A stretch of DNA of 64,000 bases from a virus. Taxonomy: Duplodnaviria; Caudoviricetes. The notes beneath the pieces are model-generated. The model was not told where the DNA came from and did no database searches. It worked only from the letters and a program-made list of their open reading frames with translations. The DNA lies in IMG/VR virus record IMGVR_UViG_3300033068_000963, positions 1-64,000 of that record. One strand, given 5' to 3'. Below are positions 1 through 64,000 of the stretch, piece after piece. Positions within the stretch are counted from its first letter, which is position 1. Every line of letters starts with the position of its first letter. Both the position numbers and the translations under genes were made by a program.

Positions 1-76
1 ACCACTTCCAGGGTCAGGAAGCCGACCTTGACGGAAGCGCCGGGGGTCCAGTCTTGCTTGGTGCGGGTGATCATGG
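1..76. repeat. Exact direct repeat, copy 1 (5' part of a small minus-strand gene, ATG at 74)
   Basis: Identical to 51994-52069; the copies diverge 2 nt upstream of the ATG. Confidence 0.97.
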
Positions 77-94
77 TGGCGTCTCCGGTTGCTC

Positions 95-180
95 TGATAA
101 CGAATATCCGTTACCCTGCTCGGAGTGTCAATAACGAATATACGAAAAGAGCGCGCCTTGACGGAAATTCAGATATCCGC
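95..180. promoter_or_regulatory. Divergent promoter region with repeated ATAACGAATAT (candidate RHH operator)
   Basis: Minus strand TTGACA-17-GATATT; ataacgaatat at about 97 and 131; plus-strand TTGACG at 158. Confidence 0.55.
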
Positions 181-193
181 AACAAGCCCGCGC

Positions 194-361
194 ATGGGGC
201 GTCCGAAACTCTGGGGAAAGCCTGTGCTCGTGAAGCTTCCCGAGGGGATGCCTGCCGAGATCGACAAGACGCTGGCTCCGGGCGAGGCGCGCACCGACTT
301 CATCCGCGCCGCCATCGAGGCCGAACTTAAGCGCCGCGAGAAGGCCAAGCCCAAGGGTTAG
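194..361 (+). CDS. Ribbon-helix-helix (CopG/Arc-like) DNA-binding protein
   Basis: MGRPKL..VLVKLPEGM..EID....RTDFIRAAIEAEL RHH pattern. Confidence 0.75.
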   Translation: MGRPKLWGKPVLVKLPEGMPAEIDKTLAPGEARTDFIRAAIEAELKRREKAKPKG

Positions 362-442
362 CCCGAAAGCTTGCGATTCCAGGGGGATCGGGTATGGTGG
401 GGACCTTCCTAGGGCTCCTGCCGATCACCGACTTCCGAACCG

Positions 443-473
443 AGCCCGCCGCCCACCAAAGCGGCGGGTTTCG
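443..473 (+). terminator. Intrinsic terminator
   Basis: cccgccgc/gcggcggg stem followed by tttc. Confidence 0.6.
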
Positions 474-498
474 TGTATCTGGCTCTCAGCCGGACAAG

Positions 499-530
499 CA
501 AAAGGCCCCGCACGTAAGCCGGGGCCTTTG
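499..530. terminator. Bidirectional intrinsic terminator
   Basis: aaaaggccccg..cggggcctttg. Confidence 0.7.
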
Positions 531-899
531 AAGGTGCTTCACTGGGGGAGCGGGCTTTAGCCGCCGGGGTGCATGGCGTCCTCCTGGGTCCGTCACAGGT
601 GGCTTGTGGGCCGATCTGGAACCCGAAACCTACGCCCACCCGCGCGGTCGTCAAGTCTTCTGGATCTCAATTTAGGACGACTTCAAGGACGCGGCCTCTA
701 GGACCTTCGCGAAATCCCTACCACACAAGGGATTGAGGCGGTTCCAACGGCTCCCGGAGCATCCCCCGAACCCGCGTCGCTCCCTGTGCATGGATGGCGC
801 AGAAACCCTTGCGCGCAAGGCCCTGACGAGGCGAGGGTGTCTCAGGCCGGTGCACCTCCAACCCAGGAAGCGCAGCCCGCTTTGAGGGTAATTTCAAGG
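531..899. other. Candidate attP region
   Basis: Non-coding stretch upstream of a P4-type integrase, with inverted repeats (aatccct..agggatt, ccttgcgcgcaagg) and GGTGCACCTCCA at 849-860. Confidence 0.4.
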
Positions 900-2162
900 A
901 TGGCGCGACGCCAGGCCAACCGACTGACCCACCGCGAGGTGCAGACGATCAAGGAGGCTGGCCGCCACGCCGATGGCCTGGGCCTCTACCTGCAAGTCGA
1001 TCCGAGCGACGTTCAGGAGGGCAAGCCGGACAAGGTCGGGGCGAAACGCTGGGTCTTCGTCTTCCAATGGCAGGGCAAGCGCAAGGAGATGGGCCTAGGG
1101 TCGGTGGAGTTCATCGACGTGAAGGTCGCCCGTGATCTGAGGGACGCGGCCCGCAAGCTGGTCTCCGAGGGCAAGAACCCGATCGAGGAACGGCGCCGGG
1201 AGCGGGAGGCGACGCCACCGCCGGCCGTCCCGCTGTTCGGGGTCTTCGCCAAGGAGATCGTGGCGGGCCTGCCGCTCAAGAACGCCAAGCACCGCGACCA
1301 GTGGGAGAAGACCCTCACCACCTACCAGCCGAACCTCCAGGCCCTGCCGGTGGACCAGATCACCACCCAGGATGTGCTTACCGCCCTGCGACCCCATTGG
1401 AAGCGCATCCATGAGACGGCGGAACGCATCAGGGGCCGCACAGAGCGGGTTCTGGACGCCGCCAGGGCCGCCGGGCATATCTCGGGGCCTTGGGAGAACC
1501 CCGCCCGCTGGAAGGGCCACCTGGCGCTCCTGTTGCCCCGCCCGGACGTGCAGGTCCGCCACCACCCCGCGCTCCCCTATGCCGAGATGGCCGACTTCAT
1601 GGCGAAGATCAGGGCCAGGCCATCGGTGAGCGCGCGGGCGCTGGAGTTCGCGATCCTCACCGCAGCGCGGACATCGGAGGTCCGGTTCGCGACATGGGGC
1701 GAGGTCGAGGGCGATGTCTGGACGGTTCCGGCTGAGCGGATGAAGGCCGGGCGGACGCACCGGGTCCCGCTGACCCAGGCCGTGCTCGACATCCTCGACG
1801 GACTGCGGCCGCCGCCAGAGGTCGAGATCAAGGGGCCGGGCTACATTTTCCCCGGATGGAAGGCGGGCGAGCCGCTGTCGAACATGTCGATGGACAAGAT
1901 CCTGCGCCTGGAGAAATCCGAGGCGACAGTACATGGCATGAGATCGACGTTCAGAGACTGGGCGGGCGACTGCACCAACTTCGCGGACGGGACCATCGAG
2001 GCGGCCCTGGCGCACCAAGTCGGGGACGAGACGGAGCGGGCCTATCGCCGCGGCGACGCGCTGTTGAAGCGGCGCAAGCTGATGGAGGCCTGGGCGGGGT
2101 TCTGCGCGGGTCGGACGGGGAAGGTCATCCCCATGTCCGGCTCACGCCGCGATGCGTCCTGA
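900..2162 (+). CDS. int: P4-family tyrosine integrase with arm-binding domain
   Basis: DGLGLYL N-terminus; catalytic R (TAARTSE), HGMRSTFRDW, LAH and AY motifs. Confidence 0.95.
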   Translation: MARRQANRLTHREVQTIKEAGRHADGLGLYLQVDPSDVQEGKPDKVGAKRWVFVFQWQGKRKEMGLGSVEFIDVKVARDLRDAARKLVSEGKNPIEERRREREATPPPAVPLFGVFAKEIVAGLPLKNAKHRDQWEKTLTTYQPNLQALPVDQITTQDVLTALRPHWKRIHETAERIRGRTERVLDAARAAGHISGPWENPARWKGHLALLLPRPDVQVRHHPALPYAEMADFMAKIRARPSVSARALEFAILTAARTSEVRFATWGEVEGDVWTVPAERMKAGRTHRVPLTQAVLDILDGLRPPPEVEIKGPGYIFPGWKAGEPLSNMSMDKILRLEKSEATVHGMRSTFRDWAGDCTNFADGTIEAALAHQVGDETERAYRRGDALLKRRKLMEAWAGFCAGRTGKVIPMSGSRRDAS

Positions 2163-2327
2163 CGCCTTGTCCAGCGCCTGGCGCAGCACGTCGGCGCGGA
2201 TCAGCGACCGGCCCGCCCAGGTGAACTTCTCCAACTGGCCGGCGCGGATCAGCCGATAGACCTGCGCCCGACTGACGCCGATGGCTGAGGCGGCTTCCTC
2301 GATGGTGAAGGAGAGCTTCTCGGTCAT
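2142..2327 (-). CDS. xis: Excisionase (HTH_17/AlpA-like)
   Basis: FTIEEAASAIGVSRAQVYRLI; convergent with int. Confidence 0.85.
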   Translation of the reverse strand: MTEKLSFTIEEAASAIGVSRAQVYRLIRAGQLEKFTWAGRSLIRADVLRQALDKASGRIAA

Positions 2328-2557
2328 GTCGTCTCTCCCCCTTGTCGATGGGAGGGGGTGTTTTCATCAGGAAGCGCCGTGCAGGTCCAAGACGTGCTGG
2401 TGTAGACTTCGACATTGAAGGTCTTCCCGCAGCCGTCGCACTCCATGTCGGTGAAGTTCATCTCGTCGTAATAGTGGGGCTCGTCGGCGGTGTACTGGCG
2501 GGCGCAGTAGGGACATTTCGGCCCCTCGTGTTCGTAGGTTTCGGCCAACTCGCTCAT
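2324..2557 (-). CDS. Small zinc-ribbon protein
   Basis: CPYC and CDGC; coupled to xis. Confidence 0.7.
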   Translation of the reverse strand: MSELAETYEHEGPKCPYCARQYTADEPHYYDEMNFTDMECDGCGKTFNVEVYTSTSWTCTALPDENTPSHRQGGETT

Positions 2558-2678
2558 GTCCCTTCCCCTCCCTGATCATCAGTAGGGATGGAGTTTGAAG
2601 GAATATGGCCGCACGAGCTGGCCTTAGTGGCGCGGGACCCTGCCCCCGCCACCCGAGAGGCGTTGCGATCTGGAGGGG

Positions 2679-3449
2679 TCATGGCTTCACCGTTCCGTCC
2701 TTGTTGTAGAACGGGCACGGCCCCAAACCGCAGCGAGCACAGGTCCGGGGATACGCGTTACCGTCGCGCCTTAAGACGTGCGTGCAGTTGACCAGGCCGG
2801 GAGGCTCGCGCTTTCCAGTATCCGAGGGGTTGGCCGGGATTATGCGGTAGGCGATGATGTCGTAGGCGTAGTCATTTATGGGCGCGTGGACCCACCCGAG
2901 ATTTTCAGAGGGAGCCCGCCCCCGACGCCCGCCCCGAAGCTCATAGTCCACCACCTTCCCCGGCGCTGGGTTCTCTCCTCCGTTCCATTGGATGAAGGGG
3001 GGAGTTGAAGGATTATGGCGGCCCGATCCAGTCGTGCCTGGCTCGACTTGCGAGCCATCGGCAGGCGAAGTGACCTCTTGCCCGGTGGAGAGGGCCTTCC
3101 GCATCGCGGGGTGGTCGAGATAGGTCCCGAACACGTCGTCCAGATACTTCGGATAGCAGGGGATTTCCCGGTCTGACAGTTCGCCCGCTACGGCGAGACG
3201 GACATCATCGTCGCTGGCGATGCTCATCAGACGGGCGGCGAGTGACAGCCCAGGAGCGGAGACCGGGGAGGCGAGACCCTCCAAGTGGCTGATCAGGTCC
3301 GTGGCCGCATACATCATCTTCTCGCCAAGCTTCATGGTCGCGATGATGTCGGTGCAAGGGTCCATGCTCCATTGGCTGACAGCCGCGTCCCACGCCTTCG
3401 TCAGCCTCCCCGTCTCTTCGGGTGGGTTAGAGGTCATTGGAGCGACCAC
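2679..3449 (-). CDS. Mosaic hypothetical protein with Cys-rich C-terminus
   Basis: Long ORF in the early-left operon; CARCGLGPC. Confidence 0.6.
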   Translation of the reverse strand: MVAPMTSNPPEETGRLTKAWDAAVSQWSMDPCTDIIATMKLGEKMMYAATDLISHLEGLASPVSAPGLSLAARLMSIASDDDVRLAVAGELSDREIPCYPKYLDDVFGTYLDHPAMRKALSTGQEVTSPADGSQVEPGTTGSGRHNPSTPPFIQWNGGENPAPGKVVDYELRGGRRGRAPSENLGWVHAPINDYAYDIIAYRIIPANPSDTGKREPPGLVNCTHVLRRDGNAYPRTCARCGLGPCPFYNKDGTVKP

Positions 3450-3619
3450 AGCGTTTCGCCGGTCACCGCGTCGGTGATCTTCAGCGTGCCAGGGTTGAGC
3501 GCGGCGTGCTCTCCAAGCAGTTCCCGCGTGTCATCCGCATAGACCATGATCGGGTAGAACATCTCCTTGCGGTGGAAGATTACGGGGCGGGTCGGCATGT
3601 CGGTTCTGCGCGCGGTCAT
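3434..3619 (-). CDS. Hypothetical protein
   Basis: GGAG RBS; operon context. Confidence 0.55.
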   Translation of the reverse strand: MTARRTDMPTRPVIFHRKEMFYPIMVYADDTRELLGEHAALNPGTLKITDAVTGETLWSLQ

Positions 3620-3664
3620 GTCAGATGTCTCCGTGTTCAAGGGCGTCGCGGGCGATGTTTTCCA

Positions 3665-3973
3665 TCATTCATCTCCACTAGAGGGGGAGGCATCCAGCAA
3701 GCCGGGGTGCGCCGGGTCATTCCAGATGCGGGATGCGCGGGGCGGGTCTCGGAGCCACCGGGCTTCGTCTCGGGCGTTTGCCGCTCGCCGCATTGCGGGA
3801 GTTTTGAAGCCGCAATGAAACTGATGGTTATCGCTCGCAGATGCGATGAAGCCGGTCACGTTCGACTTCCCAGCCCTGGCCGGATCGCTGGACCGGCTGC
3901 GTCCCTTGGTGTCCCACTGGCGCCCGCAATGCGCGCAGATGAACCGATAGGGGCTGCTCGTGCGGCCCATCAC
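3665..3973 (-). CDS. Hypothetical protein (CAHC motif)
   Basis: Stop/start overlap with the upstream gene. Confidence 0.55.
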   Translation of the reverse strand: MMGRTSSPYRFICAHCGRQWDTKGRSRSSDPARAGKSNVTGFIASASDNHQFHCGFKTPAMRRAANARDEARWLRDPPRASRIWNDPAHPGLLDASPSSGDE

Positions 3974-4302
3974 GCATCACCTTCAGCAGGTTTGGGGGAG
4001 GCATCCGATAGGCTGGCGGTGAAGGTGAGAGCGGCCTTCTCCATCTTCGTCTGAACGTCAGGATCTAGTTCGCTCCAGGGCACGACTTTGGAGCCCGGTT
4101 CGGCAGCGGCGACGGCATCGAACAGCCTCTCCCCCAGGCTCTTTGATCCGTCATATCCAGACGGTTGGGCTTCGGAGCGGGCGGCGTCGAGGATCGCGCG
4201 GGCGACGCGTTGGTGCAGATGGTTCCGCCCGGCCCCGATCATGCCCCGACCGCCGTCGTGGATCGCTTTCAGCGCGAGCGTTTCAGCTTCCTCATAGGTC
4301 AT
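3970..4302 (-). CDS. Hypothetical protein
   Basis: Coupled ORF beginning MTYEEAE. Confidence 0.55.
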   Translation of the reverse strand: MTYEEAETLALKAIHDGGRGMIGAGRNHLHQRVARAILDAARSEAQPSGYDGSKSLGERLFDAVAAAEPGSKVVPWSELDPDVQTKMEKAALTFTASLSDASPKPAEGDA

Positions 4303-5080
4303 GGTCAGCGTCCTTGTTCTGGGAGGCGAGGAGAAGGGGTTCGTCCGTTGCCGAGAGTGCTGCCTCGCTGCGCTGCGGCCCCGAGAGGTCGGTTTCTGCT
4401 GGAGGGGCGGCCCTGACGATAGGGACCAGCGTGAAGCCCTCCCGCCGATCAATCACCGTCCGGCCTAGGGGTTGGTTCGCCGCCTCGCAGTTCGGACAGC
4501 CGCCAGGATAGCTGCCGTTGCCCATCAGGGTGCGCATGGGGCGCATTTCCCCCTCGTGGCCCTCCCAGCCGCAGGCCTTACAAACCTTGTTGTCGTATCG
4601 CCTCCATTTGTGCGGAGCCGCATCCCAATGGGCAGGAAACTCCGCTTCAAGCGGGGCGAGGAGCGGCAGGAGGACAGGCTCAACGCGCGGGCGGCAGGTC
4701 TCGCAGAATCCCACGCCGATGTGGTTCTGTACGGTGACGAAGCCCTGGTTTAGGTCGAATGCCGCGAAGGTCTTCGGCGCGCTGTAGTTCGGCGCTCCCT
4801 TGCGGTGATACTTGCCCGCTCGGGGATAAACGAAATAGCCGTCCTTGCGACCGCAGCACGGGCAAGATGAGACGCGAGTGCGGCTCAGGGTCAAACGTCC
4901 CTTCTCGCGCGCTGTCGCCACAATCGTCGCCACCATCGCGGCTTCCTTTTCGGAGAGCCCCGACAACGACAGAGCAAGCGTATCCTTGGCCCGGTCCACG
5001 ACGGCCTGCGCCTCCGCGCTCACGAGCCCGTCAAGGTGCGCGGCTTCCGAAGCCGTTAGTTTGAGGGTGAACTCGCCCAT
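4292..5080 (-). CDS. Multi-CxxC zinc-binding protein
   Basis: CPCC, CETC, CKAC and CPNC. Confidence 0.65.
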   Translation of the reverse strand: MGEFTLKLTASEAAHLDGLVSAEAQAVVDRAKDTLALSLSGLSEKEAAMVATIVATAREKGRLTLSRTRVSSCPCCGRKDGYFVYPRAGKYHRKGAPNYSAPKTFAAFDLNQGFVTVQNHIGVGFCETCRPRVEPVLLPLLAPLEAEFPAHWDAAPHKWRRYDNKVCKACGWEGHEGEMRPMRTLMGNGSYPGGCPNCEAANQPLGRTVIDRREGFTLVPIVRAAPPAETDLSGPQRSEAALSATDEPLLLASQNKDADHDL

Positions 5081-5233
5081 CAGCCCCGCCCTCCATCGGA
5101 GTGCTGCGGCAAAGTCAGGACGGGGTTGGGGCCCCGTTCCGCGCAAGGCTGGGAGCGGGAGGCCAAGTCATTGTTTTCACGCATTACTCTTGCTCCAGGG
5201 CCTTAACCCTATCTGCGGCTTGTTCTGTAGGGG

Positions 5234-5398
5234 TCATGAAAGCCCCCAGAAAATGGTGAAAAGGCTCATGATGGAGAGCAGCGCCAACGCCAACTTCAGG
5301 CTGATGTTGAGCAAGGTGTCCGACTTCCACATTGCGAACAGGAGCCCGGCAAGAGCTGCGGCGACATAAGGCTGCGATGCGATGATGAGGTCTTTCAT
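5234..5398 (-). CDS. Small membrane protein (54 aa, not in the ORF track)
   Basis: MKDLIIASQPYVAAALAGLLFAMW..LALALLSIMSLFTIFWGLS; ATGA overlaps at both ends. Confidence 0.6.
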   Translation of the reverse strand: MKDLIIASQPYVAAALAGLLFAMWKSDTLLNISLKLALALLSIMSLFTIFWGLS

Positions 5399-5610
5399 TG
5401 GTCACCTGTCGGATTGAGGTAGGCCCTGCCGGCCGGAAGGATCTGGAAGCCGGGGTTAAGGCCCAGGCGGCGAGGAACGATCAGCCCGTCGTCGATCAGC
5501 CCTTGAAGGTGGGGCAGGGCCTTCTCGTAGTCCTCGGGGCTGTAGCCGCAGCGGCCCTTGGTGCGGGCGGCGAGTTCGGAGAGGAAGGCGCGTTCGGTTG
5601 GCGTTCTCAT
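5395..5610 (-). CDS. Winged-helix-like hypothetical protein
   Basis: L..LIDDGLI......FQILPAGR pattern. Confidence 0.55.
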   Translation of the reverse strand: MRTPTERAFLSELAARTKGRCGYSPEDYEKALPHLQGLIDDGLIVPRRLGLNPGFQILPAGRAYLNPTGDQ

Positions 5611-5942
5611 CGGAAGCCCCGCGACTGGATTTTCTGTTTGGACTTCGGCCAAATCCCGAGGTGCTTGGCCCGCATCCGGTAGACGTGGGATTTCTCCTCA
5701 ACGTCCTCGGCGGTCTTCTCGCGGTGCTTGTCGCGCAGGGCCGGGGCAAGGTTGCTCTCGCGATGCTCTCCGCCGTTGATCAGGGCCACGATGTGGTCGC
5801 AGTCCCATTCCTCGCCGGCTCGGATCTTCCGGCCTGACAGGTGGCAGATGCCGCCGTGCCGCTCGAACACGCGCAGGCGCACGCGGGGCGGGATGGGGGT
5901 GTCGTGGGTCTTGCCCCGCCACTCGGGGACGCTGCGGGCCAT
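5607..5942 (-). CDS. HNH endonuclease
   Basis: DHIVALINGG..RESNL....H..KT. Confidence 0.9.
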   Translation of the reverse strand: MARSVPEWRGKTHDTPIPPRVRLRVFERHGGICHLSGRKIRAGEEWDCDHIVALINGGEHRESNLAPALRDKHREKTAEDVEEKSHVYRMRAKHLGIWPKSKQKIQSRGFR

Positions 5943-6127
5943 CAGGATTTCCCCCGCACATCCCGCCCGCCGGTCAGCCGCTCAGCGACGCGGAACCGGC
6001 CGCACCAGTGGTGGCGGAAGACCTGAACCGTCATCGGCCCCTCGCGACATTCCAGGTTGGCGGCGCCGATGGGCGGCTCAGCGCCGTCCGGCCCCCGACC
6101 CCAAGCGCAGTTCTCGCAGGCCCTCAT
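5942..6127 (-). CDS. Small Cys-rich protein
   Basis: CENC..C..WCG.F. Confidence 0.6.
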   Translation of the reverse strand: MRACENCAWGRGPDGAEPPIGAANLECREGPMTVQVFRHHWCGRFRVAERLTGGRDVRGKS

Positions 6128-6441
6128 GCCGCCCTCCGCTGTTCACCAGCCGCAGCCGCGCCGGCCACATGGCCCGCCCGCGAGAGCGCCCACCGGATCG
6201 ACTGGCGGTCGCACCCGAAGACCAGGGACAGGCCGTATTGCGAACACCCGGTCTCGCGGATGATCCTGGCCCAGGCACGGTGACGGGCGGCGATGTTGGC
6301 GGCGCCGCGGTCGAACCCTTCGACGCGGTTGAGCCCCATCACGGCCTCGACGGATGCCCCGGCCTTGCGGGCTTCCTCGGTGGCGATGCGGATTACGTCG
6401 GCCCTGGTGGGGCGGCGGATGGTTCGGGGTCTATGGAGCAC
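6124..6441 (-). CDS. DnaA domain IV-like HTH protein
   Basis: V.AVMG..R....AARH.AW...S...L..VFGCDRQSI resembles the Bac_DnaA_C pattern. Confidence 0.55.
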   Translation of the reverse strand: MLHRPRTIRRPTRADVIRIATEEARKAGASVEAVMGLNRVEGFDRGAANIAARHRAWARIIRETGCSQYGLSLVFGCDRQSIRWALSRAGHVAGAAAAGEQRRAA

Positions 6442-6731
6442 TACGCAGCCCTCCCGAAGATCCGAACCGTCGGCGCGGCCTGCCAGATCACCAAGTCCTC
6501 GCCGCCTTCGAGCACCTTCAGCCCGTCGCGGCCCTGGGGCAGGATGTGGAGGACGCCGCGGCGATCCACGACCAGGCCGTCGGTGAGCATGGTCTGGCCG
6601 ATGTTCCAGACCTGGCGGCGCCGCATCGGAAGGAACATGCCGATCGCGTCGGCCAGTTCGAGGATGGTGGCCGGGCGCTCGGCGAGGATGCGAAGCATTT
6701 GGTGGCCGCGACCGTTGACGCTGTAGGTCAT
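6441..6731 (-). CDS. Winged-helix protein
   Basis: ATILELADAIG HTH. Confidence 0.55.
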   Translation of the reverse strand: MTYSVNGRGHQMLRILAERPATILELADAIGMFLPMRRRQVWNIGQTMLTDGLVVDRRGVLHILPQGRDGLKVLEGGEDLVIWQAAPTVRIFGRAA

Positions 6732-7435
6732 CAGCCCTGCTCCCGGCTCGCTAGGGCCTTGCGGCGCCCGCGGAACGCTGCGTTGAGGCTATTGGCGAGG
6801 CCGGGCGACGCCTCATGCAGCCGCCCGAAGGACTCAGCCATGCCGGGCCCGTTCGTGTGGGCATCGATCTCCGCGACACTGCGGAAGGTTTCCAGCAGGC
6901 GGTTCTGCTCCGAAGCCCAGACCGCCGGATCGTAGTCGTCGGCCTTAACGCGATCGCCAGGGAAGCCGCCATCGTCCACGTCGTGCTGCTCAACCTCTTC
7001 GCGCGGCGGGGAGCGTCGGGCTTGGTCAAGCGGCTCGACCGGCGCGCGGAGCGCCTTCACGGTATAGGCCTGTTTCTGTCCGCGCTTGACGGCGAGCGGC
7101 CACGTCGTGTCGCGCGGGATGTGGCTCATGTGCGAGATGCGGATCCCGCCCACCTTGATCCCGCCGAACTGAACGCCCTCGTCGCGGAAAAGCGTCATCC
7201 GCTTTCCGATGTAGTCCTTGCCCTCGGGCCCCCACGCAAAGACCAGAACCCGGCGCATTGATTTGCAGGGCTTGTAGGGCTTGCGGTCATCGCCTTCGAA
7301 GTGGACCGCGATGGGCTGCTCGCCCTCATCGCAACCGCGCACGTCGGTAATAGTGATGGTGATCGAGCCGCCGATCAGGTCGTCGGAATTTAGCTGGTCG
7401 GACTTAGCGATGATGGTTTTGGAGAGGTTGGTCAT
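6731..7435 (-). CDS. Probable recombination partner (ssDNA-binding/annealing) of the exonuclease
   Basis: SDQLNSDDL motif; coupled to YqaJ; function inferred from synteny. Confidence 0.55.
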   Translation of the reverse strand: MTNLSKTIIAKSDQLNSDDLIGGSITITITDVRGCDEGEQPIAVHFEGDDRKPYKPCKSMRRVLVFAWGPEGKDYIGKRMTLFRDEGVQFGGIKVGGIRISHMSHIPRDTTWPLAVKRGQKQAYTVKALRAPVEPLDQARRSPPREEVEQHDVDDGGFPGDRVKADDYDPAVWASEQNRLLETFRSVAEIDAHTNGPGMAESFGRLHEASPGLANSLNAAFRGRRKALASREQG

Positions 7436-8112
7436 ATCTGAATTTCATCCCGTTCAGGGCGGCGTTCCGTGGAGCGGAAGCCGTTCTTCATGAGTTGGTC
7501 GTGGTAGGCGGCCGTCACCTCGACCACGCGGGCCTCGAAGGCGGCGGCGGCGGTAAGGATGGCGTCTTGGATTTCGGGGATCGGCTCGGCGCGGATCACG
7601 GCCATCGGGAGGCCTGCGCTATAGGACAGGAAGTCCCACCACTTGCGCTCAGTCACGAGAAGGCAGGTTTGCACCTGAATGACGTGTTCGACCGGGATGA
7701 CGCCCTTGGCGATGGTCTCGATCTGGAAACGCTGGCGCCGGGACTTGGACTCGATCCCGCCGTCTTCCCCGACCAGGCCGTCCGGTGAGCAGCCGAGCGT
7801 AAAGCCCCAGCGGTCGTTGGTGATGAAGCCGACCTGTTCGACCTCTGCGTAGTGCCGGCTGTAGAGGTCGCGGGCGTCGAACTCGTCTTCATGGCCGCGC
7901 AACATCTCGTCGCCGAGGTAGGTGGCCTCGATGTGGCCGGAGATCCGTTGCGCCGCGAGCTCGTAGACGTGCGCGCGCTCCTTGTCGTTGCTGGCGGCCT
8001 TGGCCGTCGGCGTGACGATCTTCGACATTTCCGACGCCGTCAGCAGACCCAGGCGGGCCGCGAACCATTGCTCGGTGCCTTGGACGAGATCGTGGTGGAT
8101 GGTGATCGCCAT
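7432..8112 (-). CDS. YqaJ/lambda-type exonuclease
   Basis: QGTEQWFAARLG.LTAS, CSPDGLV, ESK and QVQ motifs. Confidence 0.9.
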   Translation of the reverse strand: MAITIHHDLVQGTEQWFAARLGLLTASEMSKIVTPTAKAASNDKERAHVYELAAQRISGHIEATYLGDEMLRGHEDEFDARDLYSRHYAEVEQVGFITNDRWGFTLGCSPDGLVGEDGGIESKSRRQRFQIETIAKGVIPVEHVIQVQTCLLVTERKWWDFLSYSAGLPMAVIRAEPIPEIQDAILTAAAAFEARVVEVTAAYHDQLMKNGFRSTERRPERDEIQI

Positions 8113-8390
8113 CAGGCCACCCGCGCCCCGATGGCCTGAGCCGTCGTCAGGTTCGTCTCGATGGTGTTGGAGAGCCTGAGGTAGACGTCGCGCTGGCCCG
8201 CCGGCAGCGAGGTCAGTTCGGCGGCCTCGGCCAGGCGCCCGGCGATGTCGACAAGATCGGCGTGCAGGGTTGCGCGGGCCTCGAAGGCGACCTCGCGGGC
8301 CTCGGCTTCTAGACGGCGCACCCGGTCGCCGACGGTCTCGCGGCTGCGGAGCGTGTCGTCGGGGCGGATGGGGGTCACGGTCTGGGCCAT
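8112..8390 (-). CDS. Hypothetical protein
   Basis: GGAGG RBS; operon context. Confidence 0.65.
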   Translation of the reverse strand: MAQTVTPIRPDDTLRSRETVGDRVRRLEAEAREVAFEARATLHADLVDIAGRLAEAAELTSLPAGQRDVYLRLSNTIETNLTTAQAIGARVA

Positions 8391-8392
8391 GC

Positions 8393-8596
8393 TCAGCCCT
8401 CCGCCTTGTCTTGGGTCGGGCGGTAGGCTTCCCCACCCTTGCGGCCGGCAGATGCGGCGAGGTCGCGGTTCTTGGCGAAGGAGCGTTTCTCGCTCGGCAC
8501 GCTGGCTCCCCCTTTTCGGGCGATCTCCAGGCGCTTTGCCGGGTCCATCGCGGCGAACCCCTTCGGGCGGGCCTTCGGGATGGTGGTGTCGGTCAT
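8393..8596 (-). CDS. KGG-repeat general stress protein (YciG/GsiB/Con-10-like)
   Basis: GFAAMD..EIARKGG..SF..RDLAASAGRKGG. Confidence 0.85.
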   Translation of the reverse strand: MTDTTIPKARPKGFAAMDPAKRLEIARKGGASVPSEKRSFAKNRDLAASAGRKGGEAYRPTQDKAEG

Positions 8597-8597
8597 G

Positions 8598-9011
8598 TCA
8601 GGCGTCCTCGGGCATGGCGCATCGCAGCGCCGTTTCAGCGGCAAGCCGCCGGATGATCCCCGCCTTGACCGCCTCGACGGCCTCGGGGGGCAGGTTGTGG
8701 GAGAAGTGGACGGAGGCGGAAGCCCGACCGGCGATCATCTGGCCGTGGAGGACCGCGCGCTGGGCGGGGTTGAGGTTGCGCCACTTCTGAATGTCGAAAT
8801 CGCCGAACAGGATTCCCTGCGGCGACCGTGCCTGCATCCGCCCGACCGAGAAGCCCATCGACCCCAGCCAGTCCGTCGCGGCGCGCATGGCGCTGAACGC
8901 TCCCTCGCCTTCGAAGACGTGGGACTTGAACACGGCGGCGTGGAGGTCTTCGGCGGCGTCGATGTGCTGACGCAGGGCCGAGGCGGTGGCGAGGTGCGCG
9001 AGCGCGTTCAC
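8598..9011 (-). CDS. Hypothetical protein
   Basis: GFSVGRMQ..P.GI..GDFDIQKWRNL. Confidence 0.65.
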   Translation of the reverse strand: MNALAHLATASALRQHIDAAEDLHAAVFKSHVFEGEGAFSAMRAATDWLGSMGFSVGRMQARSPQGILFGDFDIQKWRNLNPAQRAVLHGQMIAGRASASVHFSHNLPPEAVEAVKAGIIRRLAAETALRCAMPEDA

Positions 9012-9145
9012 AGCTTCACCGCCTCAGGCATGTGCGTCAGCGCCCAACCGGCCCCCATGACCAGCACCCCAAGCAGCACGTAGGCGGCAAGAGCGAGAAT
9101 CAGGACCCAGAGGCCGGAGCGTTCGGGGATGAGGGGCAAGCGCAT
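9008..9145 (-). CDS. Small single-TM protein (45 aa)
   Basis: LWVLILALAAYVLLGVLVMGAGWAL; coupled at both ends. Confidence 0.55.
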   Translation of the reverse strand: MRLPLIPERSGLWVLILALAAYVLLGVLVMGAGWALTHMPEAVKL

Positions 9146-9285
9146 CAGCCGATCCTCGCGCGGGCGACTTCGGCCAGGACTTGCGCCCAGGTCATCACGG
9201 TCCAGAGACCGGCGATCAGGACGGCGGCGGCGAAGGTGTCGTGGAGGCCGCGGCGCAGGGCGTAGGAGATCAGGCGGGAGGTCAT
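9145..9285 (-). CDS. Small single-TM protein (46 aa)
   Basis: FAAAVLIAGLWTVMTWAQV; coupled at both ends. Confidence 0.55.
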   Translation of the reverse strand: MTSRLISYALRRGLHDTFAAAVLIAGLWTVMTWAQVLAEVARARIG

Positions 9286-9515
9286 TTCAGACCCTCCGGC
9301 TTGGCGACCGCCGGGCCCCAGACGAAGGCGTCGAGAAGCTGCGGCCGGTCGACGCCGGGCACGAAAGCCATCATGGCCTCATCGCCCTCGCCGTTGTTGT
9401 CGTAGACCTGGACAACCTCCCAGTCGGGAGAGTTCCAGTCCTCGCCCTCCGGCTGGTCGGCGAGCCGCAGCTTTGCCCACCAGTGGCCCTCGCGGGCGGG
9501 AGTCGGGTAGGTCAT
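9282..9515 (-). CDS. Hypothetical protein
   Basis: EGHWWAK..WEVVQV; coupled. Confidence 0.65.
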   Translation of the reverse strand: MTYPTPAREGHWWAKLRLADQPEGEDWNSPDWEVVQVYDNNGEGDEAMMAFVPGVDRPQLLDAFVWGPAVAKPEGLK

Positions 9516-9703
9516 CAGGCGTCTCCATCCATGAGGGCTTTCAGGCCTTCCACGAAGGCCTCGAGTTGCGGCGTCGTCCGCGCCCAGCAGAGCTGATCGA
9601 AGGCGTAGCGGATCACCTCCTCCAGCATCTGGCCGGGCTGTCCGAAGGTGTCTTCGAGGGCGATCTTCGCGATGGCGCGGCCGGGATCGGAGGCGGCGCT
9701 CAT
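9515..9703 (-). CDS. Hypothetical protein
   Basis: Coupled ORF. Confidence 0.55.
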   Translation of the reverse strand: MSAASDPGRAIAKIALEDTFGQPGQMLEEVIRYAFDQLCWARTTPQLEAFVEGLKALMDGDA

Positions 9704-10005
9704 TGGCCGGTCGCCTTGGCGATGGCGGCGCGGGCTTTGTCGCCCCACGGGTTGCTCTCCTTGAAGTAGAAGCTGTAGGCGCCGATGATCTCGGTCAGGG
9801 CCGCCAGCAACTCGGGAGCGGCGGCGATCAGGAGGGCGTCGGCCTCCGACACGTCGATCCAGCGGTCCACCGAAAGGCCGTAGTCGCCGATGTCAGCTTG
9901 CGGGCTTGCGACATAGTCGCCGGTTCCCGAGCGCATCAGAGAAGTGGGCTGGTCCTTGCCGTCGAGCGCCCAGAACCACGGCGCCGGGGTGTGTTGAGCC
10001 GTCAT
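9700..10005 (-). CDS. Conserved phage protein (HTP.PW / LIAAAPELL family)
   Basis: HTPAPW and DA.LIAAAPELLAAL...ARAAIAKATG. Confidence 0.8.
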   Translation of the reverse strand: MTAQHTPAPWFWALDGKDQPTSLMRSGTGDYVASPQADIGDYGLSVDRWIDVSEADALLIAAAPELLAALTEIIGAYSFYFKESNPWGDKARAAIAKATGQ

Positions 10006-10406
10006 TGTCCGAGCCTCTGAAAATCGGGTTCAAGGGGATTGTCGCGGCGCCGGTCGTTCCCCTCTTCGGCGTCGGCCAGATCGTCCGCAGCGTCGGCCTC
10101 AGCCTTCGCGACCTCCTCAGCCGCCAGCCGCAGGATCATCGGTTCGAGGTCCCGCTTGAGATCGAGCAGGTGCAGCCGGATCACGTCGGCGATGGCGCTC
10201 TCCGGGTCGGCGTAGCGGGGAAGGCCTCGGCCCTTCGAGACGAAGGTCACGGCGTCCTCGTGCTGCTGGATGCAGGCGTCGAGGTCGTTGAGCGCGAAGA
10301 GGCGGATTTCCTCGGCCTTCGCGGCGATGGCGAGGCCGGTGGCGACCGGGACCGGCTTGGCGCCGTCGGTCAGTTCCCAGGGGTGGAAGGCGTTCATCCC
10401 GCTCAC
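10002..10406 (-). CDS. Hypothetical protein
   Basis: Coupled ORF. Confidence 0.6.
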   Translation of the reverse strand: MSGMNAFHPWELTDGAKPVPVATGLAIAAKAEEIRLFALNDLDACIQQHEDAVTFVSKGRGLPRYADPESAIADVIRLHLLDLKRDLEPMILRLAAEEVAKAEADAADDLADAEEGNDRRRDNPLEPDFQRLGQ

Positions 10407-10681
10407 TCCGCCGCCTGGAGGACGGGAGCCGCAGCGAGCCAGCCCTTAAGCGCGGCTTCCGCCCGAGCATGAAGGGCGCGCACCTCAGCCTTCTCGGACC
10501 AGATGTCCCCAAAGCCGTGGCGGGGATCAGTCGGGAAGGTGAGGTAGGACCCGGCGGCGCAGGAGGCCGTCTCGGCGTCGCAGCCGGTGGCCGTGGCGAT
10601 CTCGGCGGCGATCACGCCCTGGCGGCGGATCAGTGCGGCGACGGGGTGTTCGGGGGCGGCCTGGGTGGCGGAGAGGGACAT
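10403..10681 (-). CDS. Hypothetical protein, first gene of the PL operon
   Basis: GGAG RBS downstream of PL. Confidence 0.6.
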   Translation of the reverse strand: MSLSATQAAPEHPVAALIRRQGVIAAEIATATGCDAETASCAAGSYLTFPTDPRHGFGDIWSEKAEVRALHARAEAALKGWLAAAPVLQAAE

Positions 10682-10724
10682 CTGCGGTGGGCTCCATCGG
10701 TGCGGCGTGTTGCCGTGCTGATGG

Positions 10725-10790
10725 AGGAGACTATGCAAAATGCATCAAAGCCGGTCAAGTGCAAAACGCACTGAAAATGCATAGAGCACA
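10725..10790 (-). promoter_or_regulatory. PL/OL of phage 1
   Basis: TTGACC-17-CATAGT overlapping the palindrome ATGCAAAATGCAT; further TGCA half-sites. Confidence 0.7.
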
Positions 10791-10813
10791 TTTCCGCGCT
10801 ATACTCCGCCCAT

Positions 10814-10838
10814 GAAAAACCCCGCGCATGGCGGGGTG
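10814..10838 (-). terminator. Terminator of the cI operon
   Basis: accccgc..gcggggttttt on the minus strand. Confidence 0.7.
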
Positions 10839-10849
10839 AGGAGGTCGGA

Positions 10850-11128
10850 ATGTCGGGATGGGTCAGCGGTCGAGGAGTTCGTTACACAGAACTTCAAGGT
10901 CAGATGTCAGATGTCGATGCGTCGCCTATCGGAGCCGATCCCGACCCGCGAGGGCGCATCAGCGAGTCCCTCGACCTATTCGAGGCCATTCTCGCCGACA
11001 TGATCGCGAGCGGTCGTCGCCAAGATGAGATCGCCGTTCCTGAGGTGCTGCGGGCCGTCCCCCCGACCGCGCTTCTCGAAGACACCTTGGCGACGGTTCG
11101 TCGGCGCCGGGCCGAGGCGAGTATCTAG
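10850..11128 (+). CDS. Hypothetical protein in the immunity region (start uncertain)
   Basis: ORF convergent with the cI operon. Confidence 0.4.
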   Translation: MSGWVSGRGVRYTELQGQMSDVDASPIGADPDPRGRISESLDLFEAILADMIASGRRQDEIAVPEVLRAVPPTALLEDTLATVRRRRAEASI

Positions 11129-11490
11129 CGCCGCTCCTCATCGTCATTGTGGCGGCGCATTCGCTCCGCGAGGTCTGCGCTTGCTGGGCGACTGTTGTAG
11201 ATTTGGTCTATGCGCGCTTTCACCACGCGCAAGTCCGACAGGCCGTCATAGAGCCGGTCGCCTATCTCGCGGACGACATTTCCGACGCCCTTCATGTTCG
11301 GCATGGGTGCGTTCGCCAAGAGCCGGGCGGGGATTTCATTCAACCACGGCAGGGCATCGTTATCGCCGCCGCCAAGGTCTCGACTGGCGCCAAGCGTCTC
11401 GCAAATCGATCGCAGCGAGCGTTGCGTTCGCTCGACGCTATCGGCAAGCCGTTTGACCTCGGTAACCAGGCGCTCGAAGTCGTCATCCAT
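11125..11490 (-). CDS. Immunity-region accessory protein co-transcribed with cI
   Basis: 3 nt downstream of cI; GGAGG RBS. Confidence 0.6.
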   Translation of the reverse strand: MDDDFERLVTEVKRLADSVERTQRSLRSICETLGASRDLGGGDNDALPWLNEIPARLLANAPMPNMKGVGNVVREIGDRLYDGLSDLRVVKARIDQIYNSRPASADLAERMRRHNDDEERR

Positions 11491-11493
11491 GGG

Positions 11494-12183
11494 TCATAGC
11501 CTCCGCGCAAACCACACTGGCCGCCCCATGATGTGAACCTCGTTGGGGTCGAAGTCCTCCGGCCCGAACTCGGGATTGCTCGACGAGACGCGAAGCTTGG
11601 TCCGCCGCTCGACCCAGGCGACATTCTTCACGACGTAGCCGTCCTCATAGAGCAGGGCGAACGGGCCGGGCTGTGTGGGGCTCTTATCGCGGCGGTCGAT
11701 GATGAGTTGGTCGCCGTGGTGGAACATCGGCTCCATGCTGTTGCCGCGCACATTGATGACCAGGAGATCGGCGGGGTGGGCGCGTAGTTCGTCCTCCACC
11801 AGGCGCCGGGAAATCAGCGCGGTCTCGCGGTCGCCGTCACCCGTTCCCCCGCCGCCCATCCCGGCGAAGGTCGGGAGGATTTCCACGCTCACATACGCTT
11901 GCGCCGGGTCAACCTCGGGATGGTCGGGTGTGTTGCCGATGTGGGGCTCGCGCGAGCCAGCGCGGTCACCAGGAGCGGCGCCGCGCCCATAGATCAACCA
12001 CTCAGGCGAGGTCCGAAAAAACCGGGCGTAACGGTCTGCCTTTGTTGCGGGGAACCCCCGCGTGCCGTTTTCGTGTTGGGCGTAGGTCGCAGGCGCGACG
12101 CCTATCGCCTCCGCCGCAGAGGACGCGCTGGCATACCCCGCCGCCTCTCTGGCGCGCTTAAGCCTATCCGCAGGTGAGTCCAT
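11494..12183 (-). CDS. cI: CI-type repressor (XRE HTH + S24 peptidase)
   Basis: RLKRARE..YAQHENG HTH; VRGNSMEP and VVK catalytic motifs. Confidence 0.92.
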   Translation of the reverse strand: MDSPADRLKRAREAAGYASASSAAEAIGVAPATYAQHENGTRGFPATKADRYARFFRTSPEWLIYGRGAAPGDRAGSREPHIGNTPDHPEVDPAQAYVSVEILPTFAGMGGGGTGDGDRETALISRRLVEDELRAHPADLLVINVRGNSMEPMFHHGDQLIIDRRDKSPTQPGPFALLYEDGYVVKNVAWVERRTKLRVSSSNPEFGPEDFDPNEVHIMGRPVWFARRL

Positions 12184-12189
12184 CCTCCA

Positions 12190-12257
12190 TAGGTTATCTG
12201 CATTGCCTATGCGTTTGGCACTTGCCAGAACCGGATGCATTATGCACTACTCTGTGC
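12190..12257. promoter_or_regulatory. OR/PR/PRM of phage 1
   Basis: ATGCATTATGCAC matches OL; -10-like hexamers just before the cI and cro ATGs. Confidence 0.65.
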
Positions 12258-12473
12258 ATGGAGCATCACAGAGACATAATCCGACGCGCTGGCCCCGACG
12301 CTATTCGGCAAGTGACCGGCGTCAGCATCTACACGGTGCGGTCTTGGATTCACCGCGACAGCATCCCCGGCGGGCACTGGAAAGCGATTGCCGAGGCTGG
12401 CTATGCGAGCCTCGATGAGTTGGCGACCGCTGCGGCGTCCGACCGTGACACGTCCCAGGACGCCGCCGCGTGA
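12258..12473 (+). CDS. cro: Cro-like repressor
   Basis: GVSIYTVRSW..RDSIP; divergent from cI. Confidence 0.8.
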   Translation: MEHHRDIIRRAGPDAIRQVTGVSIYTVRSWIHRDSIPGGHWKAIAEAGYASLDELATAAASDRDTSQDAAA

Positions 12474-13240
12474 CCGCCCTGGCCGTTGTCGCGCCTCACG
12501 ACACGTCGTCGCTGGCCCCGATCATTCGCCGCGCCGCCGACCAACTCGCCAGCGCCACAAGCGCGGCTGAAGTTCTGGACGCCCGCGACCTCGCCCGCAC
12601 CGCTTACGACGCAGCAAAGTCTGCGGCCCGGTTCGCCCGCGCCAAATCCGCCCATGACGACGTTATCGCTGCGGTCTACCGCGCCCAGGCCGACGCCCTT
12701 GAAATCGAGGCAATGGCAAAGCGTCGTCTGGCCGACGAGTACGACGCCGCCCAGGAGCGGGGGGAGGTCGCAACTCGCGCGGATCAAAACCTTCTTCCAG
12801 CCGAGAAGAAGGTTTCGGTCTCCGACCTTGGCCTGACCCACAAGGACATCCACGAGGCCCGCCAAATCCGCGACGCCGAGACCGCAGAGCCCGGCGTGAT
12901 CCGTCGCGCCATTGACGAACGCCTTGACGCTGGGCGCGAGCCCACCAAGGCCGCGCTGCGCGAGGTTGTCATTGACGCCGCCATGCGCGGGCTTCGCACC
13001 GGAGGCCGCGAGACGGCACCCAGCCGCAGGAACCCCGACTATCAGCCAAACCCCACGCGCGACGCGATGGCGCGCATCTCCGACTGCGCGAAGCAGATCG
13101 TCACCAATACGAAGACAGCGGGCCGCACGGCCATCCTGGCGAGCTTCTACTCGCCCGATGAGCGGGACCTTTTCCTCGAAAACATTGCGGCGGCCATCGC
13201 CACCCTCGGGACCTTCATGGAGCAAACCGATGCTGAATAA
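12470..13240 (+). CDS. Hypothetical phage protein
   Basis: KRRLADEYDAAQERGEVA..LGLTHKDIHEAR. Confidence 0.75.
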   Translation: MTALAVVAPHDTSSLAPIIRRAADQLASATSAAEVLDARDLARTAYDAAKSAARFARAKSAHDDVIAAVYRAQADALEIEAMAKRRLADEYDAAQERGEVATRADQNLLPAEKKVSVSDLGLTHKDIHEARQIRDAETAEPGVIRRAIDERLDAGREPTKAALREVVIDAAMRGLRTGGRETAPSRRNPDYQPNPTRDAMARISDCAKQIVTNTKTAGRTAILASFYSPDERDLFLENIAAAIATLGTFMEQTDAE

Positions 13241-13688
13241 GCGCGTCCCCGATCTCTCAGACGCCGTGTGGGATGCCGTCGCCAAGGTGGGGATGAACCC
13301 CGCCAAGGTCGCCGACCGCATCATCAAGGACGTGTTTCCCCGAACCTTGGCCGAAGCCATGATCGAGGGTGCCGACCGGATGTTGCGCGTCGGGCTCATT
13401 GACGCCGTGAAGCCCATGCTGCGCGGCGGGGCTGTGTCCCACGCCCAAGGCGATTTCTCTGAGATCGACTCCGCGTTTGAACCCCTGGTCGCTGAGCTTA
13501 AGAGCGCCGCGTATTTCGTGGAGGCCCTTGGCGAGCAAGTGCCGGTGGCACGCCTGATCGCCGAGCCGGACCTCCTGGACGATGCCCGCAAGTTTATGCG
13601 TCGCAAGGGTGACGAGTGCATCGCTGAGGCTCTGCGGCTGGACCTCCTGCACAACGCCGTTGTTCGCGAAGCCGCCCGTACCGCGTGA
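13230..13688 (+). CDS. Hypothetical protein
   Basis: GGAG RBS; overlaps the upstream gene. Confidence 0.7.
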   Translation: MLNKRVPDLSDAVWDAVAKVGMNPAKVADRIIKDVFPRTLAEAMIEGADRMLRVGLIDAVKPMLRGGAVSHAQGDFSEIDSAFEPLVAELKSAAYFVEALGEQVPVARLIAEPDLLDDARKFMRRKGDECIAEALRLDLLHNAVVREAARTA

Positions 13689-13832
13689 CCTGAGACCATG
13701 TCGGGGGGCTCCATCACCATTTCAGACACGTCAGCGGGGCCTCCCCCCGGACCGCTGACACGTGCGCGGGGCCGAGGTCTGATGACTTCGGCCCTTGCTG
13801 CGCTTCGATCCCTGCCTGATGCCCTCTCCAGG

Positions 13833-14057
13833 TCATGGCGCGGTAGAGCGGGGCCGGGTGCGTATCTCCCGGTCCCGTTCGAGAATTTCGTCGGCCAGGG
13901 CTGCAACCCGAGCCGCATGTCTATCCGCCGCCGCCGTGAAGTTCACACGGCCATGGGGGCGTTCTCTCGCCAGTTCTCGGTACGCCCCAGCCAGAGCCGC
14001 CGCGCTGATGATCGCCAAGATCAGTCCGTCGTCTACGTCGTCCCAAGCCTCCTGCAC
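13833..14057 (-). CDS. Small antisense protein, homologous to 53927-54142
   Basis: AGGGAG RBS; 17/45 ungapped identity to the phage 2 counterpart. Confidence 0.7.
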   Translation of the reverse strand: MQEAWDDVDDGLILAIISAAALAGAYRELARERPHGRVNFTAAADRHAARVAALADEILERDREIRTRPRSTAP

Positions 14058-14098
14058 TCGCTCGGCTCCCTGCCGCTGCCTGCCTCACGGTTCAAACC

Positions 14099-14524
14099 AT
14101 GAGGGCGCAGATGGCCGGGTCCTATGACCAAAAGAGCAACCTTCCCGGCAGGGGCGAGCGTGTCGCCGCCTTCGTCGAGGACTACCTGAAACACCACGGG
14201 GGTCTGTCGATCTCCGAACTCGCGTTCCGCCTGCGGGCCGACAAGCGAGACCTTCAACGCCTCCTCAGAGACCGCAGCGTCGGACACGCCCTGGAGGACG
14301 CCTGCGCGGCCTACTTCGGGCCGATCTTCGGTGATGCGGTCTGGGGCGACCTCTGGGGCTCTGGCCCGTCGAAAAGGGAGCGAGAGCTTGAACGCGAAAA
14401 AGCCGAACTCGCCGCCCGCCGTGAACGCCTGGAGCGCCTGCGTGCGGACGATCGCCAAGCCGCTTCTGTGGCTCGCGCTGGGCGCCGGATGGGCGCTGTC
14501 GAGCATCGGAGCGCCGATGTTTAG
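14099..14524 (+). CDS. CII-like HTH regulator
   Basis: LSISELAFRLRADKRDLQRLL; position in the operon. Confidence 0.55.
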   Translation: MRAQMAGSYDQKSNLPGRGERVAAFVEDYLKHHGGLSISELAFRLRADKRDLQRLLRDRSVGHALEDACAAYFGPIFGDAVWGDLWGSGPSKRERELEREKAELAARRERLERLRADDRQAASVARAGRRMGAVEHRSADV

Positions 14525-14631
14525 CGCCGGCATGAACCTCGAGACTTGGGCGCGGAAGAAGCTGCGCGCCCTCAAGAAATAGACCCCCAAGACCGCCGGG
14601 GGTCCGGGGCGGTCGAGCGACGGAGGTGGGC

Positions 14632-15333
14632 ATGGCCCGCGCCAAGAAGAACCCCGGCCCCGGCCACAATTCCGGTGAGCCCCTGACCGAAGACGAGATC
14701 GCCGCCCTGGAGGCGCTGTTCTCCCAGAAGATCCGCGCCGCCGAGAAGGAATTCCTCGAAGCCAAGGCGGTCGCCGACGGCAAGCGGCAGGTCATCAACG
14801 ACAACTTCGCCCTGGTGAAGGCCGAACTGCGGACCAGCCGCAAGGACTTCGAGGCCTTCATGGCCAAGCAGGACTTGAGCGAGGCCGAGTTCGCCGCCGA
14901 GTTCGAGAAGGAGATGGCCCGCTACCGTCGCCACGGGATGCCGGTCGGCGCCCAGCAGGACATGTTCGCCGCCGACACGGTGGACGATCAGGTCATTGCA
15001 CGGGCCGATGGCAAGCGCGCCGGCCTCCGCGGCGCCGACCCGACCCCGCCGACCTACATCTCCGGCGTGATGGTTCAGGACTGGATGGAGGGCTACCACG
15101 CCGGCCAGTCCGAGCTCTGCATGCGCCTGGACAAGGGCGGGGCGCTTCTCGCTGCGCGCCAGGCCGCCGCCAAGGCCGCGCAGAACGCGGGCAAGCTGCA
15201 GGCCGGTGAAGACCCCGACGAAGAAGAGGCCGATCCCGACGAGGAGATCGACGACGCCGCGAAGGCGCTGAAGAAGGCCGGATGGGCCGAGCCGACTCCG
15301 GAAGAGAAGTCCTTCGAGACGGCGGACGCGTGA
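14632..15333 (+). CDS. Protein with weak GapR-like N-terminus and RMF-like motif
   Basis: GHNSG then helical region; A..DG.RAGL.G...P.Y......WMEGY. Confidence 0.5.
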   Translation: MARAKKNPGPGHNSGEPLTEDEIAALEALFSQKIRAAEKEFLEAKAVADGKRQVINDNFALVKAELRTSRKDFEAFMAKQDLSEAEFAAEFEKEMARYRRHGMPVGAQQDMFAADTVDDQVIARADGKRAGLRGADPTPPTYISGVMVQDWMEGYHAGQSELCMRLDKGGALLAARQAAAKAAQNAGKLQAGEDPDEEEADPDEEIDDAAKALKKAGWAEPTPEEKSFETADA

Positions 15334-15869
15334 TGGAGGTGCTCGCCTTCAGTCTTAACGGCGAGCCCCGTGGGAAAGGGCGACCGCGCGTGGATACGCG
15401 CGGCGCCTTCCCGCGCATCCACACCGACCAAAAGACCATCGACTACGAGCGGAGCATCTCGGAGCTTTCGCGCAAGATCATGGCGGGGCGCCCGCCGATA
15501 ATCGGCGCCACGTCAGTCTCCCTTCGCTTCCGCCTGCCAATCCCGAAATCCATCAGCAAGACCCGCCGCGCGGCGATGCTGGCCGGCGAGATCGCGCCGA
15601 CCTCGAAGCCAGACCTCGACAACGCCACCAAGGCTTGTCTGGACGGAATGGCGGTCGACGCCGTGATGCGGCGGAAGCTGCTCAAGCTGCGCCGGGCTGG
15701 CGTTGCAGTCGACGTCAACCAAGCCCGCATCGTGTTCTTGGACGACGCCCAGATCGTCCGCCTCTTCGTCACCAAAATCTATGCCGAGCAGCCGGGCGTC
15801 GATGTCCGGATCGAAGCCTTGGATGTCCAGCCGCCCTTCCCAACCCCCACCTCACGGAGCGCCGCATGA
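15333..15869 (+). CDS. rusA: RusA Holliday junction resolvase
   Basis: P.GKGRPR, KPDLDN..K..LD and DDAQIV. Confidence 0.9.
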   Translation: MEVLAFSLNGEPRGKGRPRVDTRGAFPRIHTDQKTIDYERSISELSRKIMAGRPPIIGATSVSLRFRLPIPKSISKTRRAAMLAGEIAPTSKPDLDNATKACLDGMAVDAVMRRKLLKLRRAGVAVDVNQARIVFLDDAQIVRLFVTKIYAEQPGVDVRIEALDVQPPFPTPTSRSAA

Positions 15870-16597
15870 GCGCCTTGACCCTGCAGAACGCCCCCTGGAC
15901 CCCCGCGCATGAAACCGTGCTGCGATCCCTCTGGGCCGACCCATCGAAGTCCGCCGAAGACGTCGCCGAGACGATGCAGCGGTCCTGGCAGTCGTGCCGG
16001 GTCAAGGCGGGGTTCATGGAGCTGGGCCGCCGCCCGACCGGCGTGCCGACTGCCAAGAATGCTTTCTGGACCCCGGAGCGGGTCGCGGTCCTGAAGGACG
16101 GGATCGCCGCCGGCCGCTTCATGTCGGTTCTCGCCCGCGAGCTGGGCTGCACGAGGAACGCCTGCATCGGCAAGGCGACGAGGATGGGCTTCACCCAGCC
16201 CGCCGCCGCGTCCCCGCCGATGCGCCTGGCGAAGGCCGCGACGCCTACGGTACGGCTGGGGTCATCCACCCGCAACGCCCCGCCCAAGGCTCGCCTGACC
16301 GTCGTCGGGAACAACACCGTCATCGAGCACCCCCAGCGCCCGCCCTTGGTCCTGACCCGCGCGGATGTCTGGAGGCCGCTGCCCGACAGCAAGCCCCGCC
16401 CGTTCGAGACGCGGCGCTTGAGCGACTGCAACTGGCCCGTCGAGGTCGAGGGCGAGATCGAGGGGACGATGCGCTGCTGCCTCCCGGTGGAGCATGGCGG
16501 GTACTGCTCGACCCATCGGGCCATCGCCCGGGCGCCCCGCCAGCCGCGCGACGCCAAGCCGGGGCAACTCGCCCGGAGCCTGCGCCGCTATGCGTGA
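15866..16597 (+). CDS. GcrA-family regulator
   Basis: WTPERV..L....LG.TRNA.IGKA.RMG HTH (two WT.. repeats) plus CNWP..CC...YC..H. Confidence 0.85.
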   Translation: MSALTLQNAPWTPAHETVLRSLWADPSKSAEDVAETMQRSWQSCRVKAGFMELGRRPTGVPTAKNAFWTPERVAVLKDGIAAGRFMSVLARELGCTRNACIGKATRMGFTQPAAASPPMRLAKAATPTVRLGSSTRNAPPKARLTVVGNNTVIEHPQRPPLVLTRADVWRPLPDSKPRPFETRRLSDCNWPVEVEGEIEGTMRCCLPVEHGGYCSTHRAIARAPRQPRDAKPGQLARSLRRYA

Positions 16598-17687
16598 GGA
16601 CCATACGCTAGAGGCCGGGGCCTGCGCCGAGGAAATCCTCAAGTTCGCCCTGGCTCGCCTGACAACGGAGCGCGAGGAGCAGGCCGGATGGGTGCTCGAC
16701 CTGACCGACCAGCTTCAGACCGCCCGCCTCCTGCTGGCCGAGGCCGAGGTCGCGGAGGAGGCGATCAAGAAGCTGCTGGCTGGTGACCTCTACGCGAAGA
16801 ACGATGCGATCCTGGGCGCGGCCGAAGGTGCCGAGGAAGTCGCCGCTCCTGCCCCCGTCGCTGAGCCGGTCGACGTCATTGAATGGGCCGACGTTCGCTG
16901 GCCCTGGACCGACGCCCACTGGCGCTTCGTCTACGAGATGCGCTGGCCTGTGGTGGTGGAGGCCAAGCCGACCGTCGCTGTCACGCCGGAGCCGGCCGCG
17001 CCCGCCGCGCCGACCTCCCGCGTCGCATCACCGGCGCCCGCCGACCGACCCATCGCGCACAGCCAGGACGACGCCGTGCTGGCGACCCTGCGGCGCCTGA
17101 TTGGCGACAAGGGCGAGGTCACGATCTCGCTGAGCGCCCTGGCCGCCGAGGCTGACGTTCCGAAGGGCAGCGTCACCTTCATCGCCGGGCGTCTTCGCGA
17201 TGCTGGTTTGGTGGAGATCATCGTGGCCGAGCGCATCTTCGGTCGCAAGCCGCCGAACACCTACCGCCTGAGCGGGCCCGCGCAGCCCCATCCCCCTGAG
17301 CCCGCACCCCGAAAGGCCGCGGAGACTTGGGTCGCCAACGTCCCGGCCGCCGTCGTCGAGCGCGTCCGCCCGCCTGAGCCCGAGGCGCCCGTCGCAGCGC
17401 CTGAGCCTCGCGAGATTGACCTTTCCGCACTCGCCATCGCCTCCGACAGTCCGCCCGGCTTCGGGCCCTGCACCCTCATGAACCTGCGCCGCGATCAGTG
17501 CCATTGGCCGACCGGCGACGCGCGGCCGCAACTCTACTGCGGGGCCGTCGCGAACCCCGGCGAGGAATACTGCCGCGCCCACCGCGACAGCATGTTCGCC
17601 AGGACCGCCCGCCGCGCTCCCCAACCGACAGACCCCCGCGCCGTCGACGCGCGCCTTGAAGCTTCACGCCAGCGGAGGTCGATTTGA
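16590..17687 (+). CDS. Multidomain protein with wHTH and GcrA C-terminal domain
   Basis: LMNL....CHWPTGD....YCG......YC..H. Confidence 0.75.
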   Translation: MREDHTLEAGACAEEILKFALARLTTEREEQAGWVLDLTDQLQTARLLLAEAEVAEEAIKKLLAGDLYAKNDAILGAAEGAEEVAAPAPVAEPVDVIEWADVRWPWTDAHWRFVYEMRWPVVVEAKPTVAVTPEPAAPAAPTSRVASPAPADRPIAHSQDDAVLATLRRLIGDKGEVTISLSALAAEADVPKGSVTFIAGRLRDAGLVEIIVAERIFGRKPPNTYRLSGPAQPHPPEPAPRKAAETWVANVPAAVVERVRPPEPEAPVAAPEPREIDLSALAIASDSPPGFGPCTLMNLRRDQCHWPTGDARPQLYCGAVANPGEEYCRAHRDSMFARTARRAPQPTDPRAVDARLEASRQRRSI

Positions 17688-18013
17688 CCCGCCCCATCAT
17701 CACCCACACGAAGCTTCGCGGCCCCTCCGGCGAAGCCACCCGCTACCGTCGTCGCGCGGCCAATGAATCCGCCCTGCGCTTCATGCGCGCCTTCCACACC
17801 GAGTGCGGAGACAAGCACCCGGAGTTCGTCATCGCAGCCGCCCGCATGACCATTCGGGCGTTGGCGATGGTGGTGGAAGACAAGGGCGACGCTGGCCGCG
17901 CCCTGGGGGTGCTGAACGGGGCGGGGATTGATCTGGTCCCGGCGTACCGGGATGGGCGCCAAGGGGTGCTGGCGGAGGCTGAGGCGGTGTTCTCGGCGGG
18001 AGGGGCGGAATGA
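17684..18013 (+). CDS. Hypothetical protein
   Basis: Coupled ORF; GGAGG RBS. Confidence 0.6.
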   Translation: MTRPIITHTKLRGPSGEATRYRRRAANESALRFMRAFHTECGDKHPEFVIAAARMTIRALAMVVEDKGDAGRALGVLNGAGIDLVPAYRDGRQGVLAEAEAVFSAGGAE

Positions 18014-18786
18014 CCCACCGCACCGAAACCATCGGTTCCGCGACGCTGCACCTGGGCGACTGCCTGGAGATCGCGCCGACCCTCGGCCGGGTCGATCACA
18101 CCATGATGGACCCGCCTTACGAGGCGATCATGCACGCGTCCAAAGACAACATGAAGGGCCTCGTCCGCCCGGACGGCTCCCACCACTGGAAGCCCCTCGG
18201 CTTCGAATCCATCGACGAGGTGCGCGCTGAAGTGGTCCGCGTCTTCGGGGACATCACCGACGGCTGGTTCATCGCCTTCTGCACCTCCGAAGGCGTCGGC
18301 CGCTGGGCTGACGAGATCAATCCGAGCCCCATGAAATATAAGCGGGCCTGCGTCTGGGTGAAGCCCGACAGCACGCCGCAGATGAACGGCCAAGGCCCGG
18401 CGCAGGGCGCGGAGCACTTCGTCTGCGCCTGGGCCGGCAGCGGCTTCGCGAAGTGGAACGCTGGCGGAAAGCGCGGCGTCTACACCCACAGCGTCAATGC
18501 CGGCCGTCAAGGCGAACACCCGACCGAGAAGCCCGTCTCGCTGATGCTGGAACTGGTGTCGGACTTCACCTCGCCCGGCCAAGTCGTGTGCGACGGGTTC
18601 ATGGGGTCGGGCACGACCGGAGTCGCCTGCCTGCAACTGGGCCGCACCTTCATCGGCATCGAGAAGGATGAGCGCTGGTTCGACTTGGCCTGCCGCCGCA
18701 TCGAGGCCGCCCATCGCCAACCCCGCCTGTTCGAGGAGCCGCCGGCTAAGGCCGTGCAGCCTTCGCTGTTGGAGCCGTCCGCATGA
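18010..18786 (+). CDS. Beta-class N6-adenine/N4-cytosine DNA methyltransferase
   Basis: DPPY, HPTEKP and DGFMGSGTTG. Confidence 0.92.
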   Translation: MTHRTETIGSATLHLGDCLEIAPTLGRVDHTMMDPPYEAIMHASKDNMKGLVRPDGSHHWKPLGFESIDEVRAEVVRVFGDITDGWFIAFCTSEGVGRWADEINPSPMKYKRACVWVKPDSTPQMNGQGPAQGAEHFVCAWAGSGFAKWNAGGKRGVYTHSVNAGRQGEHPTEKPVSLMLELVSDFTSPGQVVCDGFMGSGTTGVACLQLGRTFIGIEKDERWFDLACRRIEAAHRQPRLFEEPPAKAVQPSLLEPSA

Positions 18787-18983
18787 TCCCCGCCGCCATC
18801 GAAACCATGCGCTCCACCTCCACCACCCTCCTGATCGAACGCGCCAGGCTCGACGGGGTCCTGATGGCCCTCTGCGAGACCGGCGGCTTCCCCATGACCG
18901 TCGCAGCCGTGCAATCGGCGCTGCAACGGCTCGCGGCGGAACAGCGGGCGGCGGGCGATCTGCCGGAAGGGTGGGTTTCGTGA
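18783..18983 (+). CDS. Hypothetical protein
   Basis: Coupled at both ends. Confidence 0.55.
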   Translation: MIPAAIETMRSTSTTLLIERARLDGVLMALCETGGFPMTVAAVQSALQRLAAEQRAAGDLPEGWVS

Positions 18984-19690
18984 GCTTCTCGGTCATCGAC
19001 CTGTATTGCGGCGAAGGCGGCGCGGCCGAGGGCTACCGCCAGGCCGGCGCAACCCTGATCGTGGGCGTCGACCTCTCCAAGCAGCCTCGATACCCGTTCG
19101 GCTTCCTGCTGGCCGACGGGACCACGATGGACCCGCGGTTCATCCGTCAGTTCGATCTCGCGCACGCCTCGCCGCCCTGCCAGTTCGGGACCGAGCTCAA
19201 CAGCGACAAGAGCCGCCACCTCAACCTGATCCCTCAGACCCGGGCCCTCCTGCAGGCCGCCGGCGTCCCCTATGTGATCGAGAACGTCCGCGCCGTCCGG
19301 CCGCACCTGATCGAGCCGGTGAGCCTGTTCGGCTTCATGTTCGGCAACAAGATGACGACCACCCGCGGCGAGGTCTTTCACCTGTCCCGCGAGCGTTTGT
19401 TCGAGACCAACTGGGGCCTCACGGCGCCGGCGCTCTGGTCCCCGCAGCAGCCGATCGCGAACGTCTTCGGCGGCCACCTCCGGTCCCGCAGCGGCGAGTA
19501 TCGCACCGGCAACGGAACCGGCCGGACCCGCGACTTCATCGGCGAGGACAAGCCAGCCCTGGCGCGTGAGTTGATGGGGATGCCTTGGGCGACCATGAAC
19601 GGGATCTCGGAAGCGGTTCCGCCCTCCTTCACCCGCTACATCGGCGAACAGTTCCTGGCCCACCGTCAACAGGCGAGGGCCGCAGCATGA
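18980..19690 (+). CDS. Short C5-cytosine DNA methyltransferase
   Basis: DLYCGEGG, ASPPCQ, IENV, R.R.F and EAVPP. Confidence 0.85.
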   Translation: MSFSVIDLYCGEGGAAEGYRQAGATLIVGVDLSKQPRYPFGFLLADGTTMDPRFIRQFDLAHASPPCQFGTELNSDKSRHLNLIPQTRALLQAAGVPYVIENVRAVRPHLIEPVSLFGFMFGNKMTTTRGEVFHLSRERLFETNWGLTAPALWSPQQPIANVFGGHLRSRSGEYRTGNGTGRTRDFIGEDKPALARELMGMPWATMNGISEAVPPSFTRYIGEQFLAHRQQARAAA

Positions 19691-21186
19691 CCCCATCCCC
19701 ATCCCTCGCCCTGGTCCCCCAGGCCGACGTCACCGGGCCTCCGGCCAACCTCGACGCCGAGCAAGCCCTGCTGGGCATCCTGCTCTACGACAACGCCGCG
19801 CTGGAGCGCATCGGCGACAGCCTCAAGGCCGTCCACTTCTTCGAGCCCTTCCACTCCCGGCTCTACGACGTCATCGAGGGCCACGTCCGCCGCGGGCAAC
19901 TCGCCGAGCCGATCCTGATGGCCGAGCAGTTCAGCCGCGACCCAGCGTTCAACGAGTTGGGCGGGGTCTCTTATCTTGCCGATCTGGTGGACCGCGCGCC
20001 ATCCAGCGCCAACGCCCCCGACTATGCCCGGGTGATCTTCGATCTCGCCCGGCGCCGGGAACTGATCCGCATCGGCGGGGACCTGATCGACAGCGCGACC
20101 CGGCCCCGCGACGAAGAGACCAGCCAGGACATGCTGGAGGGCGCCGAGCAGGCCCTCTATTCGCTCGCCGAAACCGGAACCGCATCTCAGGGCTTCCAGG
20201 CGTCCGACGACTATCTCGCCGGCGCCATCAACATGGCCGCCGCGGCGTTCTCGCGGGATGGCGGCTTGTCGGGCCTCTCCACCGGCCTGGCCGATCTCGA
20301 CTCCAAGCTGGGCGGGCTGCACCCGTCCGACCTGCTGATCCTCGCCGCCCGCCCCTCGATGGGCAAGAGCGCGCTGGCTGTGAACATCGCCCTCCACGTC
20401 GCCCGCCGCTACGCCTTCGAGGTCGCGCCCGACGGGTCGCACCGCACGACGGACGGCGGCCGGGTGGCGTTCTACTCGCTCGAAATGTCCGCCGAGCAGT
20501 TGGGGATGCGGATGCTCGCCGAGATGTCCGGCGTCTCCGGCGACCGGCTCCGGAAGGGTGAGATCGAGGCGACTGAGTTCGCCAGGGTCCGCGACGCCGC
20601 TTACGAACTCCAGGGGATGCCCCTCTTCGTCGACGCGACGGGCGGGATCAGCATGGCGAAGATGGCCGCGCGCGCCCGCCGGATGAAGCGCCAGGGCGGT
20701 CTCGACCTGATCGTGGTGGACTACCTGCAGCTCATGTCATCGGGCCAGCGCACCGAGAACCGGGTTCAGGAGATCAGCACCATCACCGGCGGCCTCAAGG
20801 CGCTCGCCAAGGAACTCTCGGTTCCGGTTCTGGCCCTGTCGCAACTCTCCCGCCAGGTCGAGCAGCGGGAAGACAAGAAGCCGATGCTCTCCGACCTGCG
20901 CGAATCCGGCTCCATCGAGCAGGACGCCGACTGCGTGATGTTCATCTACCGCGAGGAATACTACCTCTCCCGCACCGAGCCCAAGGCCGGCACGCCCGAA
21001 CACCTCGCCTGGTGCGATGAGATGGATCAGGCCCGCGGCCTTGCCGAGGTGATCGTCGGCAAGCAGCGTCACGGCCCCATCGGGACCGTCCGCATGGCCT
21101 TCAACGAAGACCTCACCAAGTTCTCCAACCTAGCGCGCGATCCGAGCCGGTTCGGCTCGCCGCGCCTGCCCCATGGACAAGACTGA
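19687..21186 (+). CDS. dnaB: Replicative DNA helicase
   Basis: AARPSMGKS, VVDYLQL, LSQLSR, SDLRESGSIEQDAD and KQRHGP. Confidence 0.97.
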   Translation: MTPSPSLALVPQADVTGPPANLDAEQALLGILLYDNAALERIGDSLKAVHFFEPFHSRLYDVIEGHVRRGQLAEPILMAEQFSRDPAFNELGGVSYLADLVDRAPSSANAPDYARVIFDLARRRELIRIGGDLIDSATRPRDEETSQDMLEGAEQALYSLAETGTASQGFQASDDYLAGAINMAAAAFSRDGGLSGLSTGLADLDSKLGGLHPSDLLILAARPSMGKSALAVNIALHVARRYAFEVAPDGSHRTTDGGRVAFYSLEMSAEQLGMRMLAEMSGVSGDRLRKGEIEATEFARVRDAAYELQGMPLFVDATGGISMAKMAARARRMKRQGGLDLIVVDYLQLMSSGQRTENRVQEISTITGGLKALAKELSVPVLALSQLSRQVEQREDKKPMLSDLRESGSIEQDADCVMFIYREEYYLSRTEPKAGTPEHLAWCDEMDQARGLAEVIVGKQRHGPIGTVRMAFNEDLTKFSNLARDPSRFGSPRLPHGQD

Positions 21187-22133
21187 TGGCGCGTATCCGC
21201 TCGGTTCACCCCAGCCTCTTCACCGACGAAGCCTGGGTGTCATGCTCGCCGCTCGCCCGCCTGCTCTACATCGGCCTCTGGACGGACGCCGATGACCAAG
21301 GGCTGTTCGAGTGGAAGCCGCTGCAAATCAAGATGCGGCTCCTGCCCGGCGACAGCGCCGACGTGCCGGCGCTACTCGCGGAATTGATCGGCGCCGACCT
21401 GATTTCTGGGCTGGAGTCGGGCGGTAAAAAGCTCGGCGCCATCCGCTATTTCAGGAAGTTCCAGAGGCCGAAAAAGCCGAACGCGACCTTCGTATTGCCG
21501 GCCGAATGGGTGAATTACGTCGGCTTAAGCGGCGACGATGGCGAACCCGAGGGCGATGAACCGCCACCAGTGGGGAACCAGTTCCCCCCCAGTGGGGAAA
21601 ACTCTCCGCAGAGGGAGGATGGAGGAGGGGTAAAGGAAGAGAGATCGGAAACTAACGTTTCCTCTCTCTCTCAGCGAGCGAGCCCGAAGGCGAAGTCGCC
21701 GATTGCGGAAGGCTTCCCCGGACAGCCTGAGGTCGCCGAGGCGGCGGAGATGGTCGCGGAGGCCGGGGTAGTGCTGGACGCTGCCGACCACGCCAAGCGG
21801 TTCCGGGGCCACGCCCTGACCAACGACCGGCGGGTGGCCGACTGGGGCGCTGCCTGGCGGAGTTGGGTCGAGATCGAGATTGGCAAGGCGCCGGCCGCCG
21901 CTGCACCGCCAGCACCCGCTGAGCCCTACGTCTGGCCCGGCCCCGCCGACATCTGGGGCCTGGCCGTTTCCCGCATGGGTCCCGACTGGGCCGCGGGCTA
22001 CGTCGGCCGATGCGCCTGGCGAGACGGCGCCCTGGTCTGCCCAAGCCCGACCATCGCGAAGGGTATCCGCGGCGAGATCGGCCGCGACCTCGACGGGCTC
22101 GGATACCGGCTGCTCGAAGGCCAAGCCGCATGA
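21186..22133 (+). CDS. Replication initiator (O-like)
   Basis: MARIRS..P..F...ARLLYIGLW..ADD.G N-terminus. Confidence 0.8.
   Translation: MARIRSVHPSLFTDEAWVSCSPLARLLYIGLWTDADDQGLFEWKPLQIKMRLLPGDSADVPALLAELIGADLISGLESGGKKLGAIRYFRKFQRPKKPNATFVLPAEWVNYVGLSGDDGEPEGDEPPPVGNQFPPSGENSPQREDGGGVKEERSETNVSSLSQRASPKAKSPIAEGFPGQPEVAEAAEMVAEAGVVLDAADHAKRFRGHALTNDRRVADWGAAWRSWVEIEIGKAPAAAAPPAPAEPYVWPGPADIWGLAVSRMGPDWAAGYVGRCAWRDGALVCPSPTIAKGIRGEIGRDLDGLGYRLLEGQAA
21565..21675. other. Candidate replication origin of phage 1
   Basis: CCAGTGGGGAA repeats, a purine run and the palindrome ggaaac..gtttcc inside the initiator gene. Confidence 0.5.
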
Positions 22134-22300
22134 CCCCCAACCCCTACGAGCCCCTCGCCGTGGCCCTGGCCTCAGACTTCCCCGAGGACTGGCTGAAGTT
22201 CTCCGAGCCGATGCGGGCGTATTTCCTGCGCCTGGCGGAGCGGGTTTCGCGGGCGGCCCACCTGATCCCGAAGATTGAAACGAAGGAAGCCCAGCCATGA
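22130..22300 (+). CDS. Hypothetical protein
   Basis: Coupled ORF. Confidence 0.55.
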   Translation: MTPNPYEPLAVALASDFPEDWLKFSEPMRAYFLRLAERVSRAAHLIPKIETKEAQP

Positions 22301-22791
22301 GCCGCGCCCTCCCGAAGCGCACCGACTTCGACGAACCGATTGACGCCGAACTGGCCCGCTGGCCCGGGGTGACGTGGAGCCGGGCCCTGCGCTCGAAGCA
22401 CTACGCCCTGGTGCTGGAGTTCCGCGGCGTCTCCCGGTTCGTGACCTATTCGGGCACGCCCAGCGATGGCGGCCACGGCCTGCAGAACCACCTCCGCGAC
22501 GTCCGCAAGGTCTGCGTCGAGATCGGGGCCAAGCGGACACCGGAGCCGCGCGCCAAGACCCCACCCCGCCAGCGCAACCGAACCGAGCCCCGGCTGGTGG
22601 CGAACGACGACAAGGCGACCGGCGGTCCGCTGCGTGACCCGTGGGCGGCTCTTGAGGGCGTGACGTTCAATCCCACGCCGCAACCCGTAGAGGCGGCTCC
22701 TGCGCCACGCCTGGGGTTGTGGCGTCGGTTCTGGTCCCGCATCCGCGCTGCAATCCTCCCCAACCCCACCGGAGACGCCAATGACCGCTGA
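22297..22791 (+). CDS. Protein with HicA-like N-terminus
   Basis: KH..L.......VT..GTPSD....QN...DVRK. Confidence 0.5.
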   Translation: MSRALPKRTDFDEPIDAELARWPGVTWSRALRSKHYALVLEFRGVSRFVTYSGTPSDGGHGLQNHLRDVRKVCVEIGAKRTPEPRAKTPPRQRNRTEPRLVANDDKATGGPLRDPWAALEGVTFNPTPQPVEAAPAPRLGLWRRFWSRIRAAILPNPTGDANDR

Positions 22792-23731
22792 CACCCTCTC
22801 CGAAACCGAGGAGCAGACCCGCAAGCGCATCCGAGAGGCCAAGATGCGCGCCCGCCTGGACGAGCACCAGCGCGCCGCCCGGCTGAACGAACCCCTCCGC
22901 GATCCCGTCACCGTCGCGGCCCTGGCAGAACTCACCAACGACGCCCGGATGAAGCGGGCCGAGGCGGAGTCCCTGCGGATCACCGGCGCCAAGGCCTTCC
23001 GCTCGCAGATCCACAAGCTGGAGGCCGAGGCCCGCAAGCTGGACGCCCAGGCCGAGGAACTGCGCCGAGCCGAGCTGGAGCAAGACCGGCTCTACGGCGA
23101 GGCGAAGGAGCCGATCCTGATGGCGAAGGCCAGGGGCGCGGAGATCATCGCCGGGGACGTCGAGATCGCCGAGGTGGCGCGCGACGACTACGGCGCCCGG
23201 ATCATCCATCGCCGCGGCCCGAACAAGGGGACGCCCGCCCTGGTCTACACCCGGGCGACGCGGGCCAAGAAGCTGGACGGGATCGAGCACGCCTTCCATC
23301 GCGGCTATCTCTCGGCGCACGGGCCATCTGCCGCCGCCCAGATGCTTTCCGTCGGCCTCGCCTACCAGGGCGCCGTCGCCGCCGCGAACCCGCTCAAGGC
23401 TGTCGACCCGGGCGCAACCGGGGGAGGGGGCTGCGAACCTGGCTCCCCCCTGGTCAAGGCCAACGAGGCGGCGGAATGGCTGCGGATCGCCCGCAAGGAG
23501 CTATCGCCCCGCCAGCGCGCGGTTCTGGACAAGGTCTGCGGCGAGGGTTTCACCGTGGGCGATGTTGCAACCGACATGCGCGCCGGCGTCCCCGCCACCA
23601 TCCGGGCCCTGCGCGGCGGCCTGGCCCAGGCGGCGGAGAGCCACCGGGCGGCCAGGGCCAGGGGAGAGGCCGGGAGGGTCGGGGGGATGCTCAAGGCCGG
23701 GGTGCGGGCGGTTGCGGGGGTGAGGTCGTGA
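22781..23731 (+). CDS. Probable late transcription activator (sigma4-like C-terminus)
   Basis: LSPRQRAVLDKVCGEG..V.DVA; last large early gene. Confidence 0.6.
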   Translation: MTADTLSETEEQTRKRIREAKMRARLDEHQRAARLNEPLRDPVTVAALAELTNDARMKRAEAESLRITGAKAFRSQIHKLEAEARKLDAQAEELRRAELEQDRLYGEAKEPILMAKARGAEIIAGDVEIAEVARDDYGARIIHRRGPNKGTPALVYTRATRAKKLDGIEHAFHRGYLSAHGPSAAAQMLSVGLAYQGAVAAANPLKAVDPGATGGGGCEPGSPLVKANEAAEWLRIARKELSPRQRAVLDKVCGEGFTVGDVATDMRAGVPATIRALRGGLAQAAESHRAARARGEAGRVGGMLKAGVRAVAGVRS

Positions 23732-23955
23732 CCCGCCTTCACGTCAGCGAGGCATGGGAGCAGGCGCTGGAAGACCGCGCCCTGACCTGCAAGACCTGCG
23801 ATGCGCCGTCTGAGGAAGGCGGGACGCACTGCATGCCCTGCCGCACGTACTGGGAAGACGTGCTCGCTGGGGTCTTCGATGAGCCCGACGTGGATGGCGA
23901 GATGGTGCCGCGCTATCGGCCGACGATGCCCGAGACCGAAGGAGAGGCTGCGTGA
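23728..23955 (+). CDS. Small zinc-finger protein
   Basis: CKTC..CMPC. Confidence 0.55.
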   Translation: MTRLHVSEAWEQALEDRALTCKTCDAPSEEGGTHCMPCRTYWEDVLAGVFDEPDVDGEMVPRYRPTMPETEGEAA

Positions 23956-24146
23956 GCTACGATCTCCCTCCCAACTTCAGGTCGCTGTCAGGTGGGCAGC
24001 TTCGCGACGAAGCAAGGCGAACCGACCGGCAATTGGGCCGTGAAATCGATCGCCTGCGGATAGCCGACGCTCAGTTCCGCGCCGTGATTGATCGCGCGCT
24101 CGCCATCGAGGATGAGCAGGCCCGGCGGAAGAACACCCCCACCTAA
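23952..24146 (+). CDS. Hypothetical protein
   Basis: Coupled ORF. Confidence 0.5.
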   Translation: MSYDLPPNFRSLSGGQLRDEARRTDRQLGREIDRLRIADAQFRAVIDRALAIEDEQARRKNTPT

Positions 24147-24418
24147 GCCGCCCTCGGCCTCTTCACCGTCAGATCGTAATACCTCACCGGAATCCCCCCT
24201 GGTGGCAGCGCCCCGTTCAGCAGCAGTTGAACCGAGGACGCCAGCGGCCAGGGGATAGCCGCATCCCGCCGGCTCTCATGGTCGCGGATCATCTCGCCGG
24301 GGTCGCGGGCTGGGTTGAGCAACGCCCGCCCAAGCTCAGAGGCGAAGACGGGCCTATTCCAGCCCCACATCTTCCCGAGCCTTGTGCGCGCCAATCTCAG
24401 CTCGTTGCCGGTCATCAA
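24143..24418 (-). CDS. XRE-like HTH protein
   Basis: MTGNELRLAR..LG....SELGRAL....IRDHES....IP. Confidence 0.65.
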   Translation of the reverse strand: MMTGNELRLARTRLGKMWGWNRPVFASELGRALLNPARDPGEMIRDHESRRDAAIPWPLASSVQLLLNGALPPGGIPVRYYDLTVKRPRAA

Positions 24419-24896
24419 GCGGGCCTGTCGTTTCTAGGGCGGAAACCGGAGAATACCGCACGTTGTTTCGGACGCAAACCCGCCCTCTCGCGCGCACGCG
24501 GACAGCCGCTTGCCCCCCGTCTGAAAACCGCGCATCAGATCGTCAGGGCCGGAAATCGCGCCTCACCCGGCCCCACCCCTCGGGCGCCGACCCCCAAGCA
24601 CAACCTCGCGGCCCAGCGCAAACCCACGCGGAACGCAGCGCCACGAGGTCGGACGCCTATCCCCGCAGCGACCGCGGCAAACGCCCGGGTGAAGCGTCCA
24701 GGCCCTCACTGGAGGGCCAACCCCGCCGCCAAACAAGCACGGGGGCCAATTCAGCCGGAAACGGCCCACCCTTCGCGCCAAGCGGACGCCCCGCACCCCA
24801 GGCAAGGCCAGCGCCCCGCCGATCGTCGGGACATCGTCCGGGCGGACCCGCGCTGAGCCCCCATCCCCGAGGCCGACCGCTTCGGCGCGATCCATC

Positions 24897-25181
24897 ATGC
24901 GAGGTCCGATGCTGCCTGGCCCCGTCCACCGTGAACGCCCCGAGATCGACGGCTTCTGCTTCGACGAGACCGCCGGCCTCGATCTTGGCGCTATCAACGC
25001 CATGGCCCAGACCGGCCACGTCTTCGTCACCGAGTTCCGAGCCCGCCGCCACGACGGCACCCCGGCCCGGTTCGGCGGAACCCTGATCGCCACCGACTTG
25101 GGCGAGGCTGTCGAGGAGGCGGCCCGCCGCGGGCTCGGTGAGACCGTCCTCGGCATCCTTCACTGCGTCGGGAACGCCTGA
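24897..25181 (+). CDS. Hypothetical protein
   Basis: First ORF after the late leader. Confidence 0.55.
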   Translation: MRGPMLPGPVHRERPEIDGFCFDETAGLDLGAINAMAQTGHVFVTEFRARRHDGTPARFGGTLIATDLGEAVEEAARRGLGETVLGILHCVGNA

Positions 25182-25183
25182 CG

Positions 25184-25453
25184 CTACTTCGGTTTCCACT
25201 CGCCCTTGAGGCGTCTGACGATCGGCCGCGGCGCAGCCTGCGTCAGGGTCGTCTTGGACCGCCCCGCAACGAGAGCAGCGGCCGGAGAGACGGGCCCTGG
25301 GCCCGGATCGGCAGCGGCCGGAACGGCCCCGCCATCCGCCCCAGAGATCAGGGCGCGCAACGTCTCGGCGTGAGACCGCAGGCCCATCCTGACCCGAACC
25401 CGCTCCAAGGCGGCCCGGTCGTCGTCGCTCAGCTCAAACAGCAGTTTTCCCAT
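25184..25453 (-). CDS. RHH-like DNA-binding protein
   Basis: LLFELSDDDRAALER....GLRS.AETLRALI; promoter TTGATA-16-TATATT with GATATC repeats. Confidence 0.65.
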   Translation of the reverse strand: MGKLLFELSDDDRAALERVRVRMGLRSHAETLRALISGADGGAVPAAADPGPGPVSPAAALVAGRSKTTLTQAAPRPIVRRLKGEWKPK

Positions 25454-25529
25454 GACGGGGAATATATCGCGATATCGAGAGATATCAAAGCCAGCAGCCA
25501 GGAAGCCTTCGGGTCTGGCGGGAGTGAAC

Positions 25530-25745
25530 ATGATTGAACCGGCGTTCGAGATTCGCCATGCCGACGGTTCGGCGCAGCGCATTTGGCCAGATGGCCGGGT
25601 CGAGGGGTTCGGCCCCAGCCCCGTAATCATCAACCGCATCCCTGCCATCGTGAACGCCGCCATCGCCGGCGAGCGCGTCAGGCAAGAGCGGGCTGCGTCT
25701 CGAGCGATGCGCAAGGTGAGCGACCCCATTGCCTCTGCTCGATAA
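25530..25745 (+). CDS. Hypothetical protein
   Basis: GGAG RBS. Confidence 0.5.
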   Translation: MIEPAFEIRHADGSAQRIWPDGRVEGFGPSPVIINRIPAIVNAAIAGERVRQERAASRAMRKVSDPIASAR

Positions 25746-26208
25746 CCCCCGCCAGGAACGCTTTGCGCAATGCCTGGCCAAAGGAAAAACCCAAGCCGAC
25801 GCCTACGAAGAGGCCGGCTACCGGCCCAATGACGGCGGCGCCTCCCGGCTTGCAGGAAATGTAAAGGTTAAGGCCCGCGTCGCCGAATTGGCTGAGCGCG
25901 CCGCCAACCGTGTCGAGGTGAGCAAGTCCTGGGTCATGGAGCGCCTGATGCGCAACGCCCAGATGTGCCTTGGCGAAGCCCCGATGGTCACGCCGGGCGA
26001 CGAAGAAACCGAGACCGTCGAATACAAGCGCGACCCCGCCGCGGCCAACCAGGCGCTGCAACTGCTGGGCAAGGAGCTCGGCATGTTCGTCGATCGCTCG
26101 ATCTCGGCCACCACGACCCTGGAGGAGATGCTTGACCGGATCGACGGAGACGATGACCCGGCCGGCCCACGACCAGCGGCTGGAGAACCTGAGGCGGCTG
26201 CGGACTGA
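25729..26208 (+). CDS. terS: Terminase small subunit
   Basis: L.NPRQERFAQ..A.G.TQ.DAY..AGY...ASRL; ALQLLGKELGMF. Confidence 0.9.
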   Translation: MPLLDNPRQERFAQCLAKGKTQADAYEEAGYRPNDGGASRLAGNVKVKARVAELAERAANRVEVSKSWVMERLMRNAQMCLGEAPMVTPGDEETETVEYKRDPAAANQALQLLGKELGMFVDRSISATTTLEEMLDRIDGDDDPAGPRPAAGEPEAAAD

Positions 26209-27697
26209 CTTTGAGACCTACGCCGCCCGCTGCCTCCGCATCCGCACCAAGACCGGAAAGACCGTCCCGCTCGTCCTTAACCAGGCCCAGCGCTACATCC
26301 ACAGCCGCCTGGAGCAGCAGAAGGCGGAGACCGGCAAGGTCCGGGCTCTCGTGCTCAAGGGCCGGCAGCAGGGCGCGTCCACCTACATCGGGGCACGCTA
26401 CTATCACCGCTGCGCCATGCGGCGCGGGATCTACGTCTACATCCTGACCCACGAGGGCGACGCGACGAACAACCTGTTCGGGATGGTCGAGCGGTATCAC
26501 CGCAACAACCCACTGAAGCCGTCGACGGGCATCTCGAACGCCAAGGAGCTGGTCTTCGACCGGCTGGACAGCGGGTACAGCGTCGGGACCGCGGGCGCTG
26601 CCGAAACGGGTCGCTCCAAGACGGTGCAGCTCTTCCACGGATCCGAGGCCGCCTTCTGGAAGAACGCCCGGAGCCACTTCGCTGGGGTGGTGCAGACGAT
26701 CCCCGATCTCCCTGACACCGAAGTCATCCTCGAGAGCACCGGAAACGGCATCGGCGGCGAGTTTCACGAACGCTGGCAGCAGGCCGAAGCTGGGATCGGC
26801 GACTACATCGCGATCTTCGTCCCGTGGTTCTGGTCTGACGAGTATCGGCGGCCGGTTCCGGAAGGCTTCTCGCTGGAAACCGAGGAGGCCGACTACGCCG
26901 CGGCCCATGGCCTGGACCTGGGCCAAATGGTCTGGCGCCGCGCCAAGATCGCGGAACTGAAGGACCCGATGCTGTTCAAGCAGGAGTACCCGGCCACCGC
27001 GGCCGAAGCGTTCCAATCCACCGGTCACGACGGCTTCATCAAGCCCGAGCAGGTGATGAGGGCGCGCAAGGCCGATCTCGAAGGCTTCGGCCCCTTGATC
27101 TGCGGCGCGGACCCGGCGCGCTTTGGTGACGACCGGTTCTCGGTCGCCTGGCGCCAGGGCCGCAAGATCCGCAAGGTCGAGAGCAAGACCAAGCTGGACA
27201 CCGTCGCCGGCGCGAACTGGCTGAAGGTGGTTATCGACGAGGACAAGCCGATGGCGATGTTCGTCGACGTCGGTGGGATCGGCGGCGGCGTGATCGACAT
27301 CCTGCACTCGTGGGGAGCGCCCTACGACAAGGTGGTGATCGCGGTGAACTTCGGCTCCCCCCCAAGGAAGCCGCCACGGCAGGACCCCGAGACCGGCAAG
27401 CCAATGGCCGGCCCGCGCAACCGTCGCGCTGAGATGTGGGACGACTCCAAGTCGTGGCTGGACGACGAGGCGGGCGCCGACATCCCCAACCTCGACAGCC
27501 TACAAGCCGACGCCTGCGGCCCTCGCTATCACTACGACATCAACCAGCGGCTGCTTCTGGAGTCGAAGGAAGACATGGCGCGGCGCGGTGTCCGGTCCCC
27601 GGATGAATGGGACGCCATTGCCCTGACCTTCGCCGAGCCGGTGAAGGACCCTCCGCCAAGGCCGAAGGCCGCGCACTCCATGAATTGGATGGGCTGA
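26153..27697 (+). CDS. terL: Terminase large subunit
   Basis: LKGRQQGAST, FHGSEAAFW, ILESTGNG, GADPA and SPDEWDA. Confidence 0.93.
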   Translation: MTRPAHDQRLENLRRLRTDFETYAARCLRIRTKTGKTVPLVLNQAQRYIHSRLEQQKAETGKVRALVLKGRQQGASTYIGARYYHRCAMRRGIYVYILTHEGDATNNLFGMVERYHRNNPLKPSTGISNAKELVFDRLDSGYSVGTAGAAETGRSKTVQLFHGSEAAFWKNARSHFAGVVQTIPDLPDTEVILESTGNGIGGEFHERWQQAEAGIGDYIAIFVPWFWSDEYRRPVPEGFSLETEEADYAAAHGLDLGQMVWRRAKIAELKDPMLFKQEYPATAAEAFQSTGHDGFIKPEQVMRARKADLEGFGPLICGADPARFGDDRFSVAWRQGRKIRKVESKTKLDTVAGANWLKVVIDEDKPMAMFVDVGGIGGGVIDILHSWGAPYDKVVIAVNFGSPPRKPPRQDPETGKPMAGPRNRRAEMWDDSKSWLDDEAGADIPNLDSLQADACGPRYHYDINQRLLLESKEDMARRGVRSPDEWDAIALTFAEPVKDPPPRPKAAHSMNWMG

Positions 27698-27698
27698 C

Positions 27699-28139
27699 AT
27701 GGCCAAGCCGAAGCCCGACGACAAGCTCGCCAAGACCGTCTGGATCGATCGCGGCTGGCAACCGACCTTCATCGGGTTCTGCCCGTCACGCAAAGCCTGG
27801 AAGCGCGAGATGCGCCGCCTGGGCGTCAAGAACGAACCCTATCCTGACAGCGCCGGCCGCTGCACCACCTTCGACAGCAAGGGCAAGGTCTGCATCATCG
27901 TCACCATTCGCGAGGGCTGCGAAAAGCGCCACTCGCGGACGGAGATCGCCGGACTGATCTGCCACGAGGCGACGCACGCCTGGCAGAAGGTCCGCGAGGT
28001 GATGGGCGAGACCGACCCCTCCATCGAGTTTGAGGCCTACTCCATGCAAGCCATCTTCCAGAACCTCTATCAGGCCTGGCTCGACACCCGCTGCCCGGCG
28101 GAGATGAAGGCCGCCTGCGCGAAGACGGTGGAGGCCTGA
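27699..28139 (+). CDS. HExxH-motif protein
   Basis: CHEATH....EFEAY. Confidence 0.65.
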   Translation: MAKPKPDDKLAKTVWIDRGWQPTFIGFCPSRKAWKREMRRLGVKNEPYPDSAGRCTTFDSKGKVCIIVTIREGCEKRHSRTEIAGLICHEATHAWQKVREVMGETDPSIEFEAYSMQAIFQNLYQAWLDTRCPAEMKAACAKTVEA

Positions 28140-28468
28140 TGACCCACGTCCTCGACCGCTTCATCTCGCGGACCACGCTGCCGGACCACGGCATGGTCGT
28201 CGGCCTGATCGACGTCCCGGGCGCCGGCCGCCGCGTCGCGACCTGGGATGGGCTGGAGAGCCGCCACATGTCCGCCGCTGCAGCCCGTCGGCTCGCCGAG
28301 AGCCTGATGGAAGGCGAGGCGGCTGTCGCCCTGAGTCCCGTCGCCGAGGCGCTGCTGGATAAGGCCGACCTCGCCGATCCGCTTGAGGCCACGTCTCCCG
28401 AGCCCATGCGCGACGCCCGCGCCGGTTTCACTGGCAATCTGCCTGACCTGAAGGGGGCGAACTCATGA
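28139..28468 (+). CDS. Hypothetical protein
   Basis: Coupled ORF. Confidence 0.6.
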   Translation: MTHVLDRFISRTTLPDHGMVVGLIDVPGAGRRVATWDGLESRHMSAAAARRLAESLMEGEAAVALSPVAEALLDKADLADPLEATSPEPMRDARAGFTGNLPDLKGANS

Positions 28469-28761
28469 TCCTCGCTCGCTTCACGAAGGCGCTGACGCAG
28501 GACCCGCGCTGGCCGCACCTGGCAGCCGCGCTCACGCCGGTGCTCAACGTCTTCGCCGGCGAGACCGTCTGGTTCTGCCCGCCTTCGGAAGATGGTGAGA
28601 TCGCGGTTCTGATGTCCGACAAGCCCGCCGACGACCGGCCGCGCCTGTACGACCTGAACAATGACACTTTCCGCCCGGCGACGCAGGACGACTTGGACGG
28701 CCTGATCGCCACCATCCGGAAGCAGCGCGACGAGCTGCGTGATCTGAAGCCCGCGACCTGA
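28465..28761 (+). CDS. Hypothetical protein
   Basis: Coupled to the portal gene. Confidence 0.6.
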   Translation: MILARFTKALTQDPRWPHLAAALTPVLNVFAGETVWFCPPSEDGEIAVLMSDKPADDRPRLYDLNNDTFRPATQDDLDGLIATIRKQRDELRDLKPAT

Positions 28762-31007
28762 TGGCCCGCTCCGACCGCGAGAAGGTGGAACTGACCGGCG
28801 ACGAGGCGATCCTTGAGGAGGCGCGCGAAGCCTACGAGCTCGCCTGCGAAGTCGAGAACGAAAACCGCCTCGACGCCATGGACGACATCAAGTTTGCCCG
28901 GCTCGGCGAGCAGTGGCCGGAGAAGGTCAAGCGCGACCGTGAACTCGACGGACGGCCCTGCCTGACCATCAACCGCCTCCCGGCCTTCATCCGCCAGGTG
29001 GTCAACGACGCGCGCCAGAACAAGCCGGCCATCGCCGTTCACCCCGTCGACTCCGGGTCCGACCCTGAGACCGCCGAAATCTTCTCCGGCCTGATCCGCA
29101 ACATCGAGCAGTCCAGCGACGCCGAAGTCGCCTATGACACCGCCCTCGACTTCGCGGTGACCGGCGGGTTCGGGTATTTCCGCATCAACACCCGCTACAC
29201 CTCCGACGACAGCTTCGAGCAGGACTTGGTCATCGAGCGGGTGAGCAACCCGTTCAGCGTCTACGGCGACCCCAACAGCATGTCGGCCGATAGCGCCGAC
29301 TGGAACTGCGCGTTCGTCGTCGAGAGCATGCCCAAGGCGCAGTTCGAGAAGCGCTGGAAGGGCGCCGAGGCGGTTGACTGGCAGGTCAGTGGCTACGCCA
29401 GCCTGCAAGGCCCCTGGATGGACGGCGACCGCGTTCTGGTGGCCGAATACTGGAAGCGCGAGGAGGTCCCCCGCAAGATCGTCGCCCTGTCGGACGGCCA
29501 GGTCGTCGGGCTCGATGTCTACACCGCGCAGAAGGCCAACTTCGACGCGCTCGGCGTGACCATCGTCGGCAAGCCGCGCGAGATCACGTCGAAGAAGGTC
29601 ACCCAGTACATCATGACCGGCGCCGAACTGCTGGAAACGGTGGAGTGGGCCGGCAAGTACATCCCGATTGTCCCGGTCTACGGCGAAGAGCTCGTCGTCG
29701 ACGGCAAGCGCCATCTCCGCTCCCTGGTGCGCGACGCCAAGGACCCGCAGCGGATGTTCAACTACTGGCGCACGACCTCCACCGAACTGGTGGCCCTGGC
29801 GCCGAAGGCTCCGTTCATCGGCAAGAAGGGCGCGTTCGAGACCGACTCTGCCAAGTGGGCGACCGCGAACGTCCAGACCCACGCCTATATCGAGTATGAC
29901 GGGGCGGAAGCCCCCCAACGCCAACCGTTCAGCGGCGTCCCGGCCGGGGCGATCCAAGAGAGCCTCAACGCCGCCGACGACATGAAGTCCATCATGGGGC
30001 TGCATGATGCCTCGCTGGGCGCCCGGAGCAACGAGACCTCGGGCCGGGCGATCATGGCCCGCCAGCGCGAGGGCGACGTCTCCACCTTCCACTATATCGA
30101 CAACCTGTCCCGCTCGATCCGCCACGCCGGCCGGATCCTGATCGACCTCATTCCGAAGGTCTACTCGACGGCCCGCATGGTCCGCGTCCTGGGACCCGAC
30201 GGAAAGCCGCATCAGGTCCCGCTCAAGAAGCCCGTGACGATCGACAAGAAGGACGAGAACGGCCAGGTCGAGCAGATCACCCGCACCTTCGACCTCGCCG
30301 TGGGAAAGTACGACGTCACGGTCTCGGCCGGGCCTTCGTTCACCTCGCGTCGTGAGGAAGCGGCGACCCAGATGATCGAGCTGATCCGCGCCTATCCGCC
30401 GGCGGCTCCGGTGATCGGCGACCTGCTGGCCCGCAACCTCGACTGGCCCGGCGCCGATGAAGTCGCCACCCGCCTGCGCGCCCTGGTTCCGCCGGAAGCG
30501 CGCGGCGATGGCGCGGCTCCGAACCCCGAGGTCGAGCAGGCCAAGGTCGTGGTGCAGCAACTCCAGGCCCAAGGCGCTCAGATGGCCGAGGAGTTGAAGG
30601 CCGCGCAAGCCGAGCTGAAGGCCAAGGAAGCCGACCACGCCCTGGCGATGCGGAAACTGGACATCGAGGCCCAAGCCAAGGCTGCGAGCGCCGCGAACGA
30701 CGCCAAGAAGCTGGCGATCGAAGCCTTCAACGCTGAGACCACGCGGATGCGGGCCCTTGCGCCGAAGGGCGTGGCTCTCGACCCCAACGCGGTCGCGCCG
30801 GTCGCGGATCGCTCGCTGGATCAAATCGCCAACAGCCCCGACATCCTGCCCCCCGCCGCCGGAGAGCTCGGCGATGAAGAGGAAGGCCAGGCCCGCGAGA
30901 TGGCCGAGGGCTCGAACGAAATGGCGGAGGAGGGCGAGGAGCCCGCCGAGCCGAACGAAATCTCCGACGCGATGCCGCCCGCGGCGTCCGATCTGGAAGA
31001 CGCCTAG
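28761..31007 (+). CDS. P22-like portal protein
   Basis: GEQWP..RP.LTIN; KDPQRMFNYW; SG.AI.ARQ; GKYDV. Confidence 0.93.
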   Translation: MARSDREKVELTGDEAILEEAREAYELACEVENENRLDAMDDIKFARLGEQWPEKVKRDRELDGRPCLTINRLPAFIRQVVNDARQNKPAIAVHPVDSGSDPETAEIFSGLIRNIEQSSDAEVAYDTALDFAVTGGFGYFRINTRYTSDDSFEQDLVIERVSNPFSVYGDPNSMSADSADWNCAFVVESMPKAQFEKRWKGAEAVDWQVSGYASLQGPWMDGDRVLVAEYWKREEVPRKIVALSDGQVVGLDVYTAQKANFDALGVTIVGKPREITSKKVTQYIMTGAELLETVEWAGKYIPIVPVYGEELVVDGKRHLRSLVRDAKDPQRMFNYWRTTSTELVALAPKAPFIGKKGAFETDSAKWATANVQTHAYIEYDGAEAPQRQPFSGVPAGAIQESLNAADDMKSIMGLHDASLGARSNETSGRAIMARQREGDVSTFHYIDNLSRSIRHAGRILIDLIPKVYSTARMVRVLGPDGKPHQVPLKKPVTIDKKDENGQVEQITRTFDLAVGKYDVTVSAGPSFTSRREEAATQMIELIRAYPPAAPVIGDLLARNLDWPGADEVATRLRALVPPEARGDGAAPNPEVEQAKVVVQQLQAQGAQMAEELKAAQAELKAKEADHALAMRKLDIEAQAKAASAANDAKKLAIEAFNAETTRMRALAPKGVALDPNAVAPVADRSLDQIANSPDILPPAAGELGDEEEGQAREMAEGSNEMAEEGEEPAEPNEISDAMPPAASDLEDA

Positions 31008-31051
31008 CCGCCAAGCCATCCCGGCAGCGGCCCCACACCCCTGAGGATCTG

Positions 31052-32143
31052 ATGACCGAACAAGCCAGCGACCAAGCGGTTGCGGCCGAGGCGTCGCGCC
31101 TGGACCGTATCGCAGTCGCCCCCCGCGCCATGCTCTTCGCCTCCACTGCGTTCAACCCGATGCTCCGCGGCCCTCAGGTCGCCTATGCGCCGGAAGATGA
31201 CGGCGGTCAGGCGACGGAAGGTGAGGGGGTCGCGGCCGAAACCGCCACCGACACCCAGGAGATCGACCCGGACCGCATGGCGGCGCCGGAAGAGCCCGAG
31301 ATCGACCCGGAGACTGGTGAGCCCAGGACCCCCGAGACGGTTGTGGCTGATGACGACCACGAGGAAGTCGAGCACGACGGGCAGAAGTACAAGCTGCCCA
31401 AGGCGCTCAAGCCCCTGCTGCTGATGCAGGCCGACTACACCAAGAAGACCCAGGAACTGGCCGAGACCCGGCGGACCGCAGACGCTGAGATCGCGTCCAA
31501 GCGTGAAGCCGCCGCCGAAGAGGCCAAAACCCTGCTCTCCGAGGTTCAGGCCGAAGTCGGCAAGGTCCACGTCCTGAAGACCAACATCGACGCGTTCGAG
31601 AAGGTCGACTGGGACGCGGCCTGGGCGGAAGCCGAGGCGGCCGAGAACCCCGCCAAGGCCAGCGCGGAGGTCTCCAAGGCCTGGAACCAGTACCAGCGGC
31701 TGCAAGGCGACCTGAAAGCCGCCGAGTCCGCCCTGGAGACCAAGAAAACCGACCTGCAGAAGTCCGCCGAGCAAGGCCTCGCCACTCGGATGCAGGAAGT
31801 CGGCGTCACCCTGGCCCGGGAAATCCCCGGCTGGAGCCAGGAGACCGCCGGCAAGATCATGGAGACCGGAAAGGAAATCGGTCTCGAAGTTTCGGACTTC
31901 GCCGTCATGGACGATCCCCGCGCCTGGAAGGGCCTCTATGCCCTCCACACGGCTCGACAAGAGATCGCTGCCCTGAAGACGAAGCTCGAGCAGAAATCCA
32001 AGGCCACCGATCACGTCGCAGCGCAGACGACAACGCCCGCCAAGACCGTCGCCGGAAAGACCGGGGCGGCAACTGGGCCGAGCGATCGTCAGAGCACCGA
32101 CGCGTGGATGGCCGCCCGCAACGCCGCAAAAGCCAAGCGCTAG
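31052..32143 (+). CDS. Scaffolding protein
   Basis: Acidic N-terminus, MQADYTKKTQ, position between portal and coat. Confidence 0.85.
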   Translation: MTEQASDQAVAAEASRLDRIAVAPRAMLFASTAFNPMLRGPQVAYAPEDDGGQATEGEGVAAETATDTQEIDPDRMAAPEEPEIDPETGEPRTPETVVADDDHEEVEHDGQKYKLPKALKPLLLMQADYTKKTQELAETRRTADAEIASKREAAAEEAKTLLSEVQAEVGKVHVLKTNIDAFEKVDWDAAWAEAEAAENPAKASAEVSKAWNQYQRLQGDLKAAESALETKKTDLQKSAEQGLATRMQEVGVTLAREIPGWSQETAGKIMETGKEIGLEVSDFAVMDDPRAWKGLYALHTARQEIAALKTKLEQKSKATDHVAAQTTTPAKTVAGKTGAATGPSDRQSTDAWMAARNAAKAKR

Positions 32144-32223
32144 AGCGGACACCCCTCAACGCCCGTCGAGAGACGCGCCAATCCCAGCGCCCGGCCTAGG
32201 CCCGGCCCGAAGGACCCCTTCCT

Positions 32224-33426
32224 ATGCCCAACACCATCCTGACTCCGACCGCAGTGACCCGCGAGGCCCTCCGCGTTCTTCACCAGAAGCTGAACTTCGT
32301 GGGCTCCATCGTCCGCGACTATGACGACAGCTTCGCCAAGCAGGGCGCCAAGATCGGCGACACCCTGAAGGTGCGCCTGCCCAACGAGTACGTCGTCCGC
32401 ACCGGCATGGTGATGGACGTTCAGCCGACGGTCGAGACCTCCGTCGACCTGAAGGTTCAGACCGTCAAGGGTGTCGACCTCAACTTCACCGACGTCGACC
32501 TGACCCTGAGCCTGGACGACTTCTCCGACCGCATCCTTGAGCCGGCGATGGCCCGCCTGGCCGCCAACATCGAGGCCGACGCGCTCACGATGTACAAGGA
32601 CGTCTACCAGCAGGTGAACAACACCGGCGCCGCGGCCACCTTCGCCAAGGTGCTGCAGGGCCGGAAGATGCTGGTGGACTCCCTGGCGCCGGTCGATAAG
32701 CGCACCGCCCTGCTCAACACCCAGGACAACGTCGATCTGGTCGACGCCCTGAAGGGTCTGTTCAACGACAAGGACTCGCTGAGCAAGCAGTACCGCGAAG
32801 GCTACATGGGCCGCACCGCCGGCTTCGACTTCGCTGAGAACACCCTGATCCCGTCGCACACTCGCGGCGCGGAGGACACCGCCTACACCACGTCGACGCT
32901 CGTCGCTGCGATGCCGGTGTCTTCGACGGCCAAGTCGACCATCACCGTCGCCTCGGGTACGGGCGCCGGCAAGAAGGGCGACGTCTTCACCATCGACGGC
33001 GTCTTCCGCGTCCACCCGGAGTCGAAGGCCTCGACCGGCGTGAAGCAGCAGTTCGTCCTGACCGCCGACTATGTGGGCGGCGCGGGCGACATGTCGATCG
33101 CTCCGGCCATCGTCCTGGCCGGCGGCGCGCAGAACGTGACCATCCCCTCGACCTCGGCCACCGCCGCGCTCACCTGGGCTGGGACCGCCTCGGCCGCGCA
33201 CGGCATTTCCCTGGTCTACCAGCGCGAGGCCTTCGCCTTCGCCTCGGCGGACTTGGTCATGCCCAAGGGCGTCGATTTCGCCGCTCGCGAGAACTACGAC
33301 GGCGTGTCCATGCGCATCGTGCGCCAGTTCGACATCAACAACGGCAACTACCCCTGCCGCCTTGATGTCCTCTACGGCTTCAAGACCCTGCGTCCCCAGC
33401 TCGCCGCGCGCCTGGCCAACAACTAG
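32224..33426 (+). CDS. P22-like major capsid protein
   Basis: KIGDTLKVRLP; AFAFAS.DL; CRLDVLYG. Confidence 0.93.
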   Translation: MPNTILTPTAVTREALRVLHQKLNFVGSIVRDYDDSFAKQGAKIGDTLKVRLPNEYVVRTGMVMDVQPTVETSVDLKVQTVKGVDLNFTDVDLTLSLDDFSDRILEPAMARLAANIEADALTMYKDVYQQVNNTGAAATFAKVLQGRKMLVDSLAPVDKRTALLNTQDNVDLVDALKGLFNDKDSLSKQYREGYMGRTAGFDFAENTLIPSHTRGAEDTAYTTSTLVAAMPVSSTAKSTITVASGTGAGKKGDVFTIDGVFRVHPESKASTGVKQQFVLTADYVGGAGDMSIAPAIVLAGGAQNVTIPSTSATAALTWAGTASAAHGISLVYQREAFAFASADLVMPKGVDFAARENYDGVSMRIVRQFDINNGNYPCRLDVLYGFKTLRPQLAARLANN

Positions 33427-33451
33427 GGCCGACCTCACCCATGAACCTCTG

Positions 33452-33482
33452 GGCCGCTCCGAGCGGGCGGCCCGCTTTTCTT
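33452..33482 (+). terminator. Terminator-like hairpin after the coat gene
   Basis: gggccgc..gcggccc followed by gcttttc. Confidence 0.5.
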
Positions 33483-33498
33483 GAAAGGAACCGAGGCA

Positions 33499-33738
33499 AT
33501 GGCCATCGGCAAGTATCTCTCTGACGGCAACCCTGACGGCACCTCTCTGGGCCAGTCGACCTCCGATCTGATCCACCTCTACGGCGGGACCGCTGTTTCC
33601 CAGCGCGCCGCCGCCGCCCAGGCCACGTCCCTGATCGGCACCGCCTCGACCACGGCGCTCACGACCGAGCACAAGGCGTTCCTGATCGAGGTGGGCAACA
33701 CCCTCACCGCGATCGGCGCCTGGAAGGGCGCGGCTTAA
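33499..33738 (+). CDS. Small head-associated (decoration-like) protein
   Basis: Follows the coat gene; AAAGGA RBS. Confidence 0.6.
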   Translation: MAIGKYLSDGNPDGTSLGQSTSDLIHLYGGTAVSQRAAAAQATSLIGTASTTALTTEHKAFLIEVGNTLTAIGAWKGAA

Positions 33739-34532
33739 TGACGGACGCCCCGGACGGCTCGCCCCGTCCGGGGCTTCTGCCTATCTTCGGTGAGAAGCCC
33801 ACGGACCCCTTCGTCGTCATCTGCACGCCGACGATCACCAAGCCCTATCCGCAGTATCTGGACGCCCTGGAGGCCTCGCTTCCTCTGCTGGAAGCCGCGG
33901 GTATCCGCCACGCAAGCGTCAACACCGTCGGCTCGCCCTACATCTCCTGCGCGCGGGCCGAAATGCTTCGCAAGGCGCTCGACGCCAAGGCCGACATCAT
34001 CGTCTTCATCGACCACGACCTGTCGTGGGACCCGGAAGACCTTCGCATCCTGATCGAGACCGAGGGCGATGTCGTCGCCGGGACCTATCGGTTCAAGATC
34101 GACGAAGAGTCCTACATGGGCACGATCAAGGTGAACCACATCACCACCAAGCCGCTCCTGCGAGAGAGCGACGGCGCCATCCGCGCCAACCTCATGCCGG
34201 CCGGCTTCCTGAAAGTCACCAAAGAGGCGGTCCACCGCTTCATGGAGGCCTATCCCGAGCTCTGCTTCGGGCCGAAGTTCAACCCCAGCGTCGACCTGTT
34301 CAACCACGGCGCCCACGACGGCCAGTGGTGGGGCGAGGACTACGCCTTCTGCCGGCGCTGGAACGCGCTTGGCGGTGAGGTCTGGCTCGTCCCGAACCTC
34401 AACCTGACCCACCACAGCGCCGACCAGGCGTTCCCCGGGAATTTCCTCGACTACAGCATGCGGCGCCCTGGTGGCGCTCGCGAGGGGCTCAAGCCCTGGT
34501 GGGTCGAGCAATCCCTGAAATCCGCGGCCTAG
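33738..34532 (+). CDS. GT-A fold (GT2-like) glycosyltransferase
   Basis: VICTP, ISCAR, FIDHD (DxD), AGFLKV, GEDYAFC.RW and L.H. Confidence 0.8.
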   Translation: MTDAPDGSPRPGLLPIFGEKPTDPFVVICTPTITKPYPQYLDALEASLPLLEAAGIRHASVNTVGSPYISCARAEMLRKALDAKADIIVFIDHDLSWDPEDLRILIETEGDVVAGTYRFKIDEESYMGTIKVNHITTKPLLRESDGAIRANLMPAGFLKVTKEAVHRFMEAYPELCFGPKFNPSVDLFNHGAHDGQWWGEDYAFCRRWNALGGEVWLVPNLNLTHHSADQAFPGNFLDYSMRRPGGAREGLKPWWVEQSLKSAA

Positions 34533-34554
34533 CCGCCAACCTCGAAGAGACCCC

Positions 34555-35145
34555 ATGGCCCGTCAATCCATCTTCTCCACCCCCACCCGCCTCTGGCATC
34601 CGACGCAGGGCTGGTTCACCTTCGGCATCGGCGAGCAGGATCCCGGCGCCTCCTGGTTCGAAAAGGAGGGCGGAGAGCCCGCCGGCGCCGCGACCACCAG
34701 CCAGGCGCTGAAGGACCTGATCGCCGCCCAGGATCAAATCGACCAGCGCGACAAGGCTCTGGCGGCCAAGGATCACGATCTGGCCCAAGCGTCCAAGGCC
34801 CGCGAGGAGGCCGAGGGTAAGGTGGAGGGACTGGAGCAGGCGCTCAAGGCCGCGGAGACTGAGCGCGATGACGCGATGTCCGCCGCTGAAGACCTGACCA
34901 AGGAGCGTGACGCCGGGATCCAGGCCCTCGAGGCGTTGCGCGCCACCATCACCACGCTCGAAGGCGATCTCGCCGGCGCCTCCAAGGCCCGTGACGAAGC
35001 TAACGAGAACGCCGGCCTCTACGCGGAGGAAGTCCAGAAGCTGGGCGACTGCGTGAAGGAGCTCGAGGCCGAGGTGGCGAAGGTGGACGGCGACGGAGAC
35101 GGCAAGGTCGGGGGCCGCAAGTCCAAGCCCGCCGAACCGGCCTGA
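34555..35145 (+). CDS. Coiled-coil protein with C-terminal DGDGDG motif
   Basis: Heptad-rich region; VDGDGDGKVGG. Confidence 0.7.
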   Translation: MARQSIFSTPTRLWHPTQGWFTFGIGEQDPGASWFEKEGGEPAGAATTSQALKDLIAAQDQIDQRDKALAAKDHDLAQASKAREEAEGKVEGLEQALKAAETERDDAMSAAEDLTKERDAGIQALEALRATITTLEGDLAGASKARDEANENAGLYAEEVQKLGDCVKELEAEVAKVDGDGDGKVGGRKSKPAEPA

Positions 35146-35174
35146 TCCAAACCACGGCGCGCGGAGGCTTCTAG

Positions 35175-35828
35175 ATGGCCCTGACCACCTATGCCGAACT
35201 CTCCGCCGCCGTGGCCGACTGGCTGGAGCGCGGCGACCTGACCTCTCGCATTCCCGACTTCATCGCGCTCACCGAAAGTCGCTTGAACCGGGAACTGAAG
35301 ATCAGGACCATCGAAACCACGGCGGCGCTCACGGGCGTCGTCGGTTCGCGTTTCATCGCTCTGCCGGCCAGTTTCCGTGAACCGCAGAACCTCTGGCGCT
35401 CCCCGGTCGACGGCCGGCGGGAGCCGCTGCGCTTCGTCACGCCAGAACTGATGCAGGCCGACACCACCCAGGGGGAGCCCCTGCAGTGGGGGATCGACGG
35501 GACCAACATCGCCTTCGAGCGGCCCTGCGATCAGGCCTACACCTTCGCCCTGCGCTATCTCGGCGTGCTGGACCTGGCGACGACGCTGACCAACCTCGTC
35601 CTGACCGAATACCCGGACCTCTACCTCTTCGGCGCGTGCTGCGAGGCTGGGCCGTTCCTGCGGGATAACGACCTGCTGACCATCTTCGACACCCGGTTCA
35701 AGGAGGCGCTCGCCCAGGCCAAGGCCAAGGAGTCGAGCAACAAGGCGGCTGTCACGCTGTCGACGGAACCTGCCTTGCTGGTCGGGCGCCGCAACCGAGA
35801 CGGCTTCGACATCAGGACCGGGACATGA
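35175..35828 (+). CDS. Head-tail adaptor protein
   Basis: TYAEL..AVADWL.R.DL...IPDFI.L.E; YPDLYL.G. Confidence 0.8.
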   Translation: MALTTYAELSAAVADWLERGDLTSRIPDFIALTESRLNRELKIRTIETTAALTGVVGSRFIALPASFREPQNLWRSPVDGRREPLRFVTPELMQADTTQGEPLQWGIDGTNIAFERPCDQAYTFALRYLGVLDLATTLTNLVLTEYPDLYLFGACCEAGPFLRDNDLLTIFDTRFKEALAQAKAKESSNKAAVTLSTEPALLVGRRNRDGFDIRTGT

Positions 35829-36070
35829 TCGTCGATCCCGTCGGCCCAGATGTTCCGGCGGCCCTGGCGCCGCTGCTGACCTCCATGCGCGACGCGATCA
35901 TGGAACTATTCACGCCGACTGAGCCGCGGTCCGCCTTTCCGACCCTGGAAGCCGATCTGCCTCCCGCCGCCGCCTGGCCTTCAACCGTCGTGCTCGTCAC
36001 CGACCTCAACGTCCTGGCCCACTCCGACGGTTCGGACTGGATCCGGGCCGATACTGGAGCGCCGATCTAA
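35825..36070 (+). CDS. Small virion protein
   Basis: AHSDGSDW motif; coupled. Confidence 0.6.
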   Translation: MIVDPVGPDVPAALAPLLTSMRDAIMELFTPTEPRSAFPTLEADLPPAAAWPSTVVLVTDLNVLAHSDGSDWIRADTGAPI

Positions 36071-36651
36071 TGCCCTCTTCGTATACCGCCTCGCTGAGGT
36101 TCGAGCTGCAGGGCGTTGGGGAGAACCTCAACACCTGGGGCGTGCGCCTGAACAGCGCCCTGTCGCGGATCGACAAGGCCATCGCTGGCTTCACCACAAT
36201 CGCCCTGACCGCCGACTATGCGCTTACGAGCTCCAACGGGGATGATGAGGCGCGCTCAGCGCTCCTGAAGTTCACCGGAGCGGGGCCGTGGGATGTCACC
36301 ATTCCGTCGGTCAGCAAGCAATACCTGATCTGGAACGCCTGCACGGCGGCGCTGACGATCACCACGGGCGCGGGCTCCACCGTCACCCTCGACCCCGGCG
36401 CCAAGGTGGTCGTGTTCTGCGATGGGACCAATGTCAACGAGCTCGGCTTCGCGGGGCTCGGCCTCAAGACCTACATCGACAGCGCCGTCTTGGCCGCGAC
36501 CGGCTCTCTCCCCGCCACGACAGGAAACGCCGGCAAGTTCCTCTTCTGCGACGGATCAACTTGGTATCCGAAAGCTCCCGTCGCCGCCGACATCACCGAC
36601 TTCAACGACAAGGTTGATGCTCGCGCCATCGCCTTCGCCATCGCCCTTTAG
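36070..36651 (+). CDS. Tail-associated protein
   Basis: GEN.NTWG..LN; CDGTNV. Confidence 0.7.
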   Translation: MPSSYTASLRFELQGVGENLNTWGVRLNSALSRIDKAIAGFTTIALTADYALTSSNGDDEARSALLKFTGAGPWDVTIPSVSKQYLIWNACTAALTITTGAGSTVTLDPGAKVVVFCDGTNVNELGFAGLGLKTYIDSAVLAATGSLPATTGNAGKFLFCDGSTWYPKAPVAADITDFNDKVDARAIAFAIAL

Positions 36652-36660
36652 GATCTGATC

Positions 36661-37071
36661 ATGGCCGGCACTCCGAACGAAATCATCACGCCCCAAGGGA
36701 TCCGGACGGCGCAGCAGACCTGCACTGCCGCGAAGACCACCTATGCCGATGCGACCAACGCCCTTCTGCTTCTCACGGGCGCCGCGAACGGGAGCATCAT
36801 CTACAAGCTCACCGGGTTGCCGAAGGGGACCACTGGGGCAGCTGGCCGCCTGCTTGTCTTCAGCTCCCTCAACGGCACGGACATGGTTCTGATCGGGACC
36901 GCGAACATCGCCGACTATACGCAATCGGTGAGCCTGGGCCCGGTTGCGGCTGACATTGGCTGGTCGGAAACGGCGCCTCGTCGGGTCGCTGCCGGTGAGC
37001 AGATTTGGGTCGCGACGAGCATTGCTGCGACGGCCGGCGTCGCCGTCGACTGCCAGCTCGAAGACCTCTAA
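36661..37071 (+). CDS. Tail-associated protein
   Basis: Thr/Ala-rich; structural cluster. Confidence 0.6.
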   Translation: MAGTPNEIITPQGIRTAQQTCTAAKTTYADATNALLLLTGAANGSIIYKLTGLPKGTTGAAGRLLVFSSLNGTDMVLIGTANIADYTQSVSLGPVAADIGWSETAPRRVAAGEQIWVATSIAATAGVAVDCQLEDL

Positions 37072-37752
37072 ATGACCCAAGGCATCGCGCGCCGCGACAT
37101 TGCTGGCCGCGCGGCAATCGCGCGCCGGCCCATCGCCAGCGTCTACGCAGACCAAAGCGCCCAGACGGCTGCGGCGAGCCCGCAGATGTTCCCGAGCGGC
37201 TCGTACACCTTCAGGCCGACCGTCTCGGGTCGCTGGAAGTTCGTGCTGTGGGGCGGCGGCGGCTATGTCAGCCCTGATGGGGGCGGCTCGGGCGCATACG
37301 CCGAGATCACCAAGTTCCTCACGACCGGCCAGACCGTCGCCCTCGTCACCGGTAGGGGCGCGAATACCGACGCGGCGGGGACCGATAGCACGGCGACATT
37401 TCCAGACGGGACCGTCGTCACGGCGGGCGCGGCATCGGGCAACACGGGCGGGGTCGCCACTGGCGGGGATGTCAATCTCGACGGCTCAGACGGCGGTCTC
37501 GACATAGACAGCAGTGCGGGCGGCAATGGCTTGGGGACTGGCGGCGGCGCTGGTGGCCCGGGGACAGGCGTCAACATCTACGGCGGCGGCGCGGGGGCGC
37601 CGGCCAATCTGCCGTTCCGCGGGGGAGCGGGCGGGAGCGGTCAAAACGTCGCCACGGGCCGCTCTCCCGGCGGCGGGTGCGCGTCTGGCGCCTATCCTGG
37701 GAAAATCTCCGGCGGCGATGGGCAGATCATCGCGTTCCTGGCGTCCAGCTAG
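37072..37752 (+). CDS. Glycine-rich tail fibre protein
   Basis: WGGGG..GGGSGAY and many Gly runs. Confidence 0.75.
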   Translation: MTQGIARRDIAGRAAIARRPIASVYADQSAQTAAASPQMFPSGSYTFRPTVSGRWKFVLWGGGGYVSPDGGGSGAYAEITKFLTTGQTVALVTGRGANTDAAGTDSTATFPDGTVVTAGAASGNTGGVATGGDVNLDGSDGGLDIDSSAGGNGLGTGGGAGGPGTGVNIYGGGAGAPANLPFRGGAGGSGQNVATGRSPGGGCASGAYPGKISGGDGQIIAFLASS

Positions 37753-39548
37753 TGACCCGCGTCGCCCTCGACATCCCCCCCGGCCTCAACGGGGACGACA
37801 CCGCCTATGCCGCGGCCGGCCGCTGGCGAGACGCCTCAAACGTCCGCTTCTATCGCGGGCGAGCCCAGGTCATTGGCGGTTGGGAAAGCCTCACGGGTTC
37901 CCTTTTGACGGGCGTCTGCCGGAGCGTCTTTAACTGGACCGACCTGCAGACGAACCCGAACGTCGGGTTCGGCACACACACCAACCTGGAGGTCTGGATA
38001 GGCGGCGGGCTTTACGACATCACGCCGACCCTGGAAATGCCGGCCGTCACCCTTGGGACGGATAAACTCGGCGTCGTCAACCTGTCCGCCGTCGTCACGG
38101 TTCAGCATCCTGGCCACGGTCTCGCCACGGCCGACACCATCATCGTCTCCGGCGCCGCCGCCATCGGTGGAATCACGCCCAACGGCGGGCCCTTCGCGGT
38201 CACGCGCCTCAGCGCCGACGCCTACAGCTTCATCTTCACCTCGTCGGCGACGTCGACAGTCGCTGCGGGTGGCGGATCTGTCGTCGTCATCGCGCCTCAG
38301 GTCGCGTTCTCCGACGGCGCAATCGACGGCACGGGCGGTGCGGGCTACGGGACCGGGACCTATTCCACCGGGGAGTATAGCGAGCCCTCAACCTCCGACT
38401 ATTTCCCCAGGACCTGGGCGCAGGGGGCCTGGGGCGAGAACCTGCTGGCCAACCCGCGCGCGGGGGCGATCTATCAGTGGCAGAACGACACCGGGACCCC
38501 GGCCGCGCCGGTCGCCAACTCGCCCGCCAACGTCACCCACATGGTGATCGCGCCGCAGGATCAGGTCTTCGCGCTGGGCTGCAATCAGGAGGTCAGCGGC
38601 GTCTTCAATCCGCTCTGCATCCGGCACTCCGGCGTGCGGAGGCTCACGGTCTGGAACACAGCGGCCGACACCACGGCTCGTGAATACACCCTGCCGGGCG
38701 GCGGGCGCATCGTCGCCGGCCGTGTGATCGGGCGCTATCTGTTGGTCTGGACGAGCCACGGCCTGTTCCTGGGGAGCTATGTTGGCTCGCCCGGACAGGT
38801 CTGGCGCTTCGACAGAGTTGGCGAGAAGTGTGGCCTGATCGGCCCCAACGCCGCTGTTGTGGTCGGCCAAACCGCCTTCTGGCTTGGTCCCGACCTGCAG
38901 TTCTACGCCTACAACCTTGGCGGCGCCGTCCGCCCCGTGGAGTGCCCGATCCGCGAGGACATGGCCGACAACATCGCCGCCTCCCAGGGCGACAAGGTCA
39001 TGGCGTCGTCGACTTCGACGTTCAGCGAGATCCGCTTCGACTACCCTGATGCTCGCGACGGCACCGAAAACAGCCGTTACCTCACCCTGATCGTCGACGG
39101 GAAGGATGCGGGCGCCTGGAGCCGCGGCGTCATGGCGCGAACGGCCTATGTCGACGCAGGCCCCTCAGCGTTCCCCATCGGCGTCACGCCGGGGGGTGCT
39201 GTCTACTACCATGAGCGTGGCAAGAGCGCCGACGGCGGGCCCTTCGCCTGGCATCTCGAAACCGCCGACACCTACATCGACGACAGCCGCACCGCCCTCG
39301 TGAGGGGGCTCTGGCCTGACTTCGCCGATCAGATTGGCCCGATCATGGTCAAGATCACCTCCCTCCTGAAACCCCAGGACCCAGACCCGCGCGACAAGGG
39401 CGAGGTCGCCATGGCGGTGGGAGACTCAAAGGCCGATTACCGCATCAGCGGCCGGCTGTTCCGGGCGAGGTTCAGCGGCAACAGCGCTCCCACCTCGGCG
39501 AGGTTCGGGCGGATCAATTTCGACGTCGAGCGGACCGGCGGACGATGA
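37752..39548 (+). CDS. Tail hub/nozzle protein (P22 gp10-like)
   Basis: About 600-aa beta-rich protein; NVRF..G...IGGW; CGLIGP. Confidence 0.7.
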   Translation: MTRVALDIPPGLNGDDTAYAAAGRWRDASNVRFYRGRAQVIGGWESLTGSLLTGVCRSVFNWTDLQTNPNVGFGTHTNLEVWIGGGLYDITPTLEMPAVTLGTDKLGVVNLSAVVTVQHPGHGLATADTIIVSGAAAIGGITPNGGPFAVTRLSADAYSFIFTSSATSTVAAGGGSVVVIAPQVAFSDGAIDGTGGAGYGTGTYSTGEYSEPSTSDYFPRTWAQGAWGENLLANPRAGAIYQWQNDTGTPAAPVANSPANVTHMVIAPQDQVFALGCNQEVSGVFNPLCIRHSGVRRLTVWNTAADTTAREYTLPGGGRIVAGRVIGRYLLVWTSHGLFLGSYVGSPGQVWRFDRVGEKCGLIGPNAAVVVGQTAFWLGPDLQFYAYNLGGAVRPVECPIREDMADNIAASQGDKVMASSTSTFSEIRFDYPDARDGTENSRYLTLIVDGKDAGAWSRGVMARTAYVDAGPSAFPIGVTPGGAVYYHERGKSADGGPFAWHLETADTYIDDSRTALVRGLWPDFADQIGPIMVKITSLLKPQDPDPRDKGEVAMAVGDSKADYRISGRLFRARFSGNSAPTSARFGRINFDVERTGGR

Positions 39549-39922
39549 TCGCGGCCTCTGAATGGGACCGCTGCGCTCCCTGGATTGAAGCCGCCCTTGA
39601 TCATAGCGGCGGCTCTCACCTGATCGGCGACGTCCGACACCTCTGCGAGACAGATCCGGACTATCGGTTCCTGCCCGGTGAGGCCTCAGCGGCTGTCGTG
39701 CAGATCATCGAATACCCCCGCCTGAAACGGCTCCACCTCTGGCTCAACGGTGGCGACATGGCCGAATTGGTCGAGGTTCTCCTACCCATCGCCGAAGTCT
39801 GGGGTCGGAATCAGGGCTGCTCCCAGGTCACGACCGCCGGCCGCCCCGGTTGGGACCGCGTCATGGCGCGTTATGGCTTCCAGCCGGCCGCCCGCATCTG
39901 CATGAAGGAATTGACGTCATGA
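39545..39922 (+). CDS. GNAT-like virion assembly protein
   Basis: LHLWL.GG....W...QGC.....GRPGW.RV. Confidence 0.65.
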   Translation: MIAASEWDRCAPWIEAALDHSGGSHLIGDVRHLCETDPDYRFLPGEASAAVVQIIEYPRLKRLHLWLNGGDMAELVEVLLPIAEVWGRNQGCSQVTTAGRPGWDRVMARYGFQPAARICMKELTS

Positions 39923-40830
39923 GTTTCGGCCTGAGCGGCAGCAAGTCCAAGCAGAAGAGCTCGACGGATTCCAACGTCACCGCGACCACGACGCCCAACG
40001 TCCTCGACTGGCTTCTGGAGCCGACCAAGGCCGCGGCGGCGAACATCACCAGGCTTGGCGCAACCGACCCCTCGACGCTTGTTCCTGGGGCGGATCCGCT
40101 TCAGCAGCAGGCCTCGACGACGGCGGCCAGTCTGACCGGCTCGCCGTGGAATTACGACGCTGCGGCTGATGTCACACGGGGTGTGCTGGCAAAGTCGGCG
40201 CCGACGGTGCAGGCCGCCAGCCTGCTCGAAAACCTCGACGGCTACATGTCGCCGTATCGCAAGGAAGTGGTCGACACGACGGCGGCGGACTTCGACGCCA
40301 TGGCCGGCAAGACTCGGGCCGCTCAAGACCTCGCGATTGCGGGTGAGGCGGCCTTCGGCGGCTCCGGCGCGGCGCTGACCAAGTCTGCCACCGAAGGCGA
40401 GCTGGCGCGCGGCCGGGCGACGACCATGGCGACGCTGCTGGACCAGATGTTCAACACTGGCGCGGGGCTCTCCAACTTGGACGCGGGACGTCGCCAGTCG
40501 GCCAGCTCCGAGAACGCGGCCCTGGAAGCCGCGAACCGCGCTCAGCGCCTGGCCGCCGCTGGCCAACTCACTGACATCTCCGCAGGCTTCGACGCCAACC
40601 AGCGCGCCAACATCGCTGCCCAAGAGGCCGCCGGCGCGGTCAATCGCGACATCGCCACCGAGAAGGTTCAAGCCCCCTTCAATCTGCAGGACTGGATCAA
40701 CCAGGCCATGGCCGGACTTAACCCCGACCTGTTCACGGGCAAGACCACGACGGAAGTCGGGACCTCGAAGTCGAAGGGGTCCGGCAGTCAGATCGGCGCG
40801 CAGGCGTCCTACACCTATGGTGGGAAGTAG
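39919..40830 (+). CDS. Internal virion/ejection protein
   Basis: YMSPY..V; AFGGS; position. Confidence 0.7.
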   Translation: MSFGLSGSKSKQKSSTDSNVTATTTPNVLDWLLEPTKAAAANITRLGATDPSTLVPGADPLQQQASTTAASLTGSPWNYDAAADVTRGVLAKSAPTVQAASLLENLDGYMSPYRKEVVDTTAADFDAMAGKTRAAQDLAIAGEAAFGGSGAALTKSATEGELARGRATTMATLLDQMFNTGAGLSNLDAGRRQSASSENAALEAANRAQRLAAAGQLTDISAGFDANQRANIAAQEAAGAVNRDIATEKVQAPFNLQDWINQAMAGLNPDLFTGKTTTEVGTSKSKGSGSQIGAQASYTYGGK

Positions 40831-40833
40831 ACC

Positions 40834-42696
40834 ATGGCCAAGGCGAGCCTCGGCAAACTCGACACCCGCCAGCCGGTGACCGCGGACCTTACGAAGGTTC
40901 GCGACATCACTGCGCGAATGAACACGCCGGCCGCTCCGCCGCAGATGTCGGCCGACTTCATCACGCCCATCAATGTCCCGCAGCCGAAGGCCTGGCGTCC
41001 GAACGCCCTGGCGGTGCTGGACGGGGTTCTCGGCGGCGGCATGACCTTCACCGAGAGCCGCCGGGCCGAAGAGGATCGTCACCGCGCCGAGCTGGCCATG
41101 CCGCAGATGGAGGCGCTGAAGACCCGCCTGCTGACTGAGCTGGGCAAGGCCGGCCCTGACGAGCTGAAGGCCTACCTGACCAACCCGGGCGAGTTCGGGA
41201 AGAACATCGCCACGCGCCTGGCCGCCTCCGACCTTGCTGCCGGCTCGTCGCGGGTCTACGGCAACCCCGACCAGGGCGGGAGCGTCTACACGGCGCCCAA
41301 GACCGACACCGCCGCCGGCCAAGCCTTCTCCTATGGTCCGGATGGGGTGAAGGCCCTCGGCGCGGTCCCCTTCGTCCCCGACTACGTGAACGTGAGCGAG
41401 GGCGGTAAGGCGGTCCCGAAGATGCCGATCTTGCCGCCTGGGTTCGGCGGCTCGGCTGATCCGACGGCGGGGCTGCCGAAGATCGGAGAGGCCCGCCCGG
41501 CTTCGGTCGCGCCCTCGTCCAGCGGCCAACCGCGCAGCGTCCGCAACAACAACCCGGGCAACCTCGAAGACGGTCCGTTCACGCGCTCGCAGCCGGGCTA
41601 CAAGGGCACGGACGGCCGGTTTGCGATCTTCGAGACCCCAGACGCCGGCCACGCCGCCCAGGTCGCCCTGCTGGGCTCCTACGGCAAGCGCGGGATCGAC
41701 AGCGTCGAGGGCATCATCAACCGCTGGGCGCCGCCGACCGAGAACGATACCGGCGCCTATGTGAACTTCGTGGCTCAGAAGGTCGGCGTCCGGCCGGGCG
41801 ACAAGATCAACATGGCCGATCCGGCGGTGCTCGGGAAGGTCGCCGAAGCCATTCGCATCTTCGAGGGCGGCCCGGCTTCGAAGTCGAATGGGCCGGCCGT
41901 GGCTGTGGCGGCTCCCGCCTCCGGTGATCCGGCCGGCACGCTCTACGGCGCCGCGAAGGCCAAGCCGCCGCTTGCCCGGCCCGCCACCGACGCCGAGAAG
42001 GCGGTCTACGGCATCCCCTCCAGCGTCCCCGCCCAGATGAAGGCGGACGGCACGGTTGATGTCATTGCGCTGCCCAAGGGGACGGCGGATATCGAGCGAG
42101 ACGCGCAGGCCAAGCAAGCTCAGGTTCTCAAGGCCAAAGACATTATCTCGACGGTGGACCACGCCATGTCGATGATCGGCAAGGGGGAAGCCGGGTTCGT
42201 GGGGGCCAAGATGGCCGAAGTTCCTGGAACCAAGGCTTACGACGTCGCCCGGCAGATCGAGACCATCAAGGCCAACCTGGGCTTTCAGGAGCTCGCGGCC
42301 ATGCGCGCAGCCTCACCGACCGGTGGCGCCCTCGGCGCTATCGCGGTGCAGGAACTTGTCGCCCTGCAGTCGACCGTCGCGAACCTCGACATCGGGCAGA
42401 GTGAGAGCCAGCTTCGGGGCAACTTGGCCAAAATCAAGGGCCACTATGAGCGCTGGCTGAGCGCCACTCAGGAGGGGCAGGCTCAGGGCCCCACTCCCGG
42501 CCCTGGTCGCGAAAAGGGGTGGTCCAAGGCGCTTCCCGCTCCCCAGGTCGACGCCGCGAAGCGGTTCAAGGGCACGAAAGCCCCGGCCGGCGACCCGACG
42601 AACCCCTTCGTTCCGCGCAACGCGGCGGAGTTCAAGAACATCCCGCCGGGCAAGTCCTATATCGACGACGACGGCTCGGTTCAGGTGAAGAGGTAG
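40834..42696 (+). CDS. Ejection protein with lysozyme-like domain
   Basis: RNNNPGNL..FA.F.....G...I.RWAP..ENDT.AY. Confidence 0.75.
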   Translation: MAKASLGKLDTRQPVTADLTKVRDITARMNTPAAPPQMSADFITPINVPQPKAWRPNALAVLDGVLGGGMTFTESRRAEEDRHRAELAMPQMEALKTRLLTELGKAGPDELKAYLTNPGEFGKNIATRLAASDLAAGSSRVYGNPDQGGSVYTAPKTDTAAGQAFSYGPDGVKALGAVPFVPDYVNVSEGGKAVPKMPILPPGFGGSADPTAGLPKIGEARPASVAPSSSGQPRSVRNNNPGNLEDGPFTRSQPGYKGTDGRFAIFETPDAGHAAQVALLGSYGKRGIDSVEGIINRWAPPTENDTGAYVNFVAQKVGVRPGDKINMADPAVLGKVAEAIRIFEGGPASKSNGPAVAVAAPASGDPAGTLYGAAKAKPPLARPATDAEKAVYGIPSSVPAQMKADGTVDVIALPKGTADIERDAQAKQAQVLKAKDIISTVDHAMSMIGKGEAGFVGAKMAEVPGTKAYDVARQIETIKANLGFQELAAMRAASPTGGALGAIAVQELVALQSTVANLDIGQSESQLRGNLAKIKGHYERWLSATQEGQAQGPTPGPGREKGWSKALPAPQVDAAKRFKGTKAPAGDPTNPFVPRNAAEFKNIPPGKSYIDDDGSVQVKR

Positions 42697-42699
42697 GGC

Positions 42700-44739
42700 A
42701 TGGGCACCTTCGCTGAGCTCGACAAGGCCAAGCCGGCTCCGAAGGCGGGCGGGACGTACGCCAAGCTGGACGCCGCCGGAAAGGCCAAGGTTTTCCAGCC
42801 GGTCGAGGACTACGCGGCGAGCGTCGGCGCGGCCTTCAAGGCGGCGGGCGACGAGGGCAAGAAGTTCTGGGACCGCAACAGTGTCGCCCGGCCCGCGCCT
42901 GCGAACCCTGTCGAGTTCGTCAAGCAAGGCGCCGGCGACCAGATGCAGTTGCTGAAGACCATCGGCGCTATGGCGAACGCGCCCCTGTCTCTGCTGACCG
43001 CGATTCCGGATGCACTGGTCGCGGCCCCGGCCGGCCGAGCGATCGCGCGCGGCGCGGAGGCGGCCGGCGTCGGCGCCTATGATGGAGGCGGCCTGGCAGT
43101 CGACGAAACGGGCGTCAGGCTGGCTCCGCTTCGGCGGATGTCGCCCCAAGAGTCGGAAGACGCCATGCGCGGCGCGATCAACAGCGCGATGATGGCGGCC
43201 AGCCCTGCGCGCGGGCTCCCCTTGAAGGCGCGCGTCATGGGCCCCGAGCGCCCGGCGCCTACCCTGCGCCCTGCGCGAACAGCGCCGGCTATCGAGGTTC
43301 AAGCGGGCGCCCCGATGCCGGATGTCGCTGCGGCTCCGACTCGCCCCTCGCTCAAGCCCGACAACGAAGCCCTGCGATACGTCGAGAAGGTGGTGAAGGC
43401 CGGCGCGCCCGATCTCGCGACCCTGAAGACGGCGCCTGATCTGATCACCGGCGCTGAGGCGGTCGGTCAGCCCGGCAAGGCAGCGCTCGCCAGTCTCAGC
43501 CGCCGGGAAGGCGCGACGGGCAATGCGTTGAATGCCGAGGTCTCCACCCGACAACTGGGTCGCCCAGCCCGCATACTTGACGCCTTCGCCGATGCCAGCG
43601 GCGTGGCGCCGGAAGCGGCCTCGGGCGACATCCAGGCTCTGGTGACCGCTGGCCGAGCCAAGGCCGCGCCCCTGTACGCCGAGGCCTATGCCAGCGGCCC
43701 GGTCGAGACCCCCGCCTTGCGCGGCCTGCTTCAGCGCCCCTCCGTCAAGAAGGCGATGGGCAACGCGCTCAAGATCGCCGCCGAGGAGGATCGCAACCCG
43801 GGAGATCTCGGATTCCAAGTCTCGCCAGCGTCGGGCGATATTCCCGAGATGATCACGGTCAAGAGCCCGACGGCCGAGACCTGGGACCTCGTGAAGCGCG
43901 GGCTGGATGATGTGCTCGAGACCTATCGCGACAAGACAACCGGCAAGCTTGTCCTCGATAATGAGGGCAGGGCGGTCCTGGGCACGCTGAAATCGCTGCG
44001 CCAGGAGCTTGTCGACGCCAACCCTGCCTACGGCAAGGCATTGGCCGCGAGTGGCGACTACCTTAGCGCCGACCAAGCCTTCCTGGGCGCTGGCAAGGAC
44101 ATCTTCAACGCCGGCCTCACGGAAAAGCAGTTCGCCGAGCGCATCGCCAAGATGAGCGCCAGCGATCTGCAGGCCTATCGCGGAGGCATCGCCAACCGCT
44201 TCTACGACCTGGCCCAGACCGGCCGCCTGGACCCGAAGGTGGTCAAGACGCCCCGGGTTCAAGCCAAGCTGCGGGCCGCGCTGGGCGACCAGGCCGCCGA
44301 CCAACTTCTCGCCGTCGCGGGCCGAGAGGGCGACATGCTGGCCTTTGAGCGCCGGTATGCGCCTGGCGCGGGCTCCATCACCGCCGAAATGCAGGCTGCG
44401 ATGGCGGAGCAGGACTCGGTCGGCCGCGGCGCCCAGATGGCTGGGGATTTCGCTGGCGGCATCGCTCAAGGCCGGGGCCCGGTTGGCGCCGCGACGGGGG
44501 CGATTGGCCGCCAACTTCAAGCGATCCTCGACGCAGTCGGCCCGACCCGAGGCATGTCGGTGGCGGCGCGAGATAAGGCTGGTGAGGCGCTGATGCTCCC
44601 GCCGGCAGAGCTCGCCAAGGCGATCGAGGCCTATCGGGCTAGTCGCGGCGTCGTCCTGCCAGGCGCTCCGCGAGCGCGTCAGCTTGCGCCTGCGGTATCC
44701 GGCGCTTCGACGTCAGCGCAGCCCAAACGAAAACCATAG
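42700..44739 (+). CDS. Large internal virion/ejection protein
   Basis: Ala-rich helical protein; AAPLY..AY; position. Confidence 0.7.
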   Translation: MGTFAELDKAKPAPKAGGTYAKLDAAGKAKVFQPVEDYAASVGAAFKAAGDEGKKFWDRNSVARPAPANPVEFVKQGAGDQMQLLKTIGAMANAPLSLLTAIPDALVAAPAGRAIARGAEAAGVGAYDGGGLAVDETGVRLAPLRRMSPQESEDAMRGAINSAMMAASPARGLPLKARVMGPERPAPTLRPARTAPAIEVQAGAPMPDVAAAPTRPSLKPDNEALRYVEKVVKAGAPDLATLKTAPDLITGAEAVGQPGKAALASLSRREGATGNALNAEVSTRQLGRPARILDAFADASGVAPEAASGDIQALVTAGRAKAAPLYAEAYASGPVETPALRGLLQRPSVKKAMGNALKIAAEEDRNPGDLGFQVSPASGDIPEMITVKSPTAETWDLVKRGLDDVLETYRDKTTGKLVLDNEGRAVLGTLKSLRQELVDANPAYGKALAASGDYLSADQAFLGAGKDIFNAGLTEKQFAERIAKMSASDLQAYRGGIANRFYDLAQTGRLDPKVVKTPRVQAKLRAALGDQAADQLLAVAGREGDMLAFERRYAPGAGSITAEMQAAMAEQDSVGRGAQMAGDFAGGIAQGRGPVGAATGAIGRQLQAILDAVGPTRGMSVAARDKAGEALMLPPAELAKAIEAYRASRGVVLPGAPRARQLAPAVSGASTSAQPKRKP

Positions 44740-44914
44740 GCCAATAGAGAAGGGCCGCGGAAACCGCGCCGATAGTGGTCGCCGGGTCCTGCGCCGACGC
44801 TGCGATCCAGATCGTCGTGCCGCCGAAGAGCGCGAACGCCAGGATGTGACCCCACGGAATACGCGCGCGGGGCTCAACCTCTTCGAACTCGGCGTCAATG
44901 ATCTCTTTGCTCAT
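44639..44914 (-). CDS. Two-TM membrane protein (moron)
   Basis: Two hydrophobic segments; antisense to the late operon. Confidence 0.65.
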   Translation of the reverse strand: MSKEIIDAEFEEVEPRARIPWGHILAFALFGGTTIWIAASAQDPATTIGAVSAALLYWPMVFVWAALTSKRRIPQAQADALAERLAGRRRD

Positions 44915-45225
44915 GGAGCGCAGAACGCCTTAACTTCGCGAGCGAGCGGCAGGTTAGAGCCTGAGAGCGCGACCCTCACCGCCTCGTCGCATTTGCCTTC
45001 GGCCAGCAAGCCCGTCACGACCTTCCGTAGGTCTCGATCAGCGACCGCCGCCCTGTGGTCGCTCGCTGAGCACCCGACCAGAAACCAGTCTTTGCCGAGG
45101 CAGGCGCCTGGCGCTGGCGAGGTCGATTCTCTGGTTTTGCAAGTCGTCGTCCCGATGACGTTCGTATCGCAAACCGTCGTCATATCGCCTGCGGCGAGCA
45201 GCATCACCAACGCGGTCGCGATCAT
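44911..45225 (-). CDS. Secreted Cys-rich protein (moron)
   Basis: Signal-like MIATALVMLLAA; six Cys; AAGGA immediately before the ATG. Confidence 0.6.
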   Translation of the reverse strand: MIATALVMLLAAGDMTTVCDTNVIGTTTCKTRESTSPAPGACLGKDWFLVGCSASDHRAAVADRDLRKVVTGLLAEGKCDEAVRVALSGSNLPLAREVKAFCAP

Positions 45226-45350
45226 CCTTCGTCCCCGGCTTCGGTTTGCTTCTGACCCATGCCGCCCAACATGCCACGGCCTAGCCCCGGCGTGAACCCA
45301 CCCAGCCCGCGCCGTCGAGAAGACGCCGCATTCCCTCGAAGGAGCGTCCC

Positions 45351-45578
45351 ATGGATGCGAGCCAAATCCCCACGAACGCCGTGATCGCCACGCCGAGCGA
45401 CACCGCGCCCCTCGCTGGCCTCGGCCTGATCTTTGCCGGCGGCCCGTGCGCGGTTGAGACCGACAAGGGCGACATCGTGATCCTGCCGGTCGACTTCGCC
45501 GGCATCGTGATCCCTCTCCAAATTCGGAGGGTCCGCGACACTGACACGACCGCCACCAGCATTCTGGTGTTCCGTTGA
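45351..45578 (+). CDS. Small tailspike-associated protein
   Basis: A..TPSD....G..IPLQIRRV..T.TTA; AAGGAG RBS. Confidence 0.7.
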   Translation: MDASQIPTNAVIATPSDTAPLAGLGLIFAGGPCAVETDKGDIVILPVDFAGIVIPLQIRRVRDTDTTATSILVFR

Positions 45579-47035
45579 GTCTAGGCCTCGCCCTCAAGTT
45601 CTCCGCTGCCCCCCTCCTCAAGGGTGTGGGGGGTGGCAGGGTCGAGCAACTGCGCGCCTTGATCCTGGCGGGCGGGGTGACGACCTTGCGCCCGATGGTG
45701 GCCATCGGAGACAGCCACACCGACGATACGACGGCGGCCCAATACCTCTGGGACGACCTGCAAGCGGCCTATAACAAACCCGGCGAGGGCCTGGAGGGTG
45801 TCGCCTCGGCGGCCATCGTGCCGAAGGGCAACAACGGCCAACTCCTCTCCAACTACCTGACCGGAGCGGGTCCCAACACCTTCGCCGCCGCCATGGCGCT
45901 GAACCCATCTGTGGTTGTCCCTTGCTGGCTGACCAACGACGTGCGGCTGGGCGGCCTGGGCCTGACTGTCGAGGCGGTCACGGCCAACGGCGCGGCGCTG
46001 CTGAACCAGCTTATCGCCGACATCAAGACCTCCGTCCCGGATGCGCTGATCGTTCTGCGCATCCCGGCGCCCTACCTGACCGTCAACACCGGCGGCCTCA
46101 ACTACATCCAGGACGGGTCGGGCAACATCAACCCGGCTGGCTTGGCCCAAATCTACACGACCGGCGTTCGCGCGGCCTACTACGCCGCTGCTGCTGGCAA
46201 GCGCAATGTGATGATCTACGACCCGCAATCGCGCCTGTTCGGGGTGACTTCCCCAGTGGCCGTCGGGACCAACTTCGCCGATCAGATCCACCAGAATCAG
46301 GTCGGCTACGAGGCCGAAGCGCAGGACTTCGCCAACTGGGTCGCGGCGGCGGTCCCGTACTCGCAAGCCCTGACAGACGCGGCCCTGATCTCCCAGCCCT
46401 ACACCCCCTGGCTCGCCTACAATCGCGCCGTGGAGGACACGAGCCGGTTCGTGCAGATTTCGTCGGCCTATGCCGTGACCATCACGGCGCCCAACACCTA
46501 CGCAGATTTCGGCCCCTCCGTGCCGGATGCAGACCCCACGCTGATCGCGCCCTATGACATCATGGAGCCGACAGCGTCACAGGTGAGCTTCCGTCTCCCC
46601 TCTGGGGCCGCAGCGAGCGCGTCGGCGGCGAACACGCGGGTTACGGGTTTGGCGGCCATCACGGCATCGGCTGTCGCCAAGACCCACACCAAAGTGTTCC
46701 GCCAGACGCGCTCTGGCGACGCGGCCCTGAACGCGGCGCTGGACGCAGCGCGCGCGGGCGGGACCTTCCTGAAGACGGGCCGGATCGGCGGCGGCAGCAC
46801 GAGCTTCATGGATATTGGAGCGTCCAGCCTCACGGCGATCAAGCCGACCGAGACCGCCGCAGCTTGGGTTCCGAACATGCTGGCGGGGGACAAGGTATAC
46901 GTGGAAGGGCGGGGCGGAACGCCGATCACCCTGACCAGCAACTTCGCCGCCTCGGGCTCCAACTGCCGCGTCACCGGACTGGCTGGCTTCGACTACTCCA
47001 CCATCGTGGGCCGCATCGCCATCGTGGTCCGTTAG
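45575..47035 (+). CDS. SGNH/GDSL hydrolase tailspike
   Basis: IGDSH, GNNG, LTND and DQIH catalytic blocks. Confidence 0.8.
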   Translation: MSLGLALKFSAAPLLKGVGGGRVEQLRALILAGGVTTLRPMVAIGDSHTDDTTAAQYLWDDLQAAYNKPGEGLEGVASAAIVPKGNNGQLLSNYLTGAGPNTFAAAMALNPSVVVPCWLTNDVRLGGLGLTVEAVTANGAALLNQLIADIKTSVPDALIVLRIPAPYLTVNTGGLNYIQDGSGNINPAGLAQIYTTGVRAAYYAAAAGKRNVMIYDPQSRLFGVTSPVAVGTNFADQIHQNQVGYEAEAQDFANWVAAAVPYSQALTDAALISQPYTPWLAYNRAVEDTSRFVQISSAYAVTITAPNTYADFGPSVPDADPTLIAPYDIMEPTASQVSFRLPSGAAASASAANTRVTGLAAITASAVAKTHTKVFRQTRSGDAALNAALDAARAGGTFLKTGRIGGGSTSFMDIGASSLTAIKPTETAAAWVPNMLAGDKVYVEGRGGTPITLTSNFAASGSNCRVTGLAGFDYSTIVGRIAIVVR

Positions 47036-47218
47036 ACCCCCACACCCTCACTCAATGTGGGGTCGAGCATAGTCCGCCCGACGGTGCTGTAACACCGCCG
47101 GGCGCGGCCTTCGGGCAGTGAGTCCCTAGACCGACCTCGCGCGAGGCGTCGGCCAGGGACCACGAAAGCTGAGCCATGAAAACCCCCATCAACAGCCGAG
47201 CGAAGTGAGACGCCCGAC

Positions 47219-47542
47219 ATGCTGAGCGAATATCTCCCCATCGGCCTTGCGGCGGTCGCCGCTATCGTCTGGCTCGTCCGGCTTGAGGGCCGCGTGAATG
47301 CTTCCGAGAAGGCCGGCTCCGCCATCGCCGCCACGGGGGAAAAGGCCGACGAAGCCCTGCGTCTCGACATCGTCGCGATCAAGGCCGCCCAGACCGCCCG
47401 CGAGGCCAAGCACGACCAGATGAACGAGAACCTGATCCGGGTGCAGGAGCAGCTCAAGCATCTGACGAGCCTCTTCGAGCGGCACTTCGTTGAGCCGCAG
47501 CCACCATCAAATCCCACCCGGCGCCGGACGCCGCAGTCGTGA
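47219..47542 (+). CDS. Membrane-anchored coiled-coil lysis-region protein
   Basis: N-terminal TM, then WLVRLEGRV. Confidence 0.65.
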   Translation: MLSEYLPIGLAAVAAIVWLVRLEGRVNASEKAGSAIAATGEKADEALRLDIVAIKAAQTAREAKHDQMNENLIRVQEQLKHLTSLFERHFVEPQPPSNPTRRRTPQS

Positions 47543-47727
47543 CCCTGGCCCCGGTCGAGATGAACTATCTCCCGGCGGTCTCCAAGCTCCTCCAGGCCCG
47601 TTACGAAGAGGCCCGCCGCCTCTGGGTCGCCGAACCCTCAAACGGCCTGCTACCCTATCCCAAGCGGCGCACGTCGAAGCGCAAGCCGATCCCCGCGACC
47701 CTGGACGCGCCAGAGGTCGAGGGATGA
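47539..47727 (+). CDS. Hypothetical protein
   Basis: Coupled at both ends. Confidence 0.5.
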   Translation: MTLAPVEMNYLPAVSKLLQARYEEARRLWVAEPSNGLLPYPKRRTSKRKPIPATLDAPEVEG

Positions 47728-48905
47728 GCGCGCCAACTCAGATCGACCCTGGCCTGCTGGACTTCGCCTCACCCGCCCAGCGCCGGTACTGCGAGGCCAT
47801 CAACCTGCATGGGTCGGCCCGCGCCGCCGCCCGCGCCCTTGGTGTGGCGCCCAACGCGGTGAGCGGGGCCATCGAACGGCTTCGCAGGCACGCCGCTGAT
47901 CGAGGCTACTCCCCAGACCACGACATGACCCGCACCGTTCCCGATGGGTTCAAGGTCCGGGGCGTCTCCACCTACTACGACAGCGAGGGCAAGGCGCGCG
48001 GCCAGTGGGTCAAGAGCGCAGCGGACGATGAGCGCCGGGCGGAAATGCTGCGCGCCGCGGTTGCCGCGATGGCGGAGGATCTGCCCCGCGTCGATCCGAT
48101 CGAGGCCCCGGCCTGGGCCATGGCGTCGCTCGCGAACCTCTACACCATCACCGACTATCACCTCGGAATGTACGCCTGGGCCAAGGAGAGCGGTTCGGCG
48201 TGGGACATCAAGATCGCCGAAAACACCATGCTCTCGGCCTTCACCCACATGGTGACGAGCGCGCCCAAGGCCCGCCTAGGCATCATCAACATCCAGGGCG
48301 ACTTCCTCCACACCGACGGCCCGACGCCCGTGACGCCGATGCACGGCCATGTCCTCGACGCCGCCGGTCGATACTCCGAAATGGTCGCCGCCGCCGTGCG
48401 GGTCCTGCGTCGGGTCATCGACCTGGCCCTGATGCGCCACGAAGCCGTCGAGCTTCTGATCTGCGAGGGCAATCACGATCTGTCGGGCTCGATGTGGCTG
48501 CGGCACATGTTCTCCGCGCTCTACGAGAACGAGCCCCGCCTGGCCGTGAACGACAGCGAGTTGCCGTTCTACGTGATCCAGCACGGCCAAACCATGCTGG
48601 CTTTCCACCACGGCCATCAGGTGAAGAACGAGGCGCTCCCCCTCCTGTTCGCCGCGCAGTTCCCGAAAATCTGGGGCGCGACCTCCAAGCGGTACGGGCA
48701 TTGCGGCCATCGCCACCACACCGACGAAAAAGAGCACGCGGGGATGAAGGTCATCCAGCACCCGACTCTGGCCGCGCGTGACGCCTACGCGGCGCGGGGC
48801 GGCTGGATCGCAGAACGCTCCGCCATCGCCATCACCTACCACGACCGCTTCGGGGCCGTTGGCCGCGTCGAGGTGACGCCGGAAATGCTGGAGGACGCCG
48901 CATGA
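47724..48905 (+). CDS. HTH-fused calcineurin-like metallophosphoesterase
   Basis: DYH, GDFLH, GNHD, HGH and GHRH; N-terminal SARAAARALGV. Confidence 0.85.
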   Translation: MSAPTQIDPGLLDFASPAQRRYCEAINLHGSARAAARALGVAPNAVSGAIERLRRHAADRGYSPDHDMTRTVPDGFKVRGVSTYYDSEGKARGQWVKSAADDERRAEMLRAAVAAMAEDLPRVDPIEAPAWAMASLANLYTITDYHLGMYAWAKESGSAWDIKIAENTMLSAFTHMVTSAPKARLGIINIQGDFLHTDGPTPVTPMHGHVLDAAGRYSEMVAAAVRVLRRVIDLALMRHEAVELLICEGNHDLSGSMWLRHMFSALYENEPRLAVNDSELPFYVIQHGQTMLAFHHGHQVKNEALPLLFAAQFPKIWGATSKRYGHCGHRHHTDEKEHAGMKVIQHPTLAARDAYAARGGWIAERSAIAITYHDRFGAVGRVEVTPEMLEDAA

Positions 48906-49165
48906 CCATCGACGAGTTCAAGAGCCTGATCGGCGACCTCTCCCGGCCCCTGTCGATCATCCTGGCCTCCGCGTCGGGCTCCGTCGCCACCATCGTCATC
49001 GCCTTCAAGGTGACGACGTTCGGGGAGGGCGCGCTGTTCATCGGCGCGGTCTGGACCGGCGTCGTCGGGCTCTACACCGCCAAGGCCTGGGAGGTGTCGC
49101 GCGCCGGGAAGCAGGCGGCGGACGTGGAGATCGCCAAGACCCAAACCCCAGGACCGGCGCAATGA
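48902..49165 (+). CDS. Holin-like protein
   Basis: Two TM segments, directly before the endolysin. Confidence 0.65.
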   Translation: MTIDEFKSLIGDLSRPLSIILASASGSVATIVIAFKVTTFGEGALFIGAVWTGVVGLYTAKAWEVSRAGKQAADVEIAKTQTPGPAQ

Positions 49166-49572
49166 CCTTCGCCCTCAGCAAGACCTCGCTCGCCCGCCTC
49201 GAGGGTGTGGATCCGCGCCTCGTCGCCATCGTCAAACGCGCGATCCAGATTTCGACGGTGGACTTCATGGTCGTGGAGGGCGTCCGCACCCTGGCCCGCC
49301 AAAAGCAACTCTATGCCCAAGGCCGCACCGTCCCAGGCAAGGTCGTAACGTGGACCCTCAAGTCCCGGCACATTGACGGGGAGGCGGTCGACCTGCTTCC
49401 CGCGCCCTACGACTGGAAGGACCCCAAGGGGTTCGATGCCGTGAACCGCGCCATGATGCAGGCGGCGGATGAGCTTGGCGTCGGCCTGCGCTGGGGGGCG
49501 GATTGGGATCGTGACGGCAAGCCCCGCGAGAAGGGCGAAGGCGACTCTCCGCATTGGGAGCTTGCGGCATGA
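49162..49572 (+). CDS. M15 (L-Ala-D-Glu) peptidase endolysin
   Basis: EGVRT..RQ..LYAQGR, SRH..G.AVD, RWG.DW and D.PHWEL. Confidence 0.92.
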   Translation: MTFALSKTSLARLEGVDPRLVAIVKRAIQISTVDFMVVEGVRTLARQKQLYAQGRTVPGKVVTWTLKSRHIDGEAVDLLPAPYDWKDPKGFDAVNRAMMQAADELGVGLRWGADWDRDGKPREKGEGDSPHWELAA

Positions 49573-49967
49573 TGATCGCCCTCAAGTTCTGGCGTGAAAT
49601 CCTGATCGCCGCCCTCGTCGCCTCCCTCGCCCTGGCCGGCGCTTTCATCAAGCACCAGGCCGGAAAGATCGGAGACCAGCGCGACGCCCTCACAACCGCC
49701 GCAGACGCCCTCAGGACGGCTGCTGACGCGATCCGCGACCGAGACGACGCCTTGAGCCTCAACGCCGCTCAGGAGGCCTCAGACGCCACCCAAACCGCAA
49801 CCTTCTACCGAGGAGCCGCACGCGATGCGTTCAACGCTGGTTATGCCTCTCGCCCTCGCTGTCCTGGCGAGCCCGCTCCTGTCGGGGTGCAGCCTGATCT
49901 CCGGGCGCTCTGGTCCGCAGGCGCCATCCCCGGTTCCGCTGGTCTGCCCGGCAAGCCTCGCGGCTGA
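49569..49967 (+). CDS. Inner-membrane spanin (Rz-like)
   Basis: N-terminal TM and coiled coil. Confidence 0.75.
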   Translation: MMIALKFWREILIAALVASLALAGAFIKHQAGKIGDQRDALTTAADALRTAADAIRDRDDALSLNAAQEASDATQTATFYRGAARDAFNAGYASRPRCPGEPAPVGVQPDLRALWSAGAIPGSAGLPGKPRG

Positions 49968-50136
49968 AATCCCCGCCGAGCCCCTGCCTCCCGAGGGTAT
50001 CGACCCCTCAACCCTCCCGCCCGCTCTGTCGGCGTTCCTGTGGGGCGAGTGGGTTCCGTGGTCCAGGGCCAACGCCCATCGGCTGGGGCAGGCTCAGAGA
50101 TGGTGCATCGGCAAGACGCATCCTCCTGACGGCTAG
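49825..50136 (+). CDS. Outer-membrane spanin lipoprotein (Rz1-like)
   Basis: LLSGC lipobox; Pro-rich; overlaps the i-spanin. Confidence 0.8.
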   Translation: MRSTLVMPLALAVLASPLLSGCSLISGRSGPQAPSPVPLVCPASLAAEIPAEPLPPEGIDPSTLPPALSAFLWGEWVPWSRANAHRLGQAQRWCIGKTHPPDG

Positions 50137-50231
50137 TGAAAGGCAGAGGGACGTTCCGCGTTCCACTGGCTTGCTAATGAAAGGCAGGCCTTCACCACCC
50201 CCAGCGTTGAGCCTTAGCGGCTCCGCTTGAT

Positions 50232-50264
50232 AGGCCCCTCGGTTCACGCCGGGGGGCCTTCTTC
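50232..50264 (+). terminator. Terminator ending the late operon
   Basis: aggcccctcgg..ccggggggcct followed by tcttc. Confidence 0.7.
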
Positions 50265-50517
50265 ATGTCTGGGCCAAGGCGGCGTCCAGCGCCGCGTCGA
50301 ACCCCATCCCGCCCGCGACAGAGCTCAAGACGGTGCAGACGATCTCAGGCGTGTATCCGTATAGGTCCCACGCCTTCTCAATCGCAATGAAGGCGTCCAG
50401 GGCGTCGGGGTTGCGCATGAGCGCGACGTAGGCCTTGAGGTCCGCGTCGGCCGCCCACATCTGAGCCTCCCAGCCGTCGTACTGGGCCTGCATCTTCATC
50501 TCCATGTCGCTGCTCAT
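50263..50517 (-). CDS. Hypothetical protein
   Basis: Coupled leftward operon. Confidence 0.6.
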   Translation of the reverse strand: MSSDMEMKMQAQYDGWEAQMWAADADLKAYVALMRNPDALDAFIAIEKAWDLYGYTPEIVCTVLSSVAGGMGFDAALDAALAQT

Positions 50518-50705
50518 TCCGGCTGTCCCTGTTGCCATTGGCCCTCCGCTCGACACCACGAGTCGGCGCATTCCTGACAGAGGTTCTCGCCGTCCAGATT
50601 GGTGACGCGAGCGCGGTCATCGTGGTTGACGCAGCCCGGCGGCATGACTTCGTGCTCGTCATCCAGAAAGGCGTTCAGGATGGGGATGTGGAGATCGCCG
50701 GTCAT
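50514..50705 (-). CDS. Small Cys/His protein
   Basis: CVNH....LCQEC. Confidence 0.6.
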   Translation of the reverse strand: MTGDLHIPILNAFLDDEHEVMPPGCVNHDDRARVTNLDGENLCQECADSWCRAEGQWQQGQPE

Positions 50706-50977
50706 TTCAGGCCATCCACCATCGCGATTGCGCTGTCCGCCCCGCGCCAAGCTTCGATGCTGTCGGCGTCCTGATCGTCGTCTTCCCAGTTCGAGGGCCG
50801 GGCGTGGTCAACGAGATCGCAGATCACCTCATGCAGAGCGGCGCGCTCCAAGAGGGCGGCTGTCAGCGCCTCCCCGGCCCGCTTGTTGTAGTCGCGGAGA
50901 TCCATTGCGCCCTCGGTTGCCGACCGGCGCCAGAGAGCGATCTTGTCCTGCAACAGGGTGAACTGATCGCGGGTCAA
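50702..50977 (-). CDS. Hypothetical protein
   Basis: Coupled ORF. Confidence 0.55.
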   Translation of the reverse strand: MTRDQFTLLQDKIALWRRSATEGAMDLRDYNKRAGEALTAALLERAALHEVICDLVDHARPSNWEDDDQDADSIEAWRGADSAIAMVDGLK

Positions 50978-51213
50978 AGGTCCGCCTCCAACAGTTCGGC
51001 GCACCGCTCAAGGCAGAAGCGCAGGTCCGGCCCCATCATGCCCGGAAGGTCGGAAAGCTCAGCGGTCTCCGACCAATACCGCGCCATGGACGCCACAGAG
51101 GCGCGAGAGGCGTCGTCGCGCTTGGTTCGGCAATGACCTACGCAATAGCGGCTGTCGGCGCACAGGCGGCGCATTTCGCAGCCGTCACCGGTCTTGAAGG
51201 GTTCGCTGCTCAT
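50974..51213 (-). CDS. Cys-rich hypothetical protein
   Basis: Coupled ORF. Confidence 0.55.
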   Translation of the reverse strand: MSSEPFKTGDGCEMRRLCADSRYCVGHCRTKRDDASRASVASMARYWSETAELSDLPGMMGPDLRFCLERCAELLEADL

Positions 51214-51548
51214 GGGAAGCGGGCTCCAACTTTCTGAAGGTACGCGACGACGGCCTTTGCGCCGTCCCGCGAGGTCCAGTCCATATCCATGCTGTCGCTG
51301 ATAGCGTCAGCGATGTCGTCTTCGAGGTCGCCCCAGTCGACTCCCTCGTAGACCCACGCGTGCTCAGTGATCTTGAGCGACCAGAGCGGACCGCGAAGGC
51401 TCAGCCGGAAGGCGTCGGCCGCCGTGCGGTTTTCCCATTTCAGCGCCTCGTTCGGGTCGCTGGTGAACGTGCCGTGCGCGGCGTTTTCCAGCCATCGGCC
51501 CTCGTCGTTTTCCAGGAACCACCACGTCTTCGGGTCAGTAGTCGTCAC
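51210..51548 (-). CDS. Hypothetical protein
   Basis: FTSDPNEALKW..R..A; ITEHAW. Confidence 0.6.
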   Translation of the reverse strand: MTTTDPKTWWFLENDEGRWLENAAHGTFTSDPNEALKWENRTAADAFRLSLRGPLWSLKITEHAWVYEGVDWGDLEDDIADAISDSMDMDWTSRDGAKAVVAYLQKVGARFP

Positions 51549-51876
51549 GGTCGTCGCTCCCGGCCCATTCCATCTGATGATCGCGGTCGCTCGCCTCCGA
51601 CAGCATGGCTTCCGTGTGGTTCTGAGCGATGGCCTGAAGGATCGCCGCTTCGTCGCGCTGATCGAACGGGCCTCCGACGCCATCGACGGAAAGCAGCTTC
51701 AGGTCCTCGACCTCATCAGGGGCGCCGGGGTCGTAGCCCTCTGGCGGGCCGTAGTTGCCGGTTTCGGGTGAGCCCCAGGCGACGGTGAAGGAGACCTCCA
51801 CCTCGACCTCATCGGCCTCGGGAATGTCCCCGGTGCTGTAGGGCAGGGTGCAGGCGTAGGTGTAGCGGGTCGCCAT
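51535..51876 (-). CDS. Acidic hypothetical protein
   Basis: YGPPE.YDP..PDEVE. Confidence 0.65.
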   Translation of the reverse strand: MATRYTYACTLPYSTGDIPEADEVEVEVSFTVAWGSPETGNYGPPEGYDPGAPDEVEDLKLLSVDGVGGPFDQRDEAAILQAIAQNHTEAMLSEASDRDHQMEWAGSDDRDDY

Positions 51877-52067
51877 CACTCCCACCCCGCGCTCAGGCCG
51901 TGGTGGGGCGTGAAGGTGTACTTCTTGCCGTTGGTGGGGTTCCAGAGGCGGTAGTCGTCGGGACGGTAGTCGCCGGGGGTGGGGATGCACTCGACCACTT
52001 CCAGGGTCAGGAAGCCGACCTTGACGGAAGCGCCGGGGGTCCAGTCTTGCTTGGTGCGGGTGATCAT
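51876..52067 (-). CDS. Small protein; its 5' end is the repeat shared with the window start
   Basis: MITRTKQDWTPGASVKVGFL..Y.FTPHHGL; GGAG RBS. Confidence 0.8.
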   Translation of the reverse strand: MITRTKQDWTPGASVKVGFLTLEVVECIPTPGDYRPDDYRLWNPTNGKKYTFTPHHGLSAGWE

Positions 52068-52069
52068 GG
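51994..52069. repeat. Exact direct repeat, copy 2
   Basis: Identical to 1-76. Confidence 0.97.
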
Positions 52070-52084
52070 GGTGTCTCCGTTGTT

Positions 52085-52142
52085 GATTGAAGATACGAAA
52101 CGTACCCAATCACGTCAACGACTAAATGTACCCAATCACGCT
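52085..52142 (-). promoter_or_regulatory. PL/OL of phage 2
   Basis: TTGACG-17-TATCTT; two copies of GTACCCAATCACG. Confidence 0.75.
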
Positions 52143-52145
52143 TTT

Positions 52146-52481
52146 TTAGCCCGCCGCTTTGGAAAGCCGGATCGCCCGCTCCCGTTCCTCGGGGCTCATT
52201 TCCTGCCACGCCGCCTCCGCAGCATCTCGCCTGGGCGGTCCCTTGCCGGTTGTCAGCCATAGGGCGTTGACGTGGAAAGCCCGCGTGTAGCGTTCGACGT
52301 ACTTCTGCTTCAGCCCCTCGGCCTGGCGAAGGCCCTGCTCGTGGCTCTTATAGGTGTTCTCGTTCCAGCCATGCGCCTGAGCTGCGGAACGGGCGGACGT
52401 GAAGTGCGCCTTCTCCCTTGCCCAGCGCAAGCGCCCGCCAATGGTGTCCAGGTCCGGGGGTTCGATTGAGAACTTAGCCAT
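52146..52481 (-). CDS. Short XRE repressor without peptidase domain
   Basis: IGGRLRWARE..NTYKSHEQG..WL.TGKG. Confidence 0.85.
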   Translation of the reverse strand: MAKFSIEPPDLDTIGGRLRWAREKAHFTSARSAAQAHGWNENTYKSHEQGLRQAEGLKQKYVERYTRAFHVNALWLTTGKGPPRRDAAEAAWQEMSPEERERAIRLSKAAG

Positions 52482-52489
52482 CGGCGCAG

Positions 52490-52555
52490 AATGTACCCGC
52501 CGATTGGGTACAATGGGTGTTGACGTGATTGGGTTCATGACGTACCCAATGGGGT
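52490..52555. promoter_or_regulatory. OR/PR/PRM of phage 2
   Basis: GATTGGGTAC, CGTGATTGGG and GTACCCAAT match OL; TTGACG. Confidence 0.75.
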
Positions 52556-52789
52556 ATGGTTCAGAGCTTCAAAGACATCATCGAAAAGTTCGGCGGCCCG
52601 GCCAACTTCGGTCGTGCGGTCGGCATGTCCCCCGGCGCCGCAAAGCAGGCGGGCCGCCGTGACAGCATCGCCGCTGAGTGGTTTAGCGCCACGGCCCGCG
52701 CTGCTCATGAGCGCGGCTTCGGCGAGATTACGGAAGCCAGATTGGCCGAGTTGGCGGAACAACGCCGGACGGCTCCGAAGGCCGCGTAA
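52556..52789 (+). CDS. cro: Cro-like protein
   Basis: DIIEKFGG..F..AVG....RRDSI; similar to phage 1 Cro. Confidence 0.8.
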   Translation: MVQSFKDIIEKFGGPANFGRAVGMSPGAAKQAGRRDSIAAEWFSATARAAHERGFGEITEARLAELAEQRRTAPKAA

Positions 52790-53054
52790 TGCCCTGCCTC
52801 GCCATCACCTTCGGACAGGCTCCACAAGCCGTACATCGGCGCTTGAGCCAATCCGCCACGATGGCGTCGCGCACCCTGAGCATGGGCCGCTTTGACGGCG
52901 GGTTTTCCAACACCTTGAGCGCCCGCTTGACGCCCTTTCGGCAAGCCTTCGTGGCCTGCTTGTCCACCACTGCACGCAACAAACCACTCACCCACGAAAT
53001 CGCAGGACCGGCCACCATGACCGGTTGCGGCGAACCCTGGGGGAGCGAGTTCAC
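52728..53054 (-). CDS. Possible antisense protein
   Basis: ORF overlapped by the open sense frame 52789-53235; unclear which frame is functional. Confidence 0.35.
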   Translation of the reverse strand: MNSLPQGSPQPVMVAGPAISWVSGLLRAVVDKQATKACRKGVKRALKVLENPPSKRPMLRVRDAIVADWLKRRCTACGACPKVMARQGITRPSEPSGVVPPTRPIWLP

Positions 53055-53231
53055 CGACCGCGTTACGCGAACTACGACTCACAACCTTGGCCGTTGCAAT
53101 CGCCTCGCGGTTGATTTGCTCCCCGGTATGGTGCGGCAGGACGCCACGTCGATCTGGCGCCAAACGCATTTTGGGTGTCCGGGGCTCGACGCTCAACGTG
53201 TGGCTCTCGACACTCATAGCGGGGTGGCGGG

Positions 53232-53906
53232 ATGAGCGTTCGCACCGAGATCATCGGAGACTCGACGCTGTATCTCGGGGACTGCCGGGACATCCTTCCG
53301 ACGCTTGGCAAGGTGGACGCGGTTGTGACCGATCCGCCTTATGGGATCAGCGCCGCCAAGAAGGGGGCGCACTCCTCGATCCGAGACAACGCGTCCTGGG
53401 CGCCTGCGGATTGGGATGATGGTCGACCGCCCGCTCTGATCTTTGATGCCCTTCTGTCCGCTCGCGAGGTGGCCATCTGGGGCGGCAATTATTTCGCCGA
53501 TCTCCTTCCGGCCTCTTCGGCTTGGCTGGCATGGGTGAAGCCGGAGGCAGATACAGGATTCTCGCTCGCGGACATGGAGCTTTGCTGGACCAACCTCGGA
53601 TTTGCAGCTCGGACCAAGAGGCTTCCCCGTCGAGATGGGAATGATCATCCGACGCAGAAACCCGTCGCCGTGATGGCCTGGACGCTCGGTTTTGTGTCGT
53701 CGCAAACTATCCTCGACCCCTTCATGGGCTCGGGAACCACTGGTGTCGCCTGCGCCAATCTTGGCCGCAAGTTCATCGGCATTGAGCGCGAGCCGTCCTA
53801 CTTCGACATCGCCTGCCGCCGCATAGAGGCCGCTTACCGCCAGCCCCGGCTGTTTGACGAGCCGGTGGCTAAGGCCGTCCAGCCGTCCCTTCTGGAGTCG
53901 CTGTAA
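53232..53906 (+). CDS. Beta-class N6-adenine/N4-cytosine DNA methyltransferase
   Basis: TDPPY, HPTQKP and DPFMGSGTTG. Confidence 0.92.
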   Translation: MSVRTEIIGDSTLYLGDCRDILPTLGKVDAVVTDPPYGISAAKKGAHSSIRDNASWAPADWDDGRPPALIFDALLSAREVAIWGGNYFADLLPASSAWLAWVKPEADTGFSLADMELCWTNLGFAARTKRLPRRDGNDHPTQKPVAVMAWTLGFVSSQTILDPFMGSGTTGVACANLGRKFIGIEREPSYFDIACRRIEAAYRQPRLFDEPVAKAVQPSLLESL

Positions 53907-53926
53907 TGCGCTCCCCCCATTCCAAT

Positions 53927-54142
53927 TCACGCACACCCGCGAGCCCCCCCAGGGTGCGCGTGAGGGGAAGGGCTGTTCTCCAGCGGTCCTTCCCCAACCT
54001 CATCCAGCAACGCTCTAGCGCGTTCGCTATGGGCGTCGGCAAGCTTCAACAGCCCGCCGAGCCCGTCTCCGTTCTCCCTCACGAAACACCTCAGCTTGCC
54101 GGCGAGTGTCGCGTGATCCAGTGCGCGTTCGATAGCCTCCAT
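53927..54142 (-). CDS. Small antisense protein, homologous to 13833-14057
   Basis: GAGGA RBS; homology to the phage 1 ORF. Confidence 0.7.
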   Translation of the reverse strand: MEAIERALDHATLAGKLRCFVRENGDGLGGLLKLADAHSERARALLDEVGEGPLENSPSPHAHPGGARGCA

Positions 54143-54171
54143 GTCCGTCCGTCCTCTGTGGAGCCCCCACA

Positions 54172-54639
54172 ATGACAACATGGATGGACGGTTTCGTGCC
54201 CGACGATGGACAACTTATCCGGCGCACCATGGGCGAAACGCTCGCTCAAATGGTCCGCAACCGGTGGCCCCATAATACCGCAAAGCACGTCGCGCGGGCA
54301 TGGGATTTAGACCCCACGACGGCGAAGAACCTGACGAAGGGGCACGCCAGCGAGCGGACCCTGACCAAGGCGATCCGAGCGGAAGGGTTCGAGTTGCTTG
54401 ACGCGCTCGGCCACGCCCTGACCGGCCAAACCCACCACGAGTGGGAAGAACAGAAACTCACCCGCATCATCGAGGAAGCCAACAATGCAGCATCCAACGC
54501 TCAAGAGCGTGTGCGGCGGCTTCATTCACGCCGCGCTCTCCTGGCTGAAGAGGCCGGGACCGTGGGCGAAGCTGACGCTGGGTCACACGCTGACCCTACG
54601 CGGTCTGCGCCGCCTCGCAAAATCCGAAACGCTGGCTGA
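54172..54639 (+). CDS. CII-like HTH regulator
   Basis: TAKHVARAWDL...TAKNL..G; position. Confidence 0.6.
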   Translation: MTTWMDGFVPDDGQLIRRTMGETLAQMVRNRWPHNTAKHVARAWDLDPTTAKNLTKGHASERTLTKAIRAEGFELLDALGHALTGQTHHEWEEQKLTRIIEEANNAASNAQERVRRLHSRRALLAEEAGTVGEADAGSHADPTRSAPPRKIRNAG

Positions 54640-54711
54640 CCTGGGTGAGGCTGATGTCTCGCGCGGACGACGGCTGGCGAACGAAGCAACCGACGAACTG
54701 AGGGACAGAAC

Positions 54712-54897
54712 ATGACCTTCCTCCTCAAAGCCCGCCAATGGTTCACCTCCCACAAGGCTGAACGTATCGCCCAAGCCCGCAGGATCGCCCTGGACGCCTA
54801 TGACGAGGCTGTAAGGCGGAAGGATACCCGCAAGCAGGCTGAACGCTGGCTGGCGGCTTTCAGGGCCACAAATGACGCGCTGCGGGGTGGGCTGTGA
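54712..54897 (+). CDS. Hypothetical protein
   Basis: AV.RKDTR motif; RBS. Confidence 0.6.
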   Translation: MTFLLKARQWFTSHKAERIAQARRIALDAYDEAVRRKDTRKQAERWLAAFRATNDALRGGL

Positions 54898-55385
54898 TGC
54901 CGATGTACTCCTACTTCGATGAAGACGACGCGACCGCGTTTGAGATCACCTCTGAAGAGGTCGAGGCGTGCAGCGACATTCCCCAACTGGTCGAGTGGCA
55001 TGATGGCCTTGAGGAGATGTCGGAAGACCTCCGCGCGCAACTCCAGGCGGCGGCGATCTTCAACCGACACGACGACTCCTGGGTGTTTCGCTGCACTCAA
55101 AAGCTGGGCTGGACAGGGCGTGGCCGAACTCGGGTTCGCAAGCGCCTGAGGGCTCTGGGATACGAGGTAAACCCCCAAGGGAAAGAGCTTCAAAACCTGC
55201 GAACGGAACACGCTCAACTGAAGGCAGAGAGCGCCGTGGCGGTGAAGTTCCTCCGCATCGCCGCGCTACAGATGGTCCCGGCTGAATACAAGGCGATCAC
55301 TCAGGCCGCCCTGGCAGAGGTCGAGGCCGACGCCAAGAAAGCTGAAGACCGGAAAGCCTACTTCGAAGCGAGGAAGGTGGCATGA
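54894..55385 (+). CDS. Hypothetical protein
   Basis: Coupled ORF. Confidence 0.6.
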   Translation: MMPMYSYFDEDDATAFEITSEEVEACSDIPQLVEWHDGLEEMSEDLRAQLQAAAIFNRHDDSWVFRCTQKLGWTGRGRTRVRKRLRALGYEVNPQGKELQNLRTEHAQLKAESAVAVKFLRIAALQMVPAEYKAITQAALAEVEADAKKAEDRKAYFEARKVA

Positions 55386-55741
55386 CCTGTCCCAACTGCG
55401 CCAGCATGGCGGCGGAACTCGCTGAGCTTCGGAGCGCCCTAGGGCTTGCCGAGATGAGCGGAGCGGTTTTCGCCGTGCGCGAGGCTCTTGGCCTGAGCCC
55501 GACAACCGCCCGTCTGGTCCTGAAACTATACAGCGCGGCGGGTCGCCCCGTCGAGAAGAAAGCCCTGGATTCGGTCTTGTCCGAAGGGGTCGGGGGCCAA
55601 TGCCTAAAGGTCCATATCTGGCGCATTCGCCAGTTGGTGGGCGCCGACCTGATCGAGACCGTCCCCGGCTATGGCTACCGGCTTTCCCCGAGCGGGATGG
55701 ACTGGGTTGGCCTGATCATCAGCCCGAAAGTTGCAGCATGA
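55382..55741 (+). CDS. Stand-alone OmpR/PhoB-type winged-helix protein
   Basis: LKVHIWRIRQ....IETVPGYGYRL. Confidence 0.8.
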   Translation: MTCPNCASMAAELAELRSALGLAEMSGAVFAVREALGLSPTTARLVLKLYSAAGRPVEKKALDSVLSEGVGGQCLKVHIWRIRQLVGADLIETVPGYGYRLSPSGMDWVGLIISPKVAA

Positions 55742-56055
55742 CCGACGTTTTCACAACCGGCTGGGGCTGGAACGTCCCGGCGCCCATCGTTCCGCGCCCT
55801 ACCACAACGATGAAGACAATCCTTGCGGAGGTTGCCGCTGATCATGGCTTGCCTCCGTCCGCCATCACCGGAGATCGGCGCTTCATCCACCACGTTCGCG
55901 CCCGCCAGGACTTCATGTGGCGAGCCCGTCAGGTGAAGTGGCTGGACGGCAAGCCACGCTACAGCCTCCCCCAGATCGGCCAATTCGTCGGCGTTGACCA
56001 TTCCACCGTTCTGCATGGGGTCCGCACCCACGAGAAGCGCATGGGGGCCAACTGA
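55738..56055 (+). CDS. DnaA domain IV-like HTH protein
   Basis: I.G.RR....VRARQ.....SLPQIG...G.DHSTVLHG. Confidence 0.85.
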   Translation: MTDVFTTGWGWNVPAPIVPRPTTTMKTILAEVAADHGLPPSAITGDRRFIHHVRARQDFMWRARQVKWLDGKPRYSLPQIGQFVGVDHSTVLHGVRTHEKRMGAN

Positions 56056-56450
56056 TGCTCAAGCCCTGGACCAGATCCGAAGACGACAGGGTCAAGAACG
56101 ACTGGCGGGATGGCGTTATCGCCCCCGTCACCGCCAAGGCGCTTTGCCGGTCTGCAAGGGCCGTCCGTCACCGCCGAAGCCGCCTGGGGCTATCTGCCGA
56201 GGATCACACGCCTGATGTCGAGCGTGAGCGCCTGATCAACCTGCGCGCCGCTCGCGCGTCTACGGCGCTTCAGGCGCAACGTCTCAGGGCGATCCCAGAA
56301 ACGGCCAACCGTGATGACACCTATGTCGCTGCGTGCATGGCGCTGGGAGGGTTCTGCGCTCTGTCGGAGCGGAGGATGCCGAGGGGCGTGGTCGTGGTGA
56401 GCCTGCCGCTCGTCTGGCCCAGCAAGACCGCGCAGGGGAGGGCTGCGTGA
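56055..56450 (+). CDS. Myb/GcrA-N-like HTH protein
   Basis: WT..ED......A..L.RS..AV..R..RLGL. Confidence 0.6.
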   Translation: MLKPWTRSEDDRVKNDWRDGVIAPVTAKALCRSARAVRHRRSRLGLSAEDHTPDVERERLINLRAARASTALQAQRLRAIPETANRDDTYVAACMALGGFCALSERRMPRGVVVVSLPLVWPSKTAQGRAA

Positions 56451-57292
56451 CCCACCCGTGCCTGCCACTGTGGATTGACGACTATGACGCCGCCACGTCT
56501 CACCTGACGGCGGCTGAAGACGGCGTTTATGGGCGCCTGCTGCGGCTGGCTTGGCGCACGCCAGGGTGTTCGCTGCCGAACGATCACGCCTGGATAGCCC
56601 GCAAGATCCGACTGTCCGCAGAGGACTTCGAAACTGTCGCCAAGCCGGTGCTGGATGAGTTCTTCAAGGTCCAGCGTGGGCGTCTCACTCAGAAGCGGCT
56701 CAAGGCCGAATACGACAACATCTCGCGTAAGAAATCTGCGAGGCAAGGAGCCGGTAAAAAAGGCGGCGACGCCAAGGCCCTGAAAAACAACGAAAATGAT
56801 CCTAGCAATGCTACCGTTTTGCTAGGAGACACGCGCGCGTTTCCTGAACCTAAATCTGAACCGGACCCTGAAGTTATAGAACCCACCATCTCCAAGGCGG
56901 GCGTGCCCGTTTGGAAAACGATGCTGGAGGAAGCGATCTCCACGGCGGGCGACATGGCCGACATGACGCGCACGGCGATGAACCACGCCGCCGATCTCCG
57001 AGCCCTCGTTGAGCCCAAATCTGGCGAGCCCTGCGAGTGGGCAGAGGTCTTGGTGGCAATCGAGATGGTGGCGATGCGCCAGCGCCAGCGCGGTAAGCTG
57101 ATCCAGTCGTGGGGCTGGGTGAAGGACGACGCCCTGGCCCTCCGAGACAAGCGCCTCAACGCCGTGAACCCGGCGCCCAACGTGGTCCCGATCACCGGGG
57201 CGCGTCCCTCAAACCTCACCGAACAAATCGGCGCGAACAACGACGAAGCGCGCCGCCTCGCCTTCGAACGCATGGATGCTGAAAATGGCTGA
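56447..57292 (+). CDS. YdaU/DUF1376 replication initiator
   Basis: P.WIDDY...T.HLT..E.G.Y..LL...W; QKRL..E; AG.KGG. Confidence 0.85.
   Translation: MTHPCLPLWIDDYDAATSHLTAAEDGVYGRLLRLAWRTPGCSLPNDHAWIARKIRLSAEDFETVAKPVLDEFFKVQRGRLTQKRLKAEYDNISRKKSARQGAGKKGGDAKALKNNENDPSNATVLLGDTRAFPEPKSEPDPEVIEPTISKAGVPVWKTMLEEAISTAGDMADMTRTAMNHAADLRALVEPKSGEPCEWAEVLVAIEMVAMRQRQRGKLIQSWGWVKDDALALRDKRLNAVNPAPNVVPITGARPSNLTEQIGANNDEARRLAFERMDAENG
56780..56880. other. Candidate replication origin of phage 2
   Basis: AT-rich patch with CTAGCAA/TTGCTAG repeats inside the initiator gene. Confidence 0.5.
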
Positions 57293-57803
57293 TCGCCTCG
57301 ACATCGCCAACGCCCTGGAAAGCCTCGCCGTCCACTGTCGCCCCCCTCTGATGAGCGTGGAAGACCGCTCCCGCTGGATGGTGGATTGGTGTTCCGACCT
57401 CGCCAGCTTCCCCATTGAGGCGATCAAGCTGGCCTGCACCCGCTGGCGCCAGAGCGAGAACACTCGCTTTCCCACGCCCGGCCAATTGCTGCCGATGGTC
57501 CGCGCCGTTCTGCCGGCCAAGGGCGACGGTCCGAAGATCGAGGCATGGCGCCCGATCAGCGACGAGGAATACCGGCAGCTTCCGATCCGCGACAAGATCC
57601 GCCACCTCCAGATCGTCCGCTCCGAGCTGATGACTGCCGCAGGGCCGATGCTGGTCAATGAGGGGAAGTTCAAGGGTCGCCTCCTGACGCCGGATGAGAT
57701 GCCGGCCAAGTGGCATGAGGCCAGGGCCAAGGCGAAGGTGATCGACGCCGAGATCAGCCGTTTGCGTGGGGCGATCAAGAATGCCCAGGAGCGCGCCGCA
57801 TGA
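57285..57803 (+). CDS. Helicase loader/inhibitor-like replication protein
   Basis: W..DL..FP..AI..AC..WR.....FPTPGQL. Confidence 0.65.
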   Translation: MADRLDIANALESLAVHCRPPLMSVEDRSRWMVDWCSDLASFPIEAIKLACTRWRQSENTRFPTPGQLLPMVRAVLPAKGDGPKIEAWRPISDEEYRQLPIRDKIRHLQIVRSELMTAAGPMLVNEGKFKGRLLTPDEMPAKWHEARAKAKVIDAEISRLRGAIKNAQERAA

Positions 57804-57979
57804 TGCCCGTCACTGAAGCTGCCGCGCAGCGCGTGGCCGATATCAGGGGCGAGGGTTGGCGCTGGTCTCCCTCTTCCAGCACGCAAAACCCCTCGGGTGG
57901 CGAGCAAGACGAGCCACTAAGGCAAGCTCCGGGAGGCCCCCAAACCCTTTCCCCCTCCCACCCCGAAAGGCGATAGACA

Positions 57980-58576
57980 TTGACCAAGCGCAACCGCAAT
58001 CGCAAACCATCCGACCCGATGGAGATCATGCGCCAGGCCGCAGAACGCCGAGACCGTGACGCCGAGATCACCCGCTTGAAGACCATGGGCGCCACAGTCA
58101 CCATCGACAACCGCAACGGACGCATCCTCGGGGCCTATCGCTCGTCGGTGTTCAAAATCCTGCTGGAGTCCAAGGCGATCAATCAGAACCAGTTCAACGC
58201 CGCTCAGGAGCTTGTCGAGCAATGGGCGACGTGGAAGGGCCTGTCTGGTAGCCAAGGGGCCTCTGCGGGCTTCGTAGACGGCGGGACGGGGTGTGTGGAG
58301 CTGGTGACGGACCGGATGATCAAGGCCGGCAAGGACGTGGCCCGCATCCTCGCCCACGTCGGCCCGATGGACCGCGAGTTGATCGAGGCCTTCATGGTGG
58401 CCGTGGTGGAGGAAGACCGGGCCATGGTCTGGCGGGGCATCGTCATGAAGGTCACGGGGATCAGCCAGCCGATCCGGCAGTCTCAGGTCGTGGTGAGCGC
58501 CCTGGAGAACCTGCGCCGGGTGATGGAGGGCACACACGATGTTGTGCTAATCCGTCGCAGGGTCGCAACAGCTTGA
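57980..58576 (+). CDS. Probable late transcription activator
   Basis: LL..K.I...QFNAA; immediately precedes a strong promoter. Confidence 0.6.
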   Translation: MTKRNRNRKPSDPMEIMRQAAERRDRDAEITRLKTMGATVTIDNRNGRILGAYRSSVFKILLESKAINQNQFNAAQELVEQWATWKGLSGSQGASAGFVDGGTGCVELVTDRMIKAGKDVARILAHVGPMDRELIEAFMVAVVEEDRAMVWRGIVMKVTGISQPIRQSQVVVSALENLRRVMEGTHDVVLIRRRVATA

Positions 58577-58650
58577 CAGCCTAAGCCGTAGGGGGTAATA
58601 AATCACTAGAGGCCGATGTTGCGCCAGACGCGCTCCGGCCAACCTCTTTC
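58573..58650 (+). promoter_or_regulatory. Late promoter and leader hairpin (pR'-like)
   Basis: TTGACA-17-TAATAA, then the agaggccg..cggcc..cctct hairpin. Confidence 0.7.
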
Positions 58651-58782
58651 GCCCCCCGAACAACGCCTCGACACACAAAGCGTTTGTAACCCTCGCGTCT
58701 GATCGCGGGGGCTCCTCCTTCGCTCCCGATGGACGAACACCCTCGCATCATTGCCTAGCGCCCTGATCGTGGAGCGAACCTA

Positions 58783-58965
58783 TTGCCCATCTGGTCCATC
58801 AAGCTCCCCCTCCTTCGCCCCACTGACTACACCGGTGACATAGCGGTTGAAGGCGGTGTTCTCATGCTGATCACCAAGGGCGAGACAGAAGACACCCTCG
58901 ACAAGGCCTATGCGCCTGGATCGTGGGAGTACGTCGAGCGCAAGCCGTCTCCGAGCGGTGAGTGA
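58783..58965 (+). CDS. Hypothetical protein
   Basis: GGAG RBS; AYAPGSW. Confidence 0.5.
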   Translation: MPIWSIKLPLLRPTDYTGDIAVEGGVLMLITKGETEDTLDKAYAPGSWEYVERKPSPSGE

Positions 58966-59011
58966 AGCAGACAGTTAGCCAGATGGCTAAGCAGCAAGAA
59001 GCAAGCAGGCC

Positions 59012-59374
59012 ATGACCGATAATACGGACGGAAACGGGCCGCGCGACGACAAAGGCCGCTTTGGTCCTGGCAACCCTGGAAAGCCCAAAGGCTCGCGCCA
59101 TGCGCTGGGTGAGGCTTTCATCAAGGCGCTGCACGACGACTTCGCGGTGAACGGCGTGGCGGTCATCGAAGCCGTTCGCACAGAGAAGCCCGACCAGTAC
59201 ATGAAGGTCGTCGCCTCGCTGCTGCCGAAAGAGTTCAAGATAGAAACCACGAGTGACCTCACTGATGAGCAGCTCGACGCTCGCATTCGCACCCTCGCCA
59301 ATCTCATTGAAGTCGGAATTGGTCAGCCTGCTGGAGGAGGCGAAGAGGCGGAAGGACCGCAGACGGCTCACTGA
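59012..59374 (+). CDS. terS: Terminase small subunit
   Basis: GRF.PGNPGKPKGSR; P..Y.KVVASLLPK; DLTDEQL. Confidence 0.8.
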   Translation: MTDNTDGNGPRDDKGRFGPGNPGKPKGSRHALGEAFIKALHDDFAVNGVAVIEAVRTEKPDQYMKVVASLLPKEFKIETTSDLTDEQLDARIRTLANLIEVGIGQPAGGGEEAEGPQTAH

Positions 59375-59960
59375 GTACCGGCCCTACGCCAAGCAGCGGG
59401 AGTTTCACGACGCGGGGGCAATCCACCGCGAGCGGCTCCTGATGGCGGGTAACCAGCTCGGGAAGACCTACTGCGGCGCGGCGGAGGCCGCCATCCACCT
59501 CACCGGCCAATACCCACCCTACTGGAAAGGGCGCCGCTGGGATCGCCCGGTGCGCGCCTGGGCCGGATCCAAGACCGGCGAGGTGACGCGGGACGGTGTG
59601 CAACGCTACCTGATCGGCGAGCCTAAGGATGAAGGCCAGTGGGGAACCGGGATGATCCCGGCGGACAACCTGCTGGACTGGGGCCGGCGCCAGGGTGTCG
59701 CGGACGCCTTGGACAACGCCATCGTCAAGCACGCATCGGGCGGAACCTCGACCATCGGGTTCAAGAGCTACGACCAAGGGCGCCAGAAGTGGCAGTCGGA
59801 AACCCTGGACTTCGTGTGGTTCGATGAGGAGCCGCCGATGGACATCTACATGGAAGGCCTGACGCGGACGAACGCAACGGGCGGCATGACCTTCATCACC
59901 TTCACGCCCCTGCTGGGGATGTCGGACGTGGTGAGCATGTTCCTGGACGATGCGGAATGA
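59307..59960 (+). CDS. terL: Terminase large subunit, ATPase half (P22 gp2-like; start uncertain)
   Basis: MAGNQLGKT, FKSYDQGR, VWFDEEP and TFTP. Confidence 0.9.
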   Translation: MKSELVSLLEEAKRRKDRRRLTEYRPYAKQREFHDAGAIHRERLLMAGNQLGKTYCGAAEAAIHLTGQYPPYWKGRRWDRPVRAWAGSKTGEVTRDGVQRYLIGEPKDEGQWGTGMIPADNLLDWGRRQGVADALDNAIVKHASGGTSTIGFKSYDQGRQKWQSETLDFVWFDEEPPMDIYMEGLTRTNATGGMTFITFTPLLGMSDVVSMFLDDAE

Positions 59961-60052
59961 GCCGCTGAGAGTGCACTACGCTCCAGCTCCAGCCCGGCGA
60001 TGGGCAGGTCCCTGTCGTGACTTGCAGGGGCCAGCGGCAGGTAGGAATTAGC

Positions 60053-60808
60053 ATGAGCCGCAACGTCACTCAAATGACGATTGACGACGCGGAGCACTAC
60101 ACCCCTGCGGAGCGCGAGGCGATCATCGCCAGCTATCCGGCACATGAGCGCGAGGCCCGCATCAAGGGCATCCCGTCGATGGGCTCGGGTCGTGTGTTCC
60201 CGATCTCTGAGGAAGAGATCACCTGTGACCCGTTCCAGTGGCCTGCGTTCTGGCCGCAGATCGTCGGCATCGACTTCGGCTGGGATCACCCGTTCGCGGC
60301 GATGCGCCTGGTCTGGGATCGGGACGGCGACATCGTCTACGTCGTCAACGAGTACGCTCAGCGCGAGAGCACGCCGGTCATTCACGCTGCTGCGGTCAAG
60401 CCCTGGGGGTCGTGGATCCCGGTAGCCTGGCCGCACGACGGTTTGCAACACGACAAGGGATCGGGCGAGAGCCTTTCCCACCAGTACCGAGCCCAAGGCC
60501 TCAACCTGCTGTCCGAGAAAGCCACCTTCCGAGATGGCGGGAACGGCGTTGAGGCTGGCGTCATGGACATGCTGGACCGGATGCAGACGGGGCGCTGGAA
60601 AGTGTTCTCCACCTGCGGCGGCTGGCTTCAAGAGTTTCGCCTCTATCACCGGATAGACGGCCTGATCGTCAAAGAGCGCGACGACCGCATCAGCGCCTCC
60701 CGCTACGGGCTGATGATGCTTCGCTACGCCAAGACAGAGCCGCGAGAATACGACGATGACGAGCGGTACAGCGGCAACGACGGGCGCAGCGAACATGCGG
60801 GGTACTGA
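60053..60808 (+). CDS. terL: Terminase large subunit, nuclease half
   Basis: MTIDDAEHY, GIDFGWDHP, WPHDG and DD..SASRY; AGGA RBS. Confidence 0.9.
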   Translation: MSRNVTQMTIDDAEHYTPAEREAIIASYPAHEREARIKGIPSMGSGRVFPISEEEITCDPFQWPAFWPQIVGIDFGWDHPFAAMRLVWDRDGDIVYVVNEYAQRESTPVIHAAAVKPWGSWIPVAWPHDGLQHDKGSGESLSHQYRAQGLNLLSEKATFRDGGNGVEAGVMDMLDRMQTGRWKVFSTCGGWLQEFRLYHRIDGLIVKERDDRISASRYGLMMLRYAKTEPREYDDDERYSGNDGRSEHAGY

Positions 60809-62898
60809 TGACTGACCTCGCATACGCCACCGACGACGATACGGAAGCCCTGGAGCCCATCAACGATGACGTTGAGGGTGGAGTGGCCGAAAGCCCGGAG
60901 TGGCTGTCTATCGCCCTCCAGAGCCCCAACCTCGCCTACGAGCTTGACGCCTCGGTTCTGACCGACATCGCGGGCAAGGTCTGCGACGAATACGACCTCG
61001 ACTGCGACAGCCTGGAAGAGGCCGGCTGGTTCAAGAACGACGAGGATGCGGTCAAGCTGGCCATGCTGGTCAAGGAAGCCAAGAGCTATCCTTGGGAGGG
61101 CGCCAGCAACATCAAATACCCGCTGCTGACCACGGCCTGCATTCAGTTCGCGGCTCGGGCCTATGGGGCGATTGTCCCCGGCTTCAACGTGGTCAAGGGC
61201 AAGGTGCTGGGCAAGCCCACGCCCGAGAAGACCGACCGGGCAGACCGCATCTCAAGCCACATGTCCTACCAGCTTCTGGAGGAGATGGAGGGCTGGGAGG
61301 AAGACACCGACAAGCTGCTGCACATGCTGCCGGCGCGTGGGTGTGTGTTCCGCAAGACCTACTTCGACCCGACGCGGGGAACGAACGTCTCGACCCTGGT
61401 CCCGCCGGACAAGTTCATCGTCAACTACTGGACCCGCGACCTCGAATCCTGCCCTCGCATGACCCACCTGTGCGAGTATTACCCCAACGAGATCGAGATC
61501 AAGTTCCGGTCTGGGCTGTGGATGCGTGTGGACCTCGGCCAGCCCGAGACCGACGCCGACGATCCCTATGCGGCGCGTGAGTTCCTTGAGCAGCATCGCT
61601 TGCTGGATCTCGACGACGACGGCCTGCCGGAACCCTACATCGTCACCGTCCACCACGAGAGCCGCCAAGTGGTTCGCATCGTGGCCCGGTTCGATGAGGA
61701 GGGGATCGAGGTTGGACCGAAGGGTGAGGTTGTCCAGTTCAAGGCCGACCGCTACTTCACCAAGTACACGTTCATTCCCTCGCTCGACGGTAGCTTCTAC
61801 GACATCGGCTTCGGCTCTCTGCTGAGTGCGCTGAACGACGGCATCAACACCACCATGAACCAACTGTTCGACGCGGGCCACCTGGCCAACGTCCAGGGCG
61901 GGTTTATCGGGTCGGGCGTGTCGATGAAGTCGGGCGCCATGCGGTTCAAGCCGGGCGAGTGGAAGCGGGTTGAGAGCACGGGCGGAAGCCTGCGTGATAA
62001 CCTCATGCCGCTGAACATGCCGGGGCCGAGCCCTGTGCTGTTCCAGCTCCTGCAATTCCTGATCCAGGCCGCGCAGGACGTGACCTCGACCAAGGACGTG
62101 CTGACCGGGGACACGACGCCCACCAACCAGCCTGTCGGCACCACGATGGCGCTGATCGAGCAGGGGCTGAAGGTCTACAGCGCGATTTTCAAGCGCATCC
62201 ACCGGGCGTTCAAGTGGGAGTTGGCGGTGCTTCGCCGGCTGAACCGCAAGTACCTCGACCCGGAAAGCTACTTCGTCTTCCAGGACAAGGAAGGCGTGAT
62301 CGCTCAGGCGGACTACGCCGAAGACGACGTTGACGTGATCCCGGTGTCTGACCCGACTGTGGTCATGGACAGCCAGCGCCTGGCCCGCGCGCAGTACCTG
62401 GGCCAGTACATGCAACTTCCGTTCATGAACCAGCAGGAGATCGTCAAGCGGTCCCTGGAGGCGGCGGACATTCCCGAGATTGATGCGCTGTTCGTGGAGC
62501 AAGGGCCGAGCCCTGAGGCGATGATCAAGGGCGAGGAACTGAAGCAGTCGGGCCAGAAGCTTCAGATCGACGCCAAGAAGGCCGAGACCGAGCACATGAA
62601 GGCCGAAGCCACGGTCAAGAAGGACACGGCCACCACCATCAAGACCCTGTTCGACGCCGCAGCCATTCAGACGGAATACAACCTTGCCCCGATTGACCCA
62701 GGAGAGCTTCAACGAGTGGAAGCGACACCCGTTGACGGAGGCGTTCCGGCTGTTCCTGAGGGACTACCGGACCCGGCTGGCGGACAAATGGGTGGAGGGG
62801 AGCCTCAACCCGGCGGAATGCCCCCTGGTCCAGAAGCAGGCCCAGACCCTATGGGAGCTGGAGACCCTGGAATGGGAAGCGGTGGACCGGCTCTATAA
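60808..62898 (+). CDS. Portal protein
   Basis: PWEGASN..YPL; FKPGEW; PVGTTMALIEQG.KV. Confidence 0.9.
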   Translation: MTDLAYATDDDTEALEPINDDVEGGVAESPEWLSIALQSPNLAYELDASVLTDIAGKVCDEYDLDCDSLEEAGWFKNDEDAVKLAMLVKEAKSYPWEGASNIKYPLLTTACIQFAARAYGAIVPGFNVVKGKVLGKPTPEKTDRADRISSHMSYQLLEEMEGWEEDTDKLLHMLPARGCVFRKTYFDPTRGTNVSTLVPPDKFIVNYWTRDLESCPRMTHLCEYYPNEIEIKFRSGLWMRVDLGQPETDADDPYAAREFLEQHRLLDLDDDGLPEPYIVTVHHESRQVVRIVARFDEEGIEVGPKGEVVQFKADRYFTKYTFIPSLDGSFYDIGFGSLLSALNDGINTTMNQLFDAGHLANVQGGFIGSGVSMKSGAMRFKPGEWKRVESTGGSLRDNLMPLNMPGPSPVLFQLLQFLIQAAQDVTSTKDVLTGDTTPTNQPVGTTMALIEQGLKVYSAIFKRIHRAFKWELAVLRRLNRKYLDPESYFVFQDKEGVIAQADYAEDDVDVIPVSDPTVVMDSQRLARAQYLGQYMQLPFMNQQEIVKRSLEAADIPEIDALFVEQGPSPEAMIKGEELKQSGQKLQIDAKKAETEHMKAEATVKKDTATTIKTLFDAAAIQTEYNLAPIDPGELQRVEATPVDGGVPAVPEGLPDPAGGQMGGGEPQPGGMPPGPEAGPDPMGAGDPGMGSGGPAL

Positions 62899-62911
62899 CG
62901 GGGACGAGTGA
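62684..62911 (+). CDS. Small protein overlapping the portal 3' end
   Basis: Globular-looking F.EWKRHP.T sequence; GGA RBS-like element. Confidence 0.55.
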   Translation: MPRLTQESFNEWKRHPLTEAFRLFLRDYRTRLADKWVEGSLNPAECPLVQKQAQTLWELETLEWEAVDRLYNGDE

Positions 62912-63198
62912 GGTCCGCCACCGATCTCATGCAGGAAGCCATCCGCCCCCTCTGTCGTGGCGTACCCACCCAAGAAGGTGTGAACCACGACTAGCGGCAA
63001 GTCCACTTTCATCCGCCATTTGATGTCCTTTGTGGTGAAGCCATCCGCGCCGTCATCGGCCGGCGAGTTCTCAGGCAGATCAACGCCTTTGGTCATCTCG
63101 GGCCGCATAGTGCGTTGGACGCCCGTAATCTTCTCAACCTCCAGCCGAACAGCTTCAAGCTGCTCTAAGAGGTCTTTCAGATCAGGCTCTTGGCTCAT
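62893..63198 (-). CDS. Moron, hypothetical protein
   Basis: Antisense ORF; TGCTAGGCT extended -10 six nt before the ATG. Confidence 0.55.
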   Translation of the reverse strand: MSQEPDLKDLLEQLEAVRLEVEKITGVQRTMRPEMTKGVDLPENSPADDGADGFTTKDIKWRMKVDLPLVVVHTFLGGYATTEGADGFLHEIGGGPHSSPL

Positions 63199-63255
63199 CC
63201 CAACAGCCTAGCAGAAATCACCCTCACAGCGAGGGGATAGTCCCGCAGAGGGACG

Positions 63256-63435
63256 TTATTCGGACACAACACGACCGCCGCCGCGCTCAACCTCGCGGAT
63301 AAGCAAGGCGATCATCTCGGGGCTCCAATCGCCCCAATCAGTCACGCTGAACGAGGCGGAAACCTCAGTCCATTTGTACCGTTCGTCGGAGGGCAAGACC
63401 TCTTCGGGGAGCTGTTCGTAGGGCGACTGTACCAT
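63256..63435 (-). CDS. Moron, hypothetical protein
   Basis: Antisense ORF; TGCTATGCT extended -10 seven nt before the ATG. Confidence 0.5.
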   Translation of the reverse strand: MVQSPYEQLPEEVLPSDERYKWTEVSASFSVTDWGDWSPEMIALLIREVERGGGRVVSE

Positions 63436-63515
63436 GCCTCCGAGCATAGCAGAAATCCGCTCAAAGGGAGCGGCTTAGTCCCTAACCGGGACTTCATTTA
63501 GCCAAGAGAACCCCA

Positions 63516-63824
63516 TTGTCAGACAATCCCTCGGGCATCCGTCCGTTGGACCTTCAAGTGCTGATTCAGCTTGAGGAAGTCCCTACGAAAGTCGGGAATA
63601 TCCTCCTGCCGGACGCCGTGAAGGACCGAAAGCAGTACGCAGGAACCAAGGCCAAGCTCCTCGCGGTAGGTGAGAACGCCTTCCTCGAATGGGGAAAGGC
63701 CACCAAGCCCGAGCCCGGCCAGACTGTGATCATCGCCCAATATGCGGGCGTGAAGCAGGAGGGCGTGGACGGCAAGGACTACACCATCTGCCAGGACAAG
63801 GACATTCTGGGGGTGCTCGCATGA
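63516..63824 (+). CDS. groES: GroES/Cpn10-like co-chaperonin
   Basis: IRPL...VLI, G.ILLPD, AVG, YAG and DG..Y......DILGV. Confidence 0.88.
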   Translation: MSDNPSGIRPLDLQVLIQLEEVPTKVGNILLPDAVKDRKQYAGTKAKLLAVGENAFLEWGKATKPEPGQTVIIAQYAGVKQEGVDGKDYTICQDKDILGVLA

Positions 63825-64000
63825 GCGAAGCCCTGGAAGCCCCCGAAGTCCAGCACGACGACGCCCCGCAATCCGAACCCGCCGACGTTCGCGCCCGCCG
63901 CATGGGCTGGACGGACAAGGAGGAGTTCAAAGGCGACCCCGCCAAGTGGGTGGACGCCGAGACTTTCGTCAAGCGCGGGGAGGAAATCCTTCCCATCGTG
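63821..64000 (+). CDS. Scaffolding protein (partial)
   Basis: ARRMGW..KEEF.GD..KWVDAETFV.RG; runs off the window. Confidence 0.75.
   Translation, partial: MSEALEAPEVQHDDAPQSEPADVRARRMGWTDKEEFKGDPAKWVDAETFVKRGEEILPIV

Follow-up and report, generated by a model that had tools for sequence, protein, structure and literature searches.

A 96,174-base viral record that very probably combines two separate temperate phage genomes at a small shared gene

Gene content and control regions of the two halves

The window analysed here is a stretch of 64,000 nucleotides, bases 1-64000 of an IMG/VR virus record that is 96,174 bases long and is labelled there as 'linear' and 100% complete. From its first to its last base, the record consists of the last 76 nt of a 198-nt stretch that we call S, a first part (77-51871), the full S (51872-52069), a second part (52070-96097) and the first 77 nt of S. 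Bases 1-51993 are referred to below as phage 1 and bases 52070-96174 as phage 2, and positions beyond 64000 are those of the whole record. Genes were called on the basis of GC3, with family searches in addition. Each half comprises its own repressor, terminase, portal, head protein, ejection transglycosylase, endolysin and integrase.

In phage 1, the integrase that the first-pass annotation had placed at 786-2162 (plus strand) is confirmed as a tyrosine integrase by Pfam (Arm-DNA-bind_3, Phage_int_M and Phage_integrase). It is followed by a RecE-like exonuclease (7432-8436) and a cI-like repressor (11494-12240, minus strand; PHROG 4 and PHROG 6201). The packaging and head genes occupy 25970-33426 on the plus strand (PHROG 2, 156, 3927 and 283) and encode, in this order, the large terminase (25970-27697), the portal (28761-31007), a scaffold protein (31052-32143) and a major head protein of the P22 type (32224-33426). 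An endolysin stands at the end of the late genes (49162-49572, plus strand; PHROG 465, E 9e-50), and a DnaB-type helicase and an injection transglycosylase are present as well. The closest relative of the portal (87% amino acid identity) is found on a record of 50,990 bases with a completeness rating of 100%; for phage 1 by itself, a similar length of 51,993 bp is predicted.

Phage 2 begins with a repressor of the HTH type (130 aa; 52146-52538, minus strand). The first-pass annotation had described this repressor together with two flanking 16-nt boxes, and both are borne out, the protein matching PHROG 2328 with an E value of 6e-8. On the plus strand follow the large terminase, in two frames (59253-59960 and 60017-60808), and the portal (60808-62898), which together match PHROG 2, 5653 and 1216. 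The second half further encodes a major head protein unlike that of phage 1, ejection proteins, an endolysin, an integrase (84717-85961) and a recombinase (91631-92422). Both halves show the hallmarks of temperate tailed phages with lambda-like immunity: a repressor flanked by operators, a tyrosine integrase and a complete virion module. Phage 1 has a G+C content of 67.1%, phage 2 one of 63.5%. The tetranucleotide profiles of the two halves differ only slightly, an observation that we do not count as evidence.

The integrases of the two phages are related, the gene of phage 1 being 77% identical at the nucleotide level to the integrase region of phage 2 (84467-85945). Upstream of the phage 1 gene lies a 53-nt patch (438-490, plus strand) that is 98% identical to 84316-84368, upstream of the phage 2 integrase. 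This patch contains a G+C hairpin followed by T's, and could be either terminator-like or part of attP; the supposed attP region gave no tRNA-like match and no Rfam match. As had been noted earlier, host DNA is not visible; neither tRNA nor host-like stretches were seen. Moreover, the integrase-proximal regions of both phages are uninterrupted, which indicates that neither genome is in an integrated state in the assembly.

The two halves meet at the S gene (51876-52067, minus strand), which encodes a 63-aa protein (P0001). At the very start of the record, bases 1-76 hold the first 24 codons of this gene, with the ATG at 72-74 on the minus strand, and the region upstream of it is that of phage 1 (77-193, minus strand). 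A promoter-like site runs here from 131 to 103 on the minus strand, and there are two TAACGAATAT boxes, at 98-107 and 132-141; this box occurs only twice in the whole window, against 0 expected. Divergent from S is a small gene of 55 aa (194-361, plus strand), previously annotated as 'RHH'. It has a weak match to PHROG 4738, 'transcriptional repressor' (E 6.6e-4), while the longer frame 125-361 has no Pfam match and the RHH-like gene no convincing PDB match; the product is possibly a ribbon-helix-helix protein or another repressor.

In phage 2, the sequence before S is different. A leftward promoter-like site (52118 to 52090, minus strand) overlaps an operator-like 16-nt box (52104-52119, inverted repeat I6), which is one of the two inverted copies of GTTGACGTGATTGGGT on either side of the repressor gene; the second is at 52519-52534. 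When phage 2 is closed through S, an intact S gene comes to lie directly downstream of its own repressor/operator region, and the minus-strand genes of 85958-96174 are set behind that region. The earlier statement that one gene appears under two control systems is thus correct, a different promoter/operator set preceding S in each phage. Most probably, these two regions belong to two separate phages rather than to two copies of the gene within one molecule.

Exact repeats S and T and the ends of the record

The first-pass annotation had made its proposal of a k=77 overlap depend on the window beginning at a contig end, and this is the case, the first base of the window being base 1 of the 96,174-base record. 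The repeat that it reported, 1-76 being equal to 51994-52069, is exact, and the identity ends at base 77. The figure of 76 nt is, however, only the part of the shared stretch visible at that end: the true shared stretch is the 198 nt of S, and the far end of the contig lies in it as well. Indeed, when the whole record is compared with itself, its tail (96098-96174, 77 nt) proves to be exactly 51872-51948. Both ends of the contig are therefore inside one internal stretch, and they coincide to the base with its boundaries, the contig opening with the final 76 nt of S and closing with its initial 77 nt. Contig ends thus fall at exact-repeat borders, with overlaps of about k to an internal sequence. 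Such ends are characteristic of an assembler path through a de Bruijn graph at k of about 77; the overlaps, at 76 and 77 nt, deviate by one base from a single k at one end, a point against this reading.

S is exact in both phages, and it is here that the assembly crosses from phage 1 to phage 2. It comprises the complete 63-aa gene and the initial codons of the gene that follows, whose ATG overlaps. On its left, identity between the phages is about 80% (51703-51948 against 95935-96174), and on its right the homology stops about 10 nt beyond the start codon. As 198 consecutive matches do not arise by chance at a background identity of 80%, S is a recently exchanged patch.

A second exact repeat, T, had been missed. 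It spans 227 nt (5199-5425), is repeated exactly at 90459-90685 in phage 2, beyond the window, and contains a gene for a 54-aa hydrophobic protein (5234-5398, minus strand). Exact repeats other than S and T do not exceed 56 nt anywhere in the record. T is a patch of a kind similar to S. The presence of two perfectly identical small genes in both phages reflects a recent mosaic exchange that is real but ordinary, as is the position of the S gene behind a different control region in each phage.

The S protein has no match in Pfam, PHROG or the PDB, and its 57 relatives are all unnamed. Its only match in a bacterial genome is in one Phenylobacterium MAG (L010), which suggests a host within the Caulobacteraceae; this family probably provides the host of both phages. 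The relatives in IMG/VR (L003-L007) and in the Phenylobacterium MAG have little in common beyond the gene itself. Two of them (L004 and L005) show a phage-2-like order on one side only, with S, a methylase homologue and a homologue of 57276-57803, and a record with a portal like that of phage 2 (G004) carries, close to one of its ends, a homologue of S with 64% identity, whose flanks are not recognisable. No close relative of the junction region was present in the phage collection searched. Exact 30-nt patterns for the S-phage 2 and S-phage 1 junctions retrieved nothing else in IMG/VR, and a 68-nt core of S had no match in the JGI metagenome contigs. Neither collection yielded an independent assembly of one of the phages by itself, which counts against the scheme proposed below.

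These elements can be assembled into a simple scheme. Two distinct temperate phages would have been present together in one sample. Phage 1 would be a putative circle of 51,993 bp (1-51993), and the closing of 52070-96174 through S would yield a putative circle of about 44,226 bp for phage 2. At k of about 77, the de Bruijn graph would merge the two circles at S and at T. The assembler would then have emitted a single path through a1 (77-5198), T, a2 (5426-51871), S, b1 (52070-90458), T and b2 (90686-96097), a behaviour we presume from the fact that this path takes every unique edge once. The path would halt at its re-entry into S, leaving 76 and 77 nt of S at the contig ends. Closed through the repeat, each part has the gene set of a self-sufficient genome, and the S gene is intact in both closures.

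Four resolutions of the graph are possible. Two of them are pairs of circles, with lengths of 51,993 and about 44,226 bp or of about 10.8 and 85 kb, and the other two are single circles of 96 kb. One of the latter would correspond to a true co-integrate, in which homologous recombination through S, independent of the integrase, would have produced a 96-kb circle or a tandem double genome that the record reports faithfully. A circle a1 T a2 S b1 T b2 S formally fits both the graph and the contig, perfect identities of 198 and 227 nt would be enough for RecA or for phage recombinases, and both phages carry recombination genes. Furthermore, the perfect identity of S and T implies that the two lineages recombined at some time. 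On the other hand, there is no reason for a real molecule to have both contig ends exactly at the repeat, and 96 kb is about twice the expected packaging of either head type, as extrapolated from relatives of 40-51 kb.

Another arrangement to be weighed is that of tandem prophages, where a double lysogeny in a host chromosome would have been extracted from the assembly as one viral region. The 77% identity of the integrases and the common 53-nt upstream patch mean that both phages may use the same attachment site. Yet the junction lies inside the 63-aa S gene and not at an att site, with neither a hybrid att junction nor flanks of host DNA, and host genes or tRNA are absent at either end and between the genomes. 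In addition, both int-proximal regions are uninterrupted, the record ends in S, and the depth changes at the junction as described below. We consider this arrangement very improbable.

Read depth across the junction

The first-pass annotation had proposed to compare read depth on either side of 52070. This was done in X23, the one public run with the sequence, in which a fraction of 0.98 of the sampled words of 47001-57000 is present. Logan contigs of this run were placed on 42001-62000, and depths were taken from matches free of differences; the values are contig k-mer depths from a single run, and the record may have been assembled from this sample or from another. On the phage 1 side (42001-51727), the exact contigs have depths of 55.8, 55.3 and 52x, and on the phage 2 side (54739-62000) of 230.7, 214.5 and 265.4x. 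The depth thus rises 4-5-fold, from 52-56x to 214-265x, with the step at S. Three other runs, X24, X1 and X2, the last two being wastewater metagenomes, contain for the most part diverged fragments, the majority 90-99% alike, and say nothing on linkage.

One contig of X23 reaches the junction itself. Contig 18 (1135 nt, depth 214.5) matches 50514-50704 with 24 differences, continues with 390 other letters, then matches 51853-52069 with 3 differences and stops at 52069. The mismatches within 51853-52069 lie only to the left of 51872, so that the phage 2 copy of S in this contig is identical over all 198 nt (51872-52069). Phage 2's own end (95498-95688 and 96079-96097) shows exactly the same 390-nt gap and the same 3 differences. 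Since contig 18 equals the end of phage 2, b2 runs into S at the depth of phage 2.

With b1 and b2 at about 215-265x and a2 at about 55x, the only resolution that fits is the pair of circles S-a1-T-a2 and S-b1-T-b2, with lengths of 51,993 and about 44,226 bp. Both single-circle solutions need equal depths and do not fit X23. The other pair of circles, a small S-a1-T-b2 (about 10.8 kb) and a large S-b1-T-a2 (about 85 kb), is permitted by the graph, S and T both being exact repeats longer than k. It would, though, require b1 to have the depth of a2, against the 214-265x and 52-56x measured, and b2, at 214.5x, is like b1. Moreover, virion genes would be missing from the small circle and present in two full sets on the large one. 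This pair is extremely improbable.

The same depths bear on the co-integrate, whose partners should be equal in copy number and differ 4-5-fold in X23. At 52-56x against 214-265x, at least about three quarters of the phage 2 copies cannot be joined to phage 1, and the excess flow through S then requires the closure b2-S-b1. The earlier proposal that phage 1 recombined into phage 2 is therefore not supported as the main form, and the coverage step speaks against it under the refuting condition that the first-pass annotation itself had named. We find a faithfully reported co-integrate unlikely; it could be at most a minority form, and not the main form in X23. It is likewise quite unlikely that a fraction of the population is a real 96-kb double genome, generated by recombination at S or T between co-replicating phages and persisting as a replicative or prophage form. 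If such a double genome existed, the path of the assembler would reflect real linking reads, and the phage 1 genes downstream of S would be placed under the repressor-controlled leftward promoter of phage 2.

Four things are observed directly: how the repeats are placed, the step in depth, the doubled sets of genes and the difference between the control regions. We conclude that the record is very probably an assembly chimera of two separate temperate phage genomes, and not a biological co-integrate. The alternative already raised by the first-pass annotation, that an assembler with k=77 walked a circle and left it via a shared repeat, is supported by the start of the contig, by the end overlaps of 76 and 77 nt and by the depth step in X23.

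Consequences and comparison with known systems

The value of this result lies mainly in curation, as a public record rated 100% complete would stand for two genomes. Statistics on size, gene content, host range or 'jumbo-ish phage' drawn from such records would be wrong, and findings that treat both halves of the record as one genome need to be read again. The biology that is left is that of co-occurring temperate phages, probably of Caulobacteraceae, that recently swapped two small genes.

Contigs of IMG/VR more than twice the expected length have been described in the CheckV paper as probable assembly artefacts and were detected by k-mer frequency (PMC8116208). As in those concatenated contigs, the record studied here has about twice the expected length, is explained by an assembler walk through a repeat, and has ends set by graph nodes. 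The cases of CheckV (PMC8116208) contain the same genome repeated, with a k-mer frequency above 1, whereas here two different genomes are joined and the k-mer frequency is near 1. Since the halves differ, a check for concatemers by k-mer frequency would not fire, and the record is rated 100% complete.

Phage co-integrates and tandem lysogens also place related genomes head to tail between direct copies of a shared sequence, as is seen here. Unlike them, the record has unequal depths on its two sides, contains no att hybrids or host flanks, and ends in the repeat.

Mosaic exchange of modules is known in lambdoid and P22-like temperate phages. The two phages resemble them in their genome maps, with integrase, early-left operon, repressor, early-right genes and late genes, and in their patches of perfect identity (198 nt for S and 227 nt for T), which have abrupt borders at gene boundaries and are surrounded by DNA with 77-87% identity or no relationship. 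Compared with such mosaicism nothing is unusual here, the shared genes being small and without known function. Most likely, the join is not a real feature, and what remains is the ordinary mosaicism of two temperate phages.

Sequences common to the two phages

Besides S, the 198-nt exact stretch that carries the S gene, phage 1 (record bases 1-51993) and phage 2 (52070-96174, closed through S) share a second exact repeat, T, of 227 nt, located at window positions 5199-5425 and record positions 90459-90685. T encodes a hydrophobic protein of 54 aa with a two-helix-like character, whose gene is identical in both phages and has a lower G+C content. The left border of the repeat is abrupt and mosaic, while on the right the two phages continue at about 87% identity. 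Comparison of the int/early-left regions of phage 1 and phage 2 also revealed many exact patches of 31-56 nt each (for example window 2947-3002, 2311-2356 and 704-747, with partners at record 84.5-91.2 kb), and the DNA around these patches is either 77% identical or unrelated.

Each phage further contains an N6/N4 DNA methylase gene (window 18010-18786 and 53232-53906), the two copies showing about 76% identity across 180 nt, and phages that infect Rhizobium, Sinorhizobium, Burkholderia and cyanobacteria carry relatives.

Exonuclease and terminase genes

In phage 1, an SbcD-type 'DNA repair exonuclease' of 471 aa (window 47490-48905; PHROG 704, E 3e-119) is encoded after the tail genes and directly before the lysis genes, an unusual position for such a gene. 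The large terminase of phage 2 (window 59253-60808) is split over two frames, comprising an ATPase part (59253-59960) and a nuclease part (60017-60808), both of which have matches among the terminase PHROGs.

Relatives in other genomes

The sole relative of the 63-aa S protein in a bacterial genome is found on a Phenylobacterium MAG contig (L010:1263-1451, 84% aa identity). It probably sits in a prophage, since a portal-like gene lies 9 kb away, and hints at a Caulobacteraceae host. Among viral records, G001 (L011), an IMG/VR record of 50,990 bases, lacks the S gene; its early genes differ from those of phage 1, and its virion module is close to that of phage 1, with a portal 87% identical at the aa level. 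G001 is an example of module shuffling within the group of phages to which phage 1 belongs.

Follow-up and report, generated by a model that had tools for sequence, protein, structure and literature searches.

The A, B and D sequences identified in early operons of two prophage-like units are copies of a dispersed DNA repeat of 70 to 90 bp, and our results suggest that this repeat is probably a DNA-level module junction in the exo-xis-like operon of a temperate phage group. The window analyzed here is the whole 64,000-nucleotide stretch at the start of a 96-kb record. A preliminary description of it had read the copies as a two-hairpin RNA element, acting in antitermination or processing, or else as a junction for shuffling early-gene cassettes. 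The copies and their relatedness were borne out, whereas the full two-hairpin fold was not; of the interpretations, the junction is supported and the antitermination or processing RNA is not.

A dispersed repeat and its forms

The letters of A, B and D are present where they had been reported, and the three are genuine, related copies. A and B have in common an 11-mer without mismatches and a 17-mer that differs at one position; the 17-mer pattern gave 4 matches where 0.56 were expected. When only copies from outside the window were used to build an nhmmer profile (leave-out profile), it recovered D (E=4e-19) together with A and B (E=0.0026 each) from both strands of the 96-kb record, with no further hit below E=10. 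Further homologues exist: 14 phage contigs together contain at least 23 copies, of which a covariance model and nhmmer together detected 21 in 169 kb and the locus L072 adds two, although the sample is small, with about 10 distinct sequence types and with many copies representing one locus in related phages. Each phage carries three to six copies restricted to one region, and pattern scans detected none outside the phage group with the repeat. A copy usually starts near a CTCCAG motif, continues through a short palindrome (TGGC...GCCA) and has a C/T-rich end.

Table 1. Positions of the repeat copies, conserved islands and genes in the window; bits are covariance-model scores, and A, B and D were all among the sequences used to build that model
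Feature	Position	Strand	Details
Putative integrase gene	786..2162	+	458-aa ORF; named integrase in the preliminary description
Excisionase-like helix-turn-helix gene, operon end	2142..2327	-	PF12728, phrog_66
Island J6, junction preceding the excisionase-like gene	2330..2367	-	92-100% identical, 6 loci
Island J5, usual domain-gene 3' tail plus next gene's Shine-Dalgarno sequence/start, fused to A	2552..2590	-	92-100% identical in 7 loci and record unit 3
42-codon mini-ORF with A	2554..2682	-	Frame matches linker and usual gene tail in relatives
Copy A core, orphan linker with long stem 1	2589..2663	-	49.8 bits
256-aa modular ORF	2679..3449	-	Variable N-terminal module, linker, small domain, Cys-rich C-terminal extension
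Island J4, 3' end of small domain (DIIAYRII)	2836..2865	-	84-100% identical, 10 loci
Small conserved domain (QWNGGENP ... YRII), cassette after linker	2838..3020	-	phrog_11995 E=9e-9
Island J3, element D plus small domain's first conserved motif	2947..3066	-	76-98%, 12 loci
Copy D, type-1 linker element	2999..3069	-	84.8 bits; translated in frame in the 256-aa ORF
Island J2, conserved in-frame joint (APVSAPG)	3246..3276	-	87-95% identical, 8 loci
Island J1, conserved gene junction (stop, Shine-Dalgarno sequence, start)	3656..3695	-	97.5-100% identical, 11 loci
Copy C, distant subfamily, C-terminal tail common to unrelated proteins	4300..4420	-	89-bp patch
YqaJ/RecE-like recombination exonuclease, operon head	7432..8103	-	PF09588 E=9e-14; phrog_149, phrog_434
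58-codon ORF with B	57800..57976	+	Start overlaps upstream gene's stop (ATGA)
Copy B, orphan linker in second prophage unit	57886..57959	+	50.1 bits

The copies lie, as had been described, in a low-complexity linker or in mini-ORFs: D is an in-frame linker, and A and B are in short ORFs. The commonest form of the repeat, to which D belongs, is an in-frame linker preceding a small conserved domain. D itself has nearly identical nucleotides in nine other contigs, and at its locus all 13 copies are in frame, with a length that is constant or differs by whole codons. The linker and small domain are common to 22 proteins whose N-terminal modules are unrelated. For the domain, which has 22 homologues, an AlphaFold2 model (pLDDT 87) predicts a small beta fold, and no PDB match to the predicted fold was obtained. 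D would represent the intact form, with the linker ahead of its domain.

Copy A, which has identical copies in L049 and L050, is a linker that runs straight into the 3' tail usual for the domain gene, and the domain itself is absent; the same tail is the normal end of that gene in L033. The start of its mini-ORF overlaps the stop of the 256-aa ORF and its stop overlaps the start of a 77-aa gene (ATGA in both cases). A would be a D-type linker joined to the usual tail of the gene after loss of the domain; it is less likely that the site was always empty and the domain was never acquired. A second domain-less form occurs at L072, where the upstream DNA is 97.6% identical to L039, the linker joins directly to the J5 tail and 435 bp are absent by comparison with L039. 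B, whose nearest relative is L046:4207-4281, would be another orphan linker. Compared with intact copies, parts of both A and B are in another reading frame. Copy C had been put forward as a weaker copy, and it is indeed a relative of A, with two 9-mers in common at the 5' end and an 11-mer in common with the type-2 linker, but it forms a more distant subfamily of its own that was missed by the covariance model. In unit 3 of the record, its 89-bp patch recurs at 94% identity in a protein with an unrelated N-terminal part; a second C-type copy is present at L034:839-901, and the 3' part of C is an island in 10 loci.

The element had been assigned to two phages, but the record holds three tandem prophage-like units, the third of them outside the window. 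Orientation with transcription, also claimed for every copy, holds within the window and fails among the relatives, in which inverted copies are read in frame at L044:7458-7525, at L045:8336-8402 and at 77-144 on the contig of L072's record. Untranslated copies adjoin the integrase gene at positions 84396-84465 of the record and at L037:1435-1505, with approximately 95% identity between these two phages. The site beside the integrase gene has a copy in unit 3 and other DNA in unit 1, the prophage with A and D; the putative integrase genes of these units have 77% DNA identity.

Conserved islands and mosaic breakpoints

Among nine type-1 contigs, the element has a mean identity of 92%, the flanks are at background (52 to 63%) and the core of the domain is at 60%, so that conservation of the element far exceeds that of the folded domain that follows it. 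Conservation might have been explained by the encoded peptide, but type-1 copies differ by seven amino-acid-changing substitutions versus one silent substitution and the reading frames of copies differ; conservation is therefore at the DNA level, and the peptide does not explain it. Six islands (J1 to J6, Table 1) occur in the same order in 12 loci, and the flanks of J3, which contains D, have diverged across these loci. By computation, mosaic breakpoints coincide with the element. Unit 1 and L049 have a segment of 516 bp at 98.5% identity that begins exactly at D and stops at the start codon following A, and the DNA on either side is unrelated; in L031 the gene downstream of B is 93% identical and the ORF with B is replaced by a different gene. 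Two hairpin types and two tail variants exist in all four combinations, indicating reassortment within the element. Near-identity with diverged flanks, position at joints and computed recombination evidence, all of them marks of a conserved boundary sequence, are present.

These findings support the earlier suggestion of a junction for shuffling early-gene cassettes: the island is conserved, breakpoints fall at its edges, forms with and without the domain exist side by side and variants have been reassorted. The repeat would mark joints between exchangeable gene or domain modules in an accessory operon that has recombination genes on one side and the genes for excisionase and integrase on the other, a putative counterpart of the lambda exo-xis region. 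Whichever way it is oriented within an ORF, the repeat would be translated as a low-complexity linker; where it lies between ORFs, it would be part of a short coupled mini-ORF. In both settings it would supply short portable homology for phage or host recombination, which could swap, delete or insert modules in frame. The coincidence of element and breakpoints is correlative, and we infer from these comparisons that the shuffling results from recombination at the element. Inverted copies inside co-oriented genes are a weak point of the reading as a junction, as passive homologous recombination alone leaves them unexplained.

The palindrome and alternative explanations

Of the proposed two-stem fold, stem 1 stood (12 pairs in A, 7 pairs in D), and stem 2 did not: its 3 bp of complementarity are not maintained within the family, and it is missing or different in L046:4207-4281, in type 2 and in B. 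Even stem 1 has two internal mismatches in B and is absent from the minimum-energy fold of that copy. Stem 1 alone is maintained, through compensating changes. In it, 93% of cells are paired versus 13 to 44% when the partner column is slid, pairing is kept in eight of the nine sequence types found by the model and one pair occurs as U-A, G-C and C-G. Because pairing persists through changes on both sides, a constraint on nucleic-acid structure is suggested; the palindrome has probably either been inherited or been maintained as DNA. Its persistence via compensating changes is one feature that a module junction leaves unexplained.

A cis-acting RNA, in which the sense-strand hairpin acts in antitermination, RNase processing, stability or translational coupling, is very unlikely. 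The maintenance of stem 1 would fit such a role, as would the facts that every wobble pair is a G-U on the element's own strand, that the 5' end of A is able to base-pair with the next gene's Shine-Dalgarno sequence and that most copies are co-oriented with the operon. However, three independent copies are inverted inside genes, and the one at L072 retains the G-T position of type 2, so that an A-C mismatch arises in its mRNA. Neither stem 2 nor the tail is conserved, and the hairpin is absent or broken in B, L037:7269-7340, C, the unit-3 linker, L040 and L052. Folding energies are ordinary compared with shuffled sequence (z-scores of +0.9 to -2.0), and some type-1 copies fold preferentially into an alternative hairpin. 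Most copies are translated, and the two untranslated ones adjoin the integrase gene. Rfam gave no matches at gathering thresholds over the whole window and only noise at E values up to 5 in the regions with A, D and B; a simple scan found no terminator-like site downstream of the copies on the relevant strand. The copies also occupy the promoter-distal end of the operon, kilobases away from where the early promoters are likely to lie. A put-type antitermination or processing RNA is hence unsupported, given translated and inverted copies, a single stem, ordinary folding energies and a promoter-distal position. Nor is the repeat likely to be just a conserved flexible protein linker with decayed gene remnants, produced by coding descent with no role for the DNA itself, an account to which we give little credence. 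The 13 in-frame copies at the D locus are as it would predict, and A and B can be read as gene remnants, but the excess of amino-acid-changing substitutions, the reading of the same DNA in other frames and on the other strand, the near-identity of the untranslated copies and the greater conservation of the element than of the folded domain behind it all argue against it.

It is unlikely, too, that the repeat is an active, orientation-independent palindromic mini-element of phage accessory operons, either self-mobile in the manner of MITEs, REPs or Rickettsia palindromic elements or the target of a phage-encoded nuclease, which creates new junctions; genes for HNH endonucleases are present in the vicinity. 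If it were, insertion or breakage at module joints would drive in-frame domain shuffling, and the hairpin would be the recognized structure. Such an element could account for both orientations at different junctions of co-oriented genes and their in-frame tolerance, for coding, mini-ORF and untranslated settings, for three to six copies confined to one region of each phage, for a palindromic core and for the filled site beside the integrase gene of unit 3; Rickettsia palindromic elements are a precedent for in-frame insertion (PMC10969869). Against this, the flanks of 13 copies have the 5' CTCCAG motif in common but neither consistent terminal inverted repeats nor target-site duplications; a 12-nt inverted pair is present in A only, and its 3' arm is the next gene's Shine-Dalgarno sequence. 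A transposase or RAYT-like gene was not noticed in passing, no clean pair of empty and filled sites was found for the element itself, and pattern scans gave no copies outside the phage group.

Relation to known systems

The repeat is an instance of familiar phage mosaicism, the subject of the modular theory of phage evolution of Susskind and Botstein, and not a put-like RNA. The closest likeness is to the boundary sequences of mosaic lambdoid phages, which are also short, near-identical, located at gene or domain boundaries between unrelated flanks and coincident with the ends of shared segments, and in which modules may be exchanged by homologous recombination at short, conserved flanking sequences (PMC2327257). 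A phage recombination exonuclease is present here as well, and L046 encodes RecT and NinB; we count these genes and this published route as support for the reading as a junction. In contrast to the lambdoid sequences, our repeat is often inside an ORF, read as a linker, found in both orientations and in orphan copies in mini-ORFs, and has a palindrome that keeps its pairing. The lambda/Stx exo-xis region, with its modular ea22 gene, likewise lies between a recombination exonuclease and an excisionase gene and is early transcribed and non-essential, encoding multi-domain proteins (PMC10834534); the likeness is in position and architecture only.

Other comparisons were less close. PeSL cassettes of T4-type phages are repeated short stem-loop motifs in the most plastic region of the genome, and recombination between copies shuffles small genes (PMC2839356, PMC4122927). 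PeSLs are intergenic, with a sigma-70 promoter and a working terminator (PMC2839356, PMC4122927), whereas our repeat has no U-tract and is mostly translated, and a simple scan found no promoter-like or terminator-like sites at its copies; we rejected this assignment. Rickettsia palindromic elements are repeats of about 100 bp with a palindrome, in frame inside unrelated protein-coding genes (PMC10969869), but they are chromosomal, number dozens and interrupt housekeeping genes, unlike a repeat confined to the module joints of one phage operon. Both orientations, unrelated sites and in-frame tolerance are shared with MITE-, REP- or RPE-like elements; inverted ends and duplications are not. The put RNAs of HK022 resemble the repeat in length (about 70 nt), in having two mutually similar copies per phage and in their early operons, and they are located just downstream of early promoters and upstream of terminators (PMC9378689). 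A put-type assignment was rejected since only stem 1 recurs instead of two conserved stem-loops, most copies are in ORFs and three are inverted instead of forming untranslated sense-strand nascent RNA, and A and D, the last features before the excisionase-like gene, lie about 5 kb from the operon head near 8.1-8.4 kb, with promoter positions inferred, instead of promoter-proximally.

Our results provide a natural example of small phage proteins that appear to be assembled from swappable modules via a common stretch of DNA, with the orphan, domain-less and inverted forms as a likely record of events. They also suggest caution, as hairpin motifs that recur in the early operons of phages can be coding junctions and not regulatory RNAs, and mini-ORFs such as that of A can be remnants of deleted cassettes.

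Setting of the repeat copies

Self-comparison of the 96,174-base IMG/VR virus record, whose first 64 kb make up the window, reveals three tandem prophage-like units. Unit 1 (about 88 to 52,000) contains copies A, C and D and has an 87-bp direct repeat at both ends, unit 2 contains B, and unit 3 lies beyond the window, with an integrase gene 77% identical in DNA to its counterpart in unit 1. In their early regions, units 1 and 3 have only patches of 30-89 bp in common, at 93-100% identity, with diverged stretches between. A 53-bp repeat also ties unit 1 to the start of unit 3 (record 84316-84368 versus window 438-490). The position of the operon is the counterpart of the lambda exo-xis region (PMC10834534). 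This phage encodes a YqaJ/RecE-like exonuclease and the related contig L046 encodes RecT and NinB; relatives in the phage collection have only exonuclease, HNH and terminase genes in common.

The sequences quoted in the preliminary description were found where it had placed them, and the recurring element that it reported is real and belongs to a larger family than was described. A search of the whole record, using a profile built without the window copies, returned A and B, each with E=0.0026, and nothing else. Copy A occupies the 120 nt that separate a 256-aa ORF from a 77-aa zinc-ribbon-like gene; this gap contains a 42-codon mini-ORF that overlaps its neighbours as ATGA at both its start and its stop. 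Copy B is inside a 58-codon ORF, coupled likewise (ATGA overlap) to the gene upstream, and D is internal to the 256-aa ORF, directly 5' of a small C-terminal domain matching phrog_11995. An ATG within the hairpin of D opens an Arg-rich ORF in a different frame; this ORF is also open in relatives and is probably an artefact of high G+C content. When IMG/VR was queried with the 77-aa gene next to A, no related loci were found.

Locations of the repeat copies and associated features (window positions unless stated; J1-J6 are short conserved islands of the minus-strand operon, with 84-100% identity across as many as 12 unrelated contigs)
Feature	Position	Strand	Remark
A	2589-2663	minus	
B	57886-57959	plus	
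C	4300-4420	minus	distant relative
D	2999-3069	minus	
J1	3656-3695	minus	
J2	3246-3276	minus	
J3	2947-3066	minus	includes D
J4	2836-2865	minus	
J5	2552-2590	minus	usual 3' tail of domain gene
J6	2330-2367	minus	
256-aa ORF	2679-3449	minus	
Arg-rich ORF	2876-3058	minus	
Small domain	2838-3020	minus	
87-bp direct repeat	1-87 and 51994-52079		97.7% identical; brackets unit 1
Inverted copies	L044:7458-7525; L045:8336-8402; L072 contig 77-144		within genes
Untranslated copies	record 84396-84465; L037:1435-1505		adjoin integrase gene

Linker, domain and the wider family

The tail of the domain gene in the related locus L033 is exactly the end of mini-ORF A, and the linker part of A is in the same frame as that of D; A is thus linker plus tail without the domain. 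A second, independently found domain-less form is present in L072, where the linker is fused directly to the J5 tail; its upstream DNA is 97.6% identical to that of L039, relative to which 435 bp are missing. An identical A follows the same gene in L049 and L050, where identity ends at the next start codon, and a 516-bp segment from D to A, flanked by unrelated DNA, is 98.5% identical between unit 1 and L049. The nearest relative of B (L046:4207-4281) forms the C-terminal end of a 94-aa protein. The gene following B is 93% identical in L031, yet a different gene occupies the place of B. A direct repeat of ~12 nt, with one indel, is found at the 3' ends of the linker (2999-3030) and the domain (2836-2850) on the minus strand; bracketing the domain cassette, it could account for clean loss of the domain.

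Among 5.8 billion proteins searched, 22 have this linker and domain; they have a variable domain core and begin with unrelated N-terminal modules, some of them Lar-like. Where DNA was available (14 of the 22), the linker nucleotides are almost identical across contigs from different samples. The 70-nt element of nine contigs with the type-1 hairpin allele is 92% identical on average, as against 60% for the domain core and 52-63%, equal to background, for the flanks. Type 2 is a second allele, differing from type 1 at 8 of 19 hairpin positions with pairing retained. The small domain has an invariant QWNGG.NP, W and YRI and is predicted with confidence (pLDDT 87) to form a small beta fold, for which a fold search of the PDB gave no match. 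Two such domains occur in tandem in L035.

A covariance model containing only stem 1, the TGGC...GCCA hairpin, was searched against 225 kb of related DNA and whole related records. Further sense copies were found, including one with a degenerate hairpin (L037:7269-7340), as well as three inverted copies, each in frame on the other strand, and two untranslated copies. No copy in this search lies outside the stretch that runs from the recombination genes to the integrase gene. Copy C is more distantly related and, with a second such copy at L034:839-901, represents a separate subfamily. The untranslated copy in unit 3 adjoins the integrase gene within conserved flanks that are also present in unit 1 (record 84369-84466 versus window 490-660, minus); at that site, unit 1 instead has ~215 nt of different sequence, in which a terminator-like hairpin is located at 504-520. 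Exact and gapped scans of IMG/VR and of one genome per GTDB species for the A/B core gave chance matches only, in AT-rich or unrelated coding DNA and in one Cys/Gly-rich gene end of a Burkholderiales genome. A flank-anchored scan gave 10 unrelated matches, eight of which share one coding motif, and one true new copy, that of L072.

Peptide, RNA or DNA

One possibility is that the encoded peptide explains the conservation. Type-1 copies, however, differ by seven amino-acid-changing substitutions versus one silent, parts of A and B are read in a different frame from intact copies, and the element is translated on both strands, all of which argues that the peptide does not account for it. The preliminary description favoured an RNA with two stems, akin to the put antiterminators, or a processing signal. 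Stem 1 of this fold is indeed kept, with 93% of cells paired versus 13-44% with the partner column shifted and one pair seen as U-A, G-C and C-G, counts that reflect few independent events and an alignment fitted to the model, and that relatedness inflates; stem 2, by contrast, is not conserved across the family. B, C, L037:7269-7340, the unit-3 linker, L040 and L052 have a disrupted hairpin or none. Copies A, B, C and D have folding energies indistinguishable from those of shuffled sequence, and an Rfam search yields nothing. In the inverted L072 copy, the G-T position of type 2 is kept on the element's own strand and is an A-C mismatch in its mRNA, indicating that the wobble pattern tracks descent and not the transcript. 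Whereas put RNAs are untranslated, promoter-adjacent and two-stemmed (PMC9378689), the repeat has none of these features. Its frequent translation, the variable stem 2, the ordinary folding energies and the inverted copies speak against a put-like role: the repeat is a DNA-level module junction, often read as a linker. A mobile or nuclease-targeted element is a less likely alternative.

Other readings were set aside. Integrase arm-type sites do not fit A and D, as the 87-bp terminal repeat is >2.5 kb away from both; ARAGORN gave no match for a tRNA-like origin; and terminal inverted repeats or target duplications were not found when the flanks of the copies were compared. A second perfect 7-bp hairpin in L039:1524-1594 overlaps the right arm of stem 1, such that the two folds are mutually exclusive; it has one mismatch in the other type-1 copies.

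Conserved islands of the operon

Islands J1-J6 (30-120 bp) are in the same order across 12 loci, with variable or unrelated DNA between them, and longer common segments stop at their edges. All hairpin types (1 and 2) are found with both tail variants, implying that variants within 70 bp have reassorted. Together with the domain-less forms, these observations support the suggestion of a junction for shuffling early-gene cassettes. Lambdoid phages are described as exchanging modules at short conserved flanking sequences (PMC2327257), and T4-type phages as shuffling DNA between repeated stem-loop cassettes (PMC2839356). The whole exo-to-xis operon looks like a cassette array between standard joints.

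At J5, J6 and J1 (2545-2600, 2315-2375 and 3640-3710, minus), stop and start codons overlap and, 4-12 nt before the purine-rich Shine-Dalgarno sequence, there is a pyrimidine-rich run complementary to it; this pairing resembles hairpins that mask a ribosome-binding site for as long as the upstream gene remains untranslated.

Follow-up and report, generated by a model that had tools for sequence, protein, structure and literature searches.

In each of two Caulobacter-type prophages, a small gene lies in reverse orientation within the early operon, and the strand of the operon across this gene is probably translated as a bridge that couples a regulator gene to translation arriving from upstream. 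Both prophages, called here phage A and phage B, lie in one stretch of viral DNA (Duplodnaviria; Caudoviricetes) of 64,000 nucleotides, which was analysed as a whole and is referred to as the window. We regard coupling by a translated bridge open reading frame (ORF) as the best reading of a recurring two-gene module. In this module, a backward gene for a putative helical-hairpin protein of 60-85 residues stands back-to-back with a gene for an XRE-type HTH/coiled-coil regulator belonging to the early (lytic-direction) operon. Comparison of related loci indicates that the small gene is real, that the bridge protein is unconstrained, that the bridge frame is phase-locked to the regulator and coupled at both ends, that codons closing the bridge are avoided, and that the position of a predicted hairpin is conserved.

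The backward ORFs are homologous genes

Small gene A (13833-14057, minus strand) encodes 74 amino acids from a GTG start preceded 8 nt upstream by a GGAG Shine-Dalgarno element, and small gene B (53927-54142, minus strand) encodes 71 amino acids from an ATG start. An earlier note on this DNA had described both ORFs, a ribosome-binding site and a back-to-back placement with the next gene, and all are present: GGAG precedes gene A, and the spacers measure 41 nt (A) and 29 nt (B). In most related loci, GGAG is conserved 7-9 nt before the small-gene start. The proposed homology of the two proteins is also upheld, since BLASTP aligns them without gaps at 19/52 identities (E 2e-5 for the pair), and a search of the record with the A protein retrieves B at E 4.9e-4. 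The relationship is certain because intermediates bridge the two types. The A-type relative P0001 and the B-type relatives P0008 and P0010 have a common C-terminal tail, and 12 small-gene sequences of both types align over their full length.

A profile search at E<=1e-3 recovered 153 clusters, whose proteins are almost all 55-90 amino acids long. This unnamed family is without a match in Pfam, PHROG or PDB. The AlphaFold2 model of protein A consists of two helices (pLDDT 90), as expected of a helical hairpin. Relatives of small gene A at 77% identity are called as genes in public data, and nine relatives of small gene B, among them the call made for this record (P0003), are 64-100% identical to it. 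The suspicion that annotation pipelines would choose the wrong strand therefore holds only in part: no recorded protein is identical to the A minus-strand ORF, whereas the B gene and the minus-strand genes of all relatives are in the public collection. At a similar site of phage B, public gene callers chose a plus-strand ORF (P0162).

When dN/dS was estimated for each strand, the minus-strand gene proved to be constrained and the plus frame did not. Close pairs of small genes give values of 0.2-0.5, which denote purifying selection; the range is 0.24-0.54 for gene A, where substitutions fall mostly at its own third codon positions, and 0.2-0.7 for gene B. The plus frame in register with these genes yields about 0.9-1.7 overall. 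For bridge ORF A the values are 0.96-1.63, so its protein sequence is unconstrained, and for bridge ORF B they are 1.1-1.7. The plus-frame products of A and B show no similarity to each other. Across loci, the bridge products are 89 to 229 codons long, rich in Arg, Pro, Ser and Gly, of low complexity and unalignable, and no common motif was found outside the overlap. On this comparative evidence, antisense ORFs A and B are real, homologous genes.

An in-register frame bridges each backward gene

Bridge ORF A (13698-14102, plus strand, 134 codons) is bounded by the stop of upstream gene A (13230-13688, plus strand) and begins with an ATG 9 nt past it. The frame shares its codon register with small gene A, meaning that its codon position 2 lies opposite position 2 of the minus-strand gene. 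Sequence from the upstream gene as far as position 13801 is conserved in locus L001 and in relatives' contigs. The RNA runs that were located contain nothing but such relatives' contigs, which show neither strand nor coverage for the module. Bridge ORF B (53906-54175, plus strand, 89 codons) begins with an ATG that overlaps the TAA of upstream gene B (53232-53906, plus strand) as TAATG; this upstream gene encodes a DNA methyltransferase (PF01555 at 1e-20, phrog_67 at 4e-46). Both plus frames are open, as previously noticed, and each closes with a TGA that shares bases with the start codon of the following gene (ATGA at 14099 and 54172). Phage B thereby has an unbroken chain of cro-like gene, TAATG, ORF148, ATGA, methylase, TAATG, bridge, ATGA and regulator.

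Openness within the small gene itself is largely an effect of GC-rich codons in this register. Among the confident genes of the window, 79% of 75-codon windows are open in the same register anyway, so part of the openness signal comes free, and other parts of the window contain antisense ORFs of 700-860 codons. What exceeds chance, judged across relatives, is the combination of phase lock, coupled ends and codon avoidance.

The spacer between small gene and regulator has a length of 3n+2 at 20/20 loci that have the regulator, a set that is not fully independent and comprises about 15 lineages below roughly 60% identity. Nine lengths occur (26, 29, 32, 35, 38, 41, 47, 53 and 260 nt), and under free phase the probability that all nine fall in one class is about (1/3)^8. 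The longest belongs to L023, where the bridge spans a 260-nt spacer with a further backward ORF that keeps this register. The regulator starts with ATGA (GTGA once), and the in-register frame closes exactly at this TGA. The second codon of the regulator is varied (Thr, Ser, Arg, Asn or Met), with a first base that is always A. The earlier idea that the sense frame is kept open toward the next gene is thus strengthened: the frame is open and ends in the regulator's [A/G]TGA at every one of the 20 loci, and its phase lock to that junction fits the delivery of ribosomes.

The opposite end of the bridge is coupled as well. A start codon in the bridge frame lies between -15 and +12 nt of the upstream gene's stop at 16/18 loci with an identifiable upstream gene, compared with 4/36 cases for the other two frames. 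ATG accounts for 14/16 of these starts, and the junctions include TAATG, TGATG, TAGTG and a stop followed by 3 nt and ATG. No start codon was found near the upstream stop at L003 and L006; the L006 frame would need a start 420 nt earlier, overlapping a real gene. From the upstream stop to the small gene, 0 stops occur in 646 bridge-frame codons versus 15 and 14 in the other frames, a statistic that is partly circular where the upstream gene shares the frame of the bridge. Within the small genes, TTA, CTA and TCA make up 0/1357 codons, compared with 24/2799 in the adjoining regulator genes (P about 8e-6).

The partner regulators and the predicted structures at their starts

Partner gene A (14099-14524, plus strand) encodes 141 amino acids with an HTH domain and a C-terminal coiled coil. 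Partner gene B (54172-54639, plus strand) encodes 155 amino acids, modelled by AlphaFold2 (pLDDT 83) as a five-helix XRE-type HTH domain (residues 20-84) followed by a long helix of 44 residues (88-131). The best fold matches of partner B are weak (E 0.06-0.5) and comprise XRE regulators, restriction-modification controller proteins and a phage repressor, and the Atlas structure rows for the partner name HTH_3 families. Partner A matches nothing in Pfam, PHROG or NCBIfam, and BLASTP produces no alignment between partners A and B. Once relatives are added, the two join one HTH and coiled-coil family, in which partner A groups with the L009 partner and the remaining family. Based on the structure models, the partner is an XRE-fold HTH regulator.

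This gene had been called cII-like, a description that survives for its position alone, because by sequence it belongs to neither the lambda CII (PF05269) nor the 186 CII (PF06892, Phage_CP76) family. Neither partner protein of the window matches any CII model, seven members of the partner family gave no Pfam hit of any kind even at E<=5, and querying the entire record with PF06892 returned nothing at E<=10. One Atlas feature neighbour (score 0.88) carries PF06892 on 32% of its members and serves as a lead only. Two attributes of the CII functional class are present, namely an HTH domain with a candidate oligomerisation helix in the model and, at L009, L028 and L029, a position directly after a cro-like gene with only the backward gene between.

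Both regulator starts are predicted to be buried in hairpins. At partner A, a hairpin at 14068-14119 (plus strand; MFE -28.1 kcal/mol, z -3.96) has an inner stem, 14083-14087 with 14100-14104 (CCTCA/TGAGG), in which both the TG of the start codon and the stop of the bridge are paired, and the same position is paired in relatives despite different sequences. At partner B, a hairpin at 54145-54191 (plus strand; MFE -22.7 kcal/mol, z -3.36) lies over the ribosome-binding site and start; its outer stem joins 54145-54154 to 54182-54191, and its inner stem, 54157-54161 with 54167-54171, covers GGAG. The folding z at regulator starts averages -2.5 (19 loci), compared with +0.34 for 30 other gene starts in the window (Mann-Whitney p 2e-8). 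Two attributes of coupled gene pairs are present, an [A/G]TGA overlap of stop and start at 20/20 loci and predicted structure around the downstream start. Some independent initiation on the regulator is possible because a weak element resembling GGTG/GGAG precedes the ATG of most regulators by 5-8 nt.

Immunity regions and gene order

The repressor gene of phage A (11494-12240, minus strand; HTH_3 and Peptidase_S24) is co-oriented with small gene A, and 1.6 kb with other genes lies between them. In phage B, the putative immunity region (52146-52789) consists of an HTH repressor-like gene (52146-52538, minus strand) and a cro-like gene (52556-52789, plus strand). These genes have no Pfam match, and we infer their identity from position and HTH-like sequence. 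Every locus showing a repressor gene has it co-oriented with the small gene, and at L009, L028 and L029 only the cro-like gene parts the two. A consensus scan found no promoter for the small gene. In most loci, the regulator gene contains an AT-rich island of rare codons (CAA CTT, AAT TTA, AAT CTA) at about +30 to +50.

Downstream of the small gene, phage A has two strong covarying hairpins whereas phage B has only 20 nt. The hairpins (13727-13798; fold -44.5 kcal/mol) lie inside bridge ORF A between the upstream gene and small gene A, and both stems are kept in L001 by compensatory changes. They are not called by a terminator scan because they have no T run. Possibly they terminate transcription of the small gene, or act on the operon strand as a tR1-like site. 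In one relative's contig, a weak comparison at 85% likeness finds the module (13801-14632) replaced by 326 other letters; there is thus a weak suggestion that the module may be a mobile cassette.

Alternative explanations

The codon register, the frequency of open windows, the long antisense ORFs elsewhere and the unconstrained plus product would all be expected if the plus strand were untranslated and unselected, its frame being open merely by GC-rich codon usage without TTA, CTA and TCA, and the ATGA and nearby starts being coincidental. Such a pure shadow ORF leaves unexplained the 3n+2 spacers of nine lengths at 20/20 loci, the start codons at the upstream stop (16/18 versus 4/36) and the open flanks outside the small gene. 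It also fails to explain why TTA, CTA and TCA are wholly absent though they make up 0.86% of the codons in adjoining genes with comparable GC3. How the real gene uses its codons does not fully account for the openness, given the 0/1357 versus 24/2799 codons, the flanks, the phase lock and the coupled starts, and this explanation is already disfavoured and very unlikely. A plus ORF that also encodes a functional protein is extremely unlikely. Its start and stop signals do resemble those of an ordinary operon gene, and public callers picked a plus ORF at the similar phage B site; however, dN/dS for the in-register frame lies at about 1 or higher, the products of A and B are dissimilar, and the 89-229 low-complexity codons hold no motif outside the overlap. 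Purifying selection on both strands, as anticipated for an antisense pair with two functional products, is seen only on the minus strand (0.2-0.5, versus 0.9-1.7 on the plus strand).

We consider it unlikely that the function of the phase lock and inverted repeat lies with the minus strand or with the DNA itself, for example as an operator for the HTH regulator or as a 5' leader of the small gene that is antisense to the regulator's start region and regulates by pairing. The predicted start hairpin is about equally stable on either strand, so it could act in this leader or as a DNA site. In addition, the 26-53 nt spacer is too short for a promoter, and the small gene's transcript would therefore start inside the regulator gene, complementary to the regulator's start region, where the AT-rich island could supply a -10 element. 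Neither version gives a reason for spacer lengths in steps of three or for the constant A after the ATG, and the repeat's loop ranges in size between 4 and 16 nt, unlike an operator. At winA and L001, the spacer is non-coding on the minus strand because a minus-frame stop lies inside it. Either role fits alongside the bridge and could supplement it instead of replacing it. A doubtful but possible extension, put forward in the earlier note, is that the small protein is a lysogeny-establishment factor expressed from a PRE-like promoter that would lie at the regulator gene's 5' end and be activated by the regulator in the manner of CII. The shared orientation with visible repressors is in keeping with this idea, as are the lambda-like PRE-cro-cI topology of L009, L028 and L029, where the regulator comes next after cro among the operon genes and is modelled with an HTH and an oligomerising helix, and the Atlas lead to PF06892. 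Against it stand the regulator's lack of a match to PF06892 or any CII model, the promoter scan, and a small protein that matches no known family. Moreover, the phage A hairpins after the small gene and the 1.6 kb to the repressor agree at least as well with a self-contained moron that the lysogen expresses.

Relation to known systems

Long in-register antisense frames arise from codon bias in GC-rich genomes and are known as shadow ORFs. The bridges are like them in register and in the mechanical cause of part of their openness, but shadow ORFs have no coupled starts or stops, phase lock or extra codon avoidance, and all three are present here. Like lambda PRE/cII/cro and 186 pE/CII, the module has a leftward unit that would begin where the first regulator gene following cro has its 5' end and would read toward the repressor, on the strand opposite the lytic operon, and its regulator is an HTH protein. 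Unlike the module, lambda is without a protein gene in the corresponding antisense stretch, and the regulator here is outside the lambda and 186 CII sequence families.

Translational coupling by RNA unfolding or reinitiation, with MS2 coat-lysis/replicase and rpmI-rplT as classic cases, is well established, and so is Rho polarity on RNA that is not translated (PMC12548453). The bridges share with coupled genes the ATGA, TAATG and TGATG junctions, a downstream start buried in predicted structure and a weak ribosome-binding site within the upstream ORF. They differ in that the upstream 'gene' has no conserved product, is antisense to a real gene and seems to be only a ribosome carrier; antisense genes receive 0 mentions in the coupling review (PMC12548453), and we found no printed description of a bridge frame across a backward gene with stop-start coupling. 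In ambigrammatic narnaviruses, a stop-free reverse ORF lies in codon register with the RdRp gene, and translation itself seems to matter (PMC8316113). There too a real gene is opposed by an in-register frame selected for openness and not for its product, with ribosome cover as the proposed function. However, narnaviruses are eukaryotic RNA viruses with a genome-length ORF and no neighbour coupling, whereas the present case is a short bridge in a DNA phage operon, with phase-locked stop/start junctions at both ends. Antisense overlapping genes of E. coli O157:H7 have been argued to encode two functional proteins, with expression data from one strain (PMC9927249; preprint 10.1101/2020.11.18.388249). 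Those overlaps likewise place opposite-strand ORFs with expression signals on the same DNA; here, by contrast, only one of the two products is constrained, and the evidence comes from comparing 20 loci.

A proposed translated bridge as a ribosome carrier

A backward gene would otherwise leave 300-450 nt of the operon mRNA untranslated, and this may be why the operon strand keeps a bridge ORF. This ORF starts at or beside the upstream stop, stays in register while it crosses the small gene's antisense strand, and ends at the TGA of the regulator's ATGA. Its product would be meaningless, with selection acting on openness and phase only. We infer that the bridge is actually translated and that the regulator is controlled as a result. 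The ribosome-binding site and start codon of the regulator would be locked in the hairpin until a ribosome ending the bridge ORF opens the structure, reinitiates or does both, and the regulator would therefore be made only under translation from upstream. Unbroken translation would also protect the transcript from Rho-dependent polarity.

Two phages with a small backward gene in the early operon

The window comprises the first 64 kb of a virus record of 96 kb (~66% G+C) and contains two temperate-phage genomes. Phage A carries a LexA-like repressor gene (11494-12240, minus strand; HTH_3 and Peptidase_S24 domains) and an early operon that runs rightward on the plus strand from ~12470, and phage B carries an HTH repressor-like gene (52146-52538, minus strand) and a cro-like gene (52556-52789, plus strand). 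Each rightward operon is interrupted by a short minus-strand ORF, located at 13833-14057 in phage A and at 53927-54142 in phage B. These small genes lie back-to-back with plus-strand genes of 141 codons in phage A (14099-14524) and 155 codons in phage B (54172-54639).

An earlier note on this DNA had claimed that the two small genes are homologous on the basis of a gapless pairwise match. This match was reproduced (19/52 identities, E 2e-5; BLASTP on the pair only), and database relatives settle the homology. Relatives of small protein A share 77% identity with it, whereas nine relatives of small protein B share 64-100%, one of them being a gene call of the same record. Some A-type and B-type members have a common C-terminal tail, and all members can be aligned over their full length. 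The database and profile searches of the minus-strand peptides that the note had proposed were also run; against 1.8 billion representatives, the profile recovered a family of 153 clusters, almost all of 55-90 residues.

Among close relatives, substitutions in the minus frame fall mostly at third codon positions (e.g. 13, 9 and 25 at positions 1, 2 and 3). When each strand is scored for dN/dS, as the note had also proposed, the small genes yield values of 0.2-0.5, compared with ~0.9-1.7 for the in-register plus frame that stays open across them, here called the bridge ORF (13698-14102 in phage A and 53906-54175 in phage B). Codon-usage and GC3 scores did not decide between the two strands. The minus gene of phage B, from the same record, and those of all relatives are present among public gene calls, whereas no protein on record is identical to the minus ORF of phage A or to either bridge ORF. 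The expectation that annotation pipelines would probably choose the wrong strand is therefore only partly right.

The small protein is modelled by AlphaFold2 from a 38-sequence alignment as a two-helix hairpin (pLDDT 90). Nothing matching was found in Pfam, PHROGs, NCBIfam, PADLOC, PDB (by sequence) or Atlas, and fold searches returned only generic two-helix hairpins (encapsulated ferritin, arfaptin) at E 0.5 or worse. Members are present in 9 of the 301 Caulobacteraceae genomes sampled (4 of 127 for the genus), with no further match in 400 genomes sampled class-wide. A pattern search with the B-type alignment identified one Caulobacter metagenome-assembled contig and a duplicate of the related locus L007. 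Neither viral nor genome collections gave a confirmed hit when searched by pattern with a mixed alignment, and a nucleotide search of a phage collection gave no match.

The adjacent regulator gene

In all loci, the plus-strand gene that lies back-to-back with the small gene is a member of one family, whose alignment proved too diverse for use in pattern searches. Its product is modelled as a five-helix XRE-type HTH domain followed by a 44-residue C-terminal helix, and its best fold neighbours, all weak, are XRE regulators, R-M controller proteins and a phage repressor. No match was obtained with models of lambda CII and 186 CII, and thus the description of this gene as ‘cII-like’ is valid for its position and general architecture only. 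The regulator is the first operon gene after the cro-like gene in three related loci (L009, L028 and L029). A predicted complex between the small protein and this partner scored 0.01, a value that carries no weight either way.

A conserved AT-rich island resides at approximately +30 to +50 relative to the regulator ATG (~14130-14150 and 54205-54222 in the window). The island uses rare codons (CAA CTT, AAT CTC, AAT TTA, AAT CTA), encodes a G-x-N/Q-L-P motif, and is often a short palindrome whose arms are rich in G and in C, respectively (GGGGA-AAATC-TCCCC type). The island resembles a nucleic-acid signal overlaid on coding sequence, and is a candidate -10 region for the promoter of the small gene. 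A scan for sigma-70 consensus promoters found none.

A putative bridge frame locked to its neighbours

The plus frame shares its codon register with the minus gene, their second positions lying opposite each other. Stops arise in this register only opposite TTA, CTA and TCA, which are rare here, and therefore 79% of the 75-codon windows taken from confident genes of the window are stop-free on the opposite strand. Bare openness across a whole small gene is thus expected, such that the open plus strand emphasized in the earlier note, although correctly observed, is not notable alone. What exceeds chance is the phase lock of this frame, the placement of its ends and the codon avoidance of the small genes. 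The plus products of phages A and B have nothing in common, and such products are low-complexity sequences of 89-229 residues.

The comparison covers 20 loci in which a family member resides beside the regulator (two from the window, 10 from metagenomic contigs and eight from Caulobacteraceae genomes). The spacer between the start codons of the small gene and the regulator takes nine values (26, 29, 32, 35, 38, 41, 47, 53 and 260 nt), every one of which is 3n+2. The regulator begins with ATGA in 19 loci and with GTGA in one, and its second codon specifies Thr, Ser, Arg, Asn or Met, always with A as the first base. As a result of the 3n+2 spacer and the A after the start codon, the in-register plus frame ends at a TGA that overlaps the regulator start in 20 of 20 loci, and the proposal that the open sense frame is tied to the start of the next gene is borne out by this conservation. 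At locus L023 (1666-1925), the 260-nt spacer holds a second backward ORF of ~70 codons in tandem and in register with the small gene, and a single bridge frame of 184 codons spans both. An N-terminal extension of the minus-strand gene was considered as a source of the phase lock, and was rejected because the minus frame has a stop within the spacer in phage A and in the related locus L001.

At the other end of the frame, a plus-frame start codon lies -15 to +12 nt from the stop of the upstream gene in 16 of the 18 loci with an identifiable upstream gene, versus 4 of 36 cases for the other two frames, which served as the comparison. The forms encountered include TAATG, TGATG, TAGTG and a stop followed by 3 nt and ATG, and the upstream gene ends in ten loci are the database’s own calls. 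In addition, TTA, CTA and TCA are absent from 1357 small-gene codons but occur 24 times in 2799 codons of the adjoining regulator genes, whose composition is similar. The spacers contain no stops in 305 bridge-frame codons, compared with six and four in the other frames. The gaps between upstream and small genes contain none in 646 bridge-frame codons versus 15 and 14, a count that we weight less because it is to some extent circular at loci where upstream gene and bridge lie in one frame.

Four loci carry no partner and are too few to provide a proper negative control. A stop interrupts the sense frame of L015, L020 lacks a start codon and L025 is a weak match, whereas L013 is followed by a methylase gene with a 40-nt spacer and its frame ends 11 nt inside this next gene.

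In phage B, the relay is unbroken from the cro-like gene onward (TAATG at 52787, ATGA at 53232, TAATG at 53904 and ATGA at 54172). Its first segment, a plus-strand ORF of 148 codons (52789-53235), starts on the stop of the cro-like gene (TAATG), ends in the ATGA of a methylase gene, and is called as a gene both in record IMGVR_UViG_3300033068_000963 (protein P0162) and in the related locus L006. A minus-strand ORF at 52728-53054 has a 77-aa relative that is a called gene. Between the window and L006, substitutions at codon positions 1, 2 and 3 number 7, 1 and 7 in this minus ORF, sparing the second position, and 4, 11 and 12 in the plus ORF, where the second position is hit. Third positions of the two frames coincide here, a register that is not automatically stop-free, and the region 52728-53235 is possibly a second bridge.

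A predicted hairpin at the regulator start and a proposed model for coupling

An inverted repeat brackets the regulator ATG in nearly every locus. Its arms vary (e.g. CCTCA/TGAGG, CCGTC/GACGG, GGTCAT/ATGACC, CAGACAGGT/ACCTGTCTG) while pairing occurs at the same place, and the predicted hairpins lie at 14068-14119 in phage A and 54145-54191 in phage B. Across 19 loci, the 54-nt start region has a mean folding z of -2.5, versus +0.34 for 30 other gene starts of the window (p 2e-8). Strand asymmetry was sought and none was found; the hairpin folds equally well on either strand, and so we infer its assignment to the operon mRNA.

The conserved arrangement of frame, stops and inverted repeat makes it probable that a putative bridge ORF relays ribosomes to a hairpin-closed regulator start. 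The bridge ORF on the operon strand would carry ribosomes from the upstream gene over the backward gene and would end within the predicted hairpin, where termination could open this structure and/or permit reinitiation at the regulator start. Hairpin opening and reinitiation are both established modes of translational coupling, and Rho is known to act on operon RNA that is left untranslated (PMC12548453). Antisense genes receive no mention in this review of coupling, and literature searches on antisense overlap with coupling in phages yielded only papers on overlapping genes of E. coli. The nearest printed analogue is found in ambigrammatic narnaviruses, where the translation of a reverse ORF itself seems to be the function (PMC8316113). 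The present case adds the family-wide 3n+2 phase rule, an A after the ATG that is conserved beyond the amino-acid level, and the predicted hairpin-locked start.

Module boundaries and possible cassette exchange

In phage A, two strong hairpins (13727-13798; -44.5 kcal/mol in total) separate the upstream gene from the small gene and fall inside the bridge ORF. Both stems are kept in L001 by compensatory changes, and the 40 nt ahead of them (13690-13726) are almost identical in that locus. These hairpins could be a terminator for the small gene, a lambda tR1-like site on the operon strand, or both.

One sequencing run contains the entire 64-kb stretch and is probably its source sample. RNA-labelled sequencing runs contained only contigs of relatives (85-95% likeness), which cover 12400-13801 and 14632-15266, leave the module uncovered and are informative on neither strand nor expression. 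Runs X10 and X16-X18 (wastewater, biofilm and mosquito-associated libraries) contain ~90% relatives with these same flanks, in which 326 other letters replace the module of small gene and partner. This replacement points, weakly, to cassette exchange at 13801 and 14632. Furthermore, unrelated upstream genes in many loci (e.g. L007, L009, L016, L019, L022 and L029) end alike just before the bridge start, with Ala-Ala or Pro-Ala followed by GCCGCCTGA or GCCTGA, which suggests a common recombination joint at the module boundary.

Possible roles of the small gene

Wherever a repressor gene is visible, the small gene has the same orientation. No promoter would fit into the short spacer, and the small-gene transcript must therefore start inside the regulator gene, antisense to the regulator start. 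This layout, a leftward unit arising from the 5ʹ end of the regulator gene, matches the topology of lambda PRE, as the earlier note proposed. Its reading of the small gene as a lysogeny establishment factor is one that we hold only tentatively and consider rather doubtful. A self-contained unit expressed in the lysogen fits equally well. Two strong covarying hairpins directly follow the small gene in phage A, and a relative’s contig has other sequence in place of 13801-14632, although this last observation is weak.

A more elaborate and unlikely reading is that the module is a compact lysis-lysogeny toggle, in which a single piece of DNA is expressed in both directions. During lytic-direction expression, ribosomes passed along by the bridge ORF would open the hairpin that closes the start of the HTH regulator. 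Expression the other way would come from a PRE-like promoter that depends on the regulator and lies within the first 50 nt of the regulator gene. This promoter would produce the small-protein mRNA, whose leader would be antisense to the regulator start region and would collide with transcription of the operon. One 100-nt segment would thereby serve as coupling hairpin, antisense target and promoter, and the small helical-hairpin protein would represent a new factor for establishment or immunity in temperate phages of the Caulobacter type.

Concluding remarks

The 20 loci offer clean comparative evidence of a frame kept open opposite a real gene, phase-locked to its neighbours, apparently for the act of translation and not for its product. 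Such a bridge frame would explain how backward genes, whether of the lysogeny direction or accessory, can enter tightly coupled operons while leaving them intact. For annotators, the warning is that a gene caller may choose either strand and that the ORF opposite should not be dismissed as mere noise. Two uncharacterised families, a small helical hairpin and an XRE-type coiled-coil regulator, are also defined as a pair beside the immunity region, and their module provides a simple system in which translational coupling, Rho polarity and antisense overlap can be tested in Caulobacter phages.
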